64,000 bases of DNA from an uncultured delta proteobacterium (GCA_963796685.1 CAWCMR010000008.1:416001-480000); one strand, 5' to 3'; positions 1 through 64,000 are shown, numbered from the stretch's first letter. The notes: generated from the sequence alone by a model not told the origin. Numbers and translations are program-made.

Positions 1-1133
1 CTCCGTTTGCATCGCACAAAAGGGGCACGCCATCGGCTCTACAACTGGGCGTCCCAGGCGTGCAGCTGCCGGTGCACCCCTCCTTTCGCCAGCACGCAGG
101 CATAGGTGCATGGCTCCGGGGCCGGCATGTTGCATGTACCCGAACTGCAGGTCCCCGCGGCCTGATAGGCACCGGACGAGGAACAGGATATTGTTCCGCA
201 GCTTGTTGTTGCGGGAGGGTATGTGCAGCTCGGACTAGTGCCATTGCAGTAGCCCACGCACACGTCGGTGCCGGAGCAGGCCGGGTGATTCAGGTGAGGG
301 GAAGCGCCGTTGCCCAAGGGGGTGCAAGTCCCCTGCTTACCACTGACGTCGCACGCATGGCAGGATCCAGTGCAGGCATTATCACAGCAGTAGCCATCGG
401 CACAGGTTCCGTTCGCACAATCAGTCCCGGCCGTGCAGGGCTGGCCCTGGGCGGCCTTACACGCGCCCGTGGGGTCGCAGGTTCCCGTGCAGTGGAGGGA
501 TGGATCGGATTGGTTTCTTACCGGGGCACAGGCATGGTTGGCACCACAAGTCATGCACGACGTCTTGCAGTCGGTGGCCACGCAGCACGAGGTGGAAGGA
601 TCGATACAGTCGCCGTTGCAGAGGACCTTCGGGGCGGTGCAGGTCACGTTGCCGTCAGGCACGACTTGGGGAGCATCGGTCGGAGCATCGCCTTCGCCCG
701 CGCCGCCCACGTCAGTCTGCACACCGCCAGCCCCACCTCCGCCACCACCGCTGCCGGCAATCGAGCTGTCGAAGAATTCCGTTCCACCGTCCTTGCTTCC
801 CCCGGTGCCACCGGCTCCGCTGCTGTCGATCGCACTGCCCGTCCCCAAGTCCAACCTCCCGTCGACACCACTCATGTCCGAGGTCCCCGCCTCGGAAACA
901 GTGCCCGGAGTGGTGTCTGGCTTACCATCAATGACGCTGGCATCCATGCTGGTGCCGACCGAGACGCACTTGGGGGCGACGCACACGTAGCCGGACGGGC
1001 AGTCGTCGAGCTGCATGCACACGATGTTGCTCACGTCGACCTTGGTCTTGGAAAAGCACCCGGCGAAAAACACGCTCAGCGAAAGCCGCAGAAAAACCGA
1101 CGAACCAGCTCGCACCTTATTGCGCTTTGCCAT
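1..1133 (-). CDS. Cys-rich secreted lipoprotein-like protein with Gly/Ser linker; apparent +1 frameshift near 77-80; likely continues past window start
   Basis: Signal peptide ending FFAGC, Gly-rich linker, Cys repeats (CADGYCCDNACTGSCHAC). Removing one G from GGAGGGGTGC restores a Cys-rich frame (GGCTGSCTPGTPSCRADGVPLLCDANG) open to position 1. Confidence 0.7.
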
Positions 1134-1954
1134 TAGAATTCCCCTCGCAGAAGACAACCGGCTCCGCTCGCGTCAAGGACCGGCAATAGTGACACAGTCG
1201 CTTGGGCACTGTCGTTGGAGCGCCGGCCGAACAACCACATCGCTCCTCCCGCCAAGACGGCGGCGGCACCGGCGCCATAGCCCACCCAAGACCAGGTTTC
1301 ATAGGTGCCGATGTCGGACTCTCTGCCCCGGCTGAACTTCTGGGTGTTCTGTTCGTTGACGAGGCTTTCGTGCTTGATGTTGAGCACGATTCCCGTCACC
1401 AGTGCCGCAACCCCGACCCCTGCGGTCACCATGCCTGCTACACGTAGCCCGGCGCCCGACGACGCTGCGGCCGATGTCGGGGTCGCAACGGTTTGCGCGG
1501 GCCCCTGCGGCACAGGGTAGACCAGTTGAGGAAGCGGATGGAGCGTGGGCACGACAGCAGGCGCGACGGCTGGCTTGGGCATCAAGCTCTCGCAGTCCGC
1601 AATGTGCTTCTCAACACCCGTACGGTCTTCGTCCGGCAGGTTCTCTGCCTTGCGTAGGAACTCGCGGAAGCGCTCGACGGCCTGTTCGTAGCGGCTGTTC
1701 TGCTCGTAGCAGCGACCCTGATTGTAGACGTAGTTGGGATCGTTGCTGTCCACGTACAGGTCGGCCAGGATGTCGATGCCCTTCTTGTAGTCGCCAGTTG
1801 CACAGGCCTTTTTGGCTGCCTTCTCCTGCGTTTGTCGGTTGAGAGCGGCCTCCTGGCCCAGATGGCTCGATGCCTTGCCCGCAGCCCACGCGCTGGAGCC
1901 GCTGAACGATGTGACCAGGGTTAGCACTAAAAAGGTACGCATGGAGGTACGCAT
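1133..1954 (-). CDS. Secreted tetratricopeptide-repeat protein with C-terminal hydrophobic hairpin (myxobacterial type)
   Basis: Signal peptide; TPR-like YNQGRCYEQ..YEQAVERFREFL; two hydrophobic C-terminal segments; abuts the downstream Cys-rich gene. Confidence 0.75.
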   Translation of the reverse strand: MRTSMRTFLVLTLVTSFSGSSAWAAGKASSHLGQEAALNRQTQEKAAKKACATGDYKKGIDILADLYVDSNDPNYVYNQGRCYEQNSRYEQAVERFREFLRKAENLPDEDRTGVEKHIADCESLMPKPAVAPAVVPTLHPLPQLVYPVPQGPAQTVATPTSAAASSGAGLRVAGMVTAGVGVAALVTGIVLNIKHESLVNEQNTQKFSRGRESDIGTYETWSWVGYGAGAAAVLAGGAMWLFGRRSNDSAQATVSLLPVLDASGAGCLLRGEF

Positions 1955-2120
1955 AGGTTGTTTCCACCTTGCCGGGAAAATCAGTCCGGATGCCCGATAT
2001 GATGCATGGTACCCATCGTATCTTCAACCAGTTTATGCGCGCCGCGGTGACCGTGCTTTCCGGCTGCGCCGGCCTGCGAAAAGCGAGAGTGGCGAGGCCG
2101 GATTCAGGGCCGAACGGACA

Positions 2121-2158
2121 CGCCGTGTCTGGTGGTTTCTCGAGACCCAAGCACGGCG
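2121..2158 (-). terminator. Stem-loop downstream of the esterase gene (possible terminator)
   Basis: CGCCGTG...CACGGCG imperfect inverted repeat in intergenic DNA; no clear U-tract. Confidence 0.35.
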
Positions 2159-2196
2159 TTCTCGCCGAGTGCGCCCATTCCGCATTCAGCTTGCCG

Positions 2197-3762
2197 CTAG
2201 CGTCGCCGACGCAGGAGGAGCGCGGTCAGGCCGAGCAACAAGGCCGTGAACGAGACGGAGTTCAATCGCCGTGAAGGGCCGCCAAGCACACAGCCGCATC
2301 CGGTCGACCCGCCTCCACCGCCGGTGCTCGAGCCACCACTGCCGGCGTTCCCTCCGCTTCCGCCCGATCTCGACGAGCCGCCCGAGCCACTGCCGGCGCT
2401 GCCGCCCTTGGCCGAGCTGCCGCCGCTGCCAACCACGCCGCCACTTCCTGACGCGCCACCGGTCCCGCCTCCGCCTTTGCCCTGAACGCCACCACTGCCG
2501 TTCGCATCGCCGGCGCCGCTCCCGCCACCACTGCTATTCGCACCACCACTGCTATTCGCGCCACCACTGCCGTTCGCGCCGCCGGTACCGCCCCCGCCGT
2601 CGCTGCCGACGCTTCCGCCACTTGCGACTGCCCCGCCACTTCCGGTTCCACCAGCGCCGCTGCCGGCATCCTTGTTGCCGGCCGCACCGCCGATTGGACC
2701 GCCATCCTTGTTGCCTCCCACCCCTCCCGAGCCTGCGCTGCCGCCCGTACCACTTGCGCCACCGGTCCCACCAATGGGCGCGCCAGCGTCGCCACATGCA
2801 TTCACGCCAGGATCGATATCGCTGCTCTTGTCCAGGCCGAAGAAGCTGATCACTGAGCTCGCGTCAATCGGCGTGGTATGCCCGCCACCTTGTTGCTCAT
2901 GCGCTTCAAGAACCGTGAACCCGCATGAATTCTGCCACTTCAAGATAGTGAACCCGGATACTGAGGTCTTATCCGTCGAGCTCGGCGTTGCGCTCAAGCC
3001 GAGGAGGTCGGTCCATTGCTTGATGGCTTCCGTCTCGTTGTTGTAGTTGATGGTGGCGTCCGCAGTCCCGTGCCAGAGCTGCATGCGGGGGTAAGACCCC
3101 GTATAGCCAGAATACATCTTACGAGCGAGATCCCCCCATGCTTGGGCGGTCATCGTATCCTGGCCATTGGCGCACGTGCCCCCCCAATTGCTCGCGGCGG
3201 ACCACCCATCAGACCAACATCCAGCAGGAACACCTGAGAATTCGGCACCCGCCTTAAAAACATCGGGGTAGACCGCACACATGGCTTCGGTCAGCATCGC
3301 TCCGGAGGAGGCCCCCATGATATACACGCGGTTTGCGTTCGCATTGCGTTTGCTAACCTCGTACTTAACCATTTGGGCAATGGCTTGAGTGTCACCCCCT
3401 CCATCGTGTGTAAGGGACTTGGCCGACCCGACATCCCAACAGGCCGAGGAAGAAGCGGGGTTCGTCGTTTGTGGAAAGATCATGATGAAGCCATACTTGT
3501 CGGCCGCCGCCTCGACGGCAGGCATGCCAGTAAAACCGAAGAAGGCAGAGGCACTTCCACCGCAATAGTGAGCGGCCACCACGATAGGCGGTGATGCGGC
3601 CAGAGTTGCCGGCACGTACTCGTACATCGAGATGTACGAGGGCACGCCACTAGCCCCCCAGTTACTGACCTGCTGTAGTGACGCGGCTTGCGCCGGCGTG
3701 ACGACAAGCAAACCAAGCGCAGAGGTCAACATTGCACAAACACTGCTTGGACTTCGATTCAT
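2197..3762 (-). CDS. PHB-depolymerase-family (CE1-like acetylxylan/feruloyl) esterase with Gly/Ser linker and MYXO-CTERM anchor
   Basis: Signal peptide; HYCGGS oxyanion region; GASSG nucleophile; WHGTAD and GGGH catalytic motifs; C-terminal GCGC..hydrophobic..RRRR. Confidence 0.88.
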   Translation of the reverse strand: MNRSPSSVCAMLTSALGLLVVTPAQAASLQQVSNWGASGVPSYISMYEYVPATLAASPPIVVAAHYCGGSASAFFGFTGMPAVEAAADKYGFIMIFPQTTNPASSSACWDVGSAKSLTHDGGGDTQAIAQMVKYEVSKRNANANRVYIMGASSGAMLTEAMCAVYPDVFKAGAEFSGVPAGCWSDGWSAASNWGGTCANGQDTMTAQAWGDLARKMYSGYTGSYPRMQLWHGTADATINYNNETEAIKQWTDLLGLSATPSSTDKTSVSGFTILKWQNSCGFTVLEAHEQQGGGHTTPIDASSVISFFGLDKSSDIDPGVNACGDAGAPIGGTGGASGTGGSAGSGGVGGNKDGGPIGGAAGNKDAGSGAGGTGSGGAVASGGSVGSDGGGGTGGANGSGGANSSGGANSSGGGSGAGDANGSGGVQGKGGGGTGGASGSGGVVGSGGSSAKGGSAGSGSGGSSRSGGSGGNAGSGGSSTGGGGGSTGCGCVLGGPSRRLNSVSFTALLLGLTALLLRRRR

Positions 3763-3795
3763 GATTGGAAGACCTCCGCTCGATTCGATTGTGAG

Positions 3796-5241
3796 CTATT
3801 GCGCCGACAGTGTCAGCGTTCCGGCGTCCAGGGAGACCTCGTAGTAGCCGTGGTCGTCCCATTGCAGGACCGTGCTGCCCTGCTTAAGGGTTCCGCCATT
3901 GGTCGTCACACGCAGGTACTTGCCCGTCGGGAAGGGTGTGGCGAAGTCGGAGGTCTTCCATGTCCAGGTGGTGTCGGTGCCTGATTTCGTTGCCGTGAGA
4001 GCTGAGAATTTGTACCCGCCAATCCAATACGCGGAGATGCTACCAACCGTATCGATCCAGATGTTCCCCTGGGTCTTGGCCCAGCTTACGGCGCCGGTGA
4101 ACTGAGCGATGTCAACAGGTTGATAGGCACCGTCATTCCCGCCGGTAAATCCGTGGACCAAGAATATGTTCCATTTTCCGCCGCTTATTCCCGAGCTGAT
4201 GGAGCTCGTCATGGCGCTCGTCTGGGCACCGGTATTCGGAATGATGCATGGAAGTGAGTACTGCTTGGAGCTGGGGTTGTCCGTCATGGAAATTCCGCCG
4301 CTGTTTCCAGCCGTGCGATTGGTCGTGAGTATCTTCATTGGCGGGACCGCAGTTTGATACGAGGCATCGCCGTTCGGCGCGGCGAACGAGAACGCCGTCA
4401 CGCCAAACTTGCTCTTGATCGTATCTTCCGCAGTCTGGATGTCGGACGCGTTCGCATTCGATTGATGGCTGTTGGTGTGGTTGCCCAGCTCGTGTCCGTC
4501 CTTCACGGCCTGCGGCCAAACACTGCTGCCCATCTCGGTGCTCTTGTTGGTCCACAGGTAGAAGGTGTAGTGAACTTTCTCAGCCTCCAGCTCACTGTAA
4601 TGCGAGATCTGTGAGGAATTGGTGTCGTCGAACGTGAAGGACAGGGCGCTCTTGAATCCGGCCCAAGGAAGCACGGTGACCGTCGTCCCGGCTCCCGTGG
4701 GAGCGGCCTGGCCGCTCGCACCCGCGGCTGGATAGCCGGAGGCACTAACAGTCACACTCGTTCCACCGCCCGCGCCACTCGACCCGCCCGTGCCATTCGA
4801 TCCACCGGAGCCTTTCGCATCCGACATACCCCCGTCGGCGCCTCCCTTGGCCGTGTTTCCGCCCGTGGCCATCACACCGCCGCTTCCAGAAGCACCGCCG
4901 CTTGCACCGCCCGCCCCCGAGCCGCCCGCGGCCGATGTTCCCCCCGAACCCGTGGTGCCACCGCTGGCCGTGCCACCCGTCCCGTTCTTGCCGCCCGTGC
5001 TGCTGGCTCCTCCCGATCCACTGCCGCCCGAGCTTGAGCTGCCGCCCGAGCCGGAAGCTCCGCCCTTGCTGGATGTCCCACCCGTGTTGGTCACGCCACC
5101 CGAGCCAGATGTGCCGCCAGCGTGCGACTGACCGCCGCTGCCTGAGCCGCCAGTCTGTTCAGGCTGGGAAGTGCCACCGTTCGAACAACCGGTCAGGGCC
5201 AGCACCGTGGTGAGAAATAGCGAGGAGAGCTTCATCTTCAT
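3796..5241 (-). CDS. Polysaccharide deacetylase (CE4/NodB-type) lipoprotein
   Basis: Lipobox LTGC; long Gly/Ser linker; SFTFDD and HELGNHTNSH motifs. Confidence 0.88.
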   Translation of the reverse strand: MKMKLSSLFLTTVLALTGCSNGGTSQPEQTGGSGSGGQSHAGGTSGSGGVTNTGGTSSKGGASGSGGSSSSGGSGSGGASSTGGKNGTGGTASGGTTGSGGTSAAGGSGAGGASGGASGSGGVMATGGNTAKGGADGGMSDAKGSGGSNGTGGSSGAGGGTSVTVSASGYPAAGASGQAAPTGAGTTVTVLPWAGFKSALSFTFDDTNSSQISHYSELEAEKVHYTFYLWTNKSTEMGSSVWPQAVKDGHELGNHTNSHQSNANASDIQTAEDTIKSKFGVTAFSFAAPNGDASYQTAVPPMKILTTNRTAGNSGGISMTDNPSSKQYSLPCIIPNTGAQTSAMTSSISSGISGGKWNIFLVHGFTGGNDGAYQPVDIAQFTGAVSWAKTQGNIWIDTVGSISAYWIGGYKFSALTATKSGTDTTWTWKTSDFATPFPTGKYLRVTTNGGTLKQGSTVLQWDDHGYYEVSLDAGTLTLSAQ

Positions 5242-5296
5242 CGGATCAACTCCTTGGCAGCTCGAACAGCCGTTCTTATAGATTGCCTAGAGGGAC

Positions 5297-5325
5297 AGTG
5301 TCCTTCTAAGGCCAGAACCGGCTCA
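5297..5325 (-). promoter_or_regulatory. Putative ECF promoter TGAGCCG-N15-GGACACT upstream of the CE4-CE1 genes
   Basis: Minus strand TGAGCCG GTTCTGGCCTTAGAA GGACACT, 56 bp before the ATG; one of 5 copies with identical spacing. Confidence 0.75.
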
Positions 5326-5466
5326 CGCCGGATTGCGCCTAAAACGAGAATTTACGTACTCTTCCAAATCGAGTCGCGAATATCTTCGCATCCCTGGACG
5401 CGAACTCTCATTTCTGACCCAAGGGCGCTTGTTGTGCTTGGCAGTTGGGGATAACCTCGGGCGCGT

Positions 5467-6384
5467 ATGCCCCGAAGACGACGCATCGACTGGTCCGTGA
5501 TCCTGCACAAGGACGATCCCATCCCGGTCTGGGGAGGAAACGAGGCACCGTCGGATACGATCGATCTGCTGCTGGCATGCGGCGACCTCTTGACCCTGAA
5601 CGATCGAGATGCCTTGCTCAAGCGGTCGGTCGAGATCGTGCTGCACACGGTGGGATTGGTCCGGGCCGGTGCCTACCTGCTCGACGAGGAGCTCGATTTG
5701 ATGCTGGGCTCGTGGGGCACCGATATGCGCAGAAAGGTCGTGGACGAGCACCACGCCATGTTCAAGCTCGGCGAGCCAGGCCGTCGCGTGTTCAACCGCG
5801 CGCTATCGGGTGAAGCCCATTGGACCATCGTGGAGAATGTCCCGATCATCATCAACGATGTGAATGAAACGAAGATCATCGGTCATGGGTGGGCCGTGTG
5901 TACCCCCATCCGCTCGGCCCGCACCCCCATCGGCATGCTGTACAACGATGCGGCGCTGACCGGCGAACCGGTGGATCCCCGAAAACAGGAGCGCGGCGCC
6001 ATCGTGTGCACCTTGCTCGGGCTTCGTCTCGAAGCGTTGCGGGGCTCTGCCAAAGCCACCTTCGGTCCCTCGGGGAGACACCCCGCGGTCGCCACGGCAC
6101 TGCGCATGCTCACGAGCGACCCGACCCTGGGTGGCAATGTGATTGCCAAGAAGCTCGGCGTCAGCCTCAGCCGCTTTGCCCGGGTGTTCAAGTCGGACAT
6201 GGGGATCTCCCTGGTGGACTACCGCAATCAGCTGCGTCTCGACCGCTTTCTCGGCCTCGTCGACAAGGGTGGCTCGAACCTGCTCGAAGCCGCGCTGGCC
6301 GCCGGCTTCGGCAGCTATTCCCAGTTCCACCGCGTGTTCCGCGCGCTGCGCGGCACAACCCCGCGGACGTACTTTTCGGGCTAG
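5467..6384 (+). CDS. AraC-family transcriptional regulator with GAF-like N-terminal domain
   Basis: C-terminal AraC HTH (AGFGSYSQFHRVFR..GTTPRTY); N-terminal region resembles GAF (CTPIRS..PIGMLY). Confidence 0.85.
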   Translation: MPRRRRIDWSVILHKDDPIPVWGGNEAPSDTIDLLLACGDLLTLNDRDALLKRSVEIVLHTVGLVRAGAYLLDEELDLMLGSWGTDMRRKVVDEHHAMFKLGEPGRRVFNRALSGEAHWTIVENVPIIINDVNETKIIGHGWAVCTPIRSARTPIGMLYNDAALTGEPVDPRKQERGAIVCTLLGLRLEALRGSAKATFGPSGRHPAVATALRMLTSDPTLGGNVIAKKLGVSLSRFARVFKSDMGISLVDYRNQLRLDRFLGLVDKGGSNLLEAALAAGFGSYSQFHRVFRALRGTTPRTYFSG

Positions 6385-6453
6385 CCACCCGGACAACTTG
6401 GGCCAGGAGCATCCGCCAGGGACCTTCGCCAGGCTTGCTGAGTTGACCCTGGC

Positions 6454-8061
6454 ATGGTACGGCAGGCACACATGGAAATTCGTTTGGAGCAGATCGACCC
6501 CGATGCCTTGCGGGTCGTGCAGCGCTTGCTTCGCTACCAACACAAGGCTTACCTGGTCGGCGGCTGCGTGCGGGACCTTCTCCTCGGTCGCAAACCCAAG
6601 GATTTCGACGTTGCCACGTCGGCGACCCCGAATGAGATTCGACGCTGTTTCCGCAACTGCCGCATCATCGGCCGGCGGTTCAGGCTGGCCCACGTCTTTT
6701 TCGGCCGCAAGATCATCGAAACCGCGACGTTTCGCGCCAATCCGCGGGCCGTGGAAGACGAGCCCAACGAGGTGCCTGCCGAAGACAAGGCCGAAGACAG
6801 AAGCGAAGACAGGAGCGAAGACAGGGCTGAGGCTGAAGGCCGGCCGGAGGACAGGCCTGAAGACAAGCCCGATCGCAAGCCTGATGACAAGCCGAACGAC
6901 CTGCTCATACGCCACGACAACGTCTTTGGCACGGAAGAGGAGGACGCCCGTCGGCGCGATTTCACCATCAACGGGCTGTTCTTCGACGTACAGAGCGCCC
7001 AGGTCATCGACCATGTGGCCGGCCTGCCGGATCTCGAGGGCCGCCTGGTGCGCACCATCGGCGATCCCGATATTCGATTTCGCGAAGATCCCGTGCGCAT
7101 CCTGCGCGCGGTGAAGTTCGCCGCACGCTGCGACCTGACCATCGAAGCCGAGACCTACCGCCGCATGATGGAGCACAAGGCCGAGCTGGCCAAGTGCGCG
7201 CAGGCCCGGGTAACCGAGGAATTCTATCGCCTCCTGCGCGCAGGCGCCGCCCGACGATCGTTCGAGCTGCTGTTCGAAACCGGCTTGCTCGAATTCCTGC
7301 TGCCCGAGATGGCGCAGGCTTGGAAGGCCGGCGACGACGATCCCGAGATCAAGCAGCGCATCGAGCGCTTCTGGGCCTATCTGCGTGCCCTCGACGAATC
7401 GATCGCCACGCACGACCAGCCTCCGTCCGATGCCATGATCCTCGCCACCCTGCTTCTGCCACCCCTGCGCGACGCACTCTCCCCCGACGCCGCGCAGATG
7501 CCGAACATGGCGAAGATCGTGTCCGACTCCGTGCAACCGGTCCTCGATCGCCTGAAGGCCTCGCGCCGCGACTCCGAGCTGTGTCGGCAAATTCTGCTGA
7601 CCCTGCGCTACCTTCTTCCCTCGAACCGTCCCGCGCGTCAGCGCGCTCGGCTCGCCAACCGGCCTTTCTACCAGGATGCCGCGTGGCTTGCCGCCATCGT
7701 CGCCCGCGCGGAAGGACTGGAACCTGCCTCTGCCCTCGATGCAGCGGCGAGCGAGGCGCCGGCAGACGGACCCGCCCCCGAGGAAGAGCTTCCGCCCGAG
7801 CTGCTGGTGGACGTGGACAGCGCATCCGGTCGCGGCCGGCGCGACAGACAGCGAGGGCGTCGGACCGAGACGCCTCCGGCGACGGGAATACCATCCCCCG
7901 TGCGCGAGACGCGCGTCGAAATCGCGGCGTCCTGGCAGGCCGGCCCTCGCGTACGCACGCCCATTCCCAACTTGGAAGACCTGGGTTTCCTGCCCTTGCC
8001 GGGACCGGCCTTTCTCGGCCGAGGCAATTTCGGCAGCCGTTGGGCCGCCCGCTCGGATTAG
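6454..8061 (+). CDS. pcnB: Poly(A) polymerase I
   Basis: YLVGGCVRD..PKDFD; PAP-specific IIGRRFRLAHV signature; RRDFTIN; EDPVRILR. Confidence 0.92.
   Translation: MVRQAHMEIRLEQIDPDALRVVQRLLRYQHKAYLVGGCVRDLLLGRKPKDFDVATSATPNEIRRCFRNCRIIGRRFRLAHVFFGRKIIETATFRANPRAVEDEPNEVPAEDKAEDRSEDRSEDRAEAEGRPEDRPEDKPDRKPDDKPNDLLIRHDNVFGTEEEDARRRDFTINGLFFDVQSAQVIDHVAGLPDLEGRLVRTIGDPDIRFREDPVRILRAVKFAARCDLTIEAETYRRMMEHKAELAKCAQARVTEEFYRLLRAGAARRSFELLFETGLLEFLLPEMAQAWKAGDDDPEIKQRIERFWAYLRALDESIATHDQPPSDAMILATLLLPPLRDALSPDAAQMPNMAKIVSDSVQPVLDRLKASRRDSELCRQILLTLRYLLPSNRPARQRARLANRPFYQDAAWLAAIVARAEGLEPASALDAAASEAPADGPAPEEELPPELLVDVDSASGRGRRDRQRGRRTETPPATGIPSPVRETRVEIAASWQAGPRVRTPIPNLEDLGFLPLPGPAFLGRGNFGSRWAARSD
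6781..6894 (+). repeat. Imperfect 12-bp in-frame tandem repeat inside pcnB (EDKA/EDRS/EDKP units)
   Basis: gaagacaaggcc gaagacagaagc gaagacaggagc gaagacagggct ... gaagacaagccc gatcgcaagcct gatgacaagccg. Confidence 0.8.
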
Positions 8062-8067
8062 CCGAGA

Positions 8068-8748
8068 CTACCGCCGGTAGCGCGTCGGATCTCGCTGACC
8101 CGCCCGTTCGAAGCCCTGGCGCCGCAAGATGCAGGCATCGCACGCCCCACACGCCTCTCCCTCGCCCGACGGGTCGTAGCACGAAAGCGTGAGCGCGTAG
8201 TCCACGCCAAGCGCGGTTCCGGCGCGGATGATGTCCGCTTTGCTCATGGCCAAGAGGGGAGCCACCAGCTTCACCGGCTGTCCGGAGACCCCAACGTGGG
8301 TGCCCAGGCGCGCGACCTCCTGCATGGCGGAAAGCCACTCGGGACGGCAATCGGGATAGCCAGAATAGTCGAGAGCATTGATTCCGAGCGCGATCTCTTC
8401 CGCGCCCATGGTTTCGGCCAAGGCCAGTGCATGGGCCACGAAAAGCGTGTTGCGGGCCGGAACGTAGGTCACCGGAATCCCCTGTCCGATGGCTTCTTGG
8501 CTGCGTCCCTTGGGCACTTCACCCCGCCCCGTCAGCGCCGAGCCGGCCAGGCACTGGACATCGATGGCACAAATGCGGTGCGAGGCGGCTCCCAGTTTGC
8601 CGGCGATGCTCGCGGCTGCCTCCAGCTCGACTGCGTGCCTTTGCCCGTAGCGAAAGCTGAGGGCGTGACATTGCCTGCCCTGCGCCAGGCACATGGCGAG
8701 CACGGTCGCCGAATCGAGCCCGCCGGAAAGCAACACGATGGTCTGCAT
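8068..8748 (-). CDS. queC: 7-cyano-7-deazaguanine synthase
   Basis: LLSGGLDS PP-loop, YVPARN, DYSGYPDCR, SCY..CGACDAC. Confidence 0.96.
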   Translation of the reverse strand: MQTIVLLSGGLDSATVLAMCLAQGRQCHALSFRYGQRHAVELEAAASIAGKLGAASHRICAIDVQCLAGSALTGRGEVPKGRSQEAIGQGIPVTYVPARNTLFVAHALALAETMGAEEIALGINALDYSGYPDCRPEWLSAMQEVARLGTHVGVSGQPVKLVAPLLAMSKADIIRAGTALGVDYALTLSCYDPSGEGEACGACDACILRRQGFERAGQRDPTRYRR

Positions 8749-8776
8749 GACCCAAGGTTATTGCATACTCGAGCGC

Positions 8777-9619
8777 ATGACGAAGGGCCGCGATCGATTC
8801 TCGCGCAAGGACGCGGAGGCAGGCTGCCGTGAGCCCTTCCTCGACGCCGAGCTTTACGACTACGAGTACCGCCGGCGCCGGGCCGATATCCATTTCTACC
8901 GGCGGCTGGCGCGCAACCGTCTGGAGTTCGCGGCCGGGCCGGTTCTCGATCTGGCTTGCGGCAGCGGCCGCCTGCTGCTGCCCCTAGTGCGCGACGGGCA
9001 CAGCGTGGTGGGCATCGATCGCTCCTCGGAGATGTTGAGCGCGGCGGCGGAACGAATCCGACGCCTGTCCGCGAGCCGCAGGCAACGGTGCACGCTGGTG
9101 CGCGCCGATTTGCGCACGTACCACCTTGTCGCCAAAGCCGGTTTGGCGATCTCCGCCTTCCACAGCGTGCAACACCTCTTGTCCGACGAGGATATCTTGG
9201 CCTTCCTGCGCACCACGCGGGCCAGCCTCGTGCGCGGCGGTTGGCTGGCTTTCGACGTGCTGCCACCGGATCCAGGCTGGCTCGCCCGCGATCCGAGTCG
9301 TCGCTGGGGCCGAACCACCTTCCGCCACCCGCTGACCGGAGAGCGGCTGGTCTACACCGCCAACCACGTCTTCGACCCGACCTCGCGCCTGCTGCACATG
9401 CGACTCTACTACCAACCGGTCGATGACAAGGGACGCCCGTCGAGCCCGGAACGCACCGTCCGCCTTTGCCATCGCCAGCTCTGGCCAGGCGAGATCAGGC
9501 GCCTGTTGGCGGCGTCGGGTTTTCGACCGATCGAAGCCTTCGCGAGCTTCGACGGCACCCTCCTCGTCGACGATTCCCAAGCGGCCGACGAGCACATCTA
9601 CGTGGCCGTGGCGGTGTGA
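8777..9619 (+). CDS. Class I SAM-dependent methyltransferase
   Basis: VLDLACGSGR motif I, VVGIDRS; start placed at ATG 8777 to avoid overlap with queC. Confidence 0.85.
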   Translation: MTKGRDRFSRKDAEAGCREPFLDAELYDYEYRRRRADIHFYRRLARNRLEFAAGPVLDLACGSGRLLLPLVRDGHSVVGIDRSSEMLSAAAERIRRLSASRRQRCTLVRADLRTYHLVAKAGLAISAFHSVQHLLSDEDILAFLRTTRASLVRGGWLAFDVLPPDPGWLARDPSRRWGRTTFRHPLTGERLVYTANHVFDPTSRLLHMRLYYQPVDDKGRPSSPERTVRLCHRQLWPGEIRRLLAASGFRPIEAFASFDGTLLVDDSQAADEHIYVAVAV

Positions 9620-9644
9620 ACCACGAACCTCCGACGGAAACAGC

Positions 9645-9672
9645 TTGACAGCACTGGGGCCGCAGTTACCAT
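9645..9672 (+). promoter_or_regulatory. Sigma70-type promoter
   Basis: TTGACA-16 bp-TACCAT upstream of the 9718 gene, which also has GGAG RBS-like sequence. Confidence 0.55.
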
Positions 9673-9717
9673 GCGAATGATCTCATTTTCGCCACAACTC
9701 AGACGGAGGGCGGAGTA

Positions 9718-10056
9718 ATGGCCGAGAAAGTCAAGAAGCTAGGGATAACTCGCGACAAGGACTTCATGCTGTATGTGAAAGACGGGGATGTTTGGAGGGT
9801 CCGTCGCAAGCAGCCAGGGGTGTCCAAGGGCAAACCCGAAAAGGTGGCCGACGGCGGGTTCGAGATGGACAACAACTACATCTACTTCGTCGACAGGGAT
9901 GGCGACGTGTCGCGCGCCAAGCGGGCCGTGGGCGGACAGAAGCGCAAGAAGGCCACCAAGAAGAAGGTCGCCAGAAAGCCGGCCAAGAAGAAGGCCGCCA
10001 AGAAGCCGGCCAAGAAGAAGGCCGTCAAGAAGCCGGCCAAGAAGAAGCGACGCTAG
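9718..10056 (+). CDS. Small basic protein: duplicated N-terminal module plus histone H1-like Lys/Ala/Pro tail
   Basis: Internal repeat (GITRDKDFMLYVKDGDVWR / GFEMDNNYIYFVDRDGDVSR); KKPAKKKA repeats. Confidence 0.8.
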   Translation: MAEKVKKLGITRDKDFMLYVKDGDVWRVRRKQPGVSKGKPEKVADGGFEMDNNYIYFVDRDGDVSRAKRAVGGQKRKKATKKKVARKPAKKKAAKKPAKKKAVKKPAKKKRR

Positions 10057-10173
10057 TCCGCTGCTGCCGTTCGTGGCCACATCGAGTCCCTGACGTTCCC
10101 GCACCCGGATGGGTGCGGGGATCCAGGGACGAAACTACGAAGGCGGCAGACCGCGATTGGAGCGACAGGGGCC

Positions 10174-10336
10174 TAAGGGCTCGTCAGAGAATATCTGCAA
10201 CGATTTGGACGCCGATCCATCCCGGCTGGCTTCGTTGCTCGTCGTCGCAATACGTCGAGTATTCCTCCTCCTCGCGCCTCGCCAGCCGGGCGCCTCGTCG
10301 CCCAACTCGTAGCATCTATTCTCTGACGAGCCCTTA
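10174..10336. mobile_element. MITE-like element with terminal inverted repeats and TA target duplication
   Basis: ctaagggctcgtcagagaata (10173-10193) and tattctctgacgagcccttag (10317-10337) form a perfect 21-bp inverted repeat; no transposase inside; internal aatac..gtatt hairpin. Confidence 0.8.
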
Positions 10337-12700
10337 GCGGCGCCGTCGGCGCTTACCGCCGTGCATGCGGCGTTCGAGGCGCTCGCGCCAGATCGGCTGT
10401 GCGGAGGTCCCGTCCTCCGTCGAGTCTTCCTCTGCGGCGACGACCAGCTCTTTCACCTTCTTTGGCTTGACCTCGTCAGTGGCTTTGCCCGTGACCTGGG
10501 TCTTGGCCGGAGCCAGGACTGCTTGCCGGGCGGCCATCATGTCCCAGGCAATCATGACGAACCCGAAGAGCGTCGCCAGGGCCATCCAGGTGTACTGTTC
10601 GTCGAGGCCCGTGGGCATGCCGAAGTTCTTCAGCCCGGCCGCGTTCCGTATCGACGACGGAAGAATCTTCGCCAGCCAATCCGGCATGCCCTGGATGGGC
10701 GCCCAGCCTATGAACTGGGTGAACGCCGTCACCCCCATCAGCCATCTGCCCGCCACCTCGTATCTGGCGTAGAGCAGAGCCACCACGATGAGGAAGGCAT
10801 AGTAGTAGCATGTCAGCTCGGCCCCGAACGCGATCAGGGTCGCGGACAAGGCTGTCGCCACCCACGGATCCTCCCCGCGTACGGCCAAGCCGATGAGCAC
10901 GAGGTAGCAGATGATGATTCCGACGTAGAGGGGCCGCGCTTCGCGGAAGCTCTTCAGGCGGGCCTCCTTCCATCGGCTCCACGGATCCACGAGCTGATCG
11001 TTGCGCATGAGACGTCCGACTTCGGAAGGTCGGTAGTCCAGCACGGTTCGCAAGCCCATGTAGTTGGTCAGCGGGGTTTCCGCGTGCTTGATGGTATTAC
11101 GAAAGAACGCCGGATAGGCTTGCGGTCCGCCCGCGGTCACCACGCTGATGGGCATGAGAATCGCCACCGCCACCGCGGCGCCAATGAAAAAGCGCATGAA
11201 ACGCTTCTCGAGCTCGCGATGCTTGACGTAGTGGTAGCCCGCGGCGAGGAGCGGCGCCACGAACATGAAAACCGGAAAAATGCGCAGCAGGGTCGAGTAC
11301 GCCAGACACATGCCCGCGTAGAAGAAACGCTCCTTCTTGAGCAGGCAGACCGCCGCCACCATCCAGAACAGCCAGTCCCAGCGCAGGAGCGAACCGCCGG
11401 TCCAGTACCAGCGCGAAGGGAAATTGGTGGAAAATACGATGAGCGCCACGGTGAGCGTGCGCCAACCGAAGGCCCACCAGATCATCAACGACAGCAAGAC
11501 GATCAAGATGCAATCGATGCTGTCCAGGATGAGCACCTGGGTTCGACTGGCGGGCCCTAAATTGGTGAGGATGGTGCCCAAGATGTTCCACACCGGCGTA
11601 CCGTTGTACCCGTGGTCGGTCTGGGCGTCATCCCAGCGCCGCGCATTCTCCAGGGTGCGGAAGTAGCGCAGATCGTGTTTGAGGGCTTCCCAGCGCGCGG
11701 GGGTGAAGTGCGATTTGCAACGCTCGGGATGGGCCAAGATGTCGGCGGTGGTTTCAACCACGTTGTTGCGCAAGTTGGTCATCTTGCGCAACTCGACCCG
11801 GCGGCGCAGGTTGGGCTCTTCGCTGTCGGCAACGGCCACGCATTCGTACAAGCGCTCGTAGCTCAGCTCTTTGAAGTACTTCGAGCCGATGTAGTAGTGA
11901 AAGGTGTCCCAGCCGTGGATGAAGTTGGGAAAGTGGAAGGAACCGAAGTTGAAGTAGGTCAAGAAGGCCAGCACCCCCATGACCCCGACGAGCGCGTTGC
12001 GCACGCGCCTTCTCGCCGCCAACCGACCCGCATCGCTCAGCTTGCGCTCCCACCACAGGAACGCAATCCCCAGCATGGCCAGGATGAGCTCCCAGCGCGC
12101 ACTGGCATCGTTGTCCCAGTAGTCGAGCAGTTTCTTGGGCGGTACCGCTGCTACAGGCGCGTCCACGACCTTCATCGCGGCCGGGAATGGCGTCGGCACC
12201 TGGCAGTAGGCCGCAACCTCCGAAATCGAGTAGAAGCTGTCGCCGACGCCCTCGCCCACGCGGATGAAACGCGCCGGCATGCCGCCCACGTTGAGCACCC
12301 GGGTCCGCAAGCCGTGGTTGGGCACGGGATCGATTTGCCCGAACACCTTGTAGTCCTTGCCGTCGAGCGAGCCCCAGACGGTGTAGGTGTCGTTGGCATC
12401 GGCCTGGATGGCGAAAGAGCGCAGGTTGGTGACTTGGCCCAGATCCCAGGTCACGGTCGAGGCGCCGGTGTCCAGGATGACCGCGGGCGCGGAATCCCAC
12501 ATCGAGCCTTCAGGCGTTACTTGCTCGTCGGTGAGCAGGCTCAGCTCGCGTCGCACATCCAGCCACTGGACGGGCAGCTTGTGGGCCAGAAGGTTGCCCT
12601 CGGGACAGGCCGGAACCTGGGAAAGATTTTGAGCGCTCGCCGGTGATGGCGAGGTCAGGAGCAGAAACAGGGGCAAAAGGCCCAGAGCAAGGCGTCGCAT
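10334..12700 (-). CDS. Multi-pass membrane protein: N-terminal discoidin/F5-8C-like domain plus GT-C (GT87-like) glycosyltransferase region
   Basis: Signal peptide; VTWDLG..YTVWGSLDG..ARFIRV..SISEV discoidin-like pattern; many TM helices; LLRIFP motif. Confidence 0.6.
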   Translation of the reverse strand: MRRLALGLLPLFLLLTSPSPASAQNLSQVPACPEGNLLAHKLPVQWLDVRRELSLLTDEQVTPEGSMWDSAPAVILDTGASTVTWDLGQVTNLRSFAIQADANDTYTVWGSLDGKDYKVFGQIDPVPNHGLRTRVLNVGGMPARFIRVGEGVGDSFYSISEVAAYCQVPTPFPAAMKVVDAPVAAVPPKKLLDYWDNDASARWELILAMLGIAFLWWERKLSDAGRLAARRRVRNALVGVMGVLAFLTYFNFGSFHFPNFIHGWDTFHYYIGSKYFKELSYERLYECVAVADSEEPNLRRRVELRKMTNLRNNVVETTADILAHPERCKSHFTPARWEALKHDLRYFRTLENARRWDDAQTDHGYNGTPVWNILGTILTNLGPASRTQVLILDSIDCILIVLLSLMIWWAFGWRTLTVALIVFSTNFPSRWYWTGGSLLRWDWLFWMVAAVCLLKKERFFYAGMCLAYSTLLRIFPVFMFVAPLLAAGYHYVKHRELEKRFMRFFIGAAVAVAILMPISVVTAGGPQAYPAFFRNTIKHAETPLTNYMGLRTVLDYRPSEVGRLMRNDQLVDPWSRWKEARLKSFREARPLYVGIIICYLVLIGLAVRGEDPWVATALSATLIAFGAELTCYYYAFLIVVALLYARYEVAGRWLMGVTAFTQFIGWAPIQGMPDWLAKILPSSIRNAAGLKNFGMPTGLDEQYTWMALATLFGFVMIAWDMMAARQAVLAPAKTQVTGKATDEVKPKKVKELVVAAEEDSTEDGTSAQPIWRERLERRMHGGKRRRRR

Positions 12701-12706
12701 GACCGC

Positions 12707-13291
12707 TCAGTCTATCCTGCTCGTGGCCTCGGCGTAACCTGCCGAGAACACCTTCGTGTAACCCAGCGCACTGTAGTATCCGGCGGCGATTCCCAACCCT
12801 ACCGCCAGGCGCCCTAAATGCCCGAGGTAAGGCTCGGCCGCCGGCACGAGCGCGCTGATGGATAGATAGGTAGGAAAGAAACCCCACATGATGAGGTTGG
12901 TCTTCACCTTGCCGGCCAGGCTGCTCGGAATGTTCATGCGCGCCCCGGCCATGAATCGGCGCAGGCACGTGACCCAGAACTCCCGGAACAGGTACAGGAA
13001 GATGATGTACGGGGGAAAGAAGCCTTGCAAGGTCGCGATGATGAGGATGAACGCCTCGAAGCAGAGGTCGCAGAACTGGTCCAGGATCTCACCCAGCCGG
13101 GTGACCTGCTTGGTGCGGCGGGCGATGTACCCGTCGAGGTAGTCGGTCACGCCGGCCAGAATCGCGAGCGCGATGCCGACGCCGTGCGACACGTAGAAGT
13201 ACACCAACACACCCAGCCAAAGAAGCACGATTCGCGACAACGTAATGATGTTCGGTAAGGTCCGAAGGTCATCCCTGATGGTCGAGCCCAT
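12707..13291 (-). CDS. pgsA: CDP-alcohol phosphatidyltransferase (PgsA-like)
   Basis: PNIITLSR and TDYLDGYIARR..G..LDQFCD signature. Confidence 0.85.
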   Translation of the reverse strand: MGSTIRDDLRTLPNIITLSRIVLLWLGVLVYFYVSHGVGIALAILAGVTDYLDGYIARRTKQVTRLGEILDQFCDLCFEAFILIIATLQGFFPPYIIFLYLFREFWVTCLRRFMAGARMNIPSSLAGKVKTNLIMWGFFPTYLSISALVPAAEPYLGHLGRLAVGLGIAAGYYSALGYTKVFSAGYAEATSRID

Positions 13292-13358
13292 GGCCCTTTG
13301 ATACCACGAACGGGCCCCGGATTGGCCGAACTGGTCCTCCTGCCTGTACTCTTAGGGG

Positions 13359-14684
13359 ATGTTGAACCCGAGCACGGCTCTACTCCTGGCCGCCCTGATG
13401 GTCATGGCCAACGCCTTCTTCGTGGCCTCCGAGTTCGCCATCGTGAAGATCCGACCCACCCGGGTCAAAGAACTGGCATCGGGCGGCGGGCGACGCGCCC
13501 GGATCTTGTCGAGCGTGACCCGCCGCCTCGACCGGTATCTCTCGGCCAACCAACTCGGCGTTACCCTCGCCTCGCTGGCCTTGGGATGGGTCGGTGAGCC
13601 TGCCTTCGCCTACCTCATCCACCCCTACATGACCTGGCTTGGCCGCCTGACTGGCGCCGCCACGCATTCTCTGGCCCTCGGGTGCAGCTTCGTCGTCATC
13701 ACCTTCTTGCACGCCGTGCTGGGCGAGCTTGTTCCCAAGGCCATCGCCCTGCAGAAGGCCGAGCTGGTGGCGCTGTGGGCCGTGCTTCCCCTGCGCGTCT
13801 TCGCCATCGTGGCATTCCCCTTCATCTGGGCCTTGACCGCGACGGCCAATCTCTTCTTGCGCATGCTTCGGCTTCACCCCGCCTCGGGCGCCGAGATGTT
13901 GCACTCGTCGGACGAGCTGCGCCTGGTGCTTCAACACGTCGAGCTGGATCCCGGCGCCCGCCGCCTGATCGACCGCGTGTTCGACTACACCCACCGGGTC
14001 GCCCGCCACGTGATGACCCTGCGGCGCGATGTCTCGGTCCTGGAGGAAGGCAGGCCCTGGCGCGAAAACATCGAGATCGCCCTGGCCAACCAGTACACGC
14101 GCTACCCGCTGGTCGAGCCCGGCACCGATAGGGTGCTCGGCTACATCCACATGAAGGACATGATGGCGGCGTTGGCCTCGGGGAACGAGCCCAAGCGCAT
14201 GCGCGAGCTGGCGCGCGAGCCCATCTACTGCTCCGAGGAGACCCCGAGCGAGTGGCTGCGCCGCGAGTTCCAGCGCCGGCGCGTGCACATGTCCATCGTG
14301 CTCGGGGCCGGCAACACCTTCGTCGGCGTCGTGACCCTGGAGGATCTGCTCGAGGAATTCGTGGGCGAGATCCAAGACGAGCAAGACGTGGGCGAGATCC
14401 AGCCCATCGTGCGCGGCACCGAGGGGCGCTTCGAGGTGGACGGCCGACTGACCCTGGACGTTGCCGAGCGCGAGCTTGGCGTCGTGTTGCCGGAGATGCC
14501 ACCCGAGATCGACACCCTGGGCGCCTACGTACAGTCCCACCTGGCCCCGCCCCTGCGCCCGGGTCGCGGCGTGGAGATCGCGGGGTTCCGCTTCACCACC
14601 ATCGAGATCCGCGATGGCCGCATCCGCCGCTTGCGCGGCGAGCCCCTTCCGCGCGAGGTCGGCGAGGACTCAGGAGAAGGTTGA
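13359..14684 (+). CDS. Hemolysin/CorB (DUF21-CBS-CorC) family protein
   Basis: NAFFVASEFA, QLGVTLASL, GELVPK, CBS pair, VTLEDLLEE.VGEIQDE. Confidence 0.92.
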   Translation: MLNPSTALLLAALMVMANAFFVASEFAIVKIRPTRVKELASGGGRRARILSSVTRRLDRYLSANQLGVTLASLALGWVGEPAFAYLIHPYMTWLGRLTGAATHSLALGCSFVVITFLHAVLGELVPKAIALQKAELVALWAVLPLRVFAIVAFPFIWALTATANLFLRMLRLHPASGAEMLHSSDELRLVLQHVELDPGARRLIDRVFDYTHRVARHVMTLRRDVSVLEEGRPWRENIEIALANQYTRYPLVEPGTDRVLGYIHMKDMMAALASGNEPKRMRELAREPIYCSEETPSEWLRREFQRRRVHMSIVLGAGNTFVGVVTLEDLLEEFVGEIQDEQDVGEIQPIVRGTEGRFEVDGRLTLDVAERELGVVLPEMPPEIDTLGAYVQSHLAPPLRPGRGVEIAGFRFTTIEIRDGRIRRLRGEPLPREVGEDSGEG

Positions 14685-14707
14685 GCCCGTCTTCGCCCAC
14701 GCTTCCG

Positions 14708-15608
14708 CTATAGACCGTCGGCCTTGAACCGCCTCGGCGTCACCCCGAAGCTCTTGCGAAACACCTTGCCGAAGTAGTTCGGGCTGCTGAAGCCGCATCG
14801 ATACGCCATGTCCTTGAGCGAGTACCCGCCGGTCCGGATCAGGTTCGTCGCGTGCTCCAAACGCAAGCGAAGGAGATAGCGGGCCGGGGACGTTCCCCAG
14901 ACCTTGCGAAACTTGCGCGAGAAATGGAACTTGCTCAATTTCGCGACCTGCGCCATCTCGCCGACCCCGATGGGGCGTGCGAGATTCTGACGGCAATAGG
15001 CCTCGACTTCGCCGACGAACGGAGGCGCAGCCCGCGATGGACGCGCCGGAGCATCCGCATGCGACCTACTCTCGTTCAAGAGCTCCATGAGAACGGCATA
15101 GGCAAGCCTCGAGCCGTGGTAAGGCGACTCGATCTTGTGCTCCAGGCCGTCCGCACACGCTTCGGCCGCGCGTGCCAGCGTCGGCGAGTCGGCCGGCAAT
15201 TCCACGATTGGGCCCACCTTGTCGGCAATTCCTCGAATGCACCTGATCACCTCCCTGCCGGCAAGGGTGAGGTAGAAGAACTCCCATTGCTCGCCCTCCT
15301 CGATCCAGCACTGCTCTTCGTGCGGGAAGTAGAGCAACATGGCCTGTCCTGGCTCGACCGACACCTGCCGCTCGAAGAAAGCGCACGTGCCCGCGCCCGC
15401 TCACGGTGTATTGAATGGCGGCCAGTCCGCCGCTGCTCCCCTGCAGACCGCTCCACTTCTGGCTGGGTCCCTTCCCGACCTGGAACCCCACGCTGTGAAT
15501 CTGCGCCGGCAGCGACGCCACCAAGTCCGGAAACACCATGGATTCCTGGTGCCCAAGCTTCTGGAGCCGCGCGATGCCTGGCACACCTGAAACATCACAC
15601 CTGGACAT
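14708..15608 (-). CDS. AraC-family regulator; apparent +1 frameshift near 15378-15380
   Basis: Upstream frame (..QYTVSGRGHVR) joins the downstream frame (FFERQVSVEPGQAMLL..AraC HTH GFSSPNYFGKVFRK) if one T is removed; GGAGGAG RBS before ATG 15608. Confidence 0.82.
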
Positions 15609-15702
15609 GGCGCTCCTCCAAGAATGTCCTGAGAACGAACAGACGGATCTTCATGGAAACCTCCTCGGGATCGGAACTGTCGCGGACCTGAAACAAGCAC
15701 AT

Positions 15703-15731
15703 AGTGTCCACGTGGGGCACATTTCGGCTCA
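15703..15731 (-). promoter_or_regulatory. Putative ECF promoter TGAGCCG-N15-GGACACT upstream of the AraC gene
   Basis: Minus strand TGAGCCG AAATGTGCCCCACGT GGACACT. Confidence 0.75.
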
Positions 15732-15817
15732 TGCGGATCCGGTTTCGAATCCGATTTCATGGGATGGGGGACGTGACCGAGCGCAATCGCGGAACGGCCC
15801 GCTGCCGAGGTGAGTCG

Positions 15818-17513
15818 CTATTTCGTGAACAGCGTCAAGTCGACCGTCTCGCCCATCTTCTGATAGCCAGCAGGCCCCGGGTGAAGTCCATCTGTTGACC
15901 CTGCTGGATTCCCCGGGGTCCAAGCGGCGTAGGTCGACTGCAACGCCGGAGGACTCTTGCCATCCGTGAGCGCGGCATCGAAATCGATGACGCCGTCGAA
16001 CACCCCGCTCTTGATATATGTGTTGACCTGTTGGCGGACGCTCTCATGACCCGAGCTGTAGTAGCTGTTCCCGTAAAATGGAGTAATGGTTGCTCCGAAG
16101 ATGAGCACACCCTTTGCGTGTGCCTGGCTGATTAGCTGGTCGTAGGCAGCTTTCAGGGAATCGAATGTGGCGTTATTGCTACAGATGTCGTTGACTCCAT
16201 CGAAAACGACCGCGTACTTCACGCCGCTTTGCCCGAGCACGTCGCGCGCGAAGCGACCTTCAGCTCCGGTGCCGTTCCCAATCAGATTGGTCGCGCCGAT
16301 CCCCTGATTCATGGTCGCGACGTTCGCGGTGGCGGCGTTCGCCTGTAGCCGTGCGGCCATGAAGTCCGTCCACCGGTTGTTCTTGTCGTTGTCCGTTCCC
16401 CTGCCGTCGGTGATGGAATCGCCAATCGCGACGACGCCCTTGGCGGAGGCATCGGCCATGACGTCGATGCCCGAGATGTAGTACCAGTGCTGGAACGTCG
16501 TCGCGGATGTCATGCTGGCCGCGTTGAGAGCGGTGCTGCCGCCTGCCAGGTAGGACGTGGTCCTCGAGCCCGAGTGGCCGACGACCTGGCTCGGCACGCT
16601 CCCGAAGGACGTGGTGATGGTAATGTTCCCTTGATTGGGGACGATGAAGTCAATCGGGTCGGACCAGACTTCCTTGTTCTGTGCGATGGTCACCGAGGCG
16701 GTTCCCGAGAAGGCAAGGGCCTTGTCGGTCGAGGTATCGATGGTGCTGTCCACGGTCGGAGTGGCCTTGCAAAGCGCGATATGGGCCGAATTGATGGTGA
16801 CCGATCCATTGCCTCCCAGGTTGGAAAATTGCACGCGAAGCTGGCTGCCACCCAGTGAGACGTGCGTGACCTGACGAAGCACGCTATTCGCCAGCGACGA
16901 CGGAGGCTGGTTGCCCGAATCGTAGTACGGCGAGGCGGTCCAAGTGCCCACCCAGTGCTGCGTTCCCGTGCCGCCGCCCGTCCCGGAGCTACCACCCGAG
17001 CCACCTCCGTCCGCACCGCCCGTTGCCCCGCCAGCGCCACTGGCGCCGCCGGTTGATTTGGTTCCGCCGCTGCCCGCGCCGCCGGACCCGGTCGTGCCAC
17101 CCAATCCTGATGCTCCGCCGCTGCCGCTCGAATCCAGCCATGCCGCCCGCGCCCGAACCACCGTTTCCACCGCCCGCGCCGCCGGCCTTCGAGTTTCCGC
17201 CCTGCCCGCCACCCCCCGTGCCTCCGCCCCCGGCGCTGCCACCTGTTGCACTCCCGCCCTGCCCTGAGGCCCCGGCCGAGGCCTGACCGCCCGAACCCGT
17301 CGTGCCGCCAGCCGAGACACCGCCCGAACCGGAGACACCCCCTGTCGTGCTGCCACCGTGGCCGGATCCACCGTGGCTGCTGGACGCACCAGCCCCTCCA
17401 CCGCTGCCACCGCCCTTCCCGCCTTCGCCGCCGGAGCCGCCACCGTTTGAAGAGCAGCCGACCAGCAACGCGGCGGTAGCAAGGACACGCAACACACTTC
17501 GACTGCTGCTCAT
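15818..17513 (-). CDS. SGNH/GDSL hydrolase lipoprotein (carbohydrate-esterase-like); apparent +1 frameshift near 17131
   Basis: Lipobox LVGC and Gly linker in one frame; HWVGTW, IGDSITDG, GVND, DGLHP in the other; frames join on removing one T (GGATTCG). Confidence 0.85.
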
Positions 17514-17575
17514 CAGACGGATCCTCCTGGGCTTGGGCGAAATCGAGCCATGGCGACCGCAGATTATTCTCGGCC

Positions 17576-17604
17576 AGTGTCCGCGAGTAGCACTTTCCGG
17601 CTCA
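17576..17604 (-). promoter_or_regulatory. Putative ECF promoter TGAGCCG-N15-GGACACT upstream of the SGNH gene
   Basis: Minus strand TGAGCCG GAAAGTGCTACTCGC GGACACT, 63 bp before the ATG. Confidence 0.75.
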
Positions 17605-17657
17605 TGCGATGTCCAGCCGCAAGGGTGTACGCCGCGCAACGACGGCGCGCCGACCGC

Positions 17658-18365
17658 TCAAGGCTCGAAGCGCAAGTCGTCGATCCAGATGTCGAACTGC
17701 TGGCGTGGGTAGATGATGAAGCCGACCAGCTGATCGCGTCGCATGGGGACCAGGGGGTTGCCGAAACCGCTTTGCGCCATCTGATTGAAGCGAATCACGA
17801 AACGCTGCCAGCTGTGAGAAAGCGGAACCTTCGCGGCATAGAAATCCATGCACACCGTGCATCCGCCGCTGTTCCAGGCGTTATCCATGGTCGTCAGCCC
17901 CATGGGCACCGCGAATTCGGGGCCATTGTCGCTGCCAAAGGCGGCCCAGAATGAAATACCGCTCCACTTGCTTCCGTCGTAGGGCAACGCGGTGGAGCTG
18001 CTGCTACGAAAAACAGCGGTCCAGTTGTTGCCCCAGCTCGTGAAGCCCCTGGCCGCAAAGTGGCCGGAGAACTTTCCGCGAGCCACACACTGCGGCGAAA
18101 CCTCGTCGATGAGCTTGCCCGAAGAGCCATCCGAGCCGAGAATCCATGAGCCGTCCCTCCCTGAAACCTGGGCGAGGCGATAGTCCCCGGATTCGAAGTC
18201 GTCGATGAGGCGATCGGCGGGTTCGGCTGCGTAGCTTTCAGGTCCACGCAACGGCTGATCCGGACAGACGGGGTCGACTTCGATCGGCTCCACTGAAGGG
18301 CCGCATCCGAGGCAGATCTGTACTGCGACGAGCACGAAAACGCACGTAGCACCCCAACGTACCAT
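17658..18365 (-). CDS. CBM11-like carbohydrate-binding lipoprotein (copy 1)
   Basis: Lipobox LGC; LIDDFE, YDGSKWSGISFWA, WQRFVIRF, FDIWIDDLRF patterns of a galactose-binding-like fold. Confidence 0.7.
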   Translation of the reverse strand: MVRWGATCVFVLVAVQICLGCGPSVEPIEVDPVCPDQPLRGPESYAAEPADRLIDDFESGDYRLAQVSGRDGSWILGSDGSSGKLIDEVSPQCVARGKFSGHFAARGFTSWGNNWTAVFRSSSSTALPYDGSKWSGISFWAAFGSDNGPEFAVPMGLTTMDNAWNSGGCTVCMDFYAAKVPLSHSWQRFVIRFNQMAQSGFGNPLVPMRRDQLVGFIIYPRQQFDIWIDDLRFEP

Positions 18366-18443
18366 TGTGGACTGAGCCGATCAGGCTTGACGTTGAGACT
18401 ACACAGGATGTCGCGGAAGCGGTAGGGAGAATGGATGCGAGCG

Positions 18444-18472
18444 TGAGCCGGTTTCATCTCCTGGGGAACACT
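18444..18472 (+). promoter_or_regulatory. Putative autoregulatory ECF promoter of cassette 1
   Basis: TGAGCCG GTTTCATCTCCTGGG GAACACT, 50 bp before the sigma ATG. Confidence 0.72.
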
Positions 18473-18521
18473 GCCGAATGAATCGAAAGAAGATTACCGG
18501 ACCCAAGAAGACTGCCGGAAG

Positions 18522-19133
18522 ATGCTTACGCCCTTAACCTTCGTCGGTGACGAGCACGCGCTGTTGCAGGCGCTGCGCGCCGGACACCCCGGTGCCGCCG
18601 CGACGTTCTATGACCAGCACGCCGCACACGTGAGCCGAACCCTGCGTTCGGCGCTCGGGGCCGACGAGGAAATTCCGGACCTGCTGCAGGAAGTCTTCAT
18701 TCGGGCCATCGACGGCATCGGCAAGTTGCGCGAGGTCGACCGCGTTGGCGGTTGGCTGACCACCATCGCGATCTTCGTGGCGCGCGCCCAGATACGACGA
18801 CGCGCGCGCCGCAGTTGGCTTCGCGCGTTTTCGCCCGAGCACGCCGGCCCGCAACATCAAGAACAGCCCTCATCGGAAGCGCGCGCCGCACTCCGCGAGG
18901 TCTACGCCGTTCTGGGACAGATCCCCCTCGACGAACGCATGGCATTCACCCTGCGGTACATCGAAGGAATGACCCTACCGGACGCGGCAGAGGCCTGTGA
19001 GACCTCGCTGGCCACATTCAAGCGCAGGCTATCACGCGCCGAAAAACGATTCCTTGAAGCGGCCAGCAAGCGGCCGGTCCTGGAACAATGGCTGAAGGAA
19101 GGGACGCGATGGAACGTCCAGAAAAAGAGCTAG
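18522..19133 (+). CDS. ECF sigma-70 factor (copy 1)
   Basis: Region 2 DLLQEVFI..WLTTIA; region 4 ERMAFTLRYIEGMTL.....C..SLATFKRRLSRA. Confidence 0.92.
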   Translation: MLTPLTFVGDEHALLQALRAGHPGAAATFYDQHAAHVSRTLRSALGADEEIPDLLQEVFIRAIDGIGKLREVDRVGGWLTTIAIFVARAQIRRRARRSWLRAFSPEHAGPQHQEQPSSEARAALREVYAVLGQIPLDERMAFTLRYIEGMTLPDAAEACETSLATFKRRLSRAEKRFLEAASKRPVLEQWLKEGTRWNVQKKS

Positions 19134-20335
19134 CCGAATTCGGATCAGCGGTACGCGAGGCGCTCACGGGCGAGGCCTCGACGAGCGAAGAGATCCGGCA
19201 AGCGCGCGCCGGATTCCTTCAGCATTTCGCCGCGGGCGGCAAAGCAGACGCCGGGTGGGGACGCCGAACCGAGGGGCGCCGCTGGCGCTTTTGGGCGCTT
19301 GCCGGAGCGACGATCGCAGGGGCCGTGGCGCTATGGGCATGGACCACCCGCCCCATCACCTTCCAGGTCGGGGCGTCGGGCACCCCCGGCCAGACCGGCG
19401 ACCTCGTGCGCGGCGCCTCCGAAGGACTGGTCCCGATACGCTTCTCCGAGGGAAGCTCGGTCATTCTGCATGAGGGCACCCGCCTGCGAGTGCTGGCCAC
19501 TGACAACCGCGGCGCACGCATGCTGATCGAGGATGGCACGGTGGATGCGAGCATCGCCAGCGCGACCATCGGCAAGAAGCACTGGAGCTTCGAAGCGGGA
19601 CCCTTCAAGGTCCAGGTGACCGGTACCCGGTTCACGCTGACCTACCGGGCGCATGACCAGTCTTTCGGTCTCGCGACCCACGAGGGGCGGGTCATCGTCT
19701 CGGGCCCTTGCCTAATCGCACCGACGCCCGTGGCGGCGGGTAGCCGACTGGATCTGTCGTGCCTGGCCCGGCGACCGATGGCCCTCCAAACGGCGAGCCT
19801 GTCGCCGCTCCCGTCGGCCGGAACCGAGCACACGGATATCCCCGCGTCGTCGGACAAGGCCGTGCGCACCCCCCAAAGCTGGCGCGAGCTGCTGGCAACC
19901 GGACACCTGCTGGACGCGGTGCGCGCCGCCGAGCGAGCCGATTTCAATCGCGTGTGCCAGACCGCGAGCGCGAAGGATCTGCTGGCTTTGGCCGACGCTG
20001 CCCGGCTTTTCGCGCGCACGGCGAGAGCGGTCACTGCCCTAAGCGCGTTGCGTCGTCGCTTTCCTGCCTCGTCCGAGGCTTCCACCGCGGCCTTCGCGCT
20101 CGGACGCATCGCCTTCGAGCAGAAGCGCGACTACCCGGAGGCCGTCGATTGGTTCACGACCTACCTGCACGAACAGCCTGGCGGGCCGCTACACGGTGAC
20201 TGCGTTGGACGCCTGATGGAGGCCAAGCTTCGTGCAGGCGACCAAGGCGGGGCGCATGCGGATGCGGAACATTACTTGCGCCGATTCCCGGAAGGGCCCT
20301 ACGCTTCGGAAGCGCGAGGCATTCTGGCGAAGTGA
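19109..20335 (+). CDS. FecR-domain anti-sigma factor with C-terminal TPR (copy 1)
   Basis: Single TM after Arg-rich stretch; FecR motif AGPFKVQVTGTRF; TPR AFALGRIAFE; 25-bp overlap with the sigma gene. Confidence 0.85.
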   Translation: MERPEKELAEFGSAVREALTGEASTSEEIRQARAGFLQHFAAGGKADAGWGRRTEGRRWRFWALAGATIAGAVALWAWTTRPITFQVGASGTPGQTGDLVRGASEGLVPIRFSEGSSVILHEGTRLRVLATDNRGARMLIEDGTVDASIASATIGKKHWSFEAGPFKVQVTGTRFTLTYRAHDQSFGLATHEGRVIVSGPCLIAPTPVAAGSRLDLSCLARRPMALQTASLSPLPSAGTEHTDIPASSDKAVRTPQSWRELLATGHLLDAVRAAERADFNRVCQTASAKDLLALADAARLFARTARAVTALSALRRRFPASSEASTAAFALGRIAFEQKRDYPEAVDWFTTYLHEQPGGPLHGDCVGRLMEAKLRAGDQGGAHADAEHYLRRFPEGPYASEARGILAK

Positions 20336-21381
20336 GACGCGATCGCTCCAAACCACCGTGGCGTGGATTCGTCGGGGCCAGGTCTGTCCTGGTCCTGGCG
20401 GCGGCGTTGTCCATCGCCAGCGCGATCCCGGTCGCGGCGCGCGCCGAGGAACCTCAGGCGCTGCGTGTTCTGCTGATCATCGACCGACCCAACGACCCCC
20501 TGATGGCTCGCATCCAGGCCGAGATCGTCGCGCTTGGGCTCACGGTGGTGAGCAGCAGCGCAAGCGGTCCCCTCGAAATCAGCGCACGCGAGCAACGCGC
20601 GGTCGCGGCGGTACGTGAGTTGCCTTCGCACAAGGGTGTCGAGTTATGGATGGCGGATGTGACGACCGGCCGCACGCTCACGCGGCAGCTCATCGTGGAC
20701 GAGCAGCCGGAGGGACCGGATCAAACCCTCGTGGCCATGCAGACCGCAGAGGTCCTGCGCACCGGGCTCTTCCCCAAAGCGAACAAAGCCGTGTCAGGGT
20801 CTGCAAGCGCGCCCGCGACGCCGTCGCCCCCCATCACGACGCCGGCCGCCCCGGCACCAACCGAGGAGACCCGGGTCCGGGCCGGCATCGGCGGCCTGTA
20901 CAGCCTCGGCGGTGCGGACACCGCGCTGCAGGCCTGGCTCTCGCTGCAGCGACGCTGGCGGCACCGTCTCCACATCGCCCTCACCTTGAGCGGGCCGATT
21001 GTCCGTGGCTCGATTTCTGGACCAGAGGGGCGCTCTTTAGTTGGGGCCTACCTGGCCGGCGCCGAGCTTCGTTTCAGCTTTCTCAAAGACGATCCGCACT
21101 GGTTGCTGACCGGTGGCTTGGGTGGCGGCGTCGCCGACCTCCGCACCGAGGGACGCAGCAACCAGCCCCTCGAACAGGCAACGTCGAGCGCTTTCACGGG
21201 CGTGGGCTACGCCCTGGTCGAGCTGGGCTTGAAGCTCTCGACCTCGGCGCGGCTTGGCATTGCGGGGACCGCGGGCACCACCTTCGCGCCCGTGACCATT
21301 CGCTTCGCAGGCAACCACGCAGGCACCTGGGGTAGCCTGCTGCTGGCGATGTTCATGCAGCTCGGCATGGACTGGGAATAG
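20332..21381 (+). CDS. Secreted protein with probable C-terminal outer-membrane beta-barrel (copy 1)
   Basis: Signal peptide, Pro-rich linker, alternating hydrophobic strands, aromatic C-terminus (MQLGMDWE); GTGA overlap with FecR. Confidence 0.65.
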   Translation: MRRDRSKPPWRGFVGARSVLVLAAALSIASAIPVAARAEEPQALRVLLIIDRPNDPLMARIQAEIVALGLTVVSSSASGPLEISAREQRAVAAVRELPSHKGVELWMADVTTGRTLTRQLIVDEQPEGPDQTLVAMQTAEVLRTGLFPKANKAVSGSASAPATPSPPITTPAAPAPTEETRVRAGIGGLYSLGGADTALQAWLSLQRRWRHRLHIALTLSGPIVRGSISGPEGRSLVGAYLAGAELRFSFLKDDPHWLLTGGLGGGVADLRTEGRSNQPLEQATSSAFTGVGYALVELGLKLSTSARLGIAGTAGTTFAPVTIRFAGNHAGTWGSLLLAMFMQLGMDWE

Positions 21382-21408
21382 AAACACCTTGCAGAAGGAA
21401 TGAGACCT

Positions 21409-21437
21409 TGAGCCGTTTTGCCGCGCTTGCGGACACT
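21409..21437 (+). promoter_or_regulatory. Putative autoregulatory ECF promoter of cassette 2
   Basis: TGAGCCG TTTTGCCGCGCTTGC GGACACT. Confidence 0.75.
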
Positions 21438-21480
21438 TCCAAGGGGGGGCCAAGGGGCCTCTTCCCTGGTCCGGTGAAGG

Positions 21481-22140
21481 ATGCCGACGAAGCGTATGAC
21501 GACGCGTATGGTTCATTACGAGCAAGCGATGGTCACTCCCCTGACATTCGTCGGAGACCAACGGGCGCTGGTGCAGGCGCTCCGATCAGGCCATCCCGGC
21601 GCCGCCGCGGCTTTCTACGACCAACACAGTTCCCACGTGTACAAGATTCTGCGTTCCGCCCTGGAGACCGAAAGCGACGTACCGGATCTTCTGCAAGAGG
21701 TTTTCATTCGCGCGCTCGATTGCATCGACGATCTGGCGGATCCGGACCTGCTCCAGGGCTGGCTCACCTCTATCGCGGTCTTCACCGCCCGCGCCCACAT
21801 CCGGCGGGCGACCCGACGGGCTTCGTTGGGCGTGTTCTCCCCCGAGAGGACTAGGCCCCAGGAGATCGAACCGCCATCCTCCGATGCACGCTTTGCCTTG
21901 CGCGAGATCTACCAAGTGCTGAACACGATGCCGGTAGACGAGCGCATGGCCTTGGTGCTCCGGATCATCGATGGCATGACCCTGCCGGATGCCGCGCAGG
22001 CATGTCGGACATCGCTGGCCACCTTCAAGCGACGGCTGTCTCGCGCGGAAAAGAAGTTCCTGGTGGCGGTCGCGAAGCGGCCGGCGCTCATACAATGTCT
22101 GGAGGACGGGACGAGATGGAAGCTCCCGAGTCAGGGCTAG
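21481..22140 (+). CDS. ECF sigma-70 factor (copy 2)
   Basis: Clear paralog of 18522..19133 (TPLTFVGD, DLLQEVFIRA, SLATFKRRLSRAEK); start may be further downstream (e.g. 21529). Confidence 0.92.
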   Translation: MPTKRMTTRMVHYEQAMVTPLTFVGDQRALVQALRSGHPGAAAAFYDQHSSHVYKILRSALETESDVPDLLQEVFIRALDCIDDLADPDLLQGWLTSIAVFTARAHIRRATRRASLGVFSPERTRPQEIEPPSSDARFALREIYQVLNTMPVDERMALVLRIIDGMTLPDAAQACRTSLATFKRRLSRAEKKFLVAVAKRPALIQCLEDGTRWKLPSQG

Positions 22141-23375
22141 ATCCCGTCGGCAAGGTCGTCGAGGAGGCGCTCAAGGTCTGCTCGAACCCGGCCGACGTTA
22201 TCCGCCAGGCACGGGCGGGATTTCTCGAAAAGGTGGCGGCCCGAAACGCGTCCAAAGACGCTTGGTCGCGGCGATCCCGGTTTCGGCGCTGGGGGTTTGC
22301 GCTGGCGGCAGCGGCAGCTGCCGCGCTGGTGGTCGGCGTCGAGCTCTGGTCGACTCGTCCCATCACCTTCCGGGTCGGCGCCGGCGCGACCACCGGCCGG
22401 CCGGACGATCTCATCGAGGCGCCGACCGGCAAACCGGTCTCCGTTCACTTCTCCGAGGGAAGCTCCTTCCTGCTCCATGGCGGTGGCCGTGCGCGCGTGT
22501 TGGCCACGGAGGTGCGCGGTGCCCGCGTGCTCATCGACAGCGGCGACATGGAGGTGGCCATCACCCATCCCAACTTCCGGCCCGGGCGGTGGAACTTCGA
22601 GGCCGGCCCCTTCCGCGTCCAGGTCACCGGAACGCGCTTCCATCTGGCCTGGCATCCGGCAACCCAGCGCTTCGTCCTGGCTACGACGGAGGGCCGCGTG
22701 ATCGTGTCGGCCTCGTGCATGCCGGCGGTGCGCGCCGTGGCGGCGGGCGAGAGCGTCGACCTTTCCTGCGCACCCGGGGCTTTCCCCGCAGGCCCGGCCA
22801 CGGGGCCGGCCGAAGCCAAGCCCGAAGCCAAGCCCGACGTGACGCCATCCGAAGCACCGACAGCGCCGACGGCAACGGAGATTTCTGCGCCCAAGCCTTT
22901 GCCCAGGATCCCGGCGTGGCGCGAGCGCATCGCCGCCGGACAAGTCACCGACGGCCTGCGTGCGGCCGAGCAGGCAGGTTTTGCTCGCGTGTGCCAAGAG
23001 GCGAGCCTCAAAGAGCTGGTCACGCTGGCCGACGCCGCCCGTCTCACCGGCCACGGCAGGCACGCCACCCTAGCGCTGCACGCGCTGCGCCAGCGTTTCC
23101 CTCGCACAAAGGAGTCCTCCACGGCGGCCTTCACCTTGGGCCGCATCGCCTTCGAGCAGCGCGGTGCCTACCAGGAAGCCGCACAGTGGTTCGGCACCTA
23201 CTTGGTCGAGCAGCCGAGCGGTCCCCTCATGGGGGACTCGGTGGGCCGCCTGATGGAAGCCCGGCAGCGAGCAGGAGACATGGCTGGCGCCCGACAGGAC
23301 GCCGAGCGATACTTGCGGCGGTTCCCCGAAGGCCCTTACGCCTCGGAGGCCAGGGCCATCTTGCAGAATCGATGA
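22116..23375 (+). CDS. FecR-domain anti-sigma factor with C-terminal TPR (copy 2)
   Basis: Paralog of 19109..20335 (FEAGPFRVQVTGTRF, YLRRFPEGPYASEAR); same 25-bp overlap with sigma. Confidence 0.85.
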   Translation: MEAPESGLDPVGKVVEEALKVCSNPADVIRQARAGFLEKVAARNASKDAWSRRSRFRRWGFALAAAAAAALVVGVELWSTRPITFRVGAGATTGRPDDLIEAPTGKPVSVHFSEGSSFLLHGGGRARVLATEVRGARVLIDSGDMEVAITHPNFRPGRWNFEAGPFRVQVTGTRFHLAWHPATQRFVLATTEGRVIVSASCMPAVRAVAAGESVDLSCAPGAFPAGPATGPAEAKPEAKPDVTPSEAPTAPTATEISAPKPLPRIPAWRERIAAGQVTDGLRAAEQAGFARVCQEASLKELVTLADAARLTGHGRHATLALHALRQRFPRTKESSTAAFTLGRIAFEQRGAYQEAAQWFGTYLVEQPSGPLMGDSVGRLMEARQRAGDMAGARQDAERYLRRFPEGPYASEARAILQNR

Positions 23376-24466
23376 ACCGCTCGAGCTCTCACCACGACGC
23401 TCGCCGTCGCTTGTCGGGAATTTGTCTGTCCGCCGCACTGGGCGCGGCCCTGCTGACGCTACCATCGGCCGTCGCGGCCTCGGCCACAACCGCCGTCGAG
23501 GAGCGGCCCGCTCGGCGCGTGCTGCTCCTCGCGGATAAGCCCGGCGATCTGTTCGTCGAGCGAATCAAGGCCGAGATCGAGGGACTGGGACTGACCGTCG
23601 TCGTCCGTGCCCCGTCGGGGCCACTGGAGGAGGATGCTCGCAGCCAACAGGCCATCGCCGCCATCCGACCGCTGCCGGCCCGCAACGGGGTCGAGGTGTG
23701 GATGGCGGACGAGACCTCGGGGCGATCGCTGTTGCGCCAGGTGATCATCGACGAAAGCCCCGACGGCCCGGATCAGAGCTTGATCGCCTTGCAGACCGCA
23801 GAGCTCTTGCGCACCAGTCTCTTTCCCAAGACGCCGGAAACGCACACCCAGAATCCACCCGCCAGTCCACCGTCGCCAGCGGCCGAAAGCCCGACGGCCG
23901 CGCCTGCCGGCCCCAGGGCGACCTCGGCGACGGCCGAGACGGCGCGCACTGCCGAGATGGGCGCCCAGGCAGGAGTAGGGACGCTGCTGAGCCCTGGCGG
24001 CCCTGGCCCCGAGTTGCATATCTGGCTTTCCCTGCATCGGTTCTTCGGTCGCCGCTTCGGCCTGGCCGCCGACATCGCCTTGCCCGTCGTCCGCTCCACG
24101 CTCGACGGCCCCGAAGGCAGGGCCAAGATTGGCACCGCCATGGCCGGGCTGGCGTTTCTGTCGCGTCTGCGTCTCCCCCCGACATCGTGGTTCCTGAACG
24201 CCGGCCTGGGGGCGGCCATTCTGCATGTGGGCGTCGACGGCGAGGCCGTGCAGACCTTGATGTCGTCCTCGACCGGCGTGCTCACCGGCGCGGGCTACGC
24301 TCGCGTCGACGGCGGCTACGCTCCGGCCGATTGGCTGCGCCTTGGCCTGCACGTGCTGGGGGGCGTCTCCCTCGACCGCGTGCATTTCCAATTCGCCGGA
24401 AACGACGCCGGAGTCTGGGGCCGTGCCTTCGCTGCCGCAGCCCTCTTCGCGGAGCTGGACTGGTAG
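23372..24466 (+). CDS. Secreted protein with probable outer-membrane beta-barrel (copy 2)
   Basis: Paralog of 20332..21381 (GVEVWMAD, QTAELLR, FAGNDAG); ends FAELDW; ATGA overlap. Confidence 0.65.
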   Translation: MNRSSSHHDARRRLSGICLSAALGAALLTLPSAVAASATTAVEERPARRVLLLADKPGDLFVERIKAEIEGLGLTVVVRAPSGPLEEDARSQQAIAAIRPLPARNGVEVWMADETSGRSLLRQVIIDESPDGPDQSLIALQTAELLRTSLFPKTPETHTQNPPASPPSPAAESPTAAPAGPRATSATAETARTAEMGAQAGVGTLLSPGGPGPELHIWLSLHRFFGRRFGLAADIALPVVRSTLDGPEGRAKIGTAMAGLAFLSRLRLPPTSWFLNAGLGAAILHVGVDGEAVQTLMSSSTGVLTGAGYARVDGGYAPADWLRLGLHVLGGVSLDRVHFQFAGNDAGVWGRAFAAAALFAELDW

Positions 24467-24571
24467 TCAAGCCCCGCGGACTGCCCAGCCCGGTGGCCCG
24501 ATACCGCGGGCTGCGATTTGTGTTACGGTTTCGCCCGGCCCCCGCGGCCGTCCTATTACGAGGGAGAAATC

Positions 24572-25465
24572 ATGCCAGAAGCCGATACCGCGTCGAAAGC
24601 GGAAAAAGAATTTCACGTCAAGCTGCCGCAGGAGAGCCACGCCTTCTTTCTCAAGGGCTCGAATTGCCACGACTGGGGCATGAACAACCGGCTGGCCCGC
24701 ATCTTCAATCCGCAGTCGGGCAAGGCCGTGATGCTGGCCTTCGATCACGGCTATTTCCAGGGGCCGACCACGGGGCTGGAACGCGTGGACATCTCGATCC
24801 TGCCCTTGGCGCCGTTCGCCGACGCCCTGATGCTCACCCGCGGGATCCTGCGCAGCGTGATCCCGCCCGAGTCGCGCAATGCCATCGTCATGCGCGCCAG
24901 CGGTGGCCCCAGCATCCTCAAGGAGCTGTCCAACGAGCAGATCGCGGTCAGCATGGAGGACGCGGTCCGCATGAACGTGTCGGCAGTGGCCGTCCAGGTG
25001 TTCATTGGCGGCGAATTCGAGACCCAGTCGGTGGCCAACATGACCCGCCTGGTGGACGAGGGCAATCGCGTCGGCATCCCGGTGCTGGCGGTGACGGCGG
25101 TCGGCAAAGAGCTCGTCCGCGACGCGAAATACATGCGCCTGGCCTGCCGCATCTGTGCCGAGCTCGGCGCGGCCTTCGTCAAGACCTACTACGTGCCCGA
25201 GGACTTCGAGACCGTGTCGGCTTCGTGTCCGGTGCCGCTGGTCATCGCGGGCGGCAAGAAGCTGCCCGAGCTGGAGGCGTTGCACATGGCCCACGCGGCG
25301 ATTTCGCAGGGTGCATCCGGCGTGGACATGGGCCGCAACATCTTCCAGGCCGAGTCGCCCGTTGCCATGATCCAGGCCGTGCGCAAGGTCGTCCACGAGG
25401 GCGCGAGCCCCGCGCAAGCGTTCGATTTCTATAAGGCCGCCAAGAGCGAAGCCCGAAAGCGCTAG
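24572..25465 (+). CDS. lsrF: LsrF-family class I aldolase/thiolase
   Basis: [45 protein letters not shown]. Confidence 0.88.
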
Positions 25466-25468
25466 CGG

Positions 25469-27562
25469 ATGCAAAACCGGTGGTCCGAATCCGAAGCCGC
25501 GCGGCTCGGCGGCGCCGAACCGGGTAGGCAAGACCTCGCGTTGCTTGCCTACGCCACGCACCTCATCGGCGCCAATCCCGACCTCGCCATGCACGGCGGC
25601 GGCAACACGTCGTGCAAAGGCTCGCTCACCAACGCATTCGGTGAAGCGCAACCCGCGCTTTTCATCAAGCCCTCGGGCATGGCGCTCGCCGACGTAGGGG
25701 CCGACGATTTCGTCGCGCTCGATCTTCGTCACCTGCAACGGCTCGTCGAGCTTCCCGCCATGTCCGACGCGATGATGGCCGGCGAGTTCGCTTGCCACAC
25801 CCTACGCCCATCCACGCGCCGAGCTTCCGTCGAGACCTTGGCCCACGCGGTTCTGCCCCAGCCCTTCGTCTTGCATACGCACCCGAGCGCCATCCTGGCG
25901 CTCTCCAATCGTGACGATGGCGCCGCGGCGGTGGCGGCGGCGCTCGGAAACGCGACCGCGACGGTCCCCTATGCTCCCGCCGGCCTGGCGTTGGCCCGCG
26001 CCATCCGCGACACCCTGGCTCGCTTTCCGGCGGCGACGGCGCTGGTGCTCATGCACCACGGCCTGGTGACGTGGGGAAGGAGCGCTCGCGACGCCTACGA
26101 CGCAACCCTGGCGCTGGTCAACCTCGCCGAGGGCTTCCTGGCCCGAGGCCGCGTGCGTGAGCTGCGCCCGTCGCTTGCGCCCGCCGCCGCGGAGCGGACA
26201 CGACGCTACCTCACCCTGGCGCCTGTCATCCGCTCCGTGCTCGGCCCACGTCACCCGGACGCCATCGCGGAGCGCATCGTGCTCGACACCGAGCTGGGCG
26301 GAGAGATGGTGCGCGTGATCGAGTCGCCCGAAGGCAAGCGCCTGGCCCTATCGCCGCCGATTTCACCCGACTACCTCATCCGGGCAGGACGGCTACCCTT
26401 GTGGCTCGACCAGCCCGCGCTCGACGACGCCAAGGCATTTCGCGAGCAACTCGGGAAAGCGGTTGCCGCCTACCAAGACGACTACCGCGCCTACGTGCGG
26501 GCCCATGCGGCGGGCAGTGGGTTCGACCAGGGCGATTTTCTTCCTCGCGCCCTCATGATTCCGGGTCTGGGCGTGGTGTGCGCCGGCAGGGACGCGGCCA
26601 GCGCGGCCATGATCCGGGACATCATGTTGCAGGGGCTAGTCGTGAAGGCCGCCATCTGGGAAGGTGGCGCGGACTACCTGCCCCTTGGCGAGGACCACTT
26701 GTGCGACATGGAATTCCGCGCCTACCAGCAGGCCAAGAATGCGACCGTCGCAAGCCATGCCCTGCGCGGCAGTGTGGCGCTGGTGACCGGTGCCGCTGGC
26801 GCCATCGGTTCGGGGATCTGCGAAGCCCTGCTGGCCCAGGGGTGCCACGTCGCCGCTGCCGATCTGCCCGGCGCCGCCCTGGATGTGCTCGTCGAGGCTC
26901 TGGGCCGGCGCCACCCCGCGCGGGTCGTGGCCGCCGCCATGGACGTGACCGACGAGGCCTCCGTGTCGGCGGGCTTCGCGCGCGTCATTCGCGCCTGGGG
27001 CGGGATCGACGCCGTGATCGTCAACGCCGGAATCGCGCACGTGGCCCCGCTGGCGGAGCTTACCCTCGGGGCCTTTCGCAAGCTCGAAGCCGTCAACGTG
27101 GAGGGGACGCTGCTTACCCTCGCCGAGGCCGGGCGGCACTTCGCGCTGCAAGGCACAGGCGGGGACGTGGTGCTGATCTCGACGAAGAACGTGTTCGCGC
27201 CCGGTGCGGGCTTCGGCGCCTACAGCGCCACCAAGGCCGCCAGCCACCAGCTCGCTCGCATCGCCAGCCTGGAATTCGCGCCGCTCGGCGTGCGCGTGAA
27301 CATGGTCGCGCCGGACGCCGTTTTCTCCCACGGCGACAAGCGCTCGGGTCTGTGGGCCGCGGTCGGCCCGAACCGCATGAAGGCGCGTGGCCTGGATGAA
27401 CGCGGCTTGGAGGAATACTACCGTTCGCGCAACCTGCTCAAGGCCGAGGTCACCTCCGAGCACGTGGCGCACGCCGTGCTCTTCTTCCTGACCCACCAGA
27501 CCCCCACGACCGGAGCCACCATCCCCGTCGACGGCGGCCTGCCCGAAGCGACACCTAGGTAG
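25469..27562 (+). CDS. Bifunctional class II aldolase / short-chain dehydrogenase (RhaD-like)
   Basis: HGGGNTS, SVET..H, HTHP, HHG in the aldolase part; TGAAGAIG, NAG, YSATK in the SDR part. Confidence 0.9.
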   Translation: MQNRWSESEAARLGGAEPGRQDLALLAYATHLIGANPDLAMHGGGNTSCKGSLTNAFGEAQPALFIKPSGMALADVGADDFVALDLRHLQRLVELPAMSDAMMAGEFACHTLRPSTRRASVETLAHAVLPQPFVLHTHPSAILALSNRDDGAAAVAAALGNATATVPYAPAGLALARAIRDTLARFPAATALVLMHHGLVTWGRSARDAYDATLALVNLAEGFLARGRVRELRPSLAPAAAERTRRYLTLAPVIRSVLGPRHPDAIAERIVLDTELGGEMVRVIESPEGKRLALSPPISPDYLIRAGRLPLWLDQPALDDAKAFREQLGKAVAAYQDDYRAYVRAHAAGSGFDQGDFLPRALMIPGLGVVCAGRDAASAAMIRDIMLQGLVVKAAIWEGGADYLPLGEDHLCDMEFRAYQQAKNATVASHALRGSVALVTGAAGAIGSGICEALLAQGCHVAAADLPGAALDVLVEALGRRHPARVVAAAMDVTDEASVSAGFARVIRAWGGIDAVIVNAGIAHVAPLAELTLGAFRKLEAVNVEGTLLTLAEAGRHFALQGTGGDVVLISTKNVFAPGAGFGAYSATKAASHQLARIASLEFAPLGVRVNMVAPDAVFSHGDKRSGLWAAVGPNRMKARGLDERGLEEYYRSRNLLKAEVTSEHVAHAVLFFLTHQTPTTGATIPVDGGLPEATPR

Positions 27563-27611
27563 GGGGATGCCGGTCGCGCATATTGGACAGGTTTCGAACG
27601 AATGCCTCGCC

Positions 27612-27640
27612 AGTGCCTCATCGTCCTTGAAGTCGGCGCA
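27612..27640 (-). promoter_or_regulatory. Degenerate copy of the ECF promoter motif
   Basis: Minus strand TGCGCCG-N15-AGGCACT; same spacing, 3 mismatches; divergent from CBM copy 2. Confidence 0.4.
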
Positions 27641-27666
27641 TCGGGGGATCTAGTCTCTGTTGCTTC

Positions 27667-28384
27667 ATGTCGCGCGGCAGCTTCATGGTTGTCCTCTTCA
27701 CCGCTGCGGTTTGGCCAGCCAGCGGCTGCGACAGCACCCTCATCCCGATCCAGGTCCTACCCGGCTGTCCGGATCGGCCGTTGCGCGACCCCGAGCACTG
27801 GGCTGCTTCAGCGCCTGCCACGCAGCTCATCGACGATTTCGAGTCGGCTGACGGCAGGTTGGCGCGGGAGGAAAACCGCAACGGCCAGTGGGTGCTGATC
27901 ACCGACTCCGCCTCCGGGGCGTCCATGGCCGGGACCTCCTCGCTGTGCGTAGCTCGCGGGGCCTACGCAGGTCACTTCGTGCCCGTCGCGTCCGCCGATT
28001 GGGGAGCCATGTGGAACGCCGATTTCCTCGCTCCCCTGGCCGGTGGAGCCCAGCCGTACGACGGTAGCAAGTACGGCGGCCTGTCCTTTTGGGCTGGGTT
28101 CGACGCCGCCAATGGCCCCCCCTTCTCCATTCGTGTGGGGCTGGTGACCGTGGACACCGCCTGGAATGGCGGCGTGTGCAGCACCTACTGCATGGACTTC
28201 CACGGCATCGATGTGACGCCCGGCACGGCCTGGCAACGCTTCGAGATCCGCTTCGACGATCTGAGGCAGCAGGGGTGGGGCGACGTGCAAGCTCCGTTGC
28301 GGCGCGATCGAGCTGGTCGGATTCGTGGTGTGGCCCGATCGGAAGGCCGATCTCTGGCTCGACGACCTCCGCTTCGAGCTTTAG
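27667..28384 (+). CDS. CBM11-like carbohydrate-binding lipoprotein (copy 2); apparent +1 frameshift near 28310
   Basis: Paralog of 17658..18365 (CPDRPLR, LIDDFES, YDGSK, AWNGG.C). The shifted frame reads LVGFVVWPDRKADLWLDDLRFEL*, matching the C-terminus of copy 1. Confidence 0.75.
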
Positions 28385-28404
28385 AGGGCGTCTGAAAAGT
28401 GCGT

Positions 28405-29736
28405 CTATCTGGCAGCGAGATCCAGGGTCCCGCTGTTGTCCGGCGGCGGCAGGTCGGTCCAGATGCTCTGCAACATCGTCCCGGAGAGCTGCATGACCCC
28501 GTCGCTTGACGACTTCAGGGTCTGGGCCTCGGCCTGGGCGTCCGCGGGCATGACCTCGTCCCCGGCGTAGTGGGCGACCAAGCCGTCGCCGAGCCACGGG
28601 GCAAGCTGGCCGGCGTCGGTCGGGGCCACCGCGTACGGCGGCTGCTCGATCAGCGTCGTGATGAGGCTTTCGAGTCCCTTGCGCAAGCTGTCCTTGGCGT
28701 AGGTCTGAAAATCGGGCGCGCCACCGAGGTCGTACGCGATGCTGGTGATGTGCTGGGTGGCGATGGCCAAGGTGTCGTCGCTGACGTCGACGATTCGGTA
28801 CGGGCACGGGTAGGTCACGGCCGAGCCGGTTTCCACGTCGTAGATCGACTTGGTGGCCGCGCTCGGGGTTCCACGGGTGATGTCGTTGGCGTGGAAGTGG
28901 CCGGTGAAGACCACCCCCACGCCCCCGTTCGACAGCAGGCTGCCGACGGCGTCCCGGTTGCCGACGACGAACTCGGGGAAGATCAGTGCCTGACCGGCAA
29001 AGTGCTCCAGAACCCCGTGGTGCATCATGGCCATCACGCGAACGCCGCGCTGCTTCGCCTCGTCGAGCCGGGCCTGGATCCATGTCATGGTCGCGTCGAG
29101 AAAACGCCCGGAAGACTGCATCGGGCCACGGGTGTCTGCGTAGATGCACGAATCCAGGGCCAGCAGCCACAGCCCGGGCACGATCTCGGCCACGTAACTG
29201 AGCGAATTGCTATCGCGGGCAATGGCGTCGCCGAACCCGAAGTCCTTGTAGATATCGGCGAAGTCGCCGGCCGAGATGGCGGGAACAGGCGTCGCAACGT
29301 CCCCGGCGTAGCTGGAGGCGCCGCCGTTTTCGATATCGTGATTGCCCGGCACGACGAACACCCGGCGCCCGCCTGTCTTCATCTGGGCGAGATAGGCGGC
29401 CATGGTGTGATGCGAGAGCATCTCGCCGTCCTTGGTGAGGTCGCCCGAGATGAGCACGACCTCGGGGTTGACGGCCGCGACCTCGGCCACCATCGCCCGC
29501 ATGATGGCGTCGCTCTCGGCGATGAGCTTGCGGTCGCTGGCCAGGTAGGCCTCGAAGGCCGCGCCGCTCGTGCCGAGCGAGGGATCGAAGTAGTGCGGAT
29601 CGGAGAAGACCAGCATCTTGACAGCGGGATGGTAGACCGGCGCGGGGCCCGTGTCGGAGCAGGACGGCGCGGACGCCACCAAGCAGACGAGGCAGACGCG
29701 GTGAAGCCAGAAGCGAAACCGAGAGATTTCAAACAT
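28405..29736 (-). CDS. Secreted calcineurin-like metallophosphoesterase
   Basis: SDPH, SGDLTKDG, PGNHD, MHH, GHFH motifs. Confidence 0.88.
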   Translation of the reverse strand: MFEISRFRFWLHRVCLVCLVASAPSCSDTGPAPVYHPAVKMLVFSDPHYFDPSLGTSGAAFEAYLASDRKLIAESDAIMRAMVAEVAAVNPEVVLISGDLTKDGEMLSHHTMAAYLAQMKTGGRRVFVVPGNHDIENGGASSYAGDVATPVPAISAGDFADIYKDFGFGDAIARDSNSLSYVAEIVPGLWLLALDSCIYADTRGPMQSSGRFLDATMTWIQARLDEAKQRGVRVMAMMHHGVLEHFAGQALIFPEFVVGNRDAVGSLLSNGGVGVVFTGHFHANDITRGTPSAATKSIYDVETGSAVTYPCPYRIVDVSDDTLAIATQHITSIAYDLGGAPDFQTYAKDSLRKGLESLITTLIEQPPYAVAPTDAGQLAPWLGDGLVAHYAGDEVMPADAQAEAQTLKSSSDGVMQLSGTMLQSIWTDLPPPDNSGTLDLAAR

Positions 29737-29781
29737 GGGAACTCCTGCGCCGCCAACTCTACGAACGAGATGGCCCGGGCG

Positions 29782-30780
29782 CTATCCGGAACTGCTCCAG
29801 GGCGAGGACTCGGCAACCACCTCGGCGACCAGCGGGGCGGCACCGTGCTGAACCTGAACCGGGGCGCCGATCGGAACCGCGCTGGCGAGGATGGCCAGCG
29901 CCACCGGGCGCTCGTCGGGAAGGCAGCCCACGCTGGTGAGCTGGCCTGCGATGGGCAGCTCCGCGGTGGCGATCTTGTCGCCTGGCACCGGCATTGCCCC
30001 CGCGGCCAGCCGCAACAGCACCAGCCGCTTGCGAATGATCCCGCGGTCGCGCATGCGCACGATGGTTTCCTGACCGACGTAGCAGCCCTTGCCATGATCG
30101 ATGGCGAGGCCAAGGCCAACCTCGACGGGAAATCGGTCGGGGGCGATTTCGTTGCCGGGTTTGGGCTCGAGTGCCGAGATGCGCAGCGCCTCGGCGATCT
30201 CGGGTTCGAGCCGGGGCGTGCCCTGGGCGAGTAAGGCCGCCAGCAAGGCCTCGCGCGCCGGCCGGCTCGAGACCACGCACAGGCCCTCGGCGCCGGAGGC
30301 GTGGCCGTGCGCGATCCAAAGCGGACCGAACGTCTCGCTGGCCACGTCGACGTGGTCGTAGAGCGGTGACTCCAGCAAGGATGGCAGCCCCGTCACCCCC
30401 ACCGCCGCCAACGCGGCCTCGGCCCGCGGTCCGAGAATCGCCAGGGTCGCGAGCTCCGGCTCTGGAACAATCTGGAAATCATCCATGACCGCAAACTTGG
30501 ACAGGCCCGCCACCACATCGGCCCCTTGACCCGCCGCAGCGATCAGACGGATGCTCTTGGCACGCACGAAGGCGAGCAGGCTGGCGAGCACCCGGCCGCG
30601 CACGTCGAGCAGCAAGGTGCGGCTGCCCTGCCCCGGCGATTTCCCGGCGATGGTTCCCGAGGTGATCCGGTGCAGAAAGGCGGCTCGATCGTTGCCCGTG
30701 GCGCGAAGGACATCGTGGCCCGCGCCAGGGGCCACGACCGCGGATTCGCGGAGAGCCCGCAAGCTTGTCACGTCAGCCAT
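29782..30780 (-). CDS. ygfZ: YgfZ/GcvT-family folate-binding protein
   Basis: KGCYVGQE signature. Confidence 0.85.
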   Translation of the reverse strand: MADVTSLRALRESAVVAPGAGHDVLRATGNDRAAFLHRITSGTIAGKSPGQGSRTLLLDVRGRVLASLLAFVRAKSIRLIAAAGQGADVVAGLSKFAVMDDFQIVPEPELATLAILGPRAEAALAAVGVTGLPSLLESPLYDHVDVASETFGPLWIAHGHASGAEGLCVVSSRPAREALLAALLAQGTPRLEPEIAEALRISALEPKPGNEIAPDRFPVEVGLGLAIDHGKGCYVGQETIVRMRDRGIIRKRLVLLRLAAGAMPVPGDKIATAELPIAGQLTSVGCLPDERPVALAILASAVPIGAPVQVQHGAAPLVAEVVAESSPWSSSG

Positions 30781-31312
30781 CGCTCTTTCTCTCCCTTGTT
30801 CTCTTGGTTGGATGCGCCGGACGGCGCGCGAGATGCGCGCGTTCGCGCAGGCGTTCGGCTCGCCGCTTGGCGGCCTGGCGGAAACGACGGCGCTCGGAGG
30901 CGGTTTCAGTGACGAGCGTCGGAACCGGCCGCGGCTGGCCGTTCTCGTCGATGGCGACGAAGGTGAGGAAGGCATGCGTGGTGATGGCACGCTCGCCGGT
31001 CCACGGGTTTTCGGTCAGGACTTCCACCTCGACCTCCATCGAGGTGTGGGCCGCGTAGCTGACCTCGGCGCGCACGATGACGAATTCCTCCACACGCGCG
31101 GGACGCAGAAAGTGCAGCCGGTCCATGGACGCCGTCACCACCGGTCCTCGGGCATGGCGAGCGGCCGCGATGGCCGCCGCGACATCGATCCACTGCATCA
31201 CGATGCCCCCGAAGAGCGTCCCCATGGCATTGGTGTGTCCCGGCAACACCGCCTGGGCCGTTTCGACGCGGGTTGCAGCCACGGTATGCCTCTTCTCGAC
31301 CTGCCTTTTCAT
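30773..31312 (-). CDS. Acyl-CoA thioesterase (HotDog fold)
   Basis: HTNAMGTLFGG..MQWID, VVTASMD, TSMEV, TFVAID. Confidence 0.92.
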   Translation of the reverse strand: MKRQVEKRHTVAATRVETAQAVLPGHTNAMGTLFGGIVMQWIDVAAAIAAARHARGPVVTASMDRLHFLRPARVEEFVIVRAEVSYAAHTSMEVEVEVLTENPWTGERAITTHAFLTFVAIDENGQPRPVPTLVTETASERRRFRQAAKRRAERLRERAHLARRPAHPTKRTRERKSDG

Positions 31313-31374
31313 TCGTGGATTGCGGTATCATGCGCTTCCTCGCGGGTCAAACCAGAAAGGCCCCGCCACGCACC

Positions 31375-32796
31375 ATGATCAAAACCAAGCGGTACCCGAT
31401 TTTCATCGTTGTTCTGTTGCTTCCCACCGTGGCCAGTGCCAGAGCGTACAAGCTCGACGAAATCCTCGATCTGGCGAGAAAGGGCAATCCCGGCCTGGCG
31501 GCCGGCGAACAGGCCACCGCGGGCATCGAAGCCCAGCTCCTCGAAGCCAAGCGCAGCTGGATGCCCACGGGCGAGCTCAACTCGCTCTTGTCCCAGGCGC
31601 CACGCATCAGCTGCACTGGCGTACAGGGGGCGACAGGTACCGACGGAAAACCGTTCACAAGTGGCGAACAGAACTGCGTGGAAACGCAATCCATCGGGAC
31701 CAACTCATCGGGGTTCCTCAACGCCATTACGCCAGCGGGTGTCTTCACTCGCACCGAGCTCAAGGTCGTGCAACCCATCTATACCTTCGGCAAGCTCTCC
31801 GCCGGCGTGGCGGCCGCCGAATCGGGCGTGAAGGCTTCCCAGAGCCGGCAGTTCGGGCTGGTGGCGGATCTCGACCTCAACGTGCGCAGGGCCTATTGGG
31901 GGGCCAAGCTGGCCACGGAGATCCTTGCCACGCTCAAGGAAGCCAGCGGGTATCTCGACAAGGCCCAGAAGAAGGTGGAGGACGACCTCGCCGAGGGGAC
32001 CGGCGACTCGACGGTCACGGACCGCTTGCGGTTGCGCACCACGCGCGCCGAGATCGACGGAAGGATCCTGGAAGCGCAACGCGGTGCCGATCTGGCGCGC
32101 AGCGGCCTGCGTGCGCTCATCGGCCCCGACGCACCCGCCGACCTCGATGTGGATCCGGATCCGCTCGGCACCGTGACCATCCCCGATCGACCACTCAAGA
32201 GATACGAAGAGGAGGCGCGATCATCCAGGCCCGAAGTCAAGGCCCTTGACAACATGGTGGCGTCCAAGCGGGCGCTGGCGGATCTCGAGTCACGCCGACA
32301 GTACCCGGACATCGTTCTCATCGGCACGGCGGCCTACGCCTATGCCAGCAGCGTCGACACACCCCAGAACGCCTATATGAACGATCCCTTCCATGCGCTG
32401 GGCGCGGGCATAGCGGCAGGGTTCCACATGCCGCTCGACCTGGGGGTGAAGAATGCGCGCGCGGCCAAGCTGCACGCCGAGGCCAAGGAGGCCGAGCAGA
32501 GGCGCCGCGAAGCCCTGAGCGGAATCGTCTTCGAGGTCGAGAAGGCGCACACCGAGCTGATGGAAGCCGGCAAGCGAACCAAGGTCATGCAAAACGGCGA
32601 GAAGGCGGGCAAGCAGTGGATCGCCGCCGTGGCCCAGGACATCGCCGTCGGCGTGAGCGAGGCCAAGGACTTCACCGATGCGCTGGTGGCCTTCTTCCAG
32701 GCGCGCGTGCGTTACCTGCAAAGCATGTACGACTACAACGTGGCCGCCGCCGCCCTCACCCACGCCACCGGAGTCGACGTCACCGCCGCCCAGTAG
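31375..32796 (+). CDS. TolC-family outer-membrane efflux protein
   Basis: Signal peptide; QPIYTFGK; two OEP-like repeats; RPEVK. Confidence 0.85.
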   Translation: MIKTKRYPIFIVVLLLPTVASARAYKLDEILDLARKGNPGLAAGEQATAGIEAQLLEAKRSWMPTGELNSLLSQAPRISCTGVQGATGTDGKPFTSGEQNCVETQSIGTNSSGFLNAITPAGVFTRTELKVVQPIYTFGKLSAGVAAAESGVKASQSRQFGLVADLDLNVRRAYWGAKLATEILATLKEASGYLDKAQKKVEDDLAEGTGDSTVTDRLRLRTTRAEIDGRILEAQRGADLARSGLRALIGPDAPADLDVDPDPLGTVTIPDRPLKRYEEEARSSRPEVKALDNMVASKRALADLESRRQYPDIVLIGTAAYAYASSVDTPQNAYMNDPFHALGAGIAAGFHMPLDLGVKNARAAKLHAEAKEAEQRRREALSGIVFEVEKAHTELMEAGKRTKVMQNGEKAGKQWIAAVAQDIAVGVSEAKDFTDALVAFFQARVRYLQSMYDYNVAAAALTHATGVDVTAAQ

Positions 32797-32801
32797 CGGT
32801 G

Positions 32802-32907
32802 TTTCACCACAGAGACGCAGAGAGCGCAGAGGAAGAAGGGTTCGGATCCAAGATCCGGAAACCCATTCCTTTCCGACCCCCGTGCCCGCTGTGTCTCTGT
32901 GGTGAAA
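32802..32907. repeat. REP-like long inverted repeat between convergent genes (may double as terminator)
   Basis: tttcaccacagagacgcag (32802-32820) and ctgtgtctctgtggtgaaa (32889-32907) pair at 18/19 positions; inner hairpin. Confidence 0.75.
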
Positions 32908-32910
32908 AAA

Positions 32911-33648
32911 CTAGATACCCAGGAACAGGCGCGTCCCGAAATTCGGTTCGAGGTCGGAAGCCAGGATCTTGCTGGCCGAGGTCTTGACGTCGTATTCGAC
33001 GCGTTTGTATTCGAAGGTCTTGGTGTCGCTGTCGTAGAGGGTGTAGCTGGCGCGCGGGTCGAAATCGCGCGGCTGCCCCACCGAGCCCACGCTGACGATG
33101 TATTTCCAGCCGTCGCGCAATTGGAACTTCAGGGTGACCACCTCTTGCGCGCCCTCGTGCTCGGGGTTGATGGCGAAGGCCTTGCACAGGTGCGAATGCC
33201 CGATCAGCGTGAGCTGCGGCAGGCGCTCCCAGATGCCCAGGCACTGCGCCGCCTGGTCGCGGGCGAAGATGTAATCGAACTCCTCGACGCTGACCGGCGA
33301 GCCGTGACAAAAGAGCACGTCGTTCTCGCGGAATTCGTAGGGCAGCGACTTGAGCCAGGCCATGTTCTCGGGCTCGAGCATCTGGGCGTGCTTGTCGAGC
33401 ACGTGGCGGGCGGCATGGTAGTAGTAGGAATAGTCCATCCGGCCCGACACGGCGGCATCGTGGTTGCCGAGAACGGTCTGGGCCACGGTGGCGCGCATGA
33501 GGTTGCAGGCTTCGTTGGGGCTGGCGCCATAGCCGACGGTGTCGCCGAGGCAAATGAACTTGTCCACGCTCTCGGACTCGAAAGCCTTCAGCACGGCTTC
33601 GAGAGCCTCGATGTTCGCGTGTGTATCGGAAAGGATGCCGTAGCGCAT
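32911..33648 (-). CDS. Metallophosphoesterase (YfcE/PrpA-like)
   Basis: SDTHAN, LGDTVGYG, GNHD, HGSP, GHSH, GSVGQPRD. Confidence 0.9.
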   Translation of the reverse strand: MRYGILSDTHANIEALEAVLKAFESESVDKFICLGDTVGYGASPNEACNLMRATVAQTVLGNHDAAVSGRMDYSYYYHAARHVLDKHAQMLEPENMAWLKSLPYEFRENDVLFCHGSPVSVEEFDYIFARDQAAQCLGIWERLPQLTLIGHSHLCKAFAINPEHEGAQEVVTLKFQLRDGWKYIVSVGSVGQPRDFDPRASYTLYDSDTKTFEYKRVEYDVKTSASKILASDLEPNFGTRLFLGI

Positions 33649-33723
33649 CGACCAGGCACTATAGCAGGAAGATTTCCTCGTCGCCGGGATCAACTGTCCT
33701 CATGTTAGAAGCAGGTCTTCGCC

Positions 33724-36700
33724 ATGCCCTCCGTCGTGCTGTCGTGTTTCTTCCTTTCCGGCGCCTCGGGTCTCATCCTCGAAGCTCCTGTGGACGCGCA
33801 TGCTGACGCTCGTCTTCGGCTCGACGGCCCTGGCCGTGTCGACGGTGCTGACCGCGTACATGGGCGGCCTCGGGCTCGGCTCGTACCTGGCGGGCAAGAT
33901 CAGCGACCGGCTCAAGGAGCCCGTGCGTGCCTACGCGTTGGCCGAGGCGGCCATCGGTCTCTACGCGCTGTCCGTGCCGTGGATCATCGGCTACTACCCG
34001 GGGCTCAACCAGTGGCTGTGGTCGACCTTCGGCGACCGCTACACCTTGCTCTCCGTCCTGCGCTTCTTCGCCTCGGCCGGGCTGCTCATCGTGCCGACCA
34101 CGCTCATGGGCGCGACCTTGCCGATCCTGGCCCGCTATTTCGTCTCGCGTCCCTACGAGCTTGGCCGCGTCAGCCTGCGCCTCGGGACGCTGTACGCGGT
34201 CAATTTGTTCGGTGCCGTGGCCGGCTCCTTCATGGCCGGCTTCATTTTCCTGCCCATGATCGGGATCCGCCACACCAACCTGGTGGCGGCCAGCTTCGAC
34301 ATGTCGCTGGCGGTCGCCATCCTGGTCGCGCGACGCCTGATGCCGGCCGGAAAGACGATCCGGGTCAATGAATCGCTCGACGAGCTTGCGGCGGCGCAAA
34401 AGGCCGCCGCCGGGGGCCCCGCGACTGCCCTGCCTGCCATTTCGCCCGCGGCCCGGCGCGTCGTGCTTCTCGCCTTCGCCGTCTCCGGCGCAACGGCCAT
34501 GACCTTGCAGGTGCTGTGGACGCGCGCCCTGGCCGTGATCATCGGCTCGTCCATCTTCTCGTTCACCATCATCCTGCTCGCGTTTCTCATCGGGCTCGGC
34601 GCTGGCTCGGCGGTCTTCGGCCGGCTGGTCACGCGTTTCCGCGATCCGGTGCGCGGGCTCGCCCTTACCCACCTCGGCATCGTCCTGTGCATCGGGCTGT
34701 CGTATCTCATCACCGATCGACTGCCCTTCGTCTTCACCTACTTGCTGTCCTCGACCATGGTCAGCTCCGACGCGGTCCTGACCTGCCAATTCGCCCTCGC
34801 CTGCCTCGCCGTTCTGCCCTCCACGTTCCTGATGGGCGCCATCTTTCCCATCACCGTGCGCGTGGTGACGGGAAATCTCGGCACCGTGGGCCGCGACGTC
34901 GGCTTCGCCTACGCCCTCAACACCGTGGGCGCCATCATCGGCTCGTTCTTTTCCGGCTTCGTGATCTTGCCCAGTCTCGGGCTGCAGCGGGGAATTTACC
35001 TGGCCGCGGTCGTCGACCTGGCCTTGGCCGCCCTGCTCTTTTCCGTTGCGTCCAGCCTGCCGCGCGCGCGCCGGATGATCGGGATGGCCACCGCGGTGGC
35101 CATGGCCCTGGCGGCCCTGGTGCTTCCCCGCTGGAACCTGACCAGCTTCTCCATCGGGTTCTTCCGCATCTCCATGGCCCGCGACTACATCGACATGGTC
35201 GAGCACCGCCACCAGAAGAAGAAATGGCAGACGCCCAAGCTGGTTTATTACAAGGACGGCATCGCCACCACGGTGTCGGTGGACCAGTGGGGCAAGGTGT
35301 TCTCCCTCAAGAACAACGGCAAGGTCGATGCCTCGAACGACGCCGACATGCCCACGCAGATCAGCGTCGGCCTCTTGCCGCTTCTCCTCTATGGCGGGGA
35401 TCACGCGCCCAAGGTCGCCCTCATCGGCTACGGCTCGGGCGTCACGGCCGGCGCCACCACCCAGTACCCCATCGCCAGCCTGGAGGTCGTCGAGCTGGAG
35501 CCGGCCATCTACGAGGCCGCGCACTTCTTCGACAATGTGAACCATCGCCCCACGGAGAATCCGAAGGTCAAGGCCATCGCGGGCGACGGGCGCAATTTCC
35601 TCTCCCAGCGTCGCGATCTTTACGACGTCATCATCAGCCAGCCGTCCAATCCCTGGATCACGGGCGTCTCGAACCTGTTCACGCGCGAGTACTTCCAGTC
35701 CGTCAAGTCGCGCCTGGCCGACGATGGCATCTTCTGCCAATGGGCGCAGCTCTACGAGATGGCGCCCTGGAACATCAAGGCCATCTACCGCACCTTGACC
35801 GAGGAGTTTCCCTACGTGATGGTCTTCGCGGCCGAGGATCTGTCCTCGGACACCATCCTCATCGCCAGCCGAAAGCCCATCGATCTCGACATCCGCAAGA
35901 TCGCGCGCGCCTTCAAGAACCCGGCAACCGCAGCCGAGGCCAAGCGCGCCGGCTTCGATTCGCCGCACGACGTGCCCGCCTTCGTGCTGCTCGGTCCCGA
36001 AGAGCTGCACTCATTCGTCGCCGGCGCGCAGCTCAACACCGACGACAACGCCCTCATCGAATTCGCGGCGCCGCGCGATCTGCTGCGCTACCAGGCCTAC
36101 GATCCCTACCTGGCCAAAGTGTACGGTCCCATGTGGCCTTACGGGCACCTGACGGGCGTGGTCGAAGGCTACGACGGCGCAACGCGCGCCTCGGACATGG
36201 CCCACCTGGCGCGCAGCCTGCTGGCCCATGGCAAGGCGCGCGAGGCCAAGCTGTGGCAAGGCCGCGCCGAGGCCGCGGCGGACAAGAACGCGGCCAACCC
36301 CGATGTGGCCCACACGCGCCTGCTGCTCGAATTGGTGGCGACCCGCGAGGATCGCGATCCCGAGATTCCCCTCGCCCCCGAGGACGGCCTTGTGCCCCCG
36401 GTCATCCCGCCCGACCTGTCGGCCGAAATCGCGACGCGCGTGCGCGAGGAGTACGTGGACGTCACAGCCCAGGTCGAGAAGAACAAGTACGCCGGCGCCT
36501 TCAAGATGATCGAGGATTGGCCGGAACAGACCTGGGGCGGGAAGCTCGGCAAGGACTTCTCTTTGCTCACCGGTTTTCTCGACTACAAGGCGGAGTTCTA
36601 TGGCGACGCCATCGACGAATTGAAGCCGCTGGCCGACAACGCCGAGCTCGCCAAGCGGCGGCCCGAGCTGCTCTACTACCTCGGGCGCTCGTACTTCGCC

Positions 36701-36832
36701 AACGCCAACTGTGCCAAGGCGGTGGCGGCGCTCGAACGCTACATCGTGGCGCAAGAAGCGCTGGGACGGCCCGTCTTACCGGCGTCGGCCCAAGCAGACG
36801 AAGGGGACGAAGCGGACGGAGCGGAAAAGTAA
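33724..36832 (+). CDS. Fused membrane (MFS-like)/spermidine synthase protein with C-terminal TPR; apparent +1 frameshift near 33782
   Basis: FFLSGASGLILE joins LLWTRMLTLVFG on removing one A; IGYGSG, VVELEP, DGRNFL, DVIISQPSNPW. Confidence 0.87.
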
Positions 36833-36863
36833 CAAACCACCACGTCGGTGGTACCATGAGTCC

Positions 36864-37859
36864 GTGGCCAAGCAGCGCGCCAGACCTCCATCCGCCCGCG
36901 GCCGAACCAGGGGCCGAGAAAAGGCCGCCGCCAAGCCGCGGCCTGAGCCGCCCCGCACGGTGGTGGGCGTCGGACTGGCCACCGTCGATCTTCTCTTCGT
37001 TTCCCCGCGCATCGACGAACGGCTGGTCGATGCCTCGGTCTTCAGCATGCAGGCCGGCGGTTCGGCTTCGAACATGCTGGCCGCCCTGGCCGTCCTGGGG
37101 GCAAAGACGCGCTTCTTCGGCCGCATCGCCGACGACGAGCACGGCCACTTCATCCTGCGCAGCATGCAGAACCTGCGCATCGACACCTCCATGCTCATGG
37201 TCGAAAAGGACAAGGTCTCGCCGGTGTCCATTCTGCAAATCGACGAGCTTACGCGACGGCGCAAGATCTTGCGCTCGCGTGGCAACGTCACCCCGCTGTC
37301 GCCGCGCGATCTGCCGGCCGGCTTGCTCGGCGACGCGGCCATGTTGCTCATCGACGGCACCCAACCGGCCGTGCAGGCCGCCATCGCCGAGAAGGCGCGC
37401 GACAAGGGCATCAAGGTGCTGCTCAACGCCAGCCAGCTCTCGGGCGGGATGGGCGAGCTGCTCTCGCTCTCGGACATCGTCATCGGTTCGGAGCGGTTCG
37501 CCCACGAGCTGGCCCCTTCCGACAACATGGGCGACAGCCTGCGCGAAATCCTCAATCTGGGTCCGCGCATCGCGCTCATCACCATGGGTGAAACCGGCGT
37601 GGTCGGATTGGAGGGCAGCAAGCTGGTCGAGCAGGAAGCCCTGGACGTGTTCGTGGCCGACACGTCGGGCGCCGGAGATGCCTTCGCGGGCGCCTTCGCT
37701 TTCGCCCAGCTGCACGGCTGGCCCCTGGAAAAGGCGGTGCCCTTCGCCAACGCCGCCGCCGGCCTGGTGTGCCGCAGTATCGGCGCGCGCTCCGCGCTAC
37801 CCACGGTGGAGGAGATCGTCGCGGCGATGGACGGCGCTCAGCCCGGCCCGAAATCCTGA
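36864..37859 (+). CDS. PfkB-family carbohydrate kinase
   Basis: AGGSASN and DTSGAGDAF signatures; GTG start inferred. Confidence 0.9.
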   Translation: MAKQRARPPSARGRTRGREKAAAKPRPEPPRTVVGVGLATVDLLFVSPRIDERLVDASVFSMQAGGSASNMLAALAVLGAKTRFFGRIADDEHGHFILRSMQNLRIDTSMLMVEKDKVSPVSILQIDELTRRRKILRSRGNVTPLSPRDLPAGLLGDAAMLLIDGTQPAVQAAIAEKARDKGIKVLLNASQLSGGMGELLSLSDIVIGSERFAHELAPSDNMGDSLREILNLGPRIALITMGETGVVGLEGSKLVEQEALDVFVADTSGAGDAFAGAFAFAQLHGWPLEKAVPFANAAAGLVCRSIGARSALPTVEEIVAAMDGAQPGPKS

Positions 37860-37895
37860 CGCAGACGACACTTCAGGTGCGGGAACAGCAGCCCG

Positions 37896-38135
37896 CTACT
37901 GCTTGCTCGGCTCGGCCGGCACTGCGGGCATGCCTGGCACGAAATGCTGCGGAAAAGCCTGGAAGCCCCACTGGGCGGTCAGCCGCTTGGTGAAATCCGA
38001 CAGCTCGCCCACGCTCAGGTTGCTGAGATAGTTGGCGACCTGCTCGCGAGAAGGTGGCATGCGGCGGCCCAACACGAGGCCGAGGATGAGTCCCGCCACC
38101 AGACTGATGACCGAGGTAATGAATAGGCGTTTCAT
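37896..38135 (-). CDS. Small membrane-anchored hypothetical protein
   Basis: AAGGA RBS; N-terminal hydrophobic helix; fills the intergenic gap. Confidence 0.6.
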   Translation of the reverse strand: MKRLFITSVISLVAGLILGLVLGRRMPPSREQVANYLSNLSVGELSDFTKRLTAQWGFQAFPQHFVPGMPAVPAEPSKQ

Positions 38136-38263
38136 GGGCTTCCTTCGTCCTTGGGTGTGCGTCGCGATTGGGCTCGATGCTAGCACGCGGACCGAGCACC
38201 AAGCACCATCCGCATCGTGTTGCCTCTTTTGGGTTTTGGACCGAGTTGTGCCAATCTCCTGGC

Positions 38264-38707
38264 ATGGCCTTGAGCCGAGAGCTTCCCTCGAATGTCGTTC
38301 TACTCGTCCTGCGCGCCGTGGTGGGCGTCAACATGGCCTGCCTGCACGGCTGGGACAAATTGCACCACTTCAGCTCCAGGCTGGGCAGCGTCCCCGATCC
38401 CTTCGGCATGGGGCCCAAGTATGCCCTGATGGTCGCCGTGGTCGGGGAATTGTTCGGCGGCGTCCTGCTCGCCACAGGCTTGCTCGGCCGCGCGGGCGCG
38501 TTCCTGGTCGCCTTCATGTCCGCCGTGACCCTCTCCTCGACCCTTCACGGCTCCCCCTGGCACGAGCGCGAGCTGTGGGGACTCTACCTCGCCGCCAGTT
38601 TGACGGTTCTCCTGCTCGGCTGCGGGCGCTATTCTCTCGATACCGTGGTCTGGAAGAAGCTCGGCAAGGGCGGCGGAAAAGGCGCGCCCGCGCCGTCGAA
38701 GAAGTAG
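38264..38707 (+). CDS. DoxX-family membrane protein
   Basis: LLVLRAVVG..HGWDK, ELFGG, GCGRYSLD. Confidence 0.88.
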   Translation: MALSRELPSNVVLLVLRAVVGVNMACLHGWDKLHHFSSRLGSVPDPFGMGPKYALMVAVVGELFGGVLLATGLLGRAGAFLVAFMSAVTLSSTLHGSPWHERELWGLYLAASLTVLLLGCGRYSLDTVVWKKLGKGGGKGAPAPSKK

Positions 38708-38720
38708 TCACCGGCCTCGA

Positions 38721-41069
38721 TCATCTGCGCGCGCTCACGAAGATGTCGGGCTTGGGCGGATCGGCCATGCCGGCGCCGATGTGGAAACCGACGTGCGGAG
38801 GCTGGTTGTAGCTCGATTGCTCGAAGGAGACCTGCGCTCGGTAGGTCGGATCGTGCATGAGGGTGTAGATTCTGCGCTTGGTCACATCCGTGGTGGTGTA
38901 CACGCGCAGGGCCGAGCTGTTCGATTCGCGCAACACGAGCTCCTCGCGCCAGTCGCCGAGCAGGTCGGCCGTGAGGGTCGGCGTGGACTTGGTGCCGTTG
39001 TTCGAGGCGCACCCGCTCGCGCTGAGCAAAGTCCCACCTCCGGACTTGGTGATCGACGTGTCGCTCTCCAGCTCGCGCGCCTCGTCGGCGTCCCAATAGA
39101 TGAGGAAGTTGCTGCCGGCGTTGCCGCTGACCGTGGTGCCGGTGCCACAGTTGACGTTCCCGCCCGTCGAGCTCGAGCAAGTCGCGGCGGTGAGGTCGTT
39201 CATGGTCACGTACTCGGCGACGCCGCGGCCGGTGTCGGTGTCGGCCTTCGTGATGTTGAAGTAGAACGCGCAGGTGGCGCCGTCGTGGCAATCCATGCCG
39301 CCCGCGGACTCGTGGACCGTGAACACCGAGATCCCTTTGCCTTTGACCAGCTCCCCGACGTGCATGGCGTCGCCATGGCCGAGCCCCGTGGTGCACTTGA
39401 GGGTTCCGTCGCTGCCGATGGTCGAGGCGCCGGTGATGATCTCCTGCGCCCCGTCGCCATCCACATCCGCAGCCATCGCCGAGTGATCCCCCTGGCCGGC
39501 GGCTTTGCCGTTTCCGGAGCCGTCGCTGTCGAAGGTCCAGAGCTTCGACAAAGCTCCATCGCGCCAATTGTAGGCCGATACCGTCAGGCGCGTGTAGTAC
39601 CCGCGCTGCTGGATGATGCTGGGCCGCCCGGTCGCGGTCTTGCCGCTGCCCGTGTCGCTCACGAATGCGAAGCCGCCATTGTAGCGGTCGAGTCGGTTGC
39701 CGTACGAATCGCCCCAGCTCGACACCGTCCCGCGCGGCACGGGATAGCTCACGGTCGACAGCTCCTTGCCGGTGGCCCCATCGAAGACGGTCAAGTACTC
39801 GGGCCCGGTAAGGATGTAGCCATCCGAATTGGCGTACTTGGCGCTATCGTCGTCGCTGGCGGCCGGGCCCTTGCTCAAATACGCGCCCGTGCCGTCCTTG
39901 GTGCCCGGCGCCGTCTTGCACGCCACCTCGGCCTTGCCATCGCCATCGAAGTCGTACACCGAGAATTGCGTGTAGTGTGCCCCAGCGCGAATGTTCGGCC
40001 CCAAGTCGATGCGCCACAGGCGCTTACCCGCCAGGGTGTAGCCGTCCAGAAAGACGTTCGAGGTGACACCAGATTGAGAATTGTCCTTCGCATCCGACGG
40101 ATCCCATTTGAGCACGATGTCGTAGATGCCGTCGCCGTCCAGGTCTCCGGGACTGCCGTCGTTCGCGCTGTAGCTCGCCCCCGACGGGCTGTTGGCGGGC
40201 ACGTCGAGCGGAATGCGAAGATAGTCCTGTGCCCAGGTCGTCACCGAAGGCGACTGCGCGCACTCGGTTCCGTCGATGACAGCGGCCACGGTGTAGGTCG
40301 AGCTGGCGGAGCCGCCGGCATCGAGATAGTTGGTGCTGTCGGTGGCCGTGGCAAGCTTGGTGCCGCCCCGATACACGTTGTACGCGATGCTGCCGGGGCT
40401 GGTCGGATTGTACTCGTACCCCATCATGCGCCAGCCCACGTAAACGCCGCCCGTGACCTTCACGGCCACCACGCCGCGATCGAGGTCTTCCATCTGGAAG
40501 TGCCCGGTCGTGGGCGGAACGCAGGATCCGGCCTGCTTCGTGCCGCCCGCGCCAGAGCTGCCACCGCTCCCACCGCTCGCTCCGCCGGTCGTCGTGTCGA
40601 GACCACCGGCTGCCGTGGCTCTTCCACTGGCTGCCATCCCGCCACCCGTCGCGCTCGCCACACCGCCGGTCGCCGTGGCGGTGCCACCGCTTCCGGACGT
40701 CGCCGGCGCGTCGACGAACGTATCCCTGGGCGCGGCATCGGCGGTCGTGGAGGCTCCACCCGCCCCACCCATGGTGCTGGGCAGGCTGGTGCCCGCGCCC
40801 CCCCTGCCGCCCATCGCGGTCGCGCCACCCGCCCCCCCCATGCTCGACGTCGAGCCCCCCATCGAGGTGGTCGTGGACACGCCGGATCCTCCGGCCCCGC
40901 TCGTCCCCGGGTGGGTGGCGCCCCCCGCGCCCGAGACCGTAGTGCCGCCGCCCGCTCCGGGCGTCGTGGCCCCCTTGCCCGTGGAATCGCAAGCCCCGAT
41001 CAGGAAGCTTGCCCCCAGAAGCGCCAGGAATATTCCTCGGGGCGTCGAGATTCTCCGAATCGCGCTCAT
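38721..41069 (-). CDS. Rhamnogalacturonan lyase PL11 (YesW/YesX-like) lipoprotein
   Basis: Lipobox IGAC; Gly/Thr linker; QMEDLDRGVVA, NIRAGAHYTQF, GHGDAMH, ADLLGDWREE, YNQPPH. Confidence 0.92.
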   Translation of the reverse strand: MSAIRRISTPRGIFLALLGASFLIGACDSTGKGATTPGAGGGTTVSGAGGATHPGTSGAGGSGVSTTTSMGGSTSSMGGAGGATAMGGRGGAGTSLPSTMGGAGGASTTADAAPRDTFVDAPATSGSGGTATATGGVASATGGGMAASGRATAAGGLDTTTGGASGGSGGSSGAGGTKQAGSCVPPTTGHFQMEDLDRGVVAVKVTGGVYVGWRMMGYEYNPTSPGSIAYNVYRGGTKLATATDSTNYLDAGGSASSTYTVAAVIDGTECAQSPSVTTWAQDYLRIPLDVPANSPSGASYSANDGSPGDLDGDGIYDIVLKWDPSDAKDNSQSGVTSNVFLDGYTLAGKRLWRIDLGPNIRAGAHYTQFSVYDFDGDGKAEVACKTAPGTKDGTGAYLSKGPAASDDDSAKYANSDGYILTGPEYLTVFDGATGKELSTVSYPVPRGTVSSWGDSYGNRLDRYNGGFAFVSDTGSGKTATGRPSIIQQRGYYTRLTVSAYNWRDGALSKLWTFDSDGSGNGKAAGQGDHSAMAADVDGDGAQEIITGASTIGSDGTLKCTTGLGHGDAMHVGELVKGKGISVFTVHESAGGMDCHDGATCAFYFNITKADTDTGRGVAEYVTMNDLTAATCSSSTGGNVNCGTGTTVSGNAGSNFLIYWDADEARELESDTSITKSGGGTLLSASGCASNNGTKSTPTLTADLLGDWREELVLRESNSSALRVYTTTDVTKRRIYTLMHDPTYRAQVSFEQSSYNQPPHVGFHIGAGMADPPKPDIFVSARR

Positions 41070-41132
41070 CGCTTCCTCCGTACATTCAACCTATTACGTG
41101 CCTGTTATCTTAATTTGACCGAACGGAAATGC

Positions 41133-41159
41133 AGTGACCCGTGCGCTCTGCGCGGCTCA
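41133..41159 (-). promoter_or_regulatory. Variant ECF promoter motif upstream of the PL11 gene
   Basis: TGAGCCG-N13-GGTCACT, 64 bp before the ATG; spacer is 2 bp shorter than consensus. Confidence 0.4.
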
Positions 41160-42391
41160 CTCCCGACGTCGATATCTCGACCCCGTGTCCCTCGTCGCGG
41201 TTTGACCCTAATGCCGCCATGGAAACCGCCCTATTCCCGTCAGGCAACTTTCACGGCCCGGATCCGAGAACCCTTGGCATGCGCGACACACAGTCCTCCC
41301 CCAGCCAAGCAACCCTTCCGGCCCTTCAAGCCCCGGCCTTGCACGCCCCGGCCTTGCACGCGATAATCGGCCAGGCTCCCGCGCTTCGCCTCGTCCTCGG
41401 CCAGGCCGCACGTGTTGCACGCACACGCTTTCCCGTCCTGGTCACGGGGGAAAGCGGTACCGGCAAGGAGCTGCTCGCCCGCGCCTTGCACGACATGAGC
41501 CCGGTCGCATCCGGACCGTTCGTGGCCGTGAACTGTGGCGCCCTATCACGTGAGCTGGCCGAGAGCGAGCTCTTCGGACACGAGCGCGGCGCTTTCACCG
41601 GCGCCGGCGCACGCAAGCTGGGTTGGTTCGAAGAGGCCACAGGTGGCACCCTGGTGCTCGACGAGATCGGCGAGCTGCCCATCGATTTGCAACCCAAGCT
41701 TCTGCGTGTGCTCGAAACCGGCCGCCTGCGCCGGCTGGGTGGGCAAGGCGAGATCGCCGTCAACGCGAGAGTCGTGGCGCTCACCCTGCGCGATCTGCGC
41801 CGCGATGCCAGCCGCGGCCTCTTCCGTCTCGACCTCTACCATCGTCTGGCGGGGTGCGAGTTACGCATGCCCACCCTGCGCGAACGGCGCAGCGACATCG
41901 TCCTTTTGGTCGAGCACTTTCTCGCCGAGCTCGCGCCCGAGCTTGGCCCGCGCACCATCGAGGCGGAAGCCATGGCGCGCCTTTTGGCGCACGATTGGCC
42001 AGGCAACGTGCGCGAGCTGCGCAACACCCTGAGACGGGCGGCCGCGCTCAGCGATACCGTCATCGACGGCTTCGCGCTCGAGAGCGAGGCGTCGATCGCT
42101 CCGCCATCGGCCTGCGAGATTCGGCTCGCCTCGCACGCCGCGGACGCGCCGTCGGTCATGCCACCGGCAGCAGCCCTACGCGCGCGTTTGCCGACGGGTG
42201 GCGGCGAGGACGTTCTTTTCCTCGCGGGCAAGACTTTCGAAGAAATGCAAAATACCATCTTCGTTTGGGCTTTGCGGCGAAGTCGCGGCAGCCGCAGGCA
42301 GGCCGCCAAGTCCCTCGGTGTCTCGCGCTCGACCTTTTGCGACCGCGTCCGCAGGCTCGGGCTGGCCGAGGCCGACAAACAGCTCCGCTAG
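41141..42391 (+). CDS. Sigma-54 enhancer-binding protein (AAA+ and Fis HTH) without recognisable input domain; true start probably further downstream
   Basis: [29 protein letters not shown]-terminal [11 protein letters not shown]. Confidence 0.88.
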
Positions 42392-42465
42392 CAAACATCA
42401 ACCACGCACCCATCCGCACTCAAGCCGCCGTCGTCTCATGCCGATGGAGACAGCGGATGTGACCC

Positions 42466-44335
<1,870 letters not shown>

Positions 44336-44349
<14 letters not shown>

Positions 44350-46999
44350 TCCACCCGAGCCGCTCGATATCGCAGGCCCCGGCCCACGTCACGTCGCCGC
44401 GAGCCTGTTCGAGTTCCTGCCCCTCGGCATCGTGGTGGAGGACACCAGGGGCGAGATCCTCGAGGCCAACAAGGCCGCGCAGCAGTTGCTCGGATTGGTC
44501 GTCGACAGCGACAGCAGGCCCCAGTTCCTGGACTGCGAGGGATCCCCGCTGCCCCCGGGGGAACACCCCAGCACGCGTGCGATGCGAGACCACTCCGTGC
44601 TGGCCGACGAACAGATTGGCGTGGCCGGCCCCGACGGAGCGCCCGTTTGGTTCCAGGTGACCGCCACGCCCCTGCCCGGCGTGGGCGTGGTGACGACCTA
44701 CCACGACGTCACCCAGGGCCGTCGGACCGAGGAAGACCTGCGCCACCACATCGACCAGCTCGATGCGTTCTTCGATACCAACCTGGATCTGCTTGCGATC
44801 CTCAACAGTCAAGGCCAAGCCGTCCGCCTTAACCCCGCCTGGGGCACGCTGCTCGGCTACGACCTCGAACAACTCGACGGCGCGCGTGTGCTCGACTTCA
44901 CCCACCCGAGCGACATGGAGGCCACCCTGGGCGCGCTGGCGCGCCTGCGTACGCGCAAAGAAGTGGTCGCGTTCGTCAGTCGCATGCGCCACCGCAAGGG
45001 AAGCTATCGCTTCCTCGAGTGGCGGGCCACCGCGGGCGAGGATCTGATCTACGCCACGGCCCGCGACATCACCGATCAGCGGTTGGCCGAAGCAGCCCTA
45101 CGCGAGAGCGAGATGCGATTCCGCGCCATCTTCGAACAAGCTACCGTCGGGGTCGCCGAGGCCGACGCCGAGACCGGGCGTTACCTGCGGATCAACCAGC
45201 GCTTTTGCGACATCCTGGGTTTTTCCCAGGACGAGCTGCTGTCGAGTGGTCTCGACAGCCTCGCCCATCCCAAGGATTCGCCGCACGACCTGGCGATCTT
45301 GAAAGGGTTCCAGGACCCACTGACAGACGATGCGGGATACGAAAAACGCTGCCTGCACAAGGATGGGCACACGGTCTGGATCAACTTGCAGGTCAAGGCC
45401 CTCAGCGAGCCGAACGTTCCCGCGCGCCACATCGTGGTGGTGATCGAGGACATCTCGTCACGCAAGGAGACCGACGAGCTTCTGCGCAGAAGCCTGGCCG
45501 ACGTCATCGAAACCAACCAGCGCCTGAATTTTCAGATTACGCGCATGCCGCTCGGGTACATCGCCTGGGATCTGGAGTTCCGGGTCACGGTCTGGAACAC
45601 GTCGGCCGAGCGCATCTTCGGATACCCGGCAAGCGAGGCCGTGGGGAGACACGTCTACCAGCTCGTGGTTCCGCCCGACGAGCGGGCCAAGACGACACGG
45701 TTTTGGGACTCCGTCGTCAACGACCGCGACAGCCATGCCATCTTGGACAATTGTACACGTGACGGCAGGCGCATGACCTGCGAGTGGTTCGGCGCACCGG
45801 ACGTCGATGCCAGCGGCCGGATCGTCGGCTGCCTGTCGATGGTTCACGACATCACCGAGCGACTGCGCGTCGAGGAGAAGGTGCTCCATTCGCAGCGCAT
45901 GGAAAGCCTGGGCAGCTTCGCGGGCGGTGTCGCGCACGACACGAACAACGTTCTTCGCATCATCATGGACTTGGCCGGCGCAACCCGACTCTCCACGCCG
46001 GACGCCGAAACATTGGGCAAGCGCATGGACAAGGTCCTGCAGGCGTGCGCGCGGGGCAGAACCCTGGTTCGCGGGTTGCTCGATTTCTCGCGCCAGGATC
46101 TCCCCGAAACGTCCACCCTGGACTTGAACGACATTCTCGAGGAGCAGGTGCGATTCCTCGATCGGTCGATTCCATCGAGCATCCGCGTACAGCGGGAGCT
46201 GGATGGCAAGTTGCGCCCCCTGCGCGGCGACGCCTTCACGCTCAGTGGTGCCATCATGCACCTCTTGATGAATGCCCTCGACGCCATGCCTGACGGCGGC
46301 CTTCTGACCTTGCGCACGCGCATGCAAGGGGAGTCCATCGTGCAGCTCGACGTGGAGGACACCGGGTGTGGCATGGGCAAGGAAGTCCTCGAAAAGGCCA
46401 TGGAGCCCTTCTTCACGACCAAGCCGCAAGGCAAGGGCGCCGGGCTCGGTTTGCCCGCGGTCTACGGCGCGGTCAAGGCCCACAAGGGTTCGATGGAGCT
46501 CCACAGCGAGCCCGGACGCGGCACGCAGGTCCACCTCACCCTGCCCGTCTCGCCAGAGCAGGTGGAAGCCCCGACGGTTGCGGGCGACAAGGCTGCAGGC
46601 GCGTCGGGCTTGCGCATCCTGCTCGTCGACGATGACAACCTGGTCCAGACCGCCGTGTGCGCGCAACTACGCAGGCTTGGGCACTCGGTCGTCATCGCCA
46701 ACCATGGCCAAGAGGCGCTCGACAAACTGCAAGACGGGCTTGCGCTCGACCTCGTCCTGCTCGACATCGACATGCCGGTGTTGAGCGGAGGGGAAACCTT
46801 GCCTTGCTTGCGCGCGCTCCGGCCAGCGCTTCCCGTCATCATCGAGACTGGGAACATGGGCCCGCAAGTCGAGCAACTCGCGCGCGCCTTCGCCGATGTG
46901 TCGGTGTTAGGGCGCCCCTTCAGCCTGAGCGAGCTCAAGGCGGCGCTCGAGCCGTGGGTCGAGCGATTCCGCGCCCAGGCGGGTACGGCGCAGTCCTGA
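44336..46999 (+). CDS. Multi-PAS hybrid histidine kinase
   Basis: About four PAS/PAC repeats; GVAHDTNN; PFFTTK..GAGLGL; C-terminal REC. Confidence 0.9.
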
Positions 47000-47040
47000 T
47001 GGCAATCCTCGCGCACGGGTGCTGAACAGAAGAGGCGGAC

Positions 47041-47215
47041 TCTAAGGAAGCCAGGAAGCCAGGAACGGGTGGTCTGGCCGTTGGGAGGCAATGACACGCT
47101 TGATTTCGAGCGTTGGCTTGGCGAAGCTCAAGATCAAGCTCGAGGCCCACCTGCCTGTCCTGTTGGGAGTAGGACCGCCTGTTCTCTTTCTTCCTGCTTT
47201 CCTGGCTTCCTTAGA
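47041..47215 (-). mobile_element. Inverted-repeat-bounded element carrying a degenerate GxxExxY gene 3' remnant
   Basis: tctaaggaagccaggaagccaggaa and ttcctgctttcctggcttccttaga are near-perfect IRs; minus strand encodes RSY..RQVGL / LILSFAKPTLEIKRVI. Confidence 0.65.
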
Positions 47216-47384
47216 CATTATCGGTCACGGGCCTTGGGGGAGTGCGTGGCTGACCCCCGAATCAGTTTGGCCCCCCGTGCACAAGGCGCTTCACTTCTTC
47301 GCGATTCGGACGATGATCCACGGAAAGAGCTCCCCTTTTCAGGTCGATGAGGACGGTTTCGTGATGCTACCCGGAGAGAAACAG

Positions 47385-47804
47385 ATGCGAATACTCGTCG
47401 TGGAAGACGATAGGACCAGCCGTCTTCTGCTCACAAAGATGCTCGAGCCGTTTGGAAGCTGCGCCGTGGCCGTGAACGGCAAAGAGGCGGTCGAGGCGTT
47501 TCGGAACGCCCAGGAATCCGGCGAGCCTTACGCCCTTGTGTGCCTGGACATCATGATGCCCGAGATGGACGGACAGGAAGCGTTGCGGGCGATGCGGGCC
47601 GAGGAAGATGCTCGTTCGCTCCCGCCCAGTCGGGCCGCGAAGATCGTCATGACCACCGCTCTGCGCGATCTCGACAACGTCACCAATGCCTATCGCGAGC
47701 TGTGCGACGGCTACCTGGTCAAGCCTATCCTGCGCGACAAACTGGTGGCCCTGCTCAAAGAGCTCGATCTCCTCACCCTGCGCGAGGACCACCTCGCTCA
47801 TTGA
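47385..47804 (+). CDS. Single-domain response regulator (CheY-like)
   Basis: MRILVVEDD, LDIMMPEMDG, MTTA, LVKP. Confidence 0.92.
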   Translation: MRILVVEDDRTSRLLLTKMLEPFGSCAVAVNGKEAVEAFRNAQESGEPYALVCLDIMMPEMDGQEALRAMRAEEDARSLPPSRAAKIVMTTALRDLDNVTNAYRELCDGYLVKPILRDKLVALLKELDLLTLREDHLAH

Positions 47805-48000
47805 GGAAATGACGGCGATCCTGCTTGCCGCCCACATGTAACGGTATCAGGGAGCATGTGGGCGCCATCCCACGCCAACCGCATCCACCTCAATGCATAT
47901 GCCCGGTTGCGCACATAAATTGCTATACTTTTCACTTGGGACAGGCGCGCCGGTGGACAACAGCTCCAAGCGCCTTCTCTCCACCGCGAGGCACAGCTCG

Positions 48001-51000
48001 ATGCCCAATGACCTTACCGCAACCTCAAGACCGCAGAGATATCTCTTGCGCCAATTCACGCGAACATGCTTCGCCGCACTCTCGATGGTCGCAGGGGTCG
48101 CCTGCACCAACGGGACCATCGAGAGTGGAGGCGAGGGAACCGGCAGCACCAGAGCGGGGGGCGCGGGCGGCGGCGGTGGCGGCGGTACCGGTGGTGTCGT
48201 CATCAGCACCTCCGCGGTTGGGTCCACCGGAGGGACCGCCGGATCCTCGGGTATCTGCAACAGCACCAACACCTCGGGCTGTGTCGTGAAGATGCCGGAG
48301 GGCTGCGGCGACGGCATCAACAACCAAAACGGCATCGAGCAGTGCGATGACGGCAATGTGCTGCCCGGCGACGGTTGCAACGGCATCTGCAAAAGCGAGC
48401 CCAATTGGACCTGTCCTCCAGCGGGCAAATGCACGCGCGACATCATCTGTGGCGACGGCGCCATCGGCGCCGGCGAGGTGTGCGACGACGGCAACACCCT
48501 CGACAACGATGGCTGCAATTCCACCTGCACGGTCCAAGACCCGGCCTTCCAGTGCACTGCCGGGCAGCCCTGCGTTCGCACCTCCCAGTGTGGCAACAAG
48601 CGCATCGAAGCCGGGGAGGTTTGTGACGACGGCAATAGCGAAAGCGGGGATGGCTGTAGCGCCGGTTGCCAGCTCGAAGGCGGCTTCGTCTGTCCGACAC
48701 CCGGCTCGCCTTGCAAGCCGGCACCACGGTGCGGTGACGGCGTCGTCCAGTCGTCCAACGGCGAGGCGTGTGACGATGGAAACCAGAAAGACGGCGACGG
48801 TTGCTCGGCCGACTGCAAGAACAAGAGCGCGGGCTGCGTTTGCATCCCCGGACAATTGTGCACGTGCCCGGTCGTCAAGTGCGGCAACGGCACGCTGGAA
48901 GGCAACGAGGCGTGCGACGACGGCAACACGAAGCCGGGCGACGGGTGCTCCGGTACCTGCACCGTCGAGACGGGATATGCCTGCCCCTTCACGAACGCCC
49001 CGTGCGTGTCCGACTGTGGCGACGGCATCGTTTTGAGTCCGTTCGAACAATGCGATCCGGCCGCGCCCGGCACCAACATGGACAAGGCCTGCTCGAGCAC
49101 CTGCAAGTTCAACGACGGCTGGGCCTGCGTCGGCAATCCGCCGAGCTGCCACCAAACCAAGTGCGGCGACGGCAAGGTCGAGGGCTCGGAAGGCTGCGAC
49201 GACGGCAACACCCTTCCCAACGACGGATGCTCGCCCACCTGCCACTTCGAGCCGAACTGCAGCACCACCACCGGACAGTGCACCTCGAAGTGTGGCGACG
49301 GCCTCGTGGTCAACGAGGACTGCGACGACGGCAACACCAACGACGGCGACGGCTGCTCGCACGACTGCAAGGTCGAGCCCGGCTATCAGTGTACCCAGGC
49401 CACCAACACCGCCGACACCATGACCGTGCCCGCCACCTTCAGGGACTTTCTCCTGGGCGGAGACTTTCACAAGGACGACATCACCGGCAGCAACAATGCC
49501 ACCACCGGCCTGGTCAAGAGCACCTTGGACAGCGAGGGCAAGCCCCATTTCGCCGGTGCGCCGGGCGATGGTCACATCGCCAGTGCGGACACCTTCAAGC
49601 AATGGTACCGCGACATCACCGGGACCAACACCACCTTTGTCTCGACGATCCTGTTGCATAACAACGGCAACGGTGGCTTCGTCAATTGGTGGAAGGACGA
49701 CCAACAATGGTCGAGCTACTCCGATGTGCGCTGGTGCTCGGACGGTACGTGCAGCAACTGCAACGCGCCGGCCTATGTCGATGATGGCACCATGAAGTGC
49801 TTTGCTCTGTGCACACCTTGGGGCACCGACAACACCAACCCGTGCGTGGCGAACGTCGCACTGGTTCCCGGAAATCCTCTATTCTTCCCGGTCGACAACC
49901 TCGCCGGAATGATCACACCGACCGCCGACTACGTGGCGGCCAAGACCCCACCCATGTACAGTGGCAACTGGCTCGACGAGCCGGGAACGCCGAAGCACAA
50001 CTTCAGCTTCACCAGCGAGGTCCGCTACTGGTTCAGTTATCTTTCCACGGGAAAGTACACCCTGGATTTCACCGGCGACGACGACGTCTGGGTGTTCGTC
50101 AATCGGCAATTGGTCGTCGACCTGGGTGGCATCCACACGCCGGTCGAAGGAAACCTGGTTTTGAACGCCAACGGCAACGCCTCGGTTACGATCACGCCGA
50201 CGGAAGGCAGCGCCTGCACCACCCCGGGCGTGATTTCGACGTGCAAATCCGTGACCAGCACGGTGAACCTGGGGCTCAAGACCAACAACGTCTACGAAAT
50301 CGCCGTCTTCCAGGCTGAAAGGGCCTGGTACGGCTCGACCTACAAGCTCACGCTCAGCGGCTTCAACGACAAAGCCAGCTCGTGTGGCCCCATCTGCGGC
50401 GACGGCGTGGTGGCGCCCGGCGAGCAATGCGACAACGGCAGCGACCAGAATCTGGGTGGCTACAATCGGTGCACCCCGGACTGCAAGCTAGGCCCCTACT
50501 GCGGCGACGCACAGGTGACGGACTCGGAAGAGTGCGACAACGGCAAGAACACCGATGACTATGGATCGGCCTCCGGCTGTGGCCCCGACTGCAAGGTTCC
50601 GGCCCGCTGCGGCGACGGGAAGATTCAGACCGCCTACGACGAGGAATGCGACGACGGCGACGCGAACTTGGACGGCACGGATCCGAACGTGGCCTATGGC
50701 GGGTGCATGTCGAACTGCAAACGTGGAGGGCGTTGCGGCGACGGGCAGCTCAACGGCAGCGAGACCTGCGATGACGGTGCCAACGACGGTACCTACGGCA
50801 CCTGCAATCCCGACTGCACGGCCGCCCCGCGATGCGGCGACGGCGTGGTTCAGGCCGACTACGGCGAGGAGTGTGAGCCCACCATGTCGGATGACCCGAG
50901 CTGTACCAATGCGTGCCGCAAACCCGGAGGATGCGGCGACGGCAAAATCGAGGCGCCCGAGCAATGCGACGACGGATCGCTCGCCAACAATGGAGACTAC

Positions 51001-51252
51001 GGCGCGTGCGCGCCAAGTTGCATCTACGCCCCCCACTGCGGTGATGGGATCATGCAGGCGGCCTACGAGGAATGCGACGACGGCATCCTGGATAGCTCGT
51101 ACGGCGGCTGCACACCTCAGTGCAAACAAGCTCCTCACTGCGGCGATGGAAACTTGCAGCCCGACCACGAAGAATGCGACCACGGGACCGACAACGGCGT
51201 CGACGGCCTGTGCACCACCGGGTGCAAGTTGATCATCTACGCGCCACCGTAG
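48001..51252 (+). CDS. Myxobacterial Cys-rich repeat (DUF4215-type) protein with fibro-slime domain
   Basis: Many CGDG..ECDDGN..DGC repeats; HNFSFTSE..FTGDDDVWVF..DLGGIH..FQAER. Confidence 0.9.
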   Translation: MPNDLTATSRPQRYLLRQFTRTCFAALSMVAGVACTNGTIESGGEGTGSTRAGGAGGGGGGGTGGVVISTSAVGSTGGTAGSSGICNSTNTSGCVVKMPEGCGDGINNQNGIEQCDDGNVLPGDGCNGICKSEPNWTCPPAGKCTRDIICGDGAIGAGEVCDDGNTLDNDGCNSTCTVQDPAFQCTAGQPCVRTSQCGNKRIEAGEVCDDGNSESGDGCSAGCQLEGGFVCPTPGSPCKPAPRCGDGVVQSSNGEACDDGNQKDGDGCSADCKNKSAGCVCIPGQLCTCPVVKCGNGTLEGNEACDDGNTKPGDGCSGTCTVETGYACPFTNAPCVSDCGDGIVLSPFEQCDPAAPGTNMDKACSSTCKFNDGWACVGNPPSCHQTKCGDGKVEGSEGCDDGNTLPNDGCSPTCHFEPNCSTTTGQCTSKCGDGLVVNEDCDDGNTNDGDGCSHDCKVEPGYQCTQATNTADTMTVPATFRDFLLGGDFHKDDITGSNNATTGLVKSTLDSEGKPHFAGAPGDGHIASADTFKQWYRDITGTNTTFVSTILLHNNGNGGFVNWWKDDQQWSSYSDVRWCSDGTCSNCNAPAYVDDGTMKCFALCTPWGTDNTNPCVANVALVPGNPLFFPVDNLAGMITPTADYVAAKTPPMYSGNWLDEPGTPKHNFSFTSEVRYWFSYLSTGKYTLDFTGDDDVWVFVNRQLVVDLGGIHTPVEGNLVLNANGNASVTITPTEGSACTTPGVISTCKSVTSTVNLGLKTNNVYEIAVFQAERAWYGSTYKLTLSGFNDKASSCGPICGDGVVAPGEQCDNGSDQNLGGYNRCTPDCKLGPYCGDAQVTDSEECDNGKNTDDYGSASGCGPDCKVPARCGDGKIQTAYDEECDDGDANLDGTDPNVAYGGCMSNCKRGGRCGDGQLNGSETCDDGANDGTYGTCNPDCTAAPRCGDGVVQADYGEECEPTMSDDPSCTNACRKPGGCGDGKIEAPEQCDDGSLANNGDYGACAPSCIYAPHCGDGIMQAAYEECDDGILDSSYGGCTPQCKQAPHCGDGNLQPDHEECDHGTDNGVDGLCTTGCKLIIYAPP

Positions 51253-51390
51253 GCGCTGGGCGCGCTCAAGGCCCGCGGGCCGCGCGCGTGCGCAGCGAGG
51301 GACCGACGCAGCTCCGATACCTGTCAGCTTGCGACGCGTCGAAAGCTTCAGACCCGCTCACGGACGAAACCACGACACGAAAATCGTGGC

Positions 51391-51442
51391 GTCCGAAAGG
51401 CCATTGCCTCGTGTCTCGCGACCTTGGCATGGCCTTTCGGAC
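51391..51442 (-). terminator. Long hairpin immediately downstream of csp
   Basis: gtccgaaaggccat ... atggcctttcggac, a 14-bp perfect stem between convergent genes. Confidence 0.55.
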
Positions 51443-51451
51443 ACGACAGGG

Positions 51452-51646
51452 CTAGACGACCTTCACGCCGCTGGCCTGGGGCCCCTTCTTTCCTTCGACA
51501 ACGTCGAATTCGACCTTGGACCCCTCCTGAATCACCGAGCCGCCGAGATCATTGGCGTGGACGAAAACGTCCTTGCCGCCACTGTCCGGCGTGATGAATC
51601 CAAAACCCTTTGCCGTGTTGAAGAACTTGACCGTACCTTTTTGCAT
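51452..51646 (-). CDS. csp: Cold-shock protein (CspA family)
   Basis: GTVKFFN..KGFGFI..DVFVH RNP1/RNP2 motifs. Confidence 0.96.
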   Translation of the reverse strand: MQKGTVKFFNTAKGFGFITPDSGGKDVFVHANDLGGSVIQEGSKVEFDVVEGKKGPQASGVKVV

Positions 51647-51818
51647 TTACCTTTTCCCTTACTCGCCTCCCACCGTGGGAGGCATCGTGCCGCAAAAATC
51701 CGGACCGAAGGCCCGGGCGGCGAGCAAGTGTACACGGCAAATCGTCCGAACAAGGGATTTTTGACGAAATCTTATGGCGCACGATGACATAACCGGCCGC
51801 GCAAGGTGCGAACCGCGT

Positions 51819-52787
51819 TCAAGTCCGCGGCGGAACGAGCGCCGCGGCGGGTACCAGCTGGGGCGCCTTCTTACCCGTGGGCCGATGACGAAGGAAGTAC
51901 AGGCCCGCCTGGGCACCGAACTTCGCGCGCTTGAGCAACGGCAGCCCCTCCAGGCCGGGCCAGAACAGGTTGCAGGTGTCGCAGGGGTGGATTTCATTGC
52001 GCCTGCCGCTCCAGTGCATCTCACGATACTTGGCCGCGACGGAGCCACGGTAGACTTCCAAGATCGGCTGCTTGTTGACGTCACCCCAGCTGTATTCGCC
52101 GTCCTGATCCATGCAACAAAGGGTGACCGTGCCGTTCGAGAGGATATCCAGCCGATCCATGTGCTCGCAGGGATAGTTCGGTATGGGTAGGTTGCTCTGG
52201 ATGTCGCCCTTGTAGTTGAACAGGCCGGAGATGAAGGGCTTGACGTCCAGCTCTCTGCATAGAGCGAGGAATTTCTCCTGTTCCTCCAGCGACGTATCCG
52301 ACACGCGAACCATGCGCACCGTGATCTGGCGCGCCAGGCGATGGCGCCGAATGGGATCGGTTGCGTAGCGCAGGTTGTTCAAGGTGCGCTCGAGACTGAG
52401 GCCCATCACCGCCTTGTAGCGCACCGGGTCAGTGGTGTTCAGGCTGATGAAGAGGTGATCGATGCCGAAGTCGGTCATGGCATCAACACGCTCCGGCAGC
52501 ATGCCGAAGCCGTTGGTGTACAAACGCAGCTTGGTCTTGGGCAGCCGCTGGTGAATCATCTCGAGGCGTGGAAGAATCTTGGGGTCGGAAAAAGGATCGC
52601 CCTGCAGAAAGGGCTCTATGGCCGGCAGAGGAAACTCGCGGCACTGCTCGATGATGCTTTCGAACAGCTCGTCGGTCATGTGCCTCTTGCCGCGCTTGAG
52701 CGTGTCGTTCGGACAAAAAACGCACTTGGCGCTGCAGAAGCTGGTGGTTTCGACGGCAACGAGCCGGGGAAATTGCGCAGGATTCAT
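51819..52787 (-). CDS. Radical SAM/SPASM domain protein
   Basis: CSAKCVFC; C-terminal PC..LCCMD..PCDTC. Confidence 0.88.
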   Translation of the reverse strand: MNPAQFPRLVAVETTSFCSAKCVFCPNDTLKRGKRHMTDELFESIIEQCREFPLPAIEPFLQGDPFSDPKILPRLEMIHQRLPKTKLRLYTNGFGMLPERVDAMTDFGIDHLFISLNTTDPVRYKAVMGLSLERTLNNLRYATDPIRRHRLARQITVRMVRVSDTSLEEQEKFLALCRELDVKPFISGLFNYKGDIQSNLPIPNYPCEHMDRLDILSNGTVTLCCMDQDGEYSWGDVNKQPILEVYRGSVAAKYREMHWSGRRNEIHPCDTCNLFWPGLEGLPLLKRAKFGAQAGLYFLRHRPTGKKAPQLVPAAALVPPRT

Positions 52788-53016
52788 CGGTGTACTTGGA
52801 TGCTGGCTGGCCCAAATGGATTCGGCGCCACGGCTTGCCGCAGGCGGACAGGCCCGATCTCGGCGGTGGACACCCGGCAGCCGTGCCAAGCGCCAAGGTC
52901 GGAGCCTCGTGCGTGCACCCTCGCGGATCCCTAATCCCACGACAAGCGCAGTCGCGGAAGGCGGCAGAAAGAGACACCTTTCCACGATGGATGCTCGCAC
53001 CCAATCGGAACGGCGA

Positions 53017-53147
53017 GTGGTGGTCGTAGGTCGTAGTCGTCCCCGTGGCCGTAGGCGTCTTCGCCGTCGTGGCCGACGAAGATCACTCCGGCCACGGCCA
53101 CGGCCACGACCACGGCCACGACCTCCCGCGCCTATCGCGGGATTATG
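53017..53147. repeat. Hexamer (GGCCAC/GACCAC) imperfect inverted repeat plus hairpin; dispersed repeat copy A
   Basis: cggccacggccacggccacgaccacggccacgacc faces gtggtcgt/gtggccgt runs; 53110-53147 matches 60205-60242 at 37/38 nt. Confidence 0.75.
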
Positions 53148-53229
53148 GAGGATCCCGCAGCTTGCCCCAAAATCCCTGCAGTGCTAAGAAACGGCGCGAA
53201 GGAAGCATTTTTCATCAAAGGAGATTCTC

Positions 53230-54717
53230 ATGCAATTGCAGCGAGAACTTCCGCTGATGGGACGGGTCTCCCTGGGAGCCAAGAACGCCATCTTGTCGAG
53301 CCTGCTGCGCGCGTCCGCCCATCTGCCGGAAGGTTTTCTGGTCAAGACCGTAAGAGGAATCGCGGGAACCAACGACTTCCCCATGGGGCAGAAGTTCTTG
53401 GAAAAGGCCCTGGTGTCGATGAAGCGGGCCATCTCGCGTTCCAACCCAAGGTGTCGCCGCAAGCTCATCGAGAACTTCGTCCTCGGCGAAATGGTGCGCG
53501 GACAAGCCAAGCGAAATTGGGTGACGGAACAGCTTGGCTACGAGATCCCGCTGCTCCTGGTGATCTCGCCCACCATGCGCTGTCCGCTCCGCTGCTATGG
53601 CTGCTATGCCGCCGAATACGGACAGGACTCCGATCTCGACTTCGAGTCCTTCGATCGCCTGATCGGCGAAGCCAAAGCCCTGGGAATCTACTTCTTCGTG
53701 ATCTCGGGCGGCGAGCCCTTCGCGTACAAGCGCATTGAGGAGATCTTTCGCAAACACGACGATGCCTGGTTTCAGGTCTACACATCGGGCGTGACCTTGA
53801 GCCAGACCGGCGTGGGGCGGCTCGCCGACCTCGGCAATGTCATGCCCTGCCTCAGCGTGGAAGGGTTCGAGGCCGAGACCGATCGCCGACGCGGGGCCGG
53901 GCATTTCGCCAAACTGCTGTCGGCTTTTGCCAATTTGCGCGCTGCCGGCGTTCCCTTCGGCTTCTCCGCGACCGCCACGCGCGAGAACAACGACCTGGTC
54001 GTCAGTGACGATTTCGCCCGCTTCTATCTCGAACAGGGCGCGTTGCTCGGTTGGTACTTCCAGTACATGCCCATCGGACGCGAACCGGCCCTCGCTCTCA
54101 TGCCGACGCCCGAACAGCGACTGCGACGCTTTCATCGCCTGCTCGAGCTGCGCGAGAAATTCGACGTTCTGCTCACGGATTTCTGGAACGACGGCCCCCT
54201 GGTGGGCGGCTGCATCGCCGGCTCGCGGCGCTATGTGCACGTGAACAACAAGGGAGACGTCGAGCCGTGCGTGTTCTGCCAGCTCACCACCGACAACATC
54301 CACGACAAGAGCCTGCTCGACATTCTACAGACCTCGCCCTTGCTCGCGGCGATTCGCAAGCGGCAGCCCTACAGCGACAACTACCTGCGCCCCTGCATGA
54401 TGCTCGACAATCCGCAGACCCTCAAGGAGGTCATCGACGAGGCCAACCCGCGGGAGACCTGCCGCGGAGGAGCCCGGCGGCTGGTGAACGATCTCTACCC
54501 CCACCTGCAGGCCTACGCGACGCGCTGGGGCGAGCTGGCAGACAAGGAGTGGAGGGAGCGCTACCAAGACGACTACCGCGAGGTCCTCGCCAAGGCGCAT
54601 GCCTTGAGCGAAAACTTCGCGCGCTGTCAGCAAGCCTGCCGCGAGGAAGAGGCCGCCAAGCGCGAGCATGCGAGCGGCATCGGGCGCGGCTGCGACAAGC
54701 TGTCGGCGACGATGTAG
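53230..54717 (+). CDS. Radical SAM protein with C-terminal SPASM/twitch-like Cys region
   Basis: CPLRCYGC, SGGEPF, GGCIAG..VEPCVFC. Confidence 0.88.
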   Translation: MQLQRELPLMGRVSLGAKNAILSSLLRASAHLPEGFLVKTVRGIAGTNDFPMGQKFLEKALVSMKRAISRSNPRCRRKLIENFVLGEMVRGQAKRNWVTEQLGYEIPLLLVISPTMRCPLRCYGCYAAEYGQDSDLDFESFDRLIGEAKALGIYFFVISGGEPFAYKRIEEIFRKHDDAWFQVYTSGVTLSQTGVGRLADLGNVMPCLSVEGFEAETDRRRGAGHFAKLLSAFANLRAAGVPFGFSATATRENNDLVVSDDFARFYLEQGALLGWYFQYMPIGREPALALMPTPEQRLRRFHRLLELREKFDVLLTDFWNDGPLVGGCIAGSRRYVHVNNKGDVEPCVFCQLTTDNIHDKSLLDILQTSPLLAAIRKRQPYSDNYLRPCMMLDNPQTLKEVIDEANPRETCRGGARRLVNDLYPHLQAYATRWGELADKEWRERYQDDYREVLAKAHALSENFARCQQACREEEAAKREHASGIGRGCDKLSATM

Positions 54718-54758
54718 CTTGTCGACGTGGAGCGCGCGTCTTCTCGAAGCGTGGCCAG

Positions 54759-55241
54759 TCAGCCCTTGCGATAGCGAAGACCAGAGGCGGTGGTCAAGAG
54801 GGCGCGCTCCTTGAGGATGGCCGCGTCCTCGATCTGCCCCATCACGACCAAGTGGTCGCCGGCCTCCACGATGCTGGTGACTTCGCAGTCGAAGTAGGCC
54901 ACGGCGTCGGTCAGGATGGCCGCCCCGCTGTCGGAGGCACGTTGCGCGACATCGGCCAGCTTGTCGTCGCGGTTGGTTGCCTGTTTGGCGAAGCGACCGG
55001 CCAGCACGGCCTGGTCCTCCCCGAGGAGGTTGACGCAAAAGTTCTTGGTGCTGCGCAGGAGATCGACGCTGTAGTGCAGCTTGTCCACCGCGACCATGAG
55101 CATCGGCGGGTTGAACGAAACCTGGCTCATCCACGAGATGGTCAACCCGTTCTCGACCTGGGCCCCACCCCGCCCCATGGTCACCACGGACACGCCGTAG
55201 GGGATCTTGGCCAGGACATCGCTGAAATTGCTCTCGCTCAT
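54759..55241 (-). CDS. Flavin reductase-like (DIM6/NTAB) protein
   Basis: IPYGVSVVT, QVSFNPP, AGDH. Confidence 0.9.
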   Translation of the reverse strand: MSESNFSDVLAKIPYGVSVVTMGRGGAQVENGLTISWMSQVSFNPPMLMVAVDKLHYSVDLLRSTKNFCVNLLGEDQAVLAGRFAKQATNRDDKLADVAQRASDSGAAILTDAVAYFDCEVTSIVEAGDHLVVMGQIEDAAILKERALLTTASGLRYRKG

Positions 55242-55353
55242 GGGGCACCTCGGGGTGGGTCGTCAAAAAGAAGGAGGTCAGGCTATGCGACGACGGCGCC
55301 CGAGGCAAGCGAGGACGCTCGCCGCCCGGAAAAAGTGCGGGATGCTGAACGGG

Positions 55354-56583
55354 CTACGGCACGTACGGCGGGAAGGGCGGAGCGCCCTCACACCCGAAGA
55401 GAATCTGGACGCTCGTGTCCTTGCCCGCGGTGATGTCGTCGCAGTACGAGCCGGTGAGGACGATTTCCTGCGGATTCGAGCCGAAGGTCCAGCCATTGCC
55501 GCTGTCTTGCGCCACCTGTTGCTTGTTCACGTAGACGGCGATGTTGTTCGGGTCTTGCGGCGTTGTACTGGTTGGGTCGACCGTGAACGAGCACGAGCCG
55601 ACCAGCTTGCTGATGGACGAAAGTGCGTCCGCCAACTGCTGCGGCGAATTGGCTGGGAAGTAGTCCGTGGTCCCGCCCGCGCTGGCCAACTGCGTTAGAT
55701 TGCCCAGATTCGGTCCGATGCCAACCACGTAAACCGGGAATCCTGCTGTCAGGGCGGCGGCGGCGGCGGTGCTGGCGCCGGTCACGTCGTCGGTATTGAT
55801 GCTGGCCGGGCTGCCGCCGCAGTTGGGCTCGCCGTCGGTGGCCACGAGAATGACCTTCTTGTTCGAATCGGTGAGGGTCTGCAGATAGGCCGTGGCGGCG
55901 TTGATGGCGGCCGTCGTGGGCGTACCCAGGCTCTTGGTGGCATTGGCGATGTCGGCTTGGACAGCGGCGGCCGAGTTGGGGTCTATCTTGACTTCGACAC
56001 CCGCCGTGACGCCGCAGTTGGAGGTGCTGGACGAGGGGAAGAACTTCAGCCCCCAGTCGACGTTGCTGGAGCTCGACAAGGTTGCCGTCACCGCCGGCTC
56101 GATGGCATTCCACCTCGTCGTGCAGTTTGTCGTATCGGCGCACAGATTGCCAAAAGTTCCGCCGGTGGTCGAGCAATAGCAGTCCTCGTCGATGCTGTAG
56201 TCCATCGAGGCCGAACAATCCAGGACCAGCAGAACATCCACCGACTCGCGGGTCGTGTTGCTGGTAGCCATTCCACAGTTGGCGTCCGCCGTCGGCGCCG
56301 GGGGCAAGTCGGGCTCGGCGTCGGCCGTTCCCCACCAGGCCGGGGGCGCGTCCAGGTTGAACGTGACGATGGCGGCATCGCGCCCATCTGCCCCGCCCGT
56401 CGCGGCGGTTGTGTCGTTGCCCCCCATGGAGCCGGTTTGGCCGCCGTCTCCGACGGCCCCTCCGTTGCCGCTGGATACACCGATGTCAGGCGTCTTCGTG
56501 CAATCAGGCAGCAGCAACCCCGTAACTGTGCACGCGGCAATTAAACTGACCCTTCTTACGACTCTGTTCGGATTCATTGCCAC
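55354..56583 (-). CDS. von Willebrand factor A domain lipoprotein
   Basis: Signal with Cys (LPDC); MIDAS DCSAS, TPT, ATDG. Confidence 0.82.
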   Translation of the reverse strand: MAMNPNRVVRRVSLIAACTVTGLLLPDCTKTPDIGVSSGNGGAVGDGGQTGSMGGNDTTAATGGADGRDAAIVTFNLDAPPAWWGTADAEPDLPPAPTADANCGMATSNTTRESVDVLLVLDCSASMDYSIDEDCYCSTTGGTFGNLCADTTNCTTRWNAIEPAVTATLSSSSNVDWGLKFFPSSSTSNCGVTAGVEVKIDPNSAAAVQADIANATKSLGTPTTAAINAATAYLQTLTDSNKKVILVATDGEPNCGGSPASINTDDVTGASTAAAAALTAGFPVYVVGIGPNLGNLTQLASAGGTTDYFPANSPQQLADALSSISKLVGSCSFTVDPTSTTPQDPNNIAVYVNKQQVAQDSGNGWTFGSNPQEIVLTGSYCDDITAGKDTSVQILFGCEGAPPFPPYVP

Positions 56584-56783
56584 TCCTTCGATTCGAGGAG
56601 ACGTTCGCCCAACCCCTTTCCAACACCGACCACCTAACGATGCAAGGGGAATCTACCAAAAAGAAGTGGCCGCGCCGCCTGTTCCGTGTCGGCGGCACGA
56701 ATTTATTCTTTACCGCCTTGAGTCATTCGACACGACAGAGATATGCCGCAGGGAAGCTAAGGCCTTAAGGCCGCGCGCGGCGA

Positions 56784-58073
56784 CTAGAAGAAGAAGACCT
56801 GCCACTGCAGGTTGAACTGGTTGTATCCGTTGGCCTCGCCGTTGGTCTTCACGTGGGTGTAGAAGGCCTTGACGTTGCTGGTGTGCCCGTAGGGCCAGAA
56901 CGCCAGGCCGCCGCTGAGACGAGTTTCGTTCTGGACATCTCCGCTGCCCCACCGCTGCTCGACGTGAACGATGGGACTCAGGCGAACTACGGCGATGGTG
57001 TATCCCGCCTCGCCCATCAGCGCGGTCTGCTTGACCATCGCGGGAATGAAGGTGCCCCCATCCCAGTGCGCCAAGTTGACCTGCGCCGTCACCACCCCCG
57101 GTCCAGCCGGCAGATCCACGATACCGTCGGCGGCAAAGTATTTGTACTTGTCTTGGAAATCGTAGGAGCCACCGATGGACGCGACCTTCTTGGCCCCGAG
57201 GTAGGTTCCCGCGTAGAAGAAGCCCGGTTCGGGGTCGAGGAAGTTGATCTGCAGGCGTCCGGTGACCCGGAAGAAGTTACGCGCAGCAACATCCCCATTG
57301 GCGCTCTGATTTTCGCGCAGACCCTGGAAGATGCCCAGGCGGTATTCGATGTGTCCGTCGAGCACGAGACCGCGCAACTGCACGCCGGCATCGCGGCCCA
57401 CCGAGCTTCCCGCGGTGCCGAACACACCGGGAGCGCTGTGCACGAAGCTGTAGTTGTAATAATCAAAGCCGTAGAGCGTCCCCGCTCCTTGCAGGGCGTT
57501 GTGGGCCAGGGCCGGCAGCATGTAGCCGGCATCGACTTTGAGCATGTTGCCGTAGGCCTTGAAGGTCACGAAAGCATCTTGGACATTCATCCCCGTCGTG
57601 TTCTTCAAATAGTCAGGAGCGGCCGCGGTTCCGGTGTTGCTGTCCAGAAACAGGTTCGGATAGTCGGTGTCGACGAAGTACTCGATCTTGTCCAGCAAGG
57701 TGCCGCCAAGCAGGATACGTGTCCTGCGCACGTACATGTTCTTGGAATAGCCGCTCAGCGTTGGGCTGTTCACCACTTGCAGCTGCGGCTGAAGCAGCAG
57801 ACCGATGCGAATGCTGGTTCCGTTCGGTCCCTCGATGCGAAGTGGGCTGGCGGACGGCGGGACCAGGGACGGTTCGGACACCGCCGGGGGCGCAGGCGGG
57901 GGCGGCTGCGGCGCTACGACGGAAACGCTCGGAGGCGTGGGCTGTTGTTCGGCTGCCGGAGCAGTTGCCGCTTCGGGTTCCGCAGCAGGGGTCGGCTCCT
58001 CCGCCAATGCACCCGATGCGCTCAGGAGCAAACCAAACACGATTACCACGGAACTTCTGAATTCACGATTCAT
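56784..58073 (-). CDS. Outer-membrane porin (OprO/P-like)
   Basis: Signal peptide; YVRRTRI, QDAF, GRDAGV; terminal Phe. Confidence 0.75.
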   Translation of the reverse strand: MNREFRSSVVIVFGLLLSASGALAEEPTPAAEPEAATAPAAEQQPTPPSVSVVAPQPPPPAPPAVSEPSLVPPSASPLRIEGPNGTSIRIGLLLQPQLQVVNSPTLSGYSKNMYVRRTRILLGGTLLDKIEYFVDTDYPNLFLDSNTGTAAAPDYLKNTTGMNVQDAFVTFKAYGNMLKVDAGYMLPALAHNALQGAGTLYGFDYYNYSFVHSAPGVFGTAGSSVGRDAGVQLRGLVLDGHIEYRLGIFQGLRENQSANGDVAARNFFRVTGRLQINFLDPEPGFFYAGTYLGAKKVASIGGSYDFQDKYKYFAADGIVDLPAGPGVVTAQVNLAHWDGGTFIPAMVKQTALMGEAGYTIAVVRLSPIVHVEQRWGSGDVQNETRLSGGLAFWPYGHTSNVKAFYTHVKTNGEANGYNQFNLQWQVFFF

Positions 58074-58124
58074 CGCTCTATACCTCCCATGAAATTCACG
58101 AATGCTGTCGGGCGACCAAGCGTA

Positions 58125-58152
58125 GATGCCCGCGCGTCACATTCCGTTACAC
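58125..58152 (-). promoter_or_regulatory. Putative promoter/operator TGTAAC-N16-GCATC upstream of the porin gene
   Basis: GTGTAACGGAATGTGACGCGCGGGCATC; same motif and spacing at 59918-59945. Confidence 0.55.
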
Positions 58153-58260
58153 ACCGAGGATGCAATTCCTCACGTTCGATTCGCTGCCACCGCCGCGTCC
58201 CCCCTGACATCCCCCCAATCGCAAAAAGCGACGAAGCCAGCTGGTCGATATGGCCGATTG

Positions 58261-59679
58261 CTACGTGCTGATGACATCCGCCTCGATCTTGTGGTCCTTC
58301 GTCTCGCGGATATACAAACTGCTGACGACGACGGTCAGGATGCAAACCCCGATGGGATACATGAGTCCCGTGTAGATCGAGTTTGCCCCGAAGGTGGTCT
58401 TGGCCCAGGCCGAAGCCGTCACAGCCGTTGCAATGAGTGGCAAGAAACCGCCAAACCAACCATTGCCGAAATGGTACGGCACCGACATCGAGGTGTAGCG
58501 AATCTTGGTAGGGAAGAGCTCGACCAGGAACGCCGCTATCGGGCCATACACCATGCAGACGTAAACCATCTGTAGCGACAGCAGCAAAATCATCATCGGC
58601 CAATTGATGTCGGAGGCAGCGGCCACCGCCAGCCCGTTCGGATTCGAGAATGCCTTCATGCCCATGTAGATCGGGACATAGGTCAGCGCCGCGAGGATGC
58701 ATCCGGCCATCATGATCTTCTTTCTCCCGATCCGATCGGAAAGCCGGCCAAAGAAGATGAACAGGGGCGTCGTAAGAATGAGCGAAGCCGAGACCATGAG
58801 GTAGGACGACTGCCACGAGACCTTGAGCACGCTTCGGAGGAAGGTGAGAGCATAGAATTGCCCCGTGTACCAGACCACGCCCTGCCCAGCGGTCGCGCCG
58901 AACAGGGCGATGAGCACGTACTTCACGTTCACGGGATTGGTAAAGCTTTCTTTCAGTGGATTGACGGAGGTTTTCCCGCTGCTCTTGAGGCGCGCGAAGA
59001 CAGGGGATTCCTTCATCTTCAAGCGAACGTAGAGCGACACGGCAAGCAGCGCGAAGGAGAGAAGAAAGGGGATGCGCCAACCGAAGCTCCGGAAGGATGC
59101 TTCGTCGAGCAACGAGCGCGTCGCTCCGATGACCCCCATGCTGAGGAAGAAGCCGAGGGTGGCAGTGGTCTGGATGAAGCTGGTGTAGAGGCCACGCTTG
59201 TTGTCCGGAACGTGCTCTGCGATGTACGTCGCCGCTCCTCCGTACTCGCCGCCCAGCGCGAGTCCCTGCAGCAACCGCAAGCCCACCAACATCACGGTGG
59301 CAAGGATGCCGGCCGAGGCGTAGGAGGGGAGCAAACCGGTCAGCGCCGTCGCAATCCCCATGGTCGCCATGGTGACGAGGAAAGTGTATTTGCGGCCGAT
59401 GAGATCCCCGATGTGCCCGAACACCAACGCGCCCAGGGGCCTCACGCCGAACCCGGCGCCGAAGGTGGCCAAGCTGGCCAGCAACTGTGCCGTGGCGTTG
59501 CCCTTGGGGAAGAAGAGTCCCCCGAAGAAGACCGCCAAGCTGCCATATAGATAGAAGTCGTACCACTCGAACAGCGTTCCCAGCGACGCGGCAAGGATGA
59601 CCTTCTTCAGGTTGACTTCGCCCGGACCATCCTTTGTGGATACCGCTCTATCCGATACATTGAGCGCTTCGATTGCCAT
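58261..59679 (-). CDS. MFS transporter, metabolite:H+ symporter (MHS) family
   Basis: GTLFEWYDF, RPLGALVFG.IGD.IGRK, QGLALGGEYGG, ELFPT.IRY. Confidence 0.93.
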   Translation of the reverse strand: MAIEALNVSDRAVSTKDGPGEVNLKKVILAASLGTLFEWYDFYLYGSLAVFFGGLFFPKGNATAQLLASLATFGAGFGVRPLGALVFGHIGDLIGRKYTFLVTMATMGIATALTGLLPSYASAGILATVMLVGLRLLQGLALGGEYGGAATYIAEHVPDNKRGLYTSFIQTTATLGFFLSMGVIGATRSLLDEASFRSFGWRIPFLLSFALLAVSLYVRLKMKESPVFARLKSSGKTSVNPLKESFTNPVNVKYVLIALFGATAGQGVVWYTGQFYALTFLRSVLKVSWQSSYLMVSASLILTTPLFIFFGRLSDRIGRKKIMMAGCILAALTYVPIYMGMKAFSNPNGLAVAAASDINWPMMILLLSLQMVYVCMVYGPIAAFLVELFPTKIRYTSMSVPYHFGNGWFGGFLPLIATAVTASAWAKTTFGANSIYTGLMYPIGVCILTVVVSSLYIRETKDHKIEADVIST

Positions 59680-59917
59680 GCAAGTTCCTCTCGCAAACTC
59701 GGTCGCGGTGGCCGCGACCCGCCATGATTCACCAGTCTTGCCGATTCGTCGTGCGCCCGGACCGCGGCGCCGAAGGTCGTATTCCGGGGCGATGTCAGCC
59801 CGCCAGGACGCCGTGTTCCTTCGCCCCAGATCGATACAGCACCACCGCTCTGGTCAGCTCGGATTGAGACGCTATCGCGGGCATGGACTTCCCTTTCCTC
59901 ACCACGAAACACCTTGC

Positions 59918-59945
59918 GATGCTTGGTGTCGGGAATCCGTTACAC
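59918..59945 (-). promoter_or_regulatory. Putative promoter/operator TGTAAC-N16-GCATC upstream of the MFS gene
   Basis: GTGTAACGGATTCCCGACACCAAGCATC. Confidence 0.55.
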
Positions 59946-60204
59946 AAGTTCTCCACTGTTCACGAGCTGGGGCTTCGTTCAAGCCGTGGCGCGGCTTCCG
60001 CGCCTGGCCGGCCATTCTCATTTGTGGCAGTCTGTTCTCAATTATGGCGGTTGTCGCCAGTCGCCAACCGGGCCCAGAGCTCCTTATTGCATCTTCGAAG
60101 TCCGACCCATTGCCTTATTGGGGCTGGCCGCGAATTGCGTTGCCATCCGGTTCGTAACTATGGAGCTTCGATTGCGCCGATGTCCGGCGCCATGGCGCTC
60201 TTGG

Positions 60205-60242
60205 CCACGGCCACGACCTCCCGCGCCTGTCGCGGGATTATG
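60205..60242. repeat. Dispersed repeat copy B
   Basis: ccacggccacgacctcccgcgcctgtcgcgggattatg, one mismatch to 53110-53147. Confidence 0.75.
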
Positions 60243-60442
60243 ATGTCTTCGGCCCCTTGCCGGCGAACCTGCCGAGGTGATAGGTTGCGTCGCATTTTGC
60301 GCTTGGAGAGGTCATGAACGCTGCCGAGATCCTGGACTTCATAAGGTGTACTATGTGAAGCGTGGAAGGCGTTCTACGCCCATGTGCTTCCTCGGTTGAA
60401 GCGCATCTCCGACGGGATCGAGGATCAAGCAGGGGGTGACCC

Positions 60443-61894
60443 ATGACCAGACTGCCATCCAGCCTGTGTACCGCATTCGTCTTGCTCGCCGGAGCCTGCG
60501 GCGGCCTGGGCGAAAGACCCGGGAGCCCCGATGGTGCAAAACGGCCCCCCGTCCCTATCCCGCCGAATGTGTTGATTCTGCTCACCGATGACCAGCGCTA
60601 CGACACCATCCATGCCCTGGGCAATCAGCTCATCCAGACTCCCAACATGGACCGACTTGCCTACGCCGGCACGTCCTTCAGCCAGGCCGCCTGTCAGGGC
60701 GGGGTCAACGGCGCGGTTTGCATCACCAGCCGGGCCTCGCTGATGACCGGACGGACCATCAATCACTTGGAGGGTGACGACGGGGCGGGCGAGATCATCC
60801 CTCCCGAGCACACGACGTTGCCGGAGCTGCTGCGCCAGGCGGGATACTTCACCTTTGCCACGGGCAAATGGCACAGCGACCGGGCATCGTTCGCGCGGAT
60901 TTTCGACTACGCCGACAACATCTTCTTCGGGGGCATGCATTTCCCCGAGGATGGCGGACACGAACACCCGCTGCTCTACCATTTCGATCCCACGGGCGAG
61001 TATCCCCCCGAGGCACAGTTTCACGGCGACAAGTTCTCGAGCACGATGTACGCGGACGCCGCCGTCGCCTTCCTCGAGAGTCTGCCAGCGGGGGGACCGC
61101 CCTTCTTCGCCTACGTCGCGTTCACCTCGCCGCACGACCCACGCACGCCCCCTGCGCCCTTCGATGCCATGTACGACCCCGAGCAGACGCCCCTGCCGGA
61201 CAACTTTCTGCCCGAGCATCCCTTCGACAACGGCGAGCTGCACAACCGCGACGAGGACCTGTTGCCCATTCCTCGGGATCCCGCTCAGGTCAAGCAGCAG
61301 ATCGCCGCCTACTACGGCATGATCTCCGAGGTCGATGCCCAGATCGGGCGCATCCTCGACACCTTGGAAGAGCGGAGCTTGCTCGACCGGACGTTGATCT
61401 TTTTCGCCGGTGACAACGGCCTGGCGTTGGGCTCGCATGGGCTTCTTGGCAAACAGAATGTCTATGACGACAGCGTTCGCGTGCCCATGATCCTCGCCGG
61501 GCCGGGCATTGCCGCGAATGCCATCGACGGGCGATTCGTCTACCTGCACGATCTGCTGCCCACCGTGGCAGCTCTGCTCGGCCTCGCCCCACCAGCGAGC
61601 AGCCAGGGCAACGCGCTGCTGGGGGCAGGCGCCGCGTTTTCCCGACAAAACGCCTACCATCAGTATCGGGACCTCCATCGAGCCATTCGCACCGCGGACC
61701 ACTGGAAGATCATCGGCTACCGGCTGACAGCCACCGGCGCGCAATTCGATCGTCTGCAGCTTTTCAATCTCAGTGTCGACCCAAGCGAAATGAACGACCT
61801 GTCCGCTGCGGACGAATATCAGGCCAAGCTTACCGACCTGCAGTCCCTGCTAGCCGGCGAACGCGCACGCTACGACGATCCTCTGCTTCAGTAG
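60443..61894 (+). CDS. Sulfatase (S1 family) lipoprotein
   Basis: PNVLILLTDDQ, TPNMDRLA, CITSRASLMTG, GKWH, SPHDP, GDNG..GKQ. Confidence 0.9.
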   Translation: MTRLPSSLCTAFVLLAGACGGLGERPGSPDGAKRPPVPIPPNVLILLTDDQRYDTIHALGNQLIQTPNMDRLAYAGTSFSQAACQGGVNGAVCITSRASLMTGRTINHLEGDDGAGEIIPPEHTTLPELLRQAGYFTFATGKWHSDRASFARIFDYADNIFFGGMHFPEDGGHEHPLLYHFDPTGEYPPEAQFHGDKFSSTMYADAAVAFLESLPAGGPPFFAYVAFTSPHDPRTPPAPFDAMYDPEQTPLPDNFLPEHPFDNGELHNRDEDLLPIPRDPAQVKQQIAAYYGMISEVDAQIGRILDTLEERSLLDRTLIFFAGDNGLALGSHGLLGKQNVYDDSVRVPMILAGPGIAANAIDGRFVYLHDLLPTVAALLGLAPPASSQGNALLGAGAAFSRQNAYHQYRDLHRAIRTADHWKIIGYRLTATGAQFDRLQLFNLSVDPSEMNDLSAADEYQAKLTDLQSLLAGERARYDDPLLQ

Positions 61895-61924
61895 AACGGC
61901 AGTGTGCCATAGCCCAACACGACT

Positions 61925-62029
61925 GAACGCTCGCTTGAATACCTCTAGTATTCGGCGCTTCGCTGCTCCTTGCATCCGGCCCGAATCCACTCCGAATAGC
62001 CCGGTCCGGCTTCCACCACGGGCTGCTAG
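61925..62029. mobile_element. Truncated MITE-like remnant
   Basis: Core aatac-ctcta-gtatt hairpin resembles that of the 10174 element; ends ccacgggctgctag at the neighbouring stop codon; partner IR not seen. Confidence 0.4.
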
Positions 62030-64000
62030 CGTCGCCTGCGGGCTGGGATCGGTACGTGGCGCTGACCAAGGTAGAAGGCCAAGGCGTGGGCGTACTTCGT
62101 AGACGAGGGTTCGAGCTCGCTGGCGCGGCGGCTCCAGGTCACGGCCTCGTCGACCTTATCCGGTCGTTGGCGCGAAATCACGATGGCCAGGTTGTAGGCC
62201 GCCGCTGCCGACCCGGGATCCTCCTCGAAGGCAGCGCGCAACGCCGCCTCGGCCTCAGGCAGGCGACCGATCTCGCCGAGGAGCATGCCGAGGTCGAGGT
62301 GCGCCGCCGCGCTCCCGGGCTCGATGTCGAGGGCCCGGCGCAGGGCGGTTTCCGCATCGCTGTTCCTGCCGACCGCATTGTACGCCAGCGACACATTGAC
62401 CAGCGGGGCCACCATGTCCGGGCGCAACCGGATCGCGACTTCGTAGGCGTCGATGGCTCGTGACATGTCGCCCCGGCGCGCGGACAGCCTGCCGAGGTCG
62501 TACTGGGAGTCGAAATCGTCGGGACGCGTGGCAAGCGACGCTTCCAGCTCGCGGGTCACGGCCATGAAGTTCGCGCGCAGCCCGTTCGGCACCGCGCCGA
62601 CGGGAAGGCCTGCCAGGGCGTTGGCCGCGCGGACACGTGGCAAGCGTACCGGATCGCGCATCATCTTCAGCAGCGCGGCCACAGCAGTGGGCACGAGGTG
62701 CTCGCCTGCGCTTTCGGCCGCCGCCGCGCGTACCCAAGGTGAGCGATCTTCCATGGCCGCCAGGACGGCGGGCCACTTCTCGTCCGATGGACACGACCGA
62801 AGCATCCGGAGCAACGCCACGGCCATCACCTCGTCACGCTGGCTTCCACCCACGGCGTTCAGCATGGCCGGCAGCTCCGACCAGTCGCCCGTACGCGCGG
62901 CCGCGATGAGCGCCGCCTGCCGCAGCACCGGCGCCTGGTAGTCCCGCGCGTGCCACGTTCTGACCGTTCCGTCGCTCCAGGCGGCATCCTTGTCCTGATG
63001 GCACAGGTTGCAGGCGTTCGGGGACTTGAACGCGACGGTGGCGGCTGGCGTGGGCGGCCGCATCGAGTGATCGCTGCGTACCATGCGCGCAAACTGCGTC
63101 TTGGGCATGTGACAGTCGGTGCAGGTTGTCTTCCCTTGCGGGTGATGGCTGTGCGCCAGCACGCCGCGCACCTTGTCCTCGTGGCAGGGCAAACATGCTT
63201 GCTCTGCCTTGGCCGGATCCTTGAACCGGTAGCGACCGCTCGAGGTGTGGCAGTGAAGACAGTCGAGCTGCCCGGATTTCACGCAGGGGCTTTGGCGCCA
63301 CGAGGTGAAGGTGTAGTTCTCCCCGAGGTCGCGGCCATCAGGGTAGAAATCGCGGCTTTCGACGCCAATCAGATCGAACGAATCGAAATAGCGATCGCCG
63401 GGACGAAAGCCTTCCGTGAGGGGCGACATCCTGGCGTGGCAGGGAGCGCACATGTCGTTCTTCTGCTCGTGCGTGAACTGCCTGGTCACGATCAGCTTCG
63501 GACCCGCCGGGCTCTTCCCGGGGCCGGCCTGCCTCATGACACGGATGTGCTCTTGGCCGGGGCCGTGGCAGGTCTCGCAGTTGATGCCCGGCTCGCCCCA
63601 GGTGGTCCGGTACGAGTCGGCCGCTGGGTCGTAGTTGCTGGTCAGTTGGCTGACGTGGCAGGCGTAGCAGGAGGTGTTGAAGGTGAGCTCCGGTTGGGTC
63701 CAGCGCACGGCCACCTCGCTCACGTCCGTGAAATGCCGCAGGCCGCTCGCAGCAACATCGTACCACTCCTTGTGCCCGAGATCGTACGCCACGGGAAGGA
63801 CCTGCAGCCGCCCGCGCAGGTAGGGCGTTAGGAAGTAGTACACGTTCTTGCCACCCAGGACATACGCAATGGGATGGTCGACGACCCCCGTCCCGGTCGT
63901 CTCACGCACCTGGCCAGCCCCGACCTCGGCCCGATAGCGATGGCCGCCAACGACGATGTCTTGCTTCTGCGGGGTGAGCTGCGCGCGCGCAAGCCTGGTC
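62026..64000 (-). CDS. Multiheme cytochrome c with HEAT and TPR repeats (5' end outside window)
   Basis: Seven CXXCH motifs visible (CYACH, CETCH, CAPCH, CLHCH, CLPCH, CTDCH, CNLCH), then HEAT and TPR repeats; frame open to the window edge. Confidence 0.88.
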   Translation of the reverse strand, partial: TRLARAQLTPQKQDIVVGGHRYRAEVGAGQVRETTGTGVVDHPIAYVLGGKNVYYFLTPYLRGRLQVLPVAYDLGHKEWYDVAASGLRHFTDVSEVAVRWTQPELTFNTSCYACHVSQLTSNYDPAADSYRTTWGEPGINCETCHGPGQEHIRVMRQAGPGKSPAGPKLIVTRQFTHEQKNDMCAPCHARMSPLTEGFRPGDRYFDSFDLIGVESRDFYPDGRDLGENYTFTSWRQSPCVKSGQLDCLHCHTSSGRYRFKDPAKAEQACLPCHEDKVRGVLAHSHHPQGKTTCTDCHMPKTQFARMVRSDHSMRPPTPAATVAFKSPNACNLCHQDKDAAWSDGTVRTWHARDYQAPVLRQAALIAAARTGDWSELPAMLNAVGGSQRDEVMAVALLRMLRSCPSDEKWPAVLAAMEDRSPWVRAAAAESAGEHLVPTAVAALLKMMRDPVRLPRVRAANALAGLPVGAVPNGLRANFMAVTRELEASLATRPDDFDSQYDLGRLSARRGDMSRAIDAYEVAIRLRPDMVAPLVNVSLAYNAVGRNSDAETALRRALDIEPGSAAAHLDLGMLLGEIGRLPEAEAALRAAFEEDPGSAAAAYNLAIVISRQRPDKVDEAVTWSRRASELEPSSTKYAHALAFYLGQRHVPIPARRRR

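Follow-up and report, generated by a model that had tools for sequence, protein, structure and literature searches.

The locus analysed here raises the question of what reads a bipartite signal, TGAGCCG-N15-G(G/A)ACACT, that is repeated five times in the genome of a soil myxobacterium. The window, i.e. the whole stretch of DNA that was analysed, comprises 64,000 nucleotides (C8:416001-480000), and its five exact copies lie within 16 kb. Most likely, two adjacent alternative sigma factors use the signal as their promoter and thereby switch on their own genes together with a few secreted enzymes that trim and cleave sugars of the plant cell wall. An exact pattern scan recovered all five copies with the invariant 15-nt spacer claimed in a first-pass annotation of this DNA, where none is expected; 100 dinucleotide-preserving shuffles of the window yielded a mean of 0.00 and a maximum of 0 exact copies. 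When up to two mismatches were allowed, no copy beyond the five exact ones was found in the window. The whole genome (7,309,768 bases in 26 contigs) contains six exact copies, the sixth being located at C14:85540-85568(+).

All five window copies are intergenic and have the same orientation as the next gene, at a distance typical of promoters, which confirms their earlier description. Between motif and start codon there are 55 bases for the CE4 gene (ATG at 5241), 62 for the SGNH gene (ATG at 17513) and 49 for sigma1. Copy 2 is separated by 48 bases from the ATG of a uORF (15653) and by 94 from the AraC ATG (15608), and copy 5 by 43 bases from the first ATG of sigma2 and by 91 from the Met at 21529 that aligns with the sigma1 start. 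Copy 1 occupies the divergent gap between the CE4 operon and an AraC gene at 5467-6384(+). In several targets the ATG that opens the signal peptide stands 7-11 nt past ACACT, where the start site of a leaderless transcript would fall; transcription is predicted to begin a few nucleotides past ACACT. The features of the locus are collected in Table 1.

Table 1. Predicted promoters and genes of the locus (window positions)
Feature	Position	Strand	Basis or remark
Promoter copy 1, TGAGCCG-N15-GGACACT	5297..5325	-	predicted; before CE4/PHB-esterase operon
Promoter copy 2	15703..15731	-	predicted; before uORF and AraC gene
Promoter copy 3	17576..17604	-	predicted; before SGNH esterase gene
Promoter copy 4	18444..18472	+	predicted; before sigma1 (autoregulation)
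Promoter copy 5	21409..21437	+	predicted; before sigma2
Secreted Esterase_PHB-family esterase, second gene of CE4 operon	2197..3762	-	Pfam Esterase_PHB, E 3.8e-14
Polysaccharide deacetylase lipoprotein, Gly/Ser-rich linker	3796..5241	-	Pfam Polysacc_deac_1, E 1.6e-10
AraC-family regulator, cupin-like N-terminal domain and HTH_18	14708..15608	-	Pfam, frames
uORF, 19 codons	15594..15653	-	own GAGGAGG Shine-Dalgarno; overlaps AraC start codon
SGNH/GDSL esterase lipoprotein	15818..17513	-	Pfam Lipase_GDSL_2, E 5.2e-21
CBM-like lipoprotein, 235 aa	17658..18365	-	AF2, Foldseek, synteny
ECF sigma factor 1, 203 aa	18522..19133	+	Pfam Sigma70_r2 and Sigma70_r4_2; TIGR02937
Anti-sigma 1 (putative)	19088..20335	+	Pfam FecR 26.9 bits (cut-off 24), TPR_16
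Outer-membrane barrel protein (predicted), 349 aa	20332..21381	+	AF2 model, Foldseek
ECF sigma factor 2	21481..22140	+	Pfam, phmmer; 65-66% identical to sigma1
Anti-sigma 2 (putative), paralogue of anti-sigma 1	22095..23375	+	domain match, alignment
Paralogue of barrel protein, third gene of sigma2 operon	23372..24466	+	phmmer E 5.4e-70
Paralogue of CBM-like lipoprotein	27667..28395	+	phmmer E 6e-59; 3 kb past sigma2 operon

A signal of this rarity might still have recurred by chance, or be left over from a segment that was duplicated or mobile, and have no regulatory role. The flanks of the six exact copies are at random identity (means over 15 pairs: 0.26 over 40 nt upstream and 0.235 over 40 nt downstream, 0.27 being expected), and therefore neither segmental duplication nor a mobile repeat accounts for the motif; the spacers of the six copies have a mean identity of up to 0.37. 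One variant, TGAGCC[G/T]TGGCGACGAATTCCCGGACACT, does keep an identical spacer at three sites, two in G001 and one in G000 (C25:11790), and a spacer that recurs unchanged looks like repeated sequence rather than independent promoters. Against this stand the absence of exact copies from all 100 shuffles and the orthologous positions in many genomes at which the boxes are kept while the spacers diverge, as in G002, whose site orthologous to copy 1 has the same boxes and a different spacer. Chance or mobility as the origin of the motif is effectively refuted.

The two candidate readers are proteins of about 200 aa that contain only regions 2 and 4 of sigma-70 (Pfam Sigma70_r2 and Sigma70_r4_2); they score 64.4 and 66.4 bits with NCBIfam TIGR02937 (cut-off 42.9). 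Among named records, the closest to them are labelled 'delta proteobacterium' and 'Polyangia'. Of the solved structures, sigma-E-type proteins match the sigma profile best, which is consistent with a clade neighbouring ECF02 and no more than that. The recognition helix of region 4 (S162, T165, K167, R168, L170) is invariant in 15 aligned sigma factors down to 38% identity, which matches the constancy of the -35 box and supports the motif as a promoter read by these sigma factors.

Phylogenetic footprinting covered the 450 nt in front of each of 30 sigma homologues, one set from 30 genomes that, being related, are non-independent samples. The relaxed motif (TGAGCC and ACACT boxes) was present on the coding strand upstream of 22 of the 30 homologues, in 14 of them exactly, versus two of 30 on the opposite strand, none in reversed sequence and a mean of 1.52 (maximum 6) in shuffles. 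Both boxes are kept in orthologous upstream regions in which the spacers have diverged, and they are conserved down to about 37-40% sigma identity. The motif was not found upstream of two homologues of 41-44% identity (L016 and L017), nor upstream of any of the 30 loci whose sigma identity was 34% or less. Across the genus, the motif matched 42 times, with a G after TGAGCC in 37 cases, and a reversed control 18 times; family-wide, the bare 11-base core gave 87 matches versus 47, only an approximately 1.9-fold excess. The core in the genus is TGAGCC-N18-ACACT, with an extended consensus of roughly TGAGCCGGTTTC...G.GGACACTG.CG. These comparisons lend strong support to the proposal, already made in the first-pass annotation, that the motif is the autoregulated cognate promoter of the two sigma factors. 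Very probably, it represents the -35/-10 promoter of an ECF sigma clade in Polyangia (Myxococcota) that is tied to a response to plant cell-wall polysaccharides.

The fallback offered earlier, an operator bound by a transcription factor such as one of the two AraC-family proteins of the window, is disfavoured and must be considered improbable. Two AraC genes indeed adjoin motif copies, one divergent from copy 1 and the other downstream of copy 2, and AraC genes recur beside the motif in G002, G005, G008 and G009, in each of which the motif precedes them. However, the motif is asymmetric, always co-oriented with the downstream gene at a promoter-like distance, and, across families, stands before the sigma homologue at 22 of 30 loci. 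G010 and G011 retain it before the sigma gene, although a query search at E<=1e-30 found no orthologue of the target AraC in either genome. The AraC gene is itself a target, with the motif upstream, and is frameshifted in this genome, and the start codons 7-11 nt past the motif leave some targets no space for a separate downstream promoter.

A comparably small probability is assigned to an ECF-type promoter that is read by another sigma factor of the genome, with the sigma1 and sigma2 operons as mere members of its regulon. Other candidate readers exist: ECF-like similarity was found in at least 28 ORFs of the genome, and it encodes five more sigma/FecR-type pairs, two of which have related boxes upstream (TGAGCTG...CTACACT at C8:123189 and TGAGCCGTTCC...GGGAACTG before C25:155078). 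Arguing against them is that identity to sigma1 is only about 30-35% in these pairs, that their -10 or -35 boxes differ, and that across genomes the motif tracks specifically the orthologues of sigma1 and sigma2. G004, a genus genome that is 99% complete, has neither a motif match nor a sigma match at E<=1e-20. In G012, which has no close sigma orthologue, the two motif matches are of the background type, lack the flanking G's and lie at PHO4 and S13 peptidase ORFs. Autoregulation, moreover, is described as the usual arrangement of ECF sigma genes (PMC7826278). Sigma1 and sigma2 thus remain the probable readers of the motif.

Each sigma factor belongs to a conserved module that also comprises a putative anti-sigma factor with FecR and TPR domains, a small predicted outer-membrane barrel protein and a CBM-like lipoprotein. 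The anti-sigma genes overlap their sigma genes by 46 nt, an arrangement kept in relatives. In anti-sigma 1 a short cytoplasmic N-terminus is followed by a hydrophobic span (about residues 67-86), the FecR domain and a C-terminal TPR. The start of the next gene overlaps the anti-sigma 1 stop by 4 nt, and this operon too is conserved in relatives. Its 349-aa product has a signal peptide, a periplasmic alpha/beta domain (about residues 45-146), a Pro/Ala linker and a predicted 8-stranded beta-barrel resembling OmpA, OmpX and OmpW. No Pfam domain was found in any of its 44 homologues; in the AF2 model the barrel reaches a pLDDT of about 90 over residues 180-349, and Foldseek gave TMt values of 0.63-0.71 for its matches NspA, OmpX, OmpW and the transmembrane domain of OmpA. 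The protein is predicted to dock onto the TPR of the anti-sigma factor (0.76 versus 0.00 for the best control). The 235-aa lipoprotein is encoded divergently from sigma1 and adjoins the module in close relatives as well. It has no Pfam match; its AF2 model (pLDDT 76.7, pTM 0.75) is a beta-sandwich similar to CBM11, CBM30 and CBM4, for which Foldseek lists CBM11 first (E 3.2e-08, TMt 0.64), followed by CBM30, CBM4 and CBM22. CBM30 is also the Atlas lead, and two homologues are named 'carbohydrate binding domain' at source.

The identities given earlier to the target genes agree with Pfam, with reservations. The deacetylase is presumably a CE4 enzyme, a name that we take from the correspondence between Pfam and CAZy. 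The second gene of its operon, formerly called CE1, scores 254.9 bits with NCBIfam NF050058 (PHA depolymerase type 1 catalytic domain; cut-off 150), i.e. as a PHA-depolymerase-type esterase, and therefore a polysaccharide substrate is not certain for this enzyme; it has a Gly/Ser-rich region and a C-terminal tail of the form GCGC...hydrophobic...RRRR. DNA alignment with G002 shows the AraC gene to be interrupted by an additional C near 15381, and in the SGNH gene an apparent 1-nt frameshift near 17132-17140 separates the frame of the signal peptide and Gly/Ser linker from that of the catalytic part. With a glucuronoyl esterase gene on C15, three of the eight presumed targets in the genome are apparently frameshifted. 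In G002 the equivalent of copy 2 precedes an intact AraC orthologue, the uORF is also present, there with an ATGA stop/start overlap, and copy 3 likewise has an equivalent (locus L002).

Beyond the window there are near-copies of the motif, one with N17 spacing before an Esterase_PHB paralogue and one with a single mismatch before a glucuronoyl esterase. With six exact copies and two near-copies, the regulon in this genome is predicted to be small. A genome-wide scan, proposed in the first-pass annotation as a check on enrichment, bore out the rarity of the exact motif, five of whose six copies lie in the window, but not a clear enrichment of one-mismatch variants: 12 of 83 lie upstream of genes, and two control patterns gave 5 of 96 and 6 of 88, counts resting on crude in-house gene calls. 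With so slight an enrichment, a loose scan cannot serve to enlarge the regulon. Among 30 loci drawn from the 42 genus matches, eight lie before sigma genes, five before AraC genes, nine before esterase or glycosidase genes and four before ORFs without a family, and four look like background. Here and elsewhere in the genus, the genes behind the motif code for four types of esterase (CE4, PHB-esterase-type, SGNH and glucuronoyl), for GH5/GH30 and for an AraC regulator. A motif shortened by one base is found in sister genera, where it stands before genes for pectate lyases, pectinesterase and GH28. Among 40 sites picked from 64 matches in cluster representatives of other genera, six lie before sigma operons and 12 before pectin/hemicellulose enzymes; the picked sites favoured the extended motif, and the list of targets is therefore biased. 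Across the wider family the commonest targets appear to be pectate lyases, pectinesterase and GH28. The polysaccharide-de-esterification regulon envisaged earlier thus fits the genus, with its CE4, SGNH, glucuronoyl and PHB-type esterases, but is too narrow for the family. Since the enzymes targeted in sister genera act on pectin and hemicellulose, the system would be a response to plant cell-wall polysaccharides.

According to the model that we favour, the window holds two paralogous copies of one system. In the resting state each sigma factor would be kept at the inner membrane by the single-pass anti-sigma factor, with FecR domain and TPR, that is translated together with it. A signal, presumably a polysaccharide, would free the sigma factor, which would direct RNA polymerase to the five promoters of the window and about three elsewhere. 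The freed sigma factor would drive its own operon, a positive feedback, and probably that of its paralogue, and the AraC-family regulator, once switched on, would add a second regulatory tier. The enzymes driven in this way, secreted or lipid-anchored, would be the CE4-type deacetylase with the PHB-esterase-type esterase, the SGNH esterase, a second PHB-type esterase, the glucuronoyl esterase and a 659-aa lipoprotein. Through the shorter motif, sigma factors of this clade would control pectate lyases, pectinesterase, polygalacturonase and GH30 in sister genera.

The arrangement resembles FecI/FecR/FecA in combining an ECF sigma factor with a single-pass anti-sigma factor that has a periplasmic FecR domain, in signalling across the envelope and in its autoregulated regulon. 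It differs in that no Plug domain, the mark of a TonB-dependent receptor, was found in the window (16 matches in the genome, the nearest on C8 at 285780 and 691574), in the extra C-terminal TPR of the anti-sigma factor, and in the co-operonic partner, a predicted small 8-stranded barrel with a periplasmic domain. The sigma factor itself does not belong to a FecI-like clade, as it scores 37.7 bits with NCBIfam ECF_sigma_FecI versus a cut-off of 260.

RsgI anti-sigma factors, which operate in a Gram-positive envelope, sense polysaccharide through carbohydrate-binding modules fused to the anti-sigma factor, whereas the CBM-like domain of the present system resides on a lipoprotein of its own and its anti-sigma factor ends in a TPR. 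SigI is, to our knowledge, not an ECF-group sigma factor in the strict sense. The likeness to SigI/RsgI of Clostridium thermocellum, as described, consists of several paralogous sigma/anti-sigma pairs with autoregulated promoters and distinct CAZyme regulons (PMC10766802, PMC10328401); a pectin-degrading regulon has been predicted in a related species (PMC10766802). In Bacteroides polysaccharide utilization loci and in Cytophaga hutchinsonii, ECF/anti-sigma systems are likewise reported to switch on glycan-degrading enzymes upon encounter with glycan, and those of Bacteroides frequently regulate SusC/D-type TonB-dependent transporters (PMC10766802). The present system belongs to another phylum, has another set of partners and contains no SusC/D genes in its module.

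Among the ECF groups, the sigma clade possibly belongs to ECF267, judged by the published group description, in which 28 proteins, 100% of them from Proteobacteria, adjoin an anti-sigma factor of the FecR-like type that carries tetratricopeptide repeats and a Ser/Thr kinase is conserved nearby (Casas-Pastor et al. 2021, PMC7826278). The anti-sigma factor likewise combines FecR with TPR, but none of the genome's 87 Pkinase matches lies within the window. As to the promoter, the experimentally supported ECF11 type (RpoE of Rhodobacter / PSPTO_1043) is given as TGATCC-N16-CGTA, and one ChIP-supported PSPTO_1043 site reads TGAgCC (PMC5507510). Written as TGAGCC-N16-GRAC, the motif differs from it at one position of the -35 box and has the same 16-nt distance to the 4-base -10 core, a spacing that speaks for the promoter reading, so that a -35 box without AAC, by analogy, does not seem unusual. 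The -10 box (G(G/A)AC-ACT versus CGTA), the anti-sigma type (FecR versus ChrR) and the ECF11 regulon, described as one of singlet-oxygen stress, set the two apart, and the sigma profile matches RpoE of Rhodobacter (2q1z) weakly (E 5.1e-07). Control of CAZymes by ECF and anti-sigma factors is already known as a kind, and the system described here would be a variant of such control.

The motif TGAGCCG-N15-G(G/A)ACACT, of which the first-pass annotation had reported five copies in the window, was matched exactly at all five positions. Each copy is indeed intergenic and directed into a gene, the first start codon of which follows the motif after a gap of 43-62 nt. The motif did not occur in any of 100 dinucleotide-preserving shuffles of the window, and permitting two mismatches uncovered no further copy in it. 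A scan of the whole source genome (G000; 7.31 Mb in 26 contigs, 65% G+C), in which the window corresponds to C8:416001-480000, yielded a single additional exact copy, on contig C14. Repetition of a longer segment does not account for the copies, because the 40 nt on each side of the six copies (15 pairs) are no more alike, with identities of 0.26 and 0.235, than the 0.27 expected at this composition; identity among the spacers reaches 0.37. Copies with an identical spacer (..TGGCGACGAATTCCCGGACACT) at G001:C7:15137 and G001:C7:158734, in a related genome, and a copy with the same spacer and one change at G000:C25:11790-11818 are probably part of a repeated sequence and not promoters, since no recognisable gene lies downstream in either genome. 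A scan of positions 5000-24900 with the sigma-70 consensus found one promoter-like site (9645, outside the five gaps) compared with a mean of 2.3 in shuffles, and 12 terminator-like sites were counted where chance predicts 13.0.

Two of the copies precede paralogous ECF sigma genes, sigma1 and sigma2, each of which is followed by the gene of a FecR-type anti-sigma factor with TPR. The sigma factors share 65-66% identity and are the sole close pair among at least 28 ECF-like ORFs of the genome. Homologues at E<=1e-20 were present in 32 of the 41 related genomes searched, and the 450 nt 5' of 30 of these homologues were used for footprinting with a relaxed motif, (TGAGCC, at most one substitution)-N17/18-(ACACT, at most one substitution). 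On the coding strand the relaxed motif was found in 22 of the 30 regions and the exact motif in 14, compared with two and one on the opposite strand and none of either in the reversed sequences; 200 mononucleotide shuffles gave a mean of 1.52 and a maximum of 6 regions with the relaxed form. Apart from L016 and L017, every locus whose sigma factor is at least 41% identical has the motif, and among the 30 regions no locus with an identity of 34% or less has it. The boxes are separated by N18 within the genus and by N17 in other genera and families, the spacer sequences are free to differ between loci, and the region-4 recognition helix is invariant in all 15 aligned sigma factors. The first-pass proposal that the motif is the cognate promoter of the two sigma factors is thus supported by comparative evidence, namely the 22 of 30 upstream regions relative to the controls and the divergence of the spacers. 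Promoter and regulon together are, on the same comparative grounds, very probably read correctly.

A weaker motif-like site, TGAGCCGATCAGGCTTGACGTTGAGACT (N17, one mismatch), lies at 18373-18400(+), 71 nt 5' of the sigma1 promoter; its counterpart in the related genome G002 is altered in both boxes, and the site may be either an additional promoter or a chance occurrence.

The distribution of the motif among the genomes agrees with the sigma-promoter reading. G004, a genome of the same genus that is 99% complete, has neither a sigma match at E<=1e-20 nor a match to the motif. G012 has only a distant sigma homologue, and its two motif matches, at phosphate transporter and D-Ala-D-Ala carboxypeptidase ORFs, both lack the flanking G's. 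The 11-base core (TGAGCC and ACACT) has 42 matches in the genomes of the genus compared with 18 for the reversed control, and G follows TGAGCC in 37 of the 42; since related genomes are not independent, these counts and the pattern of presence and absence serve as consistency checks and not as statistics. In the logo of the genus the boxes extend to about TGAGCCGgTtTc ... G.ggACACTg.cg, with a T-rich stretch directly after the -35 box. Stretches of this kind are common among ECF promoters. The -35 box without 'AAC' is not anomalous, because the spacing of TGAGCC-N16-G(G/A)AC equals that of TGATCC-N16-CGTA, an ECF promoter of the RpoE(Rsp)/PSPTO_1043 type that has experimental support (PMC5507510). 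Related boxes lie upstream of two distant ECF/FecR-type pairs of the source genome, TGAGCCGTTCC...GGGAACTG at G000:C25:155078, where the -35 box is the same and the -10 box different, and TGAGCTG...CTACACT at G000:C8:122452-123216 (L071). To judge from these boxes, the paralogues may have graded promoter specificities.

Within the source genome the regulon was limited to the exact sites and one near-site (see table), because the counts of a looser scan (TGAGCC-N17/18-ACACT, at most one mismatch), in which 12 of 83 sites lay upstream of genes (controls, 5 of 96 and 6 of 88) by crude, self-made gene calls, are close to the control patterns; the loose scan is not informative for enlarging the regulon. 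The near-site on C15 was retained because the glucuronoyl esterase family is also a target in the related genomes G005 and G008. A near-site before a 429-aa ORF without family was not adopted as a target, and a one-mismatch site 187 nt 5' of G000:C13:94223-96970(-) (L070), a 915-aa ORF with an SpvB domain (E 6.1e-27), was judged to be background.

Motif targets and associated genes of the source genome (positions without contig refer to the window)
Feature	Position	Strand	Motif copy	Basis
Esterase_PHB protein	2197-3762	-	exact, before the deacetylase/PHB-esterase operon	Pfam
Polysaccharide deacetylase	3796-5241	-	exact, same operon	Pfam
AraC C-terminal half	14708-15364	-	exact, before uORF and AraC gene	Pfam
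GDSL/SGNH hydrolase	15818-17497 (Pfam ORF); ATG at 17513	-	exact	Pfam
235-aa CBM-like lipoprotein	17658-18365	-		
ECF sigma1	18522-19133	+	exact, before the operon	Pfam
349-aa protein	20332-21381	+		
ECF sigma2	21481-22140	+	exact, before the operon	Pfam
FecR/TPR proteins	3' of each sigma gene			Pfam
Paralogue of the 349-aa protein, beside sigma2	23372-24466			
Paralogue of the CBM-like lipoprotein, beside sigma2	27667-28395			
659-aa lipoprotein, weak FGE-sulfatase-like stretch	C14:85540-85568 (motif)	+	exact	
Second Esterase_PHB protein, ATG 7 nt after motif	C25:1039504 (motif)		N17	
Glucuronoyl esterase	C15:267987 (motif)		one mismatch (GCACT)	

Pfam bore out the gene labels of the first-pass annotation, with corrections to AraC (split gene), SGNH (frame change) and 'CE1' (PHA-depolymerase-type). 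CE4, CE1, CE15, PL1, PL3, CE8 and GH28, where used as labels, are taken by us to be Pfam-to-CAZy correspondences. The 'CE1' protein scores 254.9 bits against the NCBIfam catalytic domain of the extracellular short-chain PHA-depolymerase type, above the cut-off of 150, so its substrate is not fixed as a polysaccharide. The AraC gene is split by one extra C near 15381 relative to an intact 329-aa ORF in G002, whose sigma factor is 98% identical to that of the source genome. The SGNH product has, from the ATG of its gene, a lipoprotein signal together with a Gly/Ser linker, the frame changing near 17132-17140, and a third apparent frameshift lies in the glucuronoyl esterase gene (G000:C15 about 268160-268190; L069 about 260-290). 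Each of these three presumed regulon genes thus has a single apparent frameshift, two of which fall in Gly/Ser-rich linkers that join the signal peptide to the catalytic domain; they could be assembly indel errors (completeness of the genome 88.6%) or real decay.

Long Gly/Ser linkers were also seen in four targets of the source genome (CE4, SGNH, C14 and C15), as well as in many targets at the family level. The C-terminus of the PHB-type esterase at 2197-3762(-) consists of a long Gly/Ser region, GCGC, a hydrophobic stretch and RRRR, which we take to resemble the myxobacterial MYXO-CTERM sorting tag. Ahead of the AraC gene, a uORF of 19 codons (15594-15653(-)), which has GAGGAGG as a strong ribosome-binding site, overlaps with the start codon of that gene, and the equivalent uORF in G002 ends in an ATGA stop/start overlap; this arrangement suggests that the AraC gene is translationally coupled or subject to attenuation. 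At six sites (G000:C25:1039504-1039541, corresponding to L032 1005-1042, and L113, L123, L120, L116 and L097) an ATG that opens a signal peptide follows ACACT by 7-11 nt. Transcripts of such targets would have little or no leader, and the transcription start would thereby be placed indirectly.

For the genus, 30 loci of the 42 core matches were examined. The downstream genes encode sigma factors at eight loci, AraC proteins at five and esterases or glycosidases at nine (two deacetylases, two GDSL/SGNH hydrolases, two glucuronoyl esterases and one each of Esterase_PHB, GH5 and GH30); four loci have ORFs without family and four are background-like. A core scan at the family level (31 genomes) gave 87 matches compared with 47 for the control. 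Outside the genus, 40 sites were picked from 64 matches, with a selection bias in favour of the extended motif, and the downstream ORFs were clustered, 20 representatives scanned and targets counted by cluster: six sigma operons, five Pectate_lyase_4, two Pectate_lyase, one each of Pectinesterase, GH28 and GH30, two PF00756 esterases, three transketolases, three Lectin/LamG-like proteins and 16 other or unknown. The regulon of polysaccharide de-esterification proposed by the first-pass annotation therefore holds for this genus, with its esterase targets, and is one form of a wider plant cell-wall response, which in the family includes pectate lyases, Pectinesterase and GH28.

The motif lies 160-200 nt 5' of transketolase genes at three places in one sister genus (L093 and L095 in G018, L106 in G049). 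In the window, a DeoC/LacD-family aldolase gene followed by a gene for a class II aldolase-SDR (Aldolase_II-SDR) fusion occupies 24518-27562(+), with the sigma2 operon on one side and the gene of the second CBM-like lipoprotein on the other. The fusion presumably resembles rhamnose-catabolic genes, and the two genes fit a pectin context.

Sigma and anti-sigma genes overlap by 46 nt in both pairs, the anti-sigma stop overlaps the start of the 349-aa gene by 4 nt, and the order sigma, anti-sigma, 349-aa gene is kept in relatives. Pfam and NCBIfam gave no match for the 349-aa protein or for the 235-aa lipoprotein, whose gene is divergent from sigma1, and none of 44 database homologues of the 349-aa protein has a Pfam domain. 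The AF2 model of the 349-aa protein (mean pLDDT 75.3, barrel about 90) runs from a signal peptide through an alpha/beta domain and a low-confidence linker to an 8-stranded barrel, which Foldseek aligned with NspA, OmpX, OmpW and the OmpA transmembrane domain (TMt 0.63-0.71). A likeness of the model to TolB was disregarded (Foldseek TM 0.20-0.24). The 235-aa lipoprotein is predicted to be a beta-sandwich (pLDDT 76.7, pTM 0.75) with CBM11, then CBM30, CBM4 and CBM22, as best solved matches; a language-model look-up and the names of two homologue sources also point to a CBM, and the homologues carry Polyangia or Myxococcota source names.

A complex was predicted between the periplasmic part of the anti-sigma factor (88-415) and the periplasmic domain of the 349-aa protein (40-150). 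TPR-plus-small-domain complexes of the BamD type are already solved, so that some of the score of 0.76, compared with 0.00 for the best of three controls, may reflect likeness to them. In the calibration of the score, 58 of 80 solved complexes attained this mark, as did 2 of 110 mismatched pairs; these counts hold only roughly because custom alignments were used. Contacts agreed between runs to at least 58%, the partner pLDDT was at least 80, and the predicted contacts involve the TPR (269-408) and residues invariant in both alignments; they include 303-307 and 333-340 of the anti-sigma factor and 60-64 and 132-137 of its partner. The model supports binding of the 349-aa periplasmic domain by the anti-sigma TPR. 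Neither a TonB-dependent receptor nor a Ser/Thr kinase was found in the window (87 kinase matches genome-wide), and the set of conserved partners suggests that sensing does without a TonB-dependent transducer.

A tentative scheme, which we consider possible but doubtful, would place the sigma factor at the output end of a trans-envelope glycan sensor that is independent of TonB and new to description. The CBM-like lipoprotein, as a separate protein, would bind a fragment of plant cell wall, and the outer-membrane 8-stranded barrel protein would relay the signal through its periplasmic alpha/beta domain, docked on the C-terminal TPR of the anti-sigma factor. Once released, the ECF sigma would recognise promoters of the form TGAGCC-N17/18-ACACT. 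The sensor would be conserved in Polyangia, the whole four-gene module having been duplicated (two copies in the window), and duplication with promoter retargeting would have led to genus-specific regulons, esterases here and pectinases in sister genera. If true, the scheme would provide a function and a regulator for the orphan group ECF267, and the barrel/TPR/CBM route, if real, raises the weight of the finding.

Among alternative sigma factors the ECF type is the most numerous, and for most ECF groups we know of no signal, promoter or regulon. For the clade described here, from uncultured soil Polyangia, the sequence permits a proposal for each of the three. The promoter is precise, rare and conserved, hence directly testable and a potential orthogonal sigma/promoter pair, and it would allow secreted CAZymes and unknown lipoproteins of these genomes to be annotated. 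The regulon points to plant cell-wall deconstruction, with pectin and acetylated or glucuronoyl-esterified xylan.

Control of CAZymes by ECF/anti-sigma pairs is described as canonical in Bacteroides, Cytophaga and Clostridium thermocellum (PMC10766802). The literature searched contained nothing that connects polysaccharide degradation in Myxococcota with an ECF sigma, and in it TGAGCC appeared as an ECF box at only one variant site, in the PSPTO_1043 table (PMC5507510). The closest described group is possibly ECF267, given in the classification as a small orphan group, 100% Proteobacteria, near ECF02 in the tree, with an anti-sigma factor that is FecR-like and carries TPR and a mode of regulation called 'unclear' (PMC7826278). 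The kinase that neighbours ECF267 there (PMC7826278) is absent beside the present sigma factors, whose sigma-E-type nearest solved relatives fit the group loosely. They are like ECF267 in the type of anti-sigma factor and in lineage (PMC7826278), and the motif may already be listed as the predicted promoter of that group.
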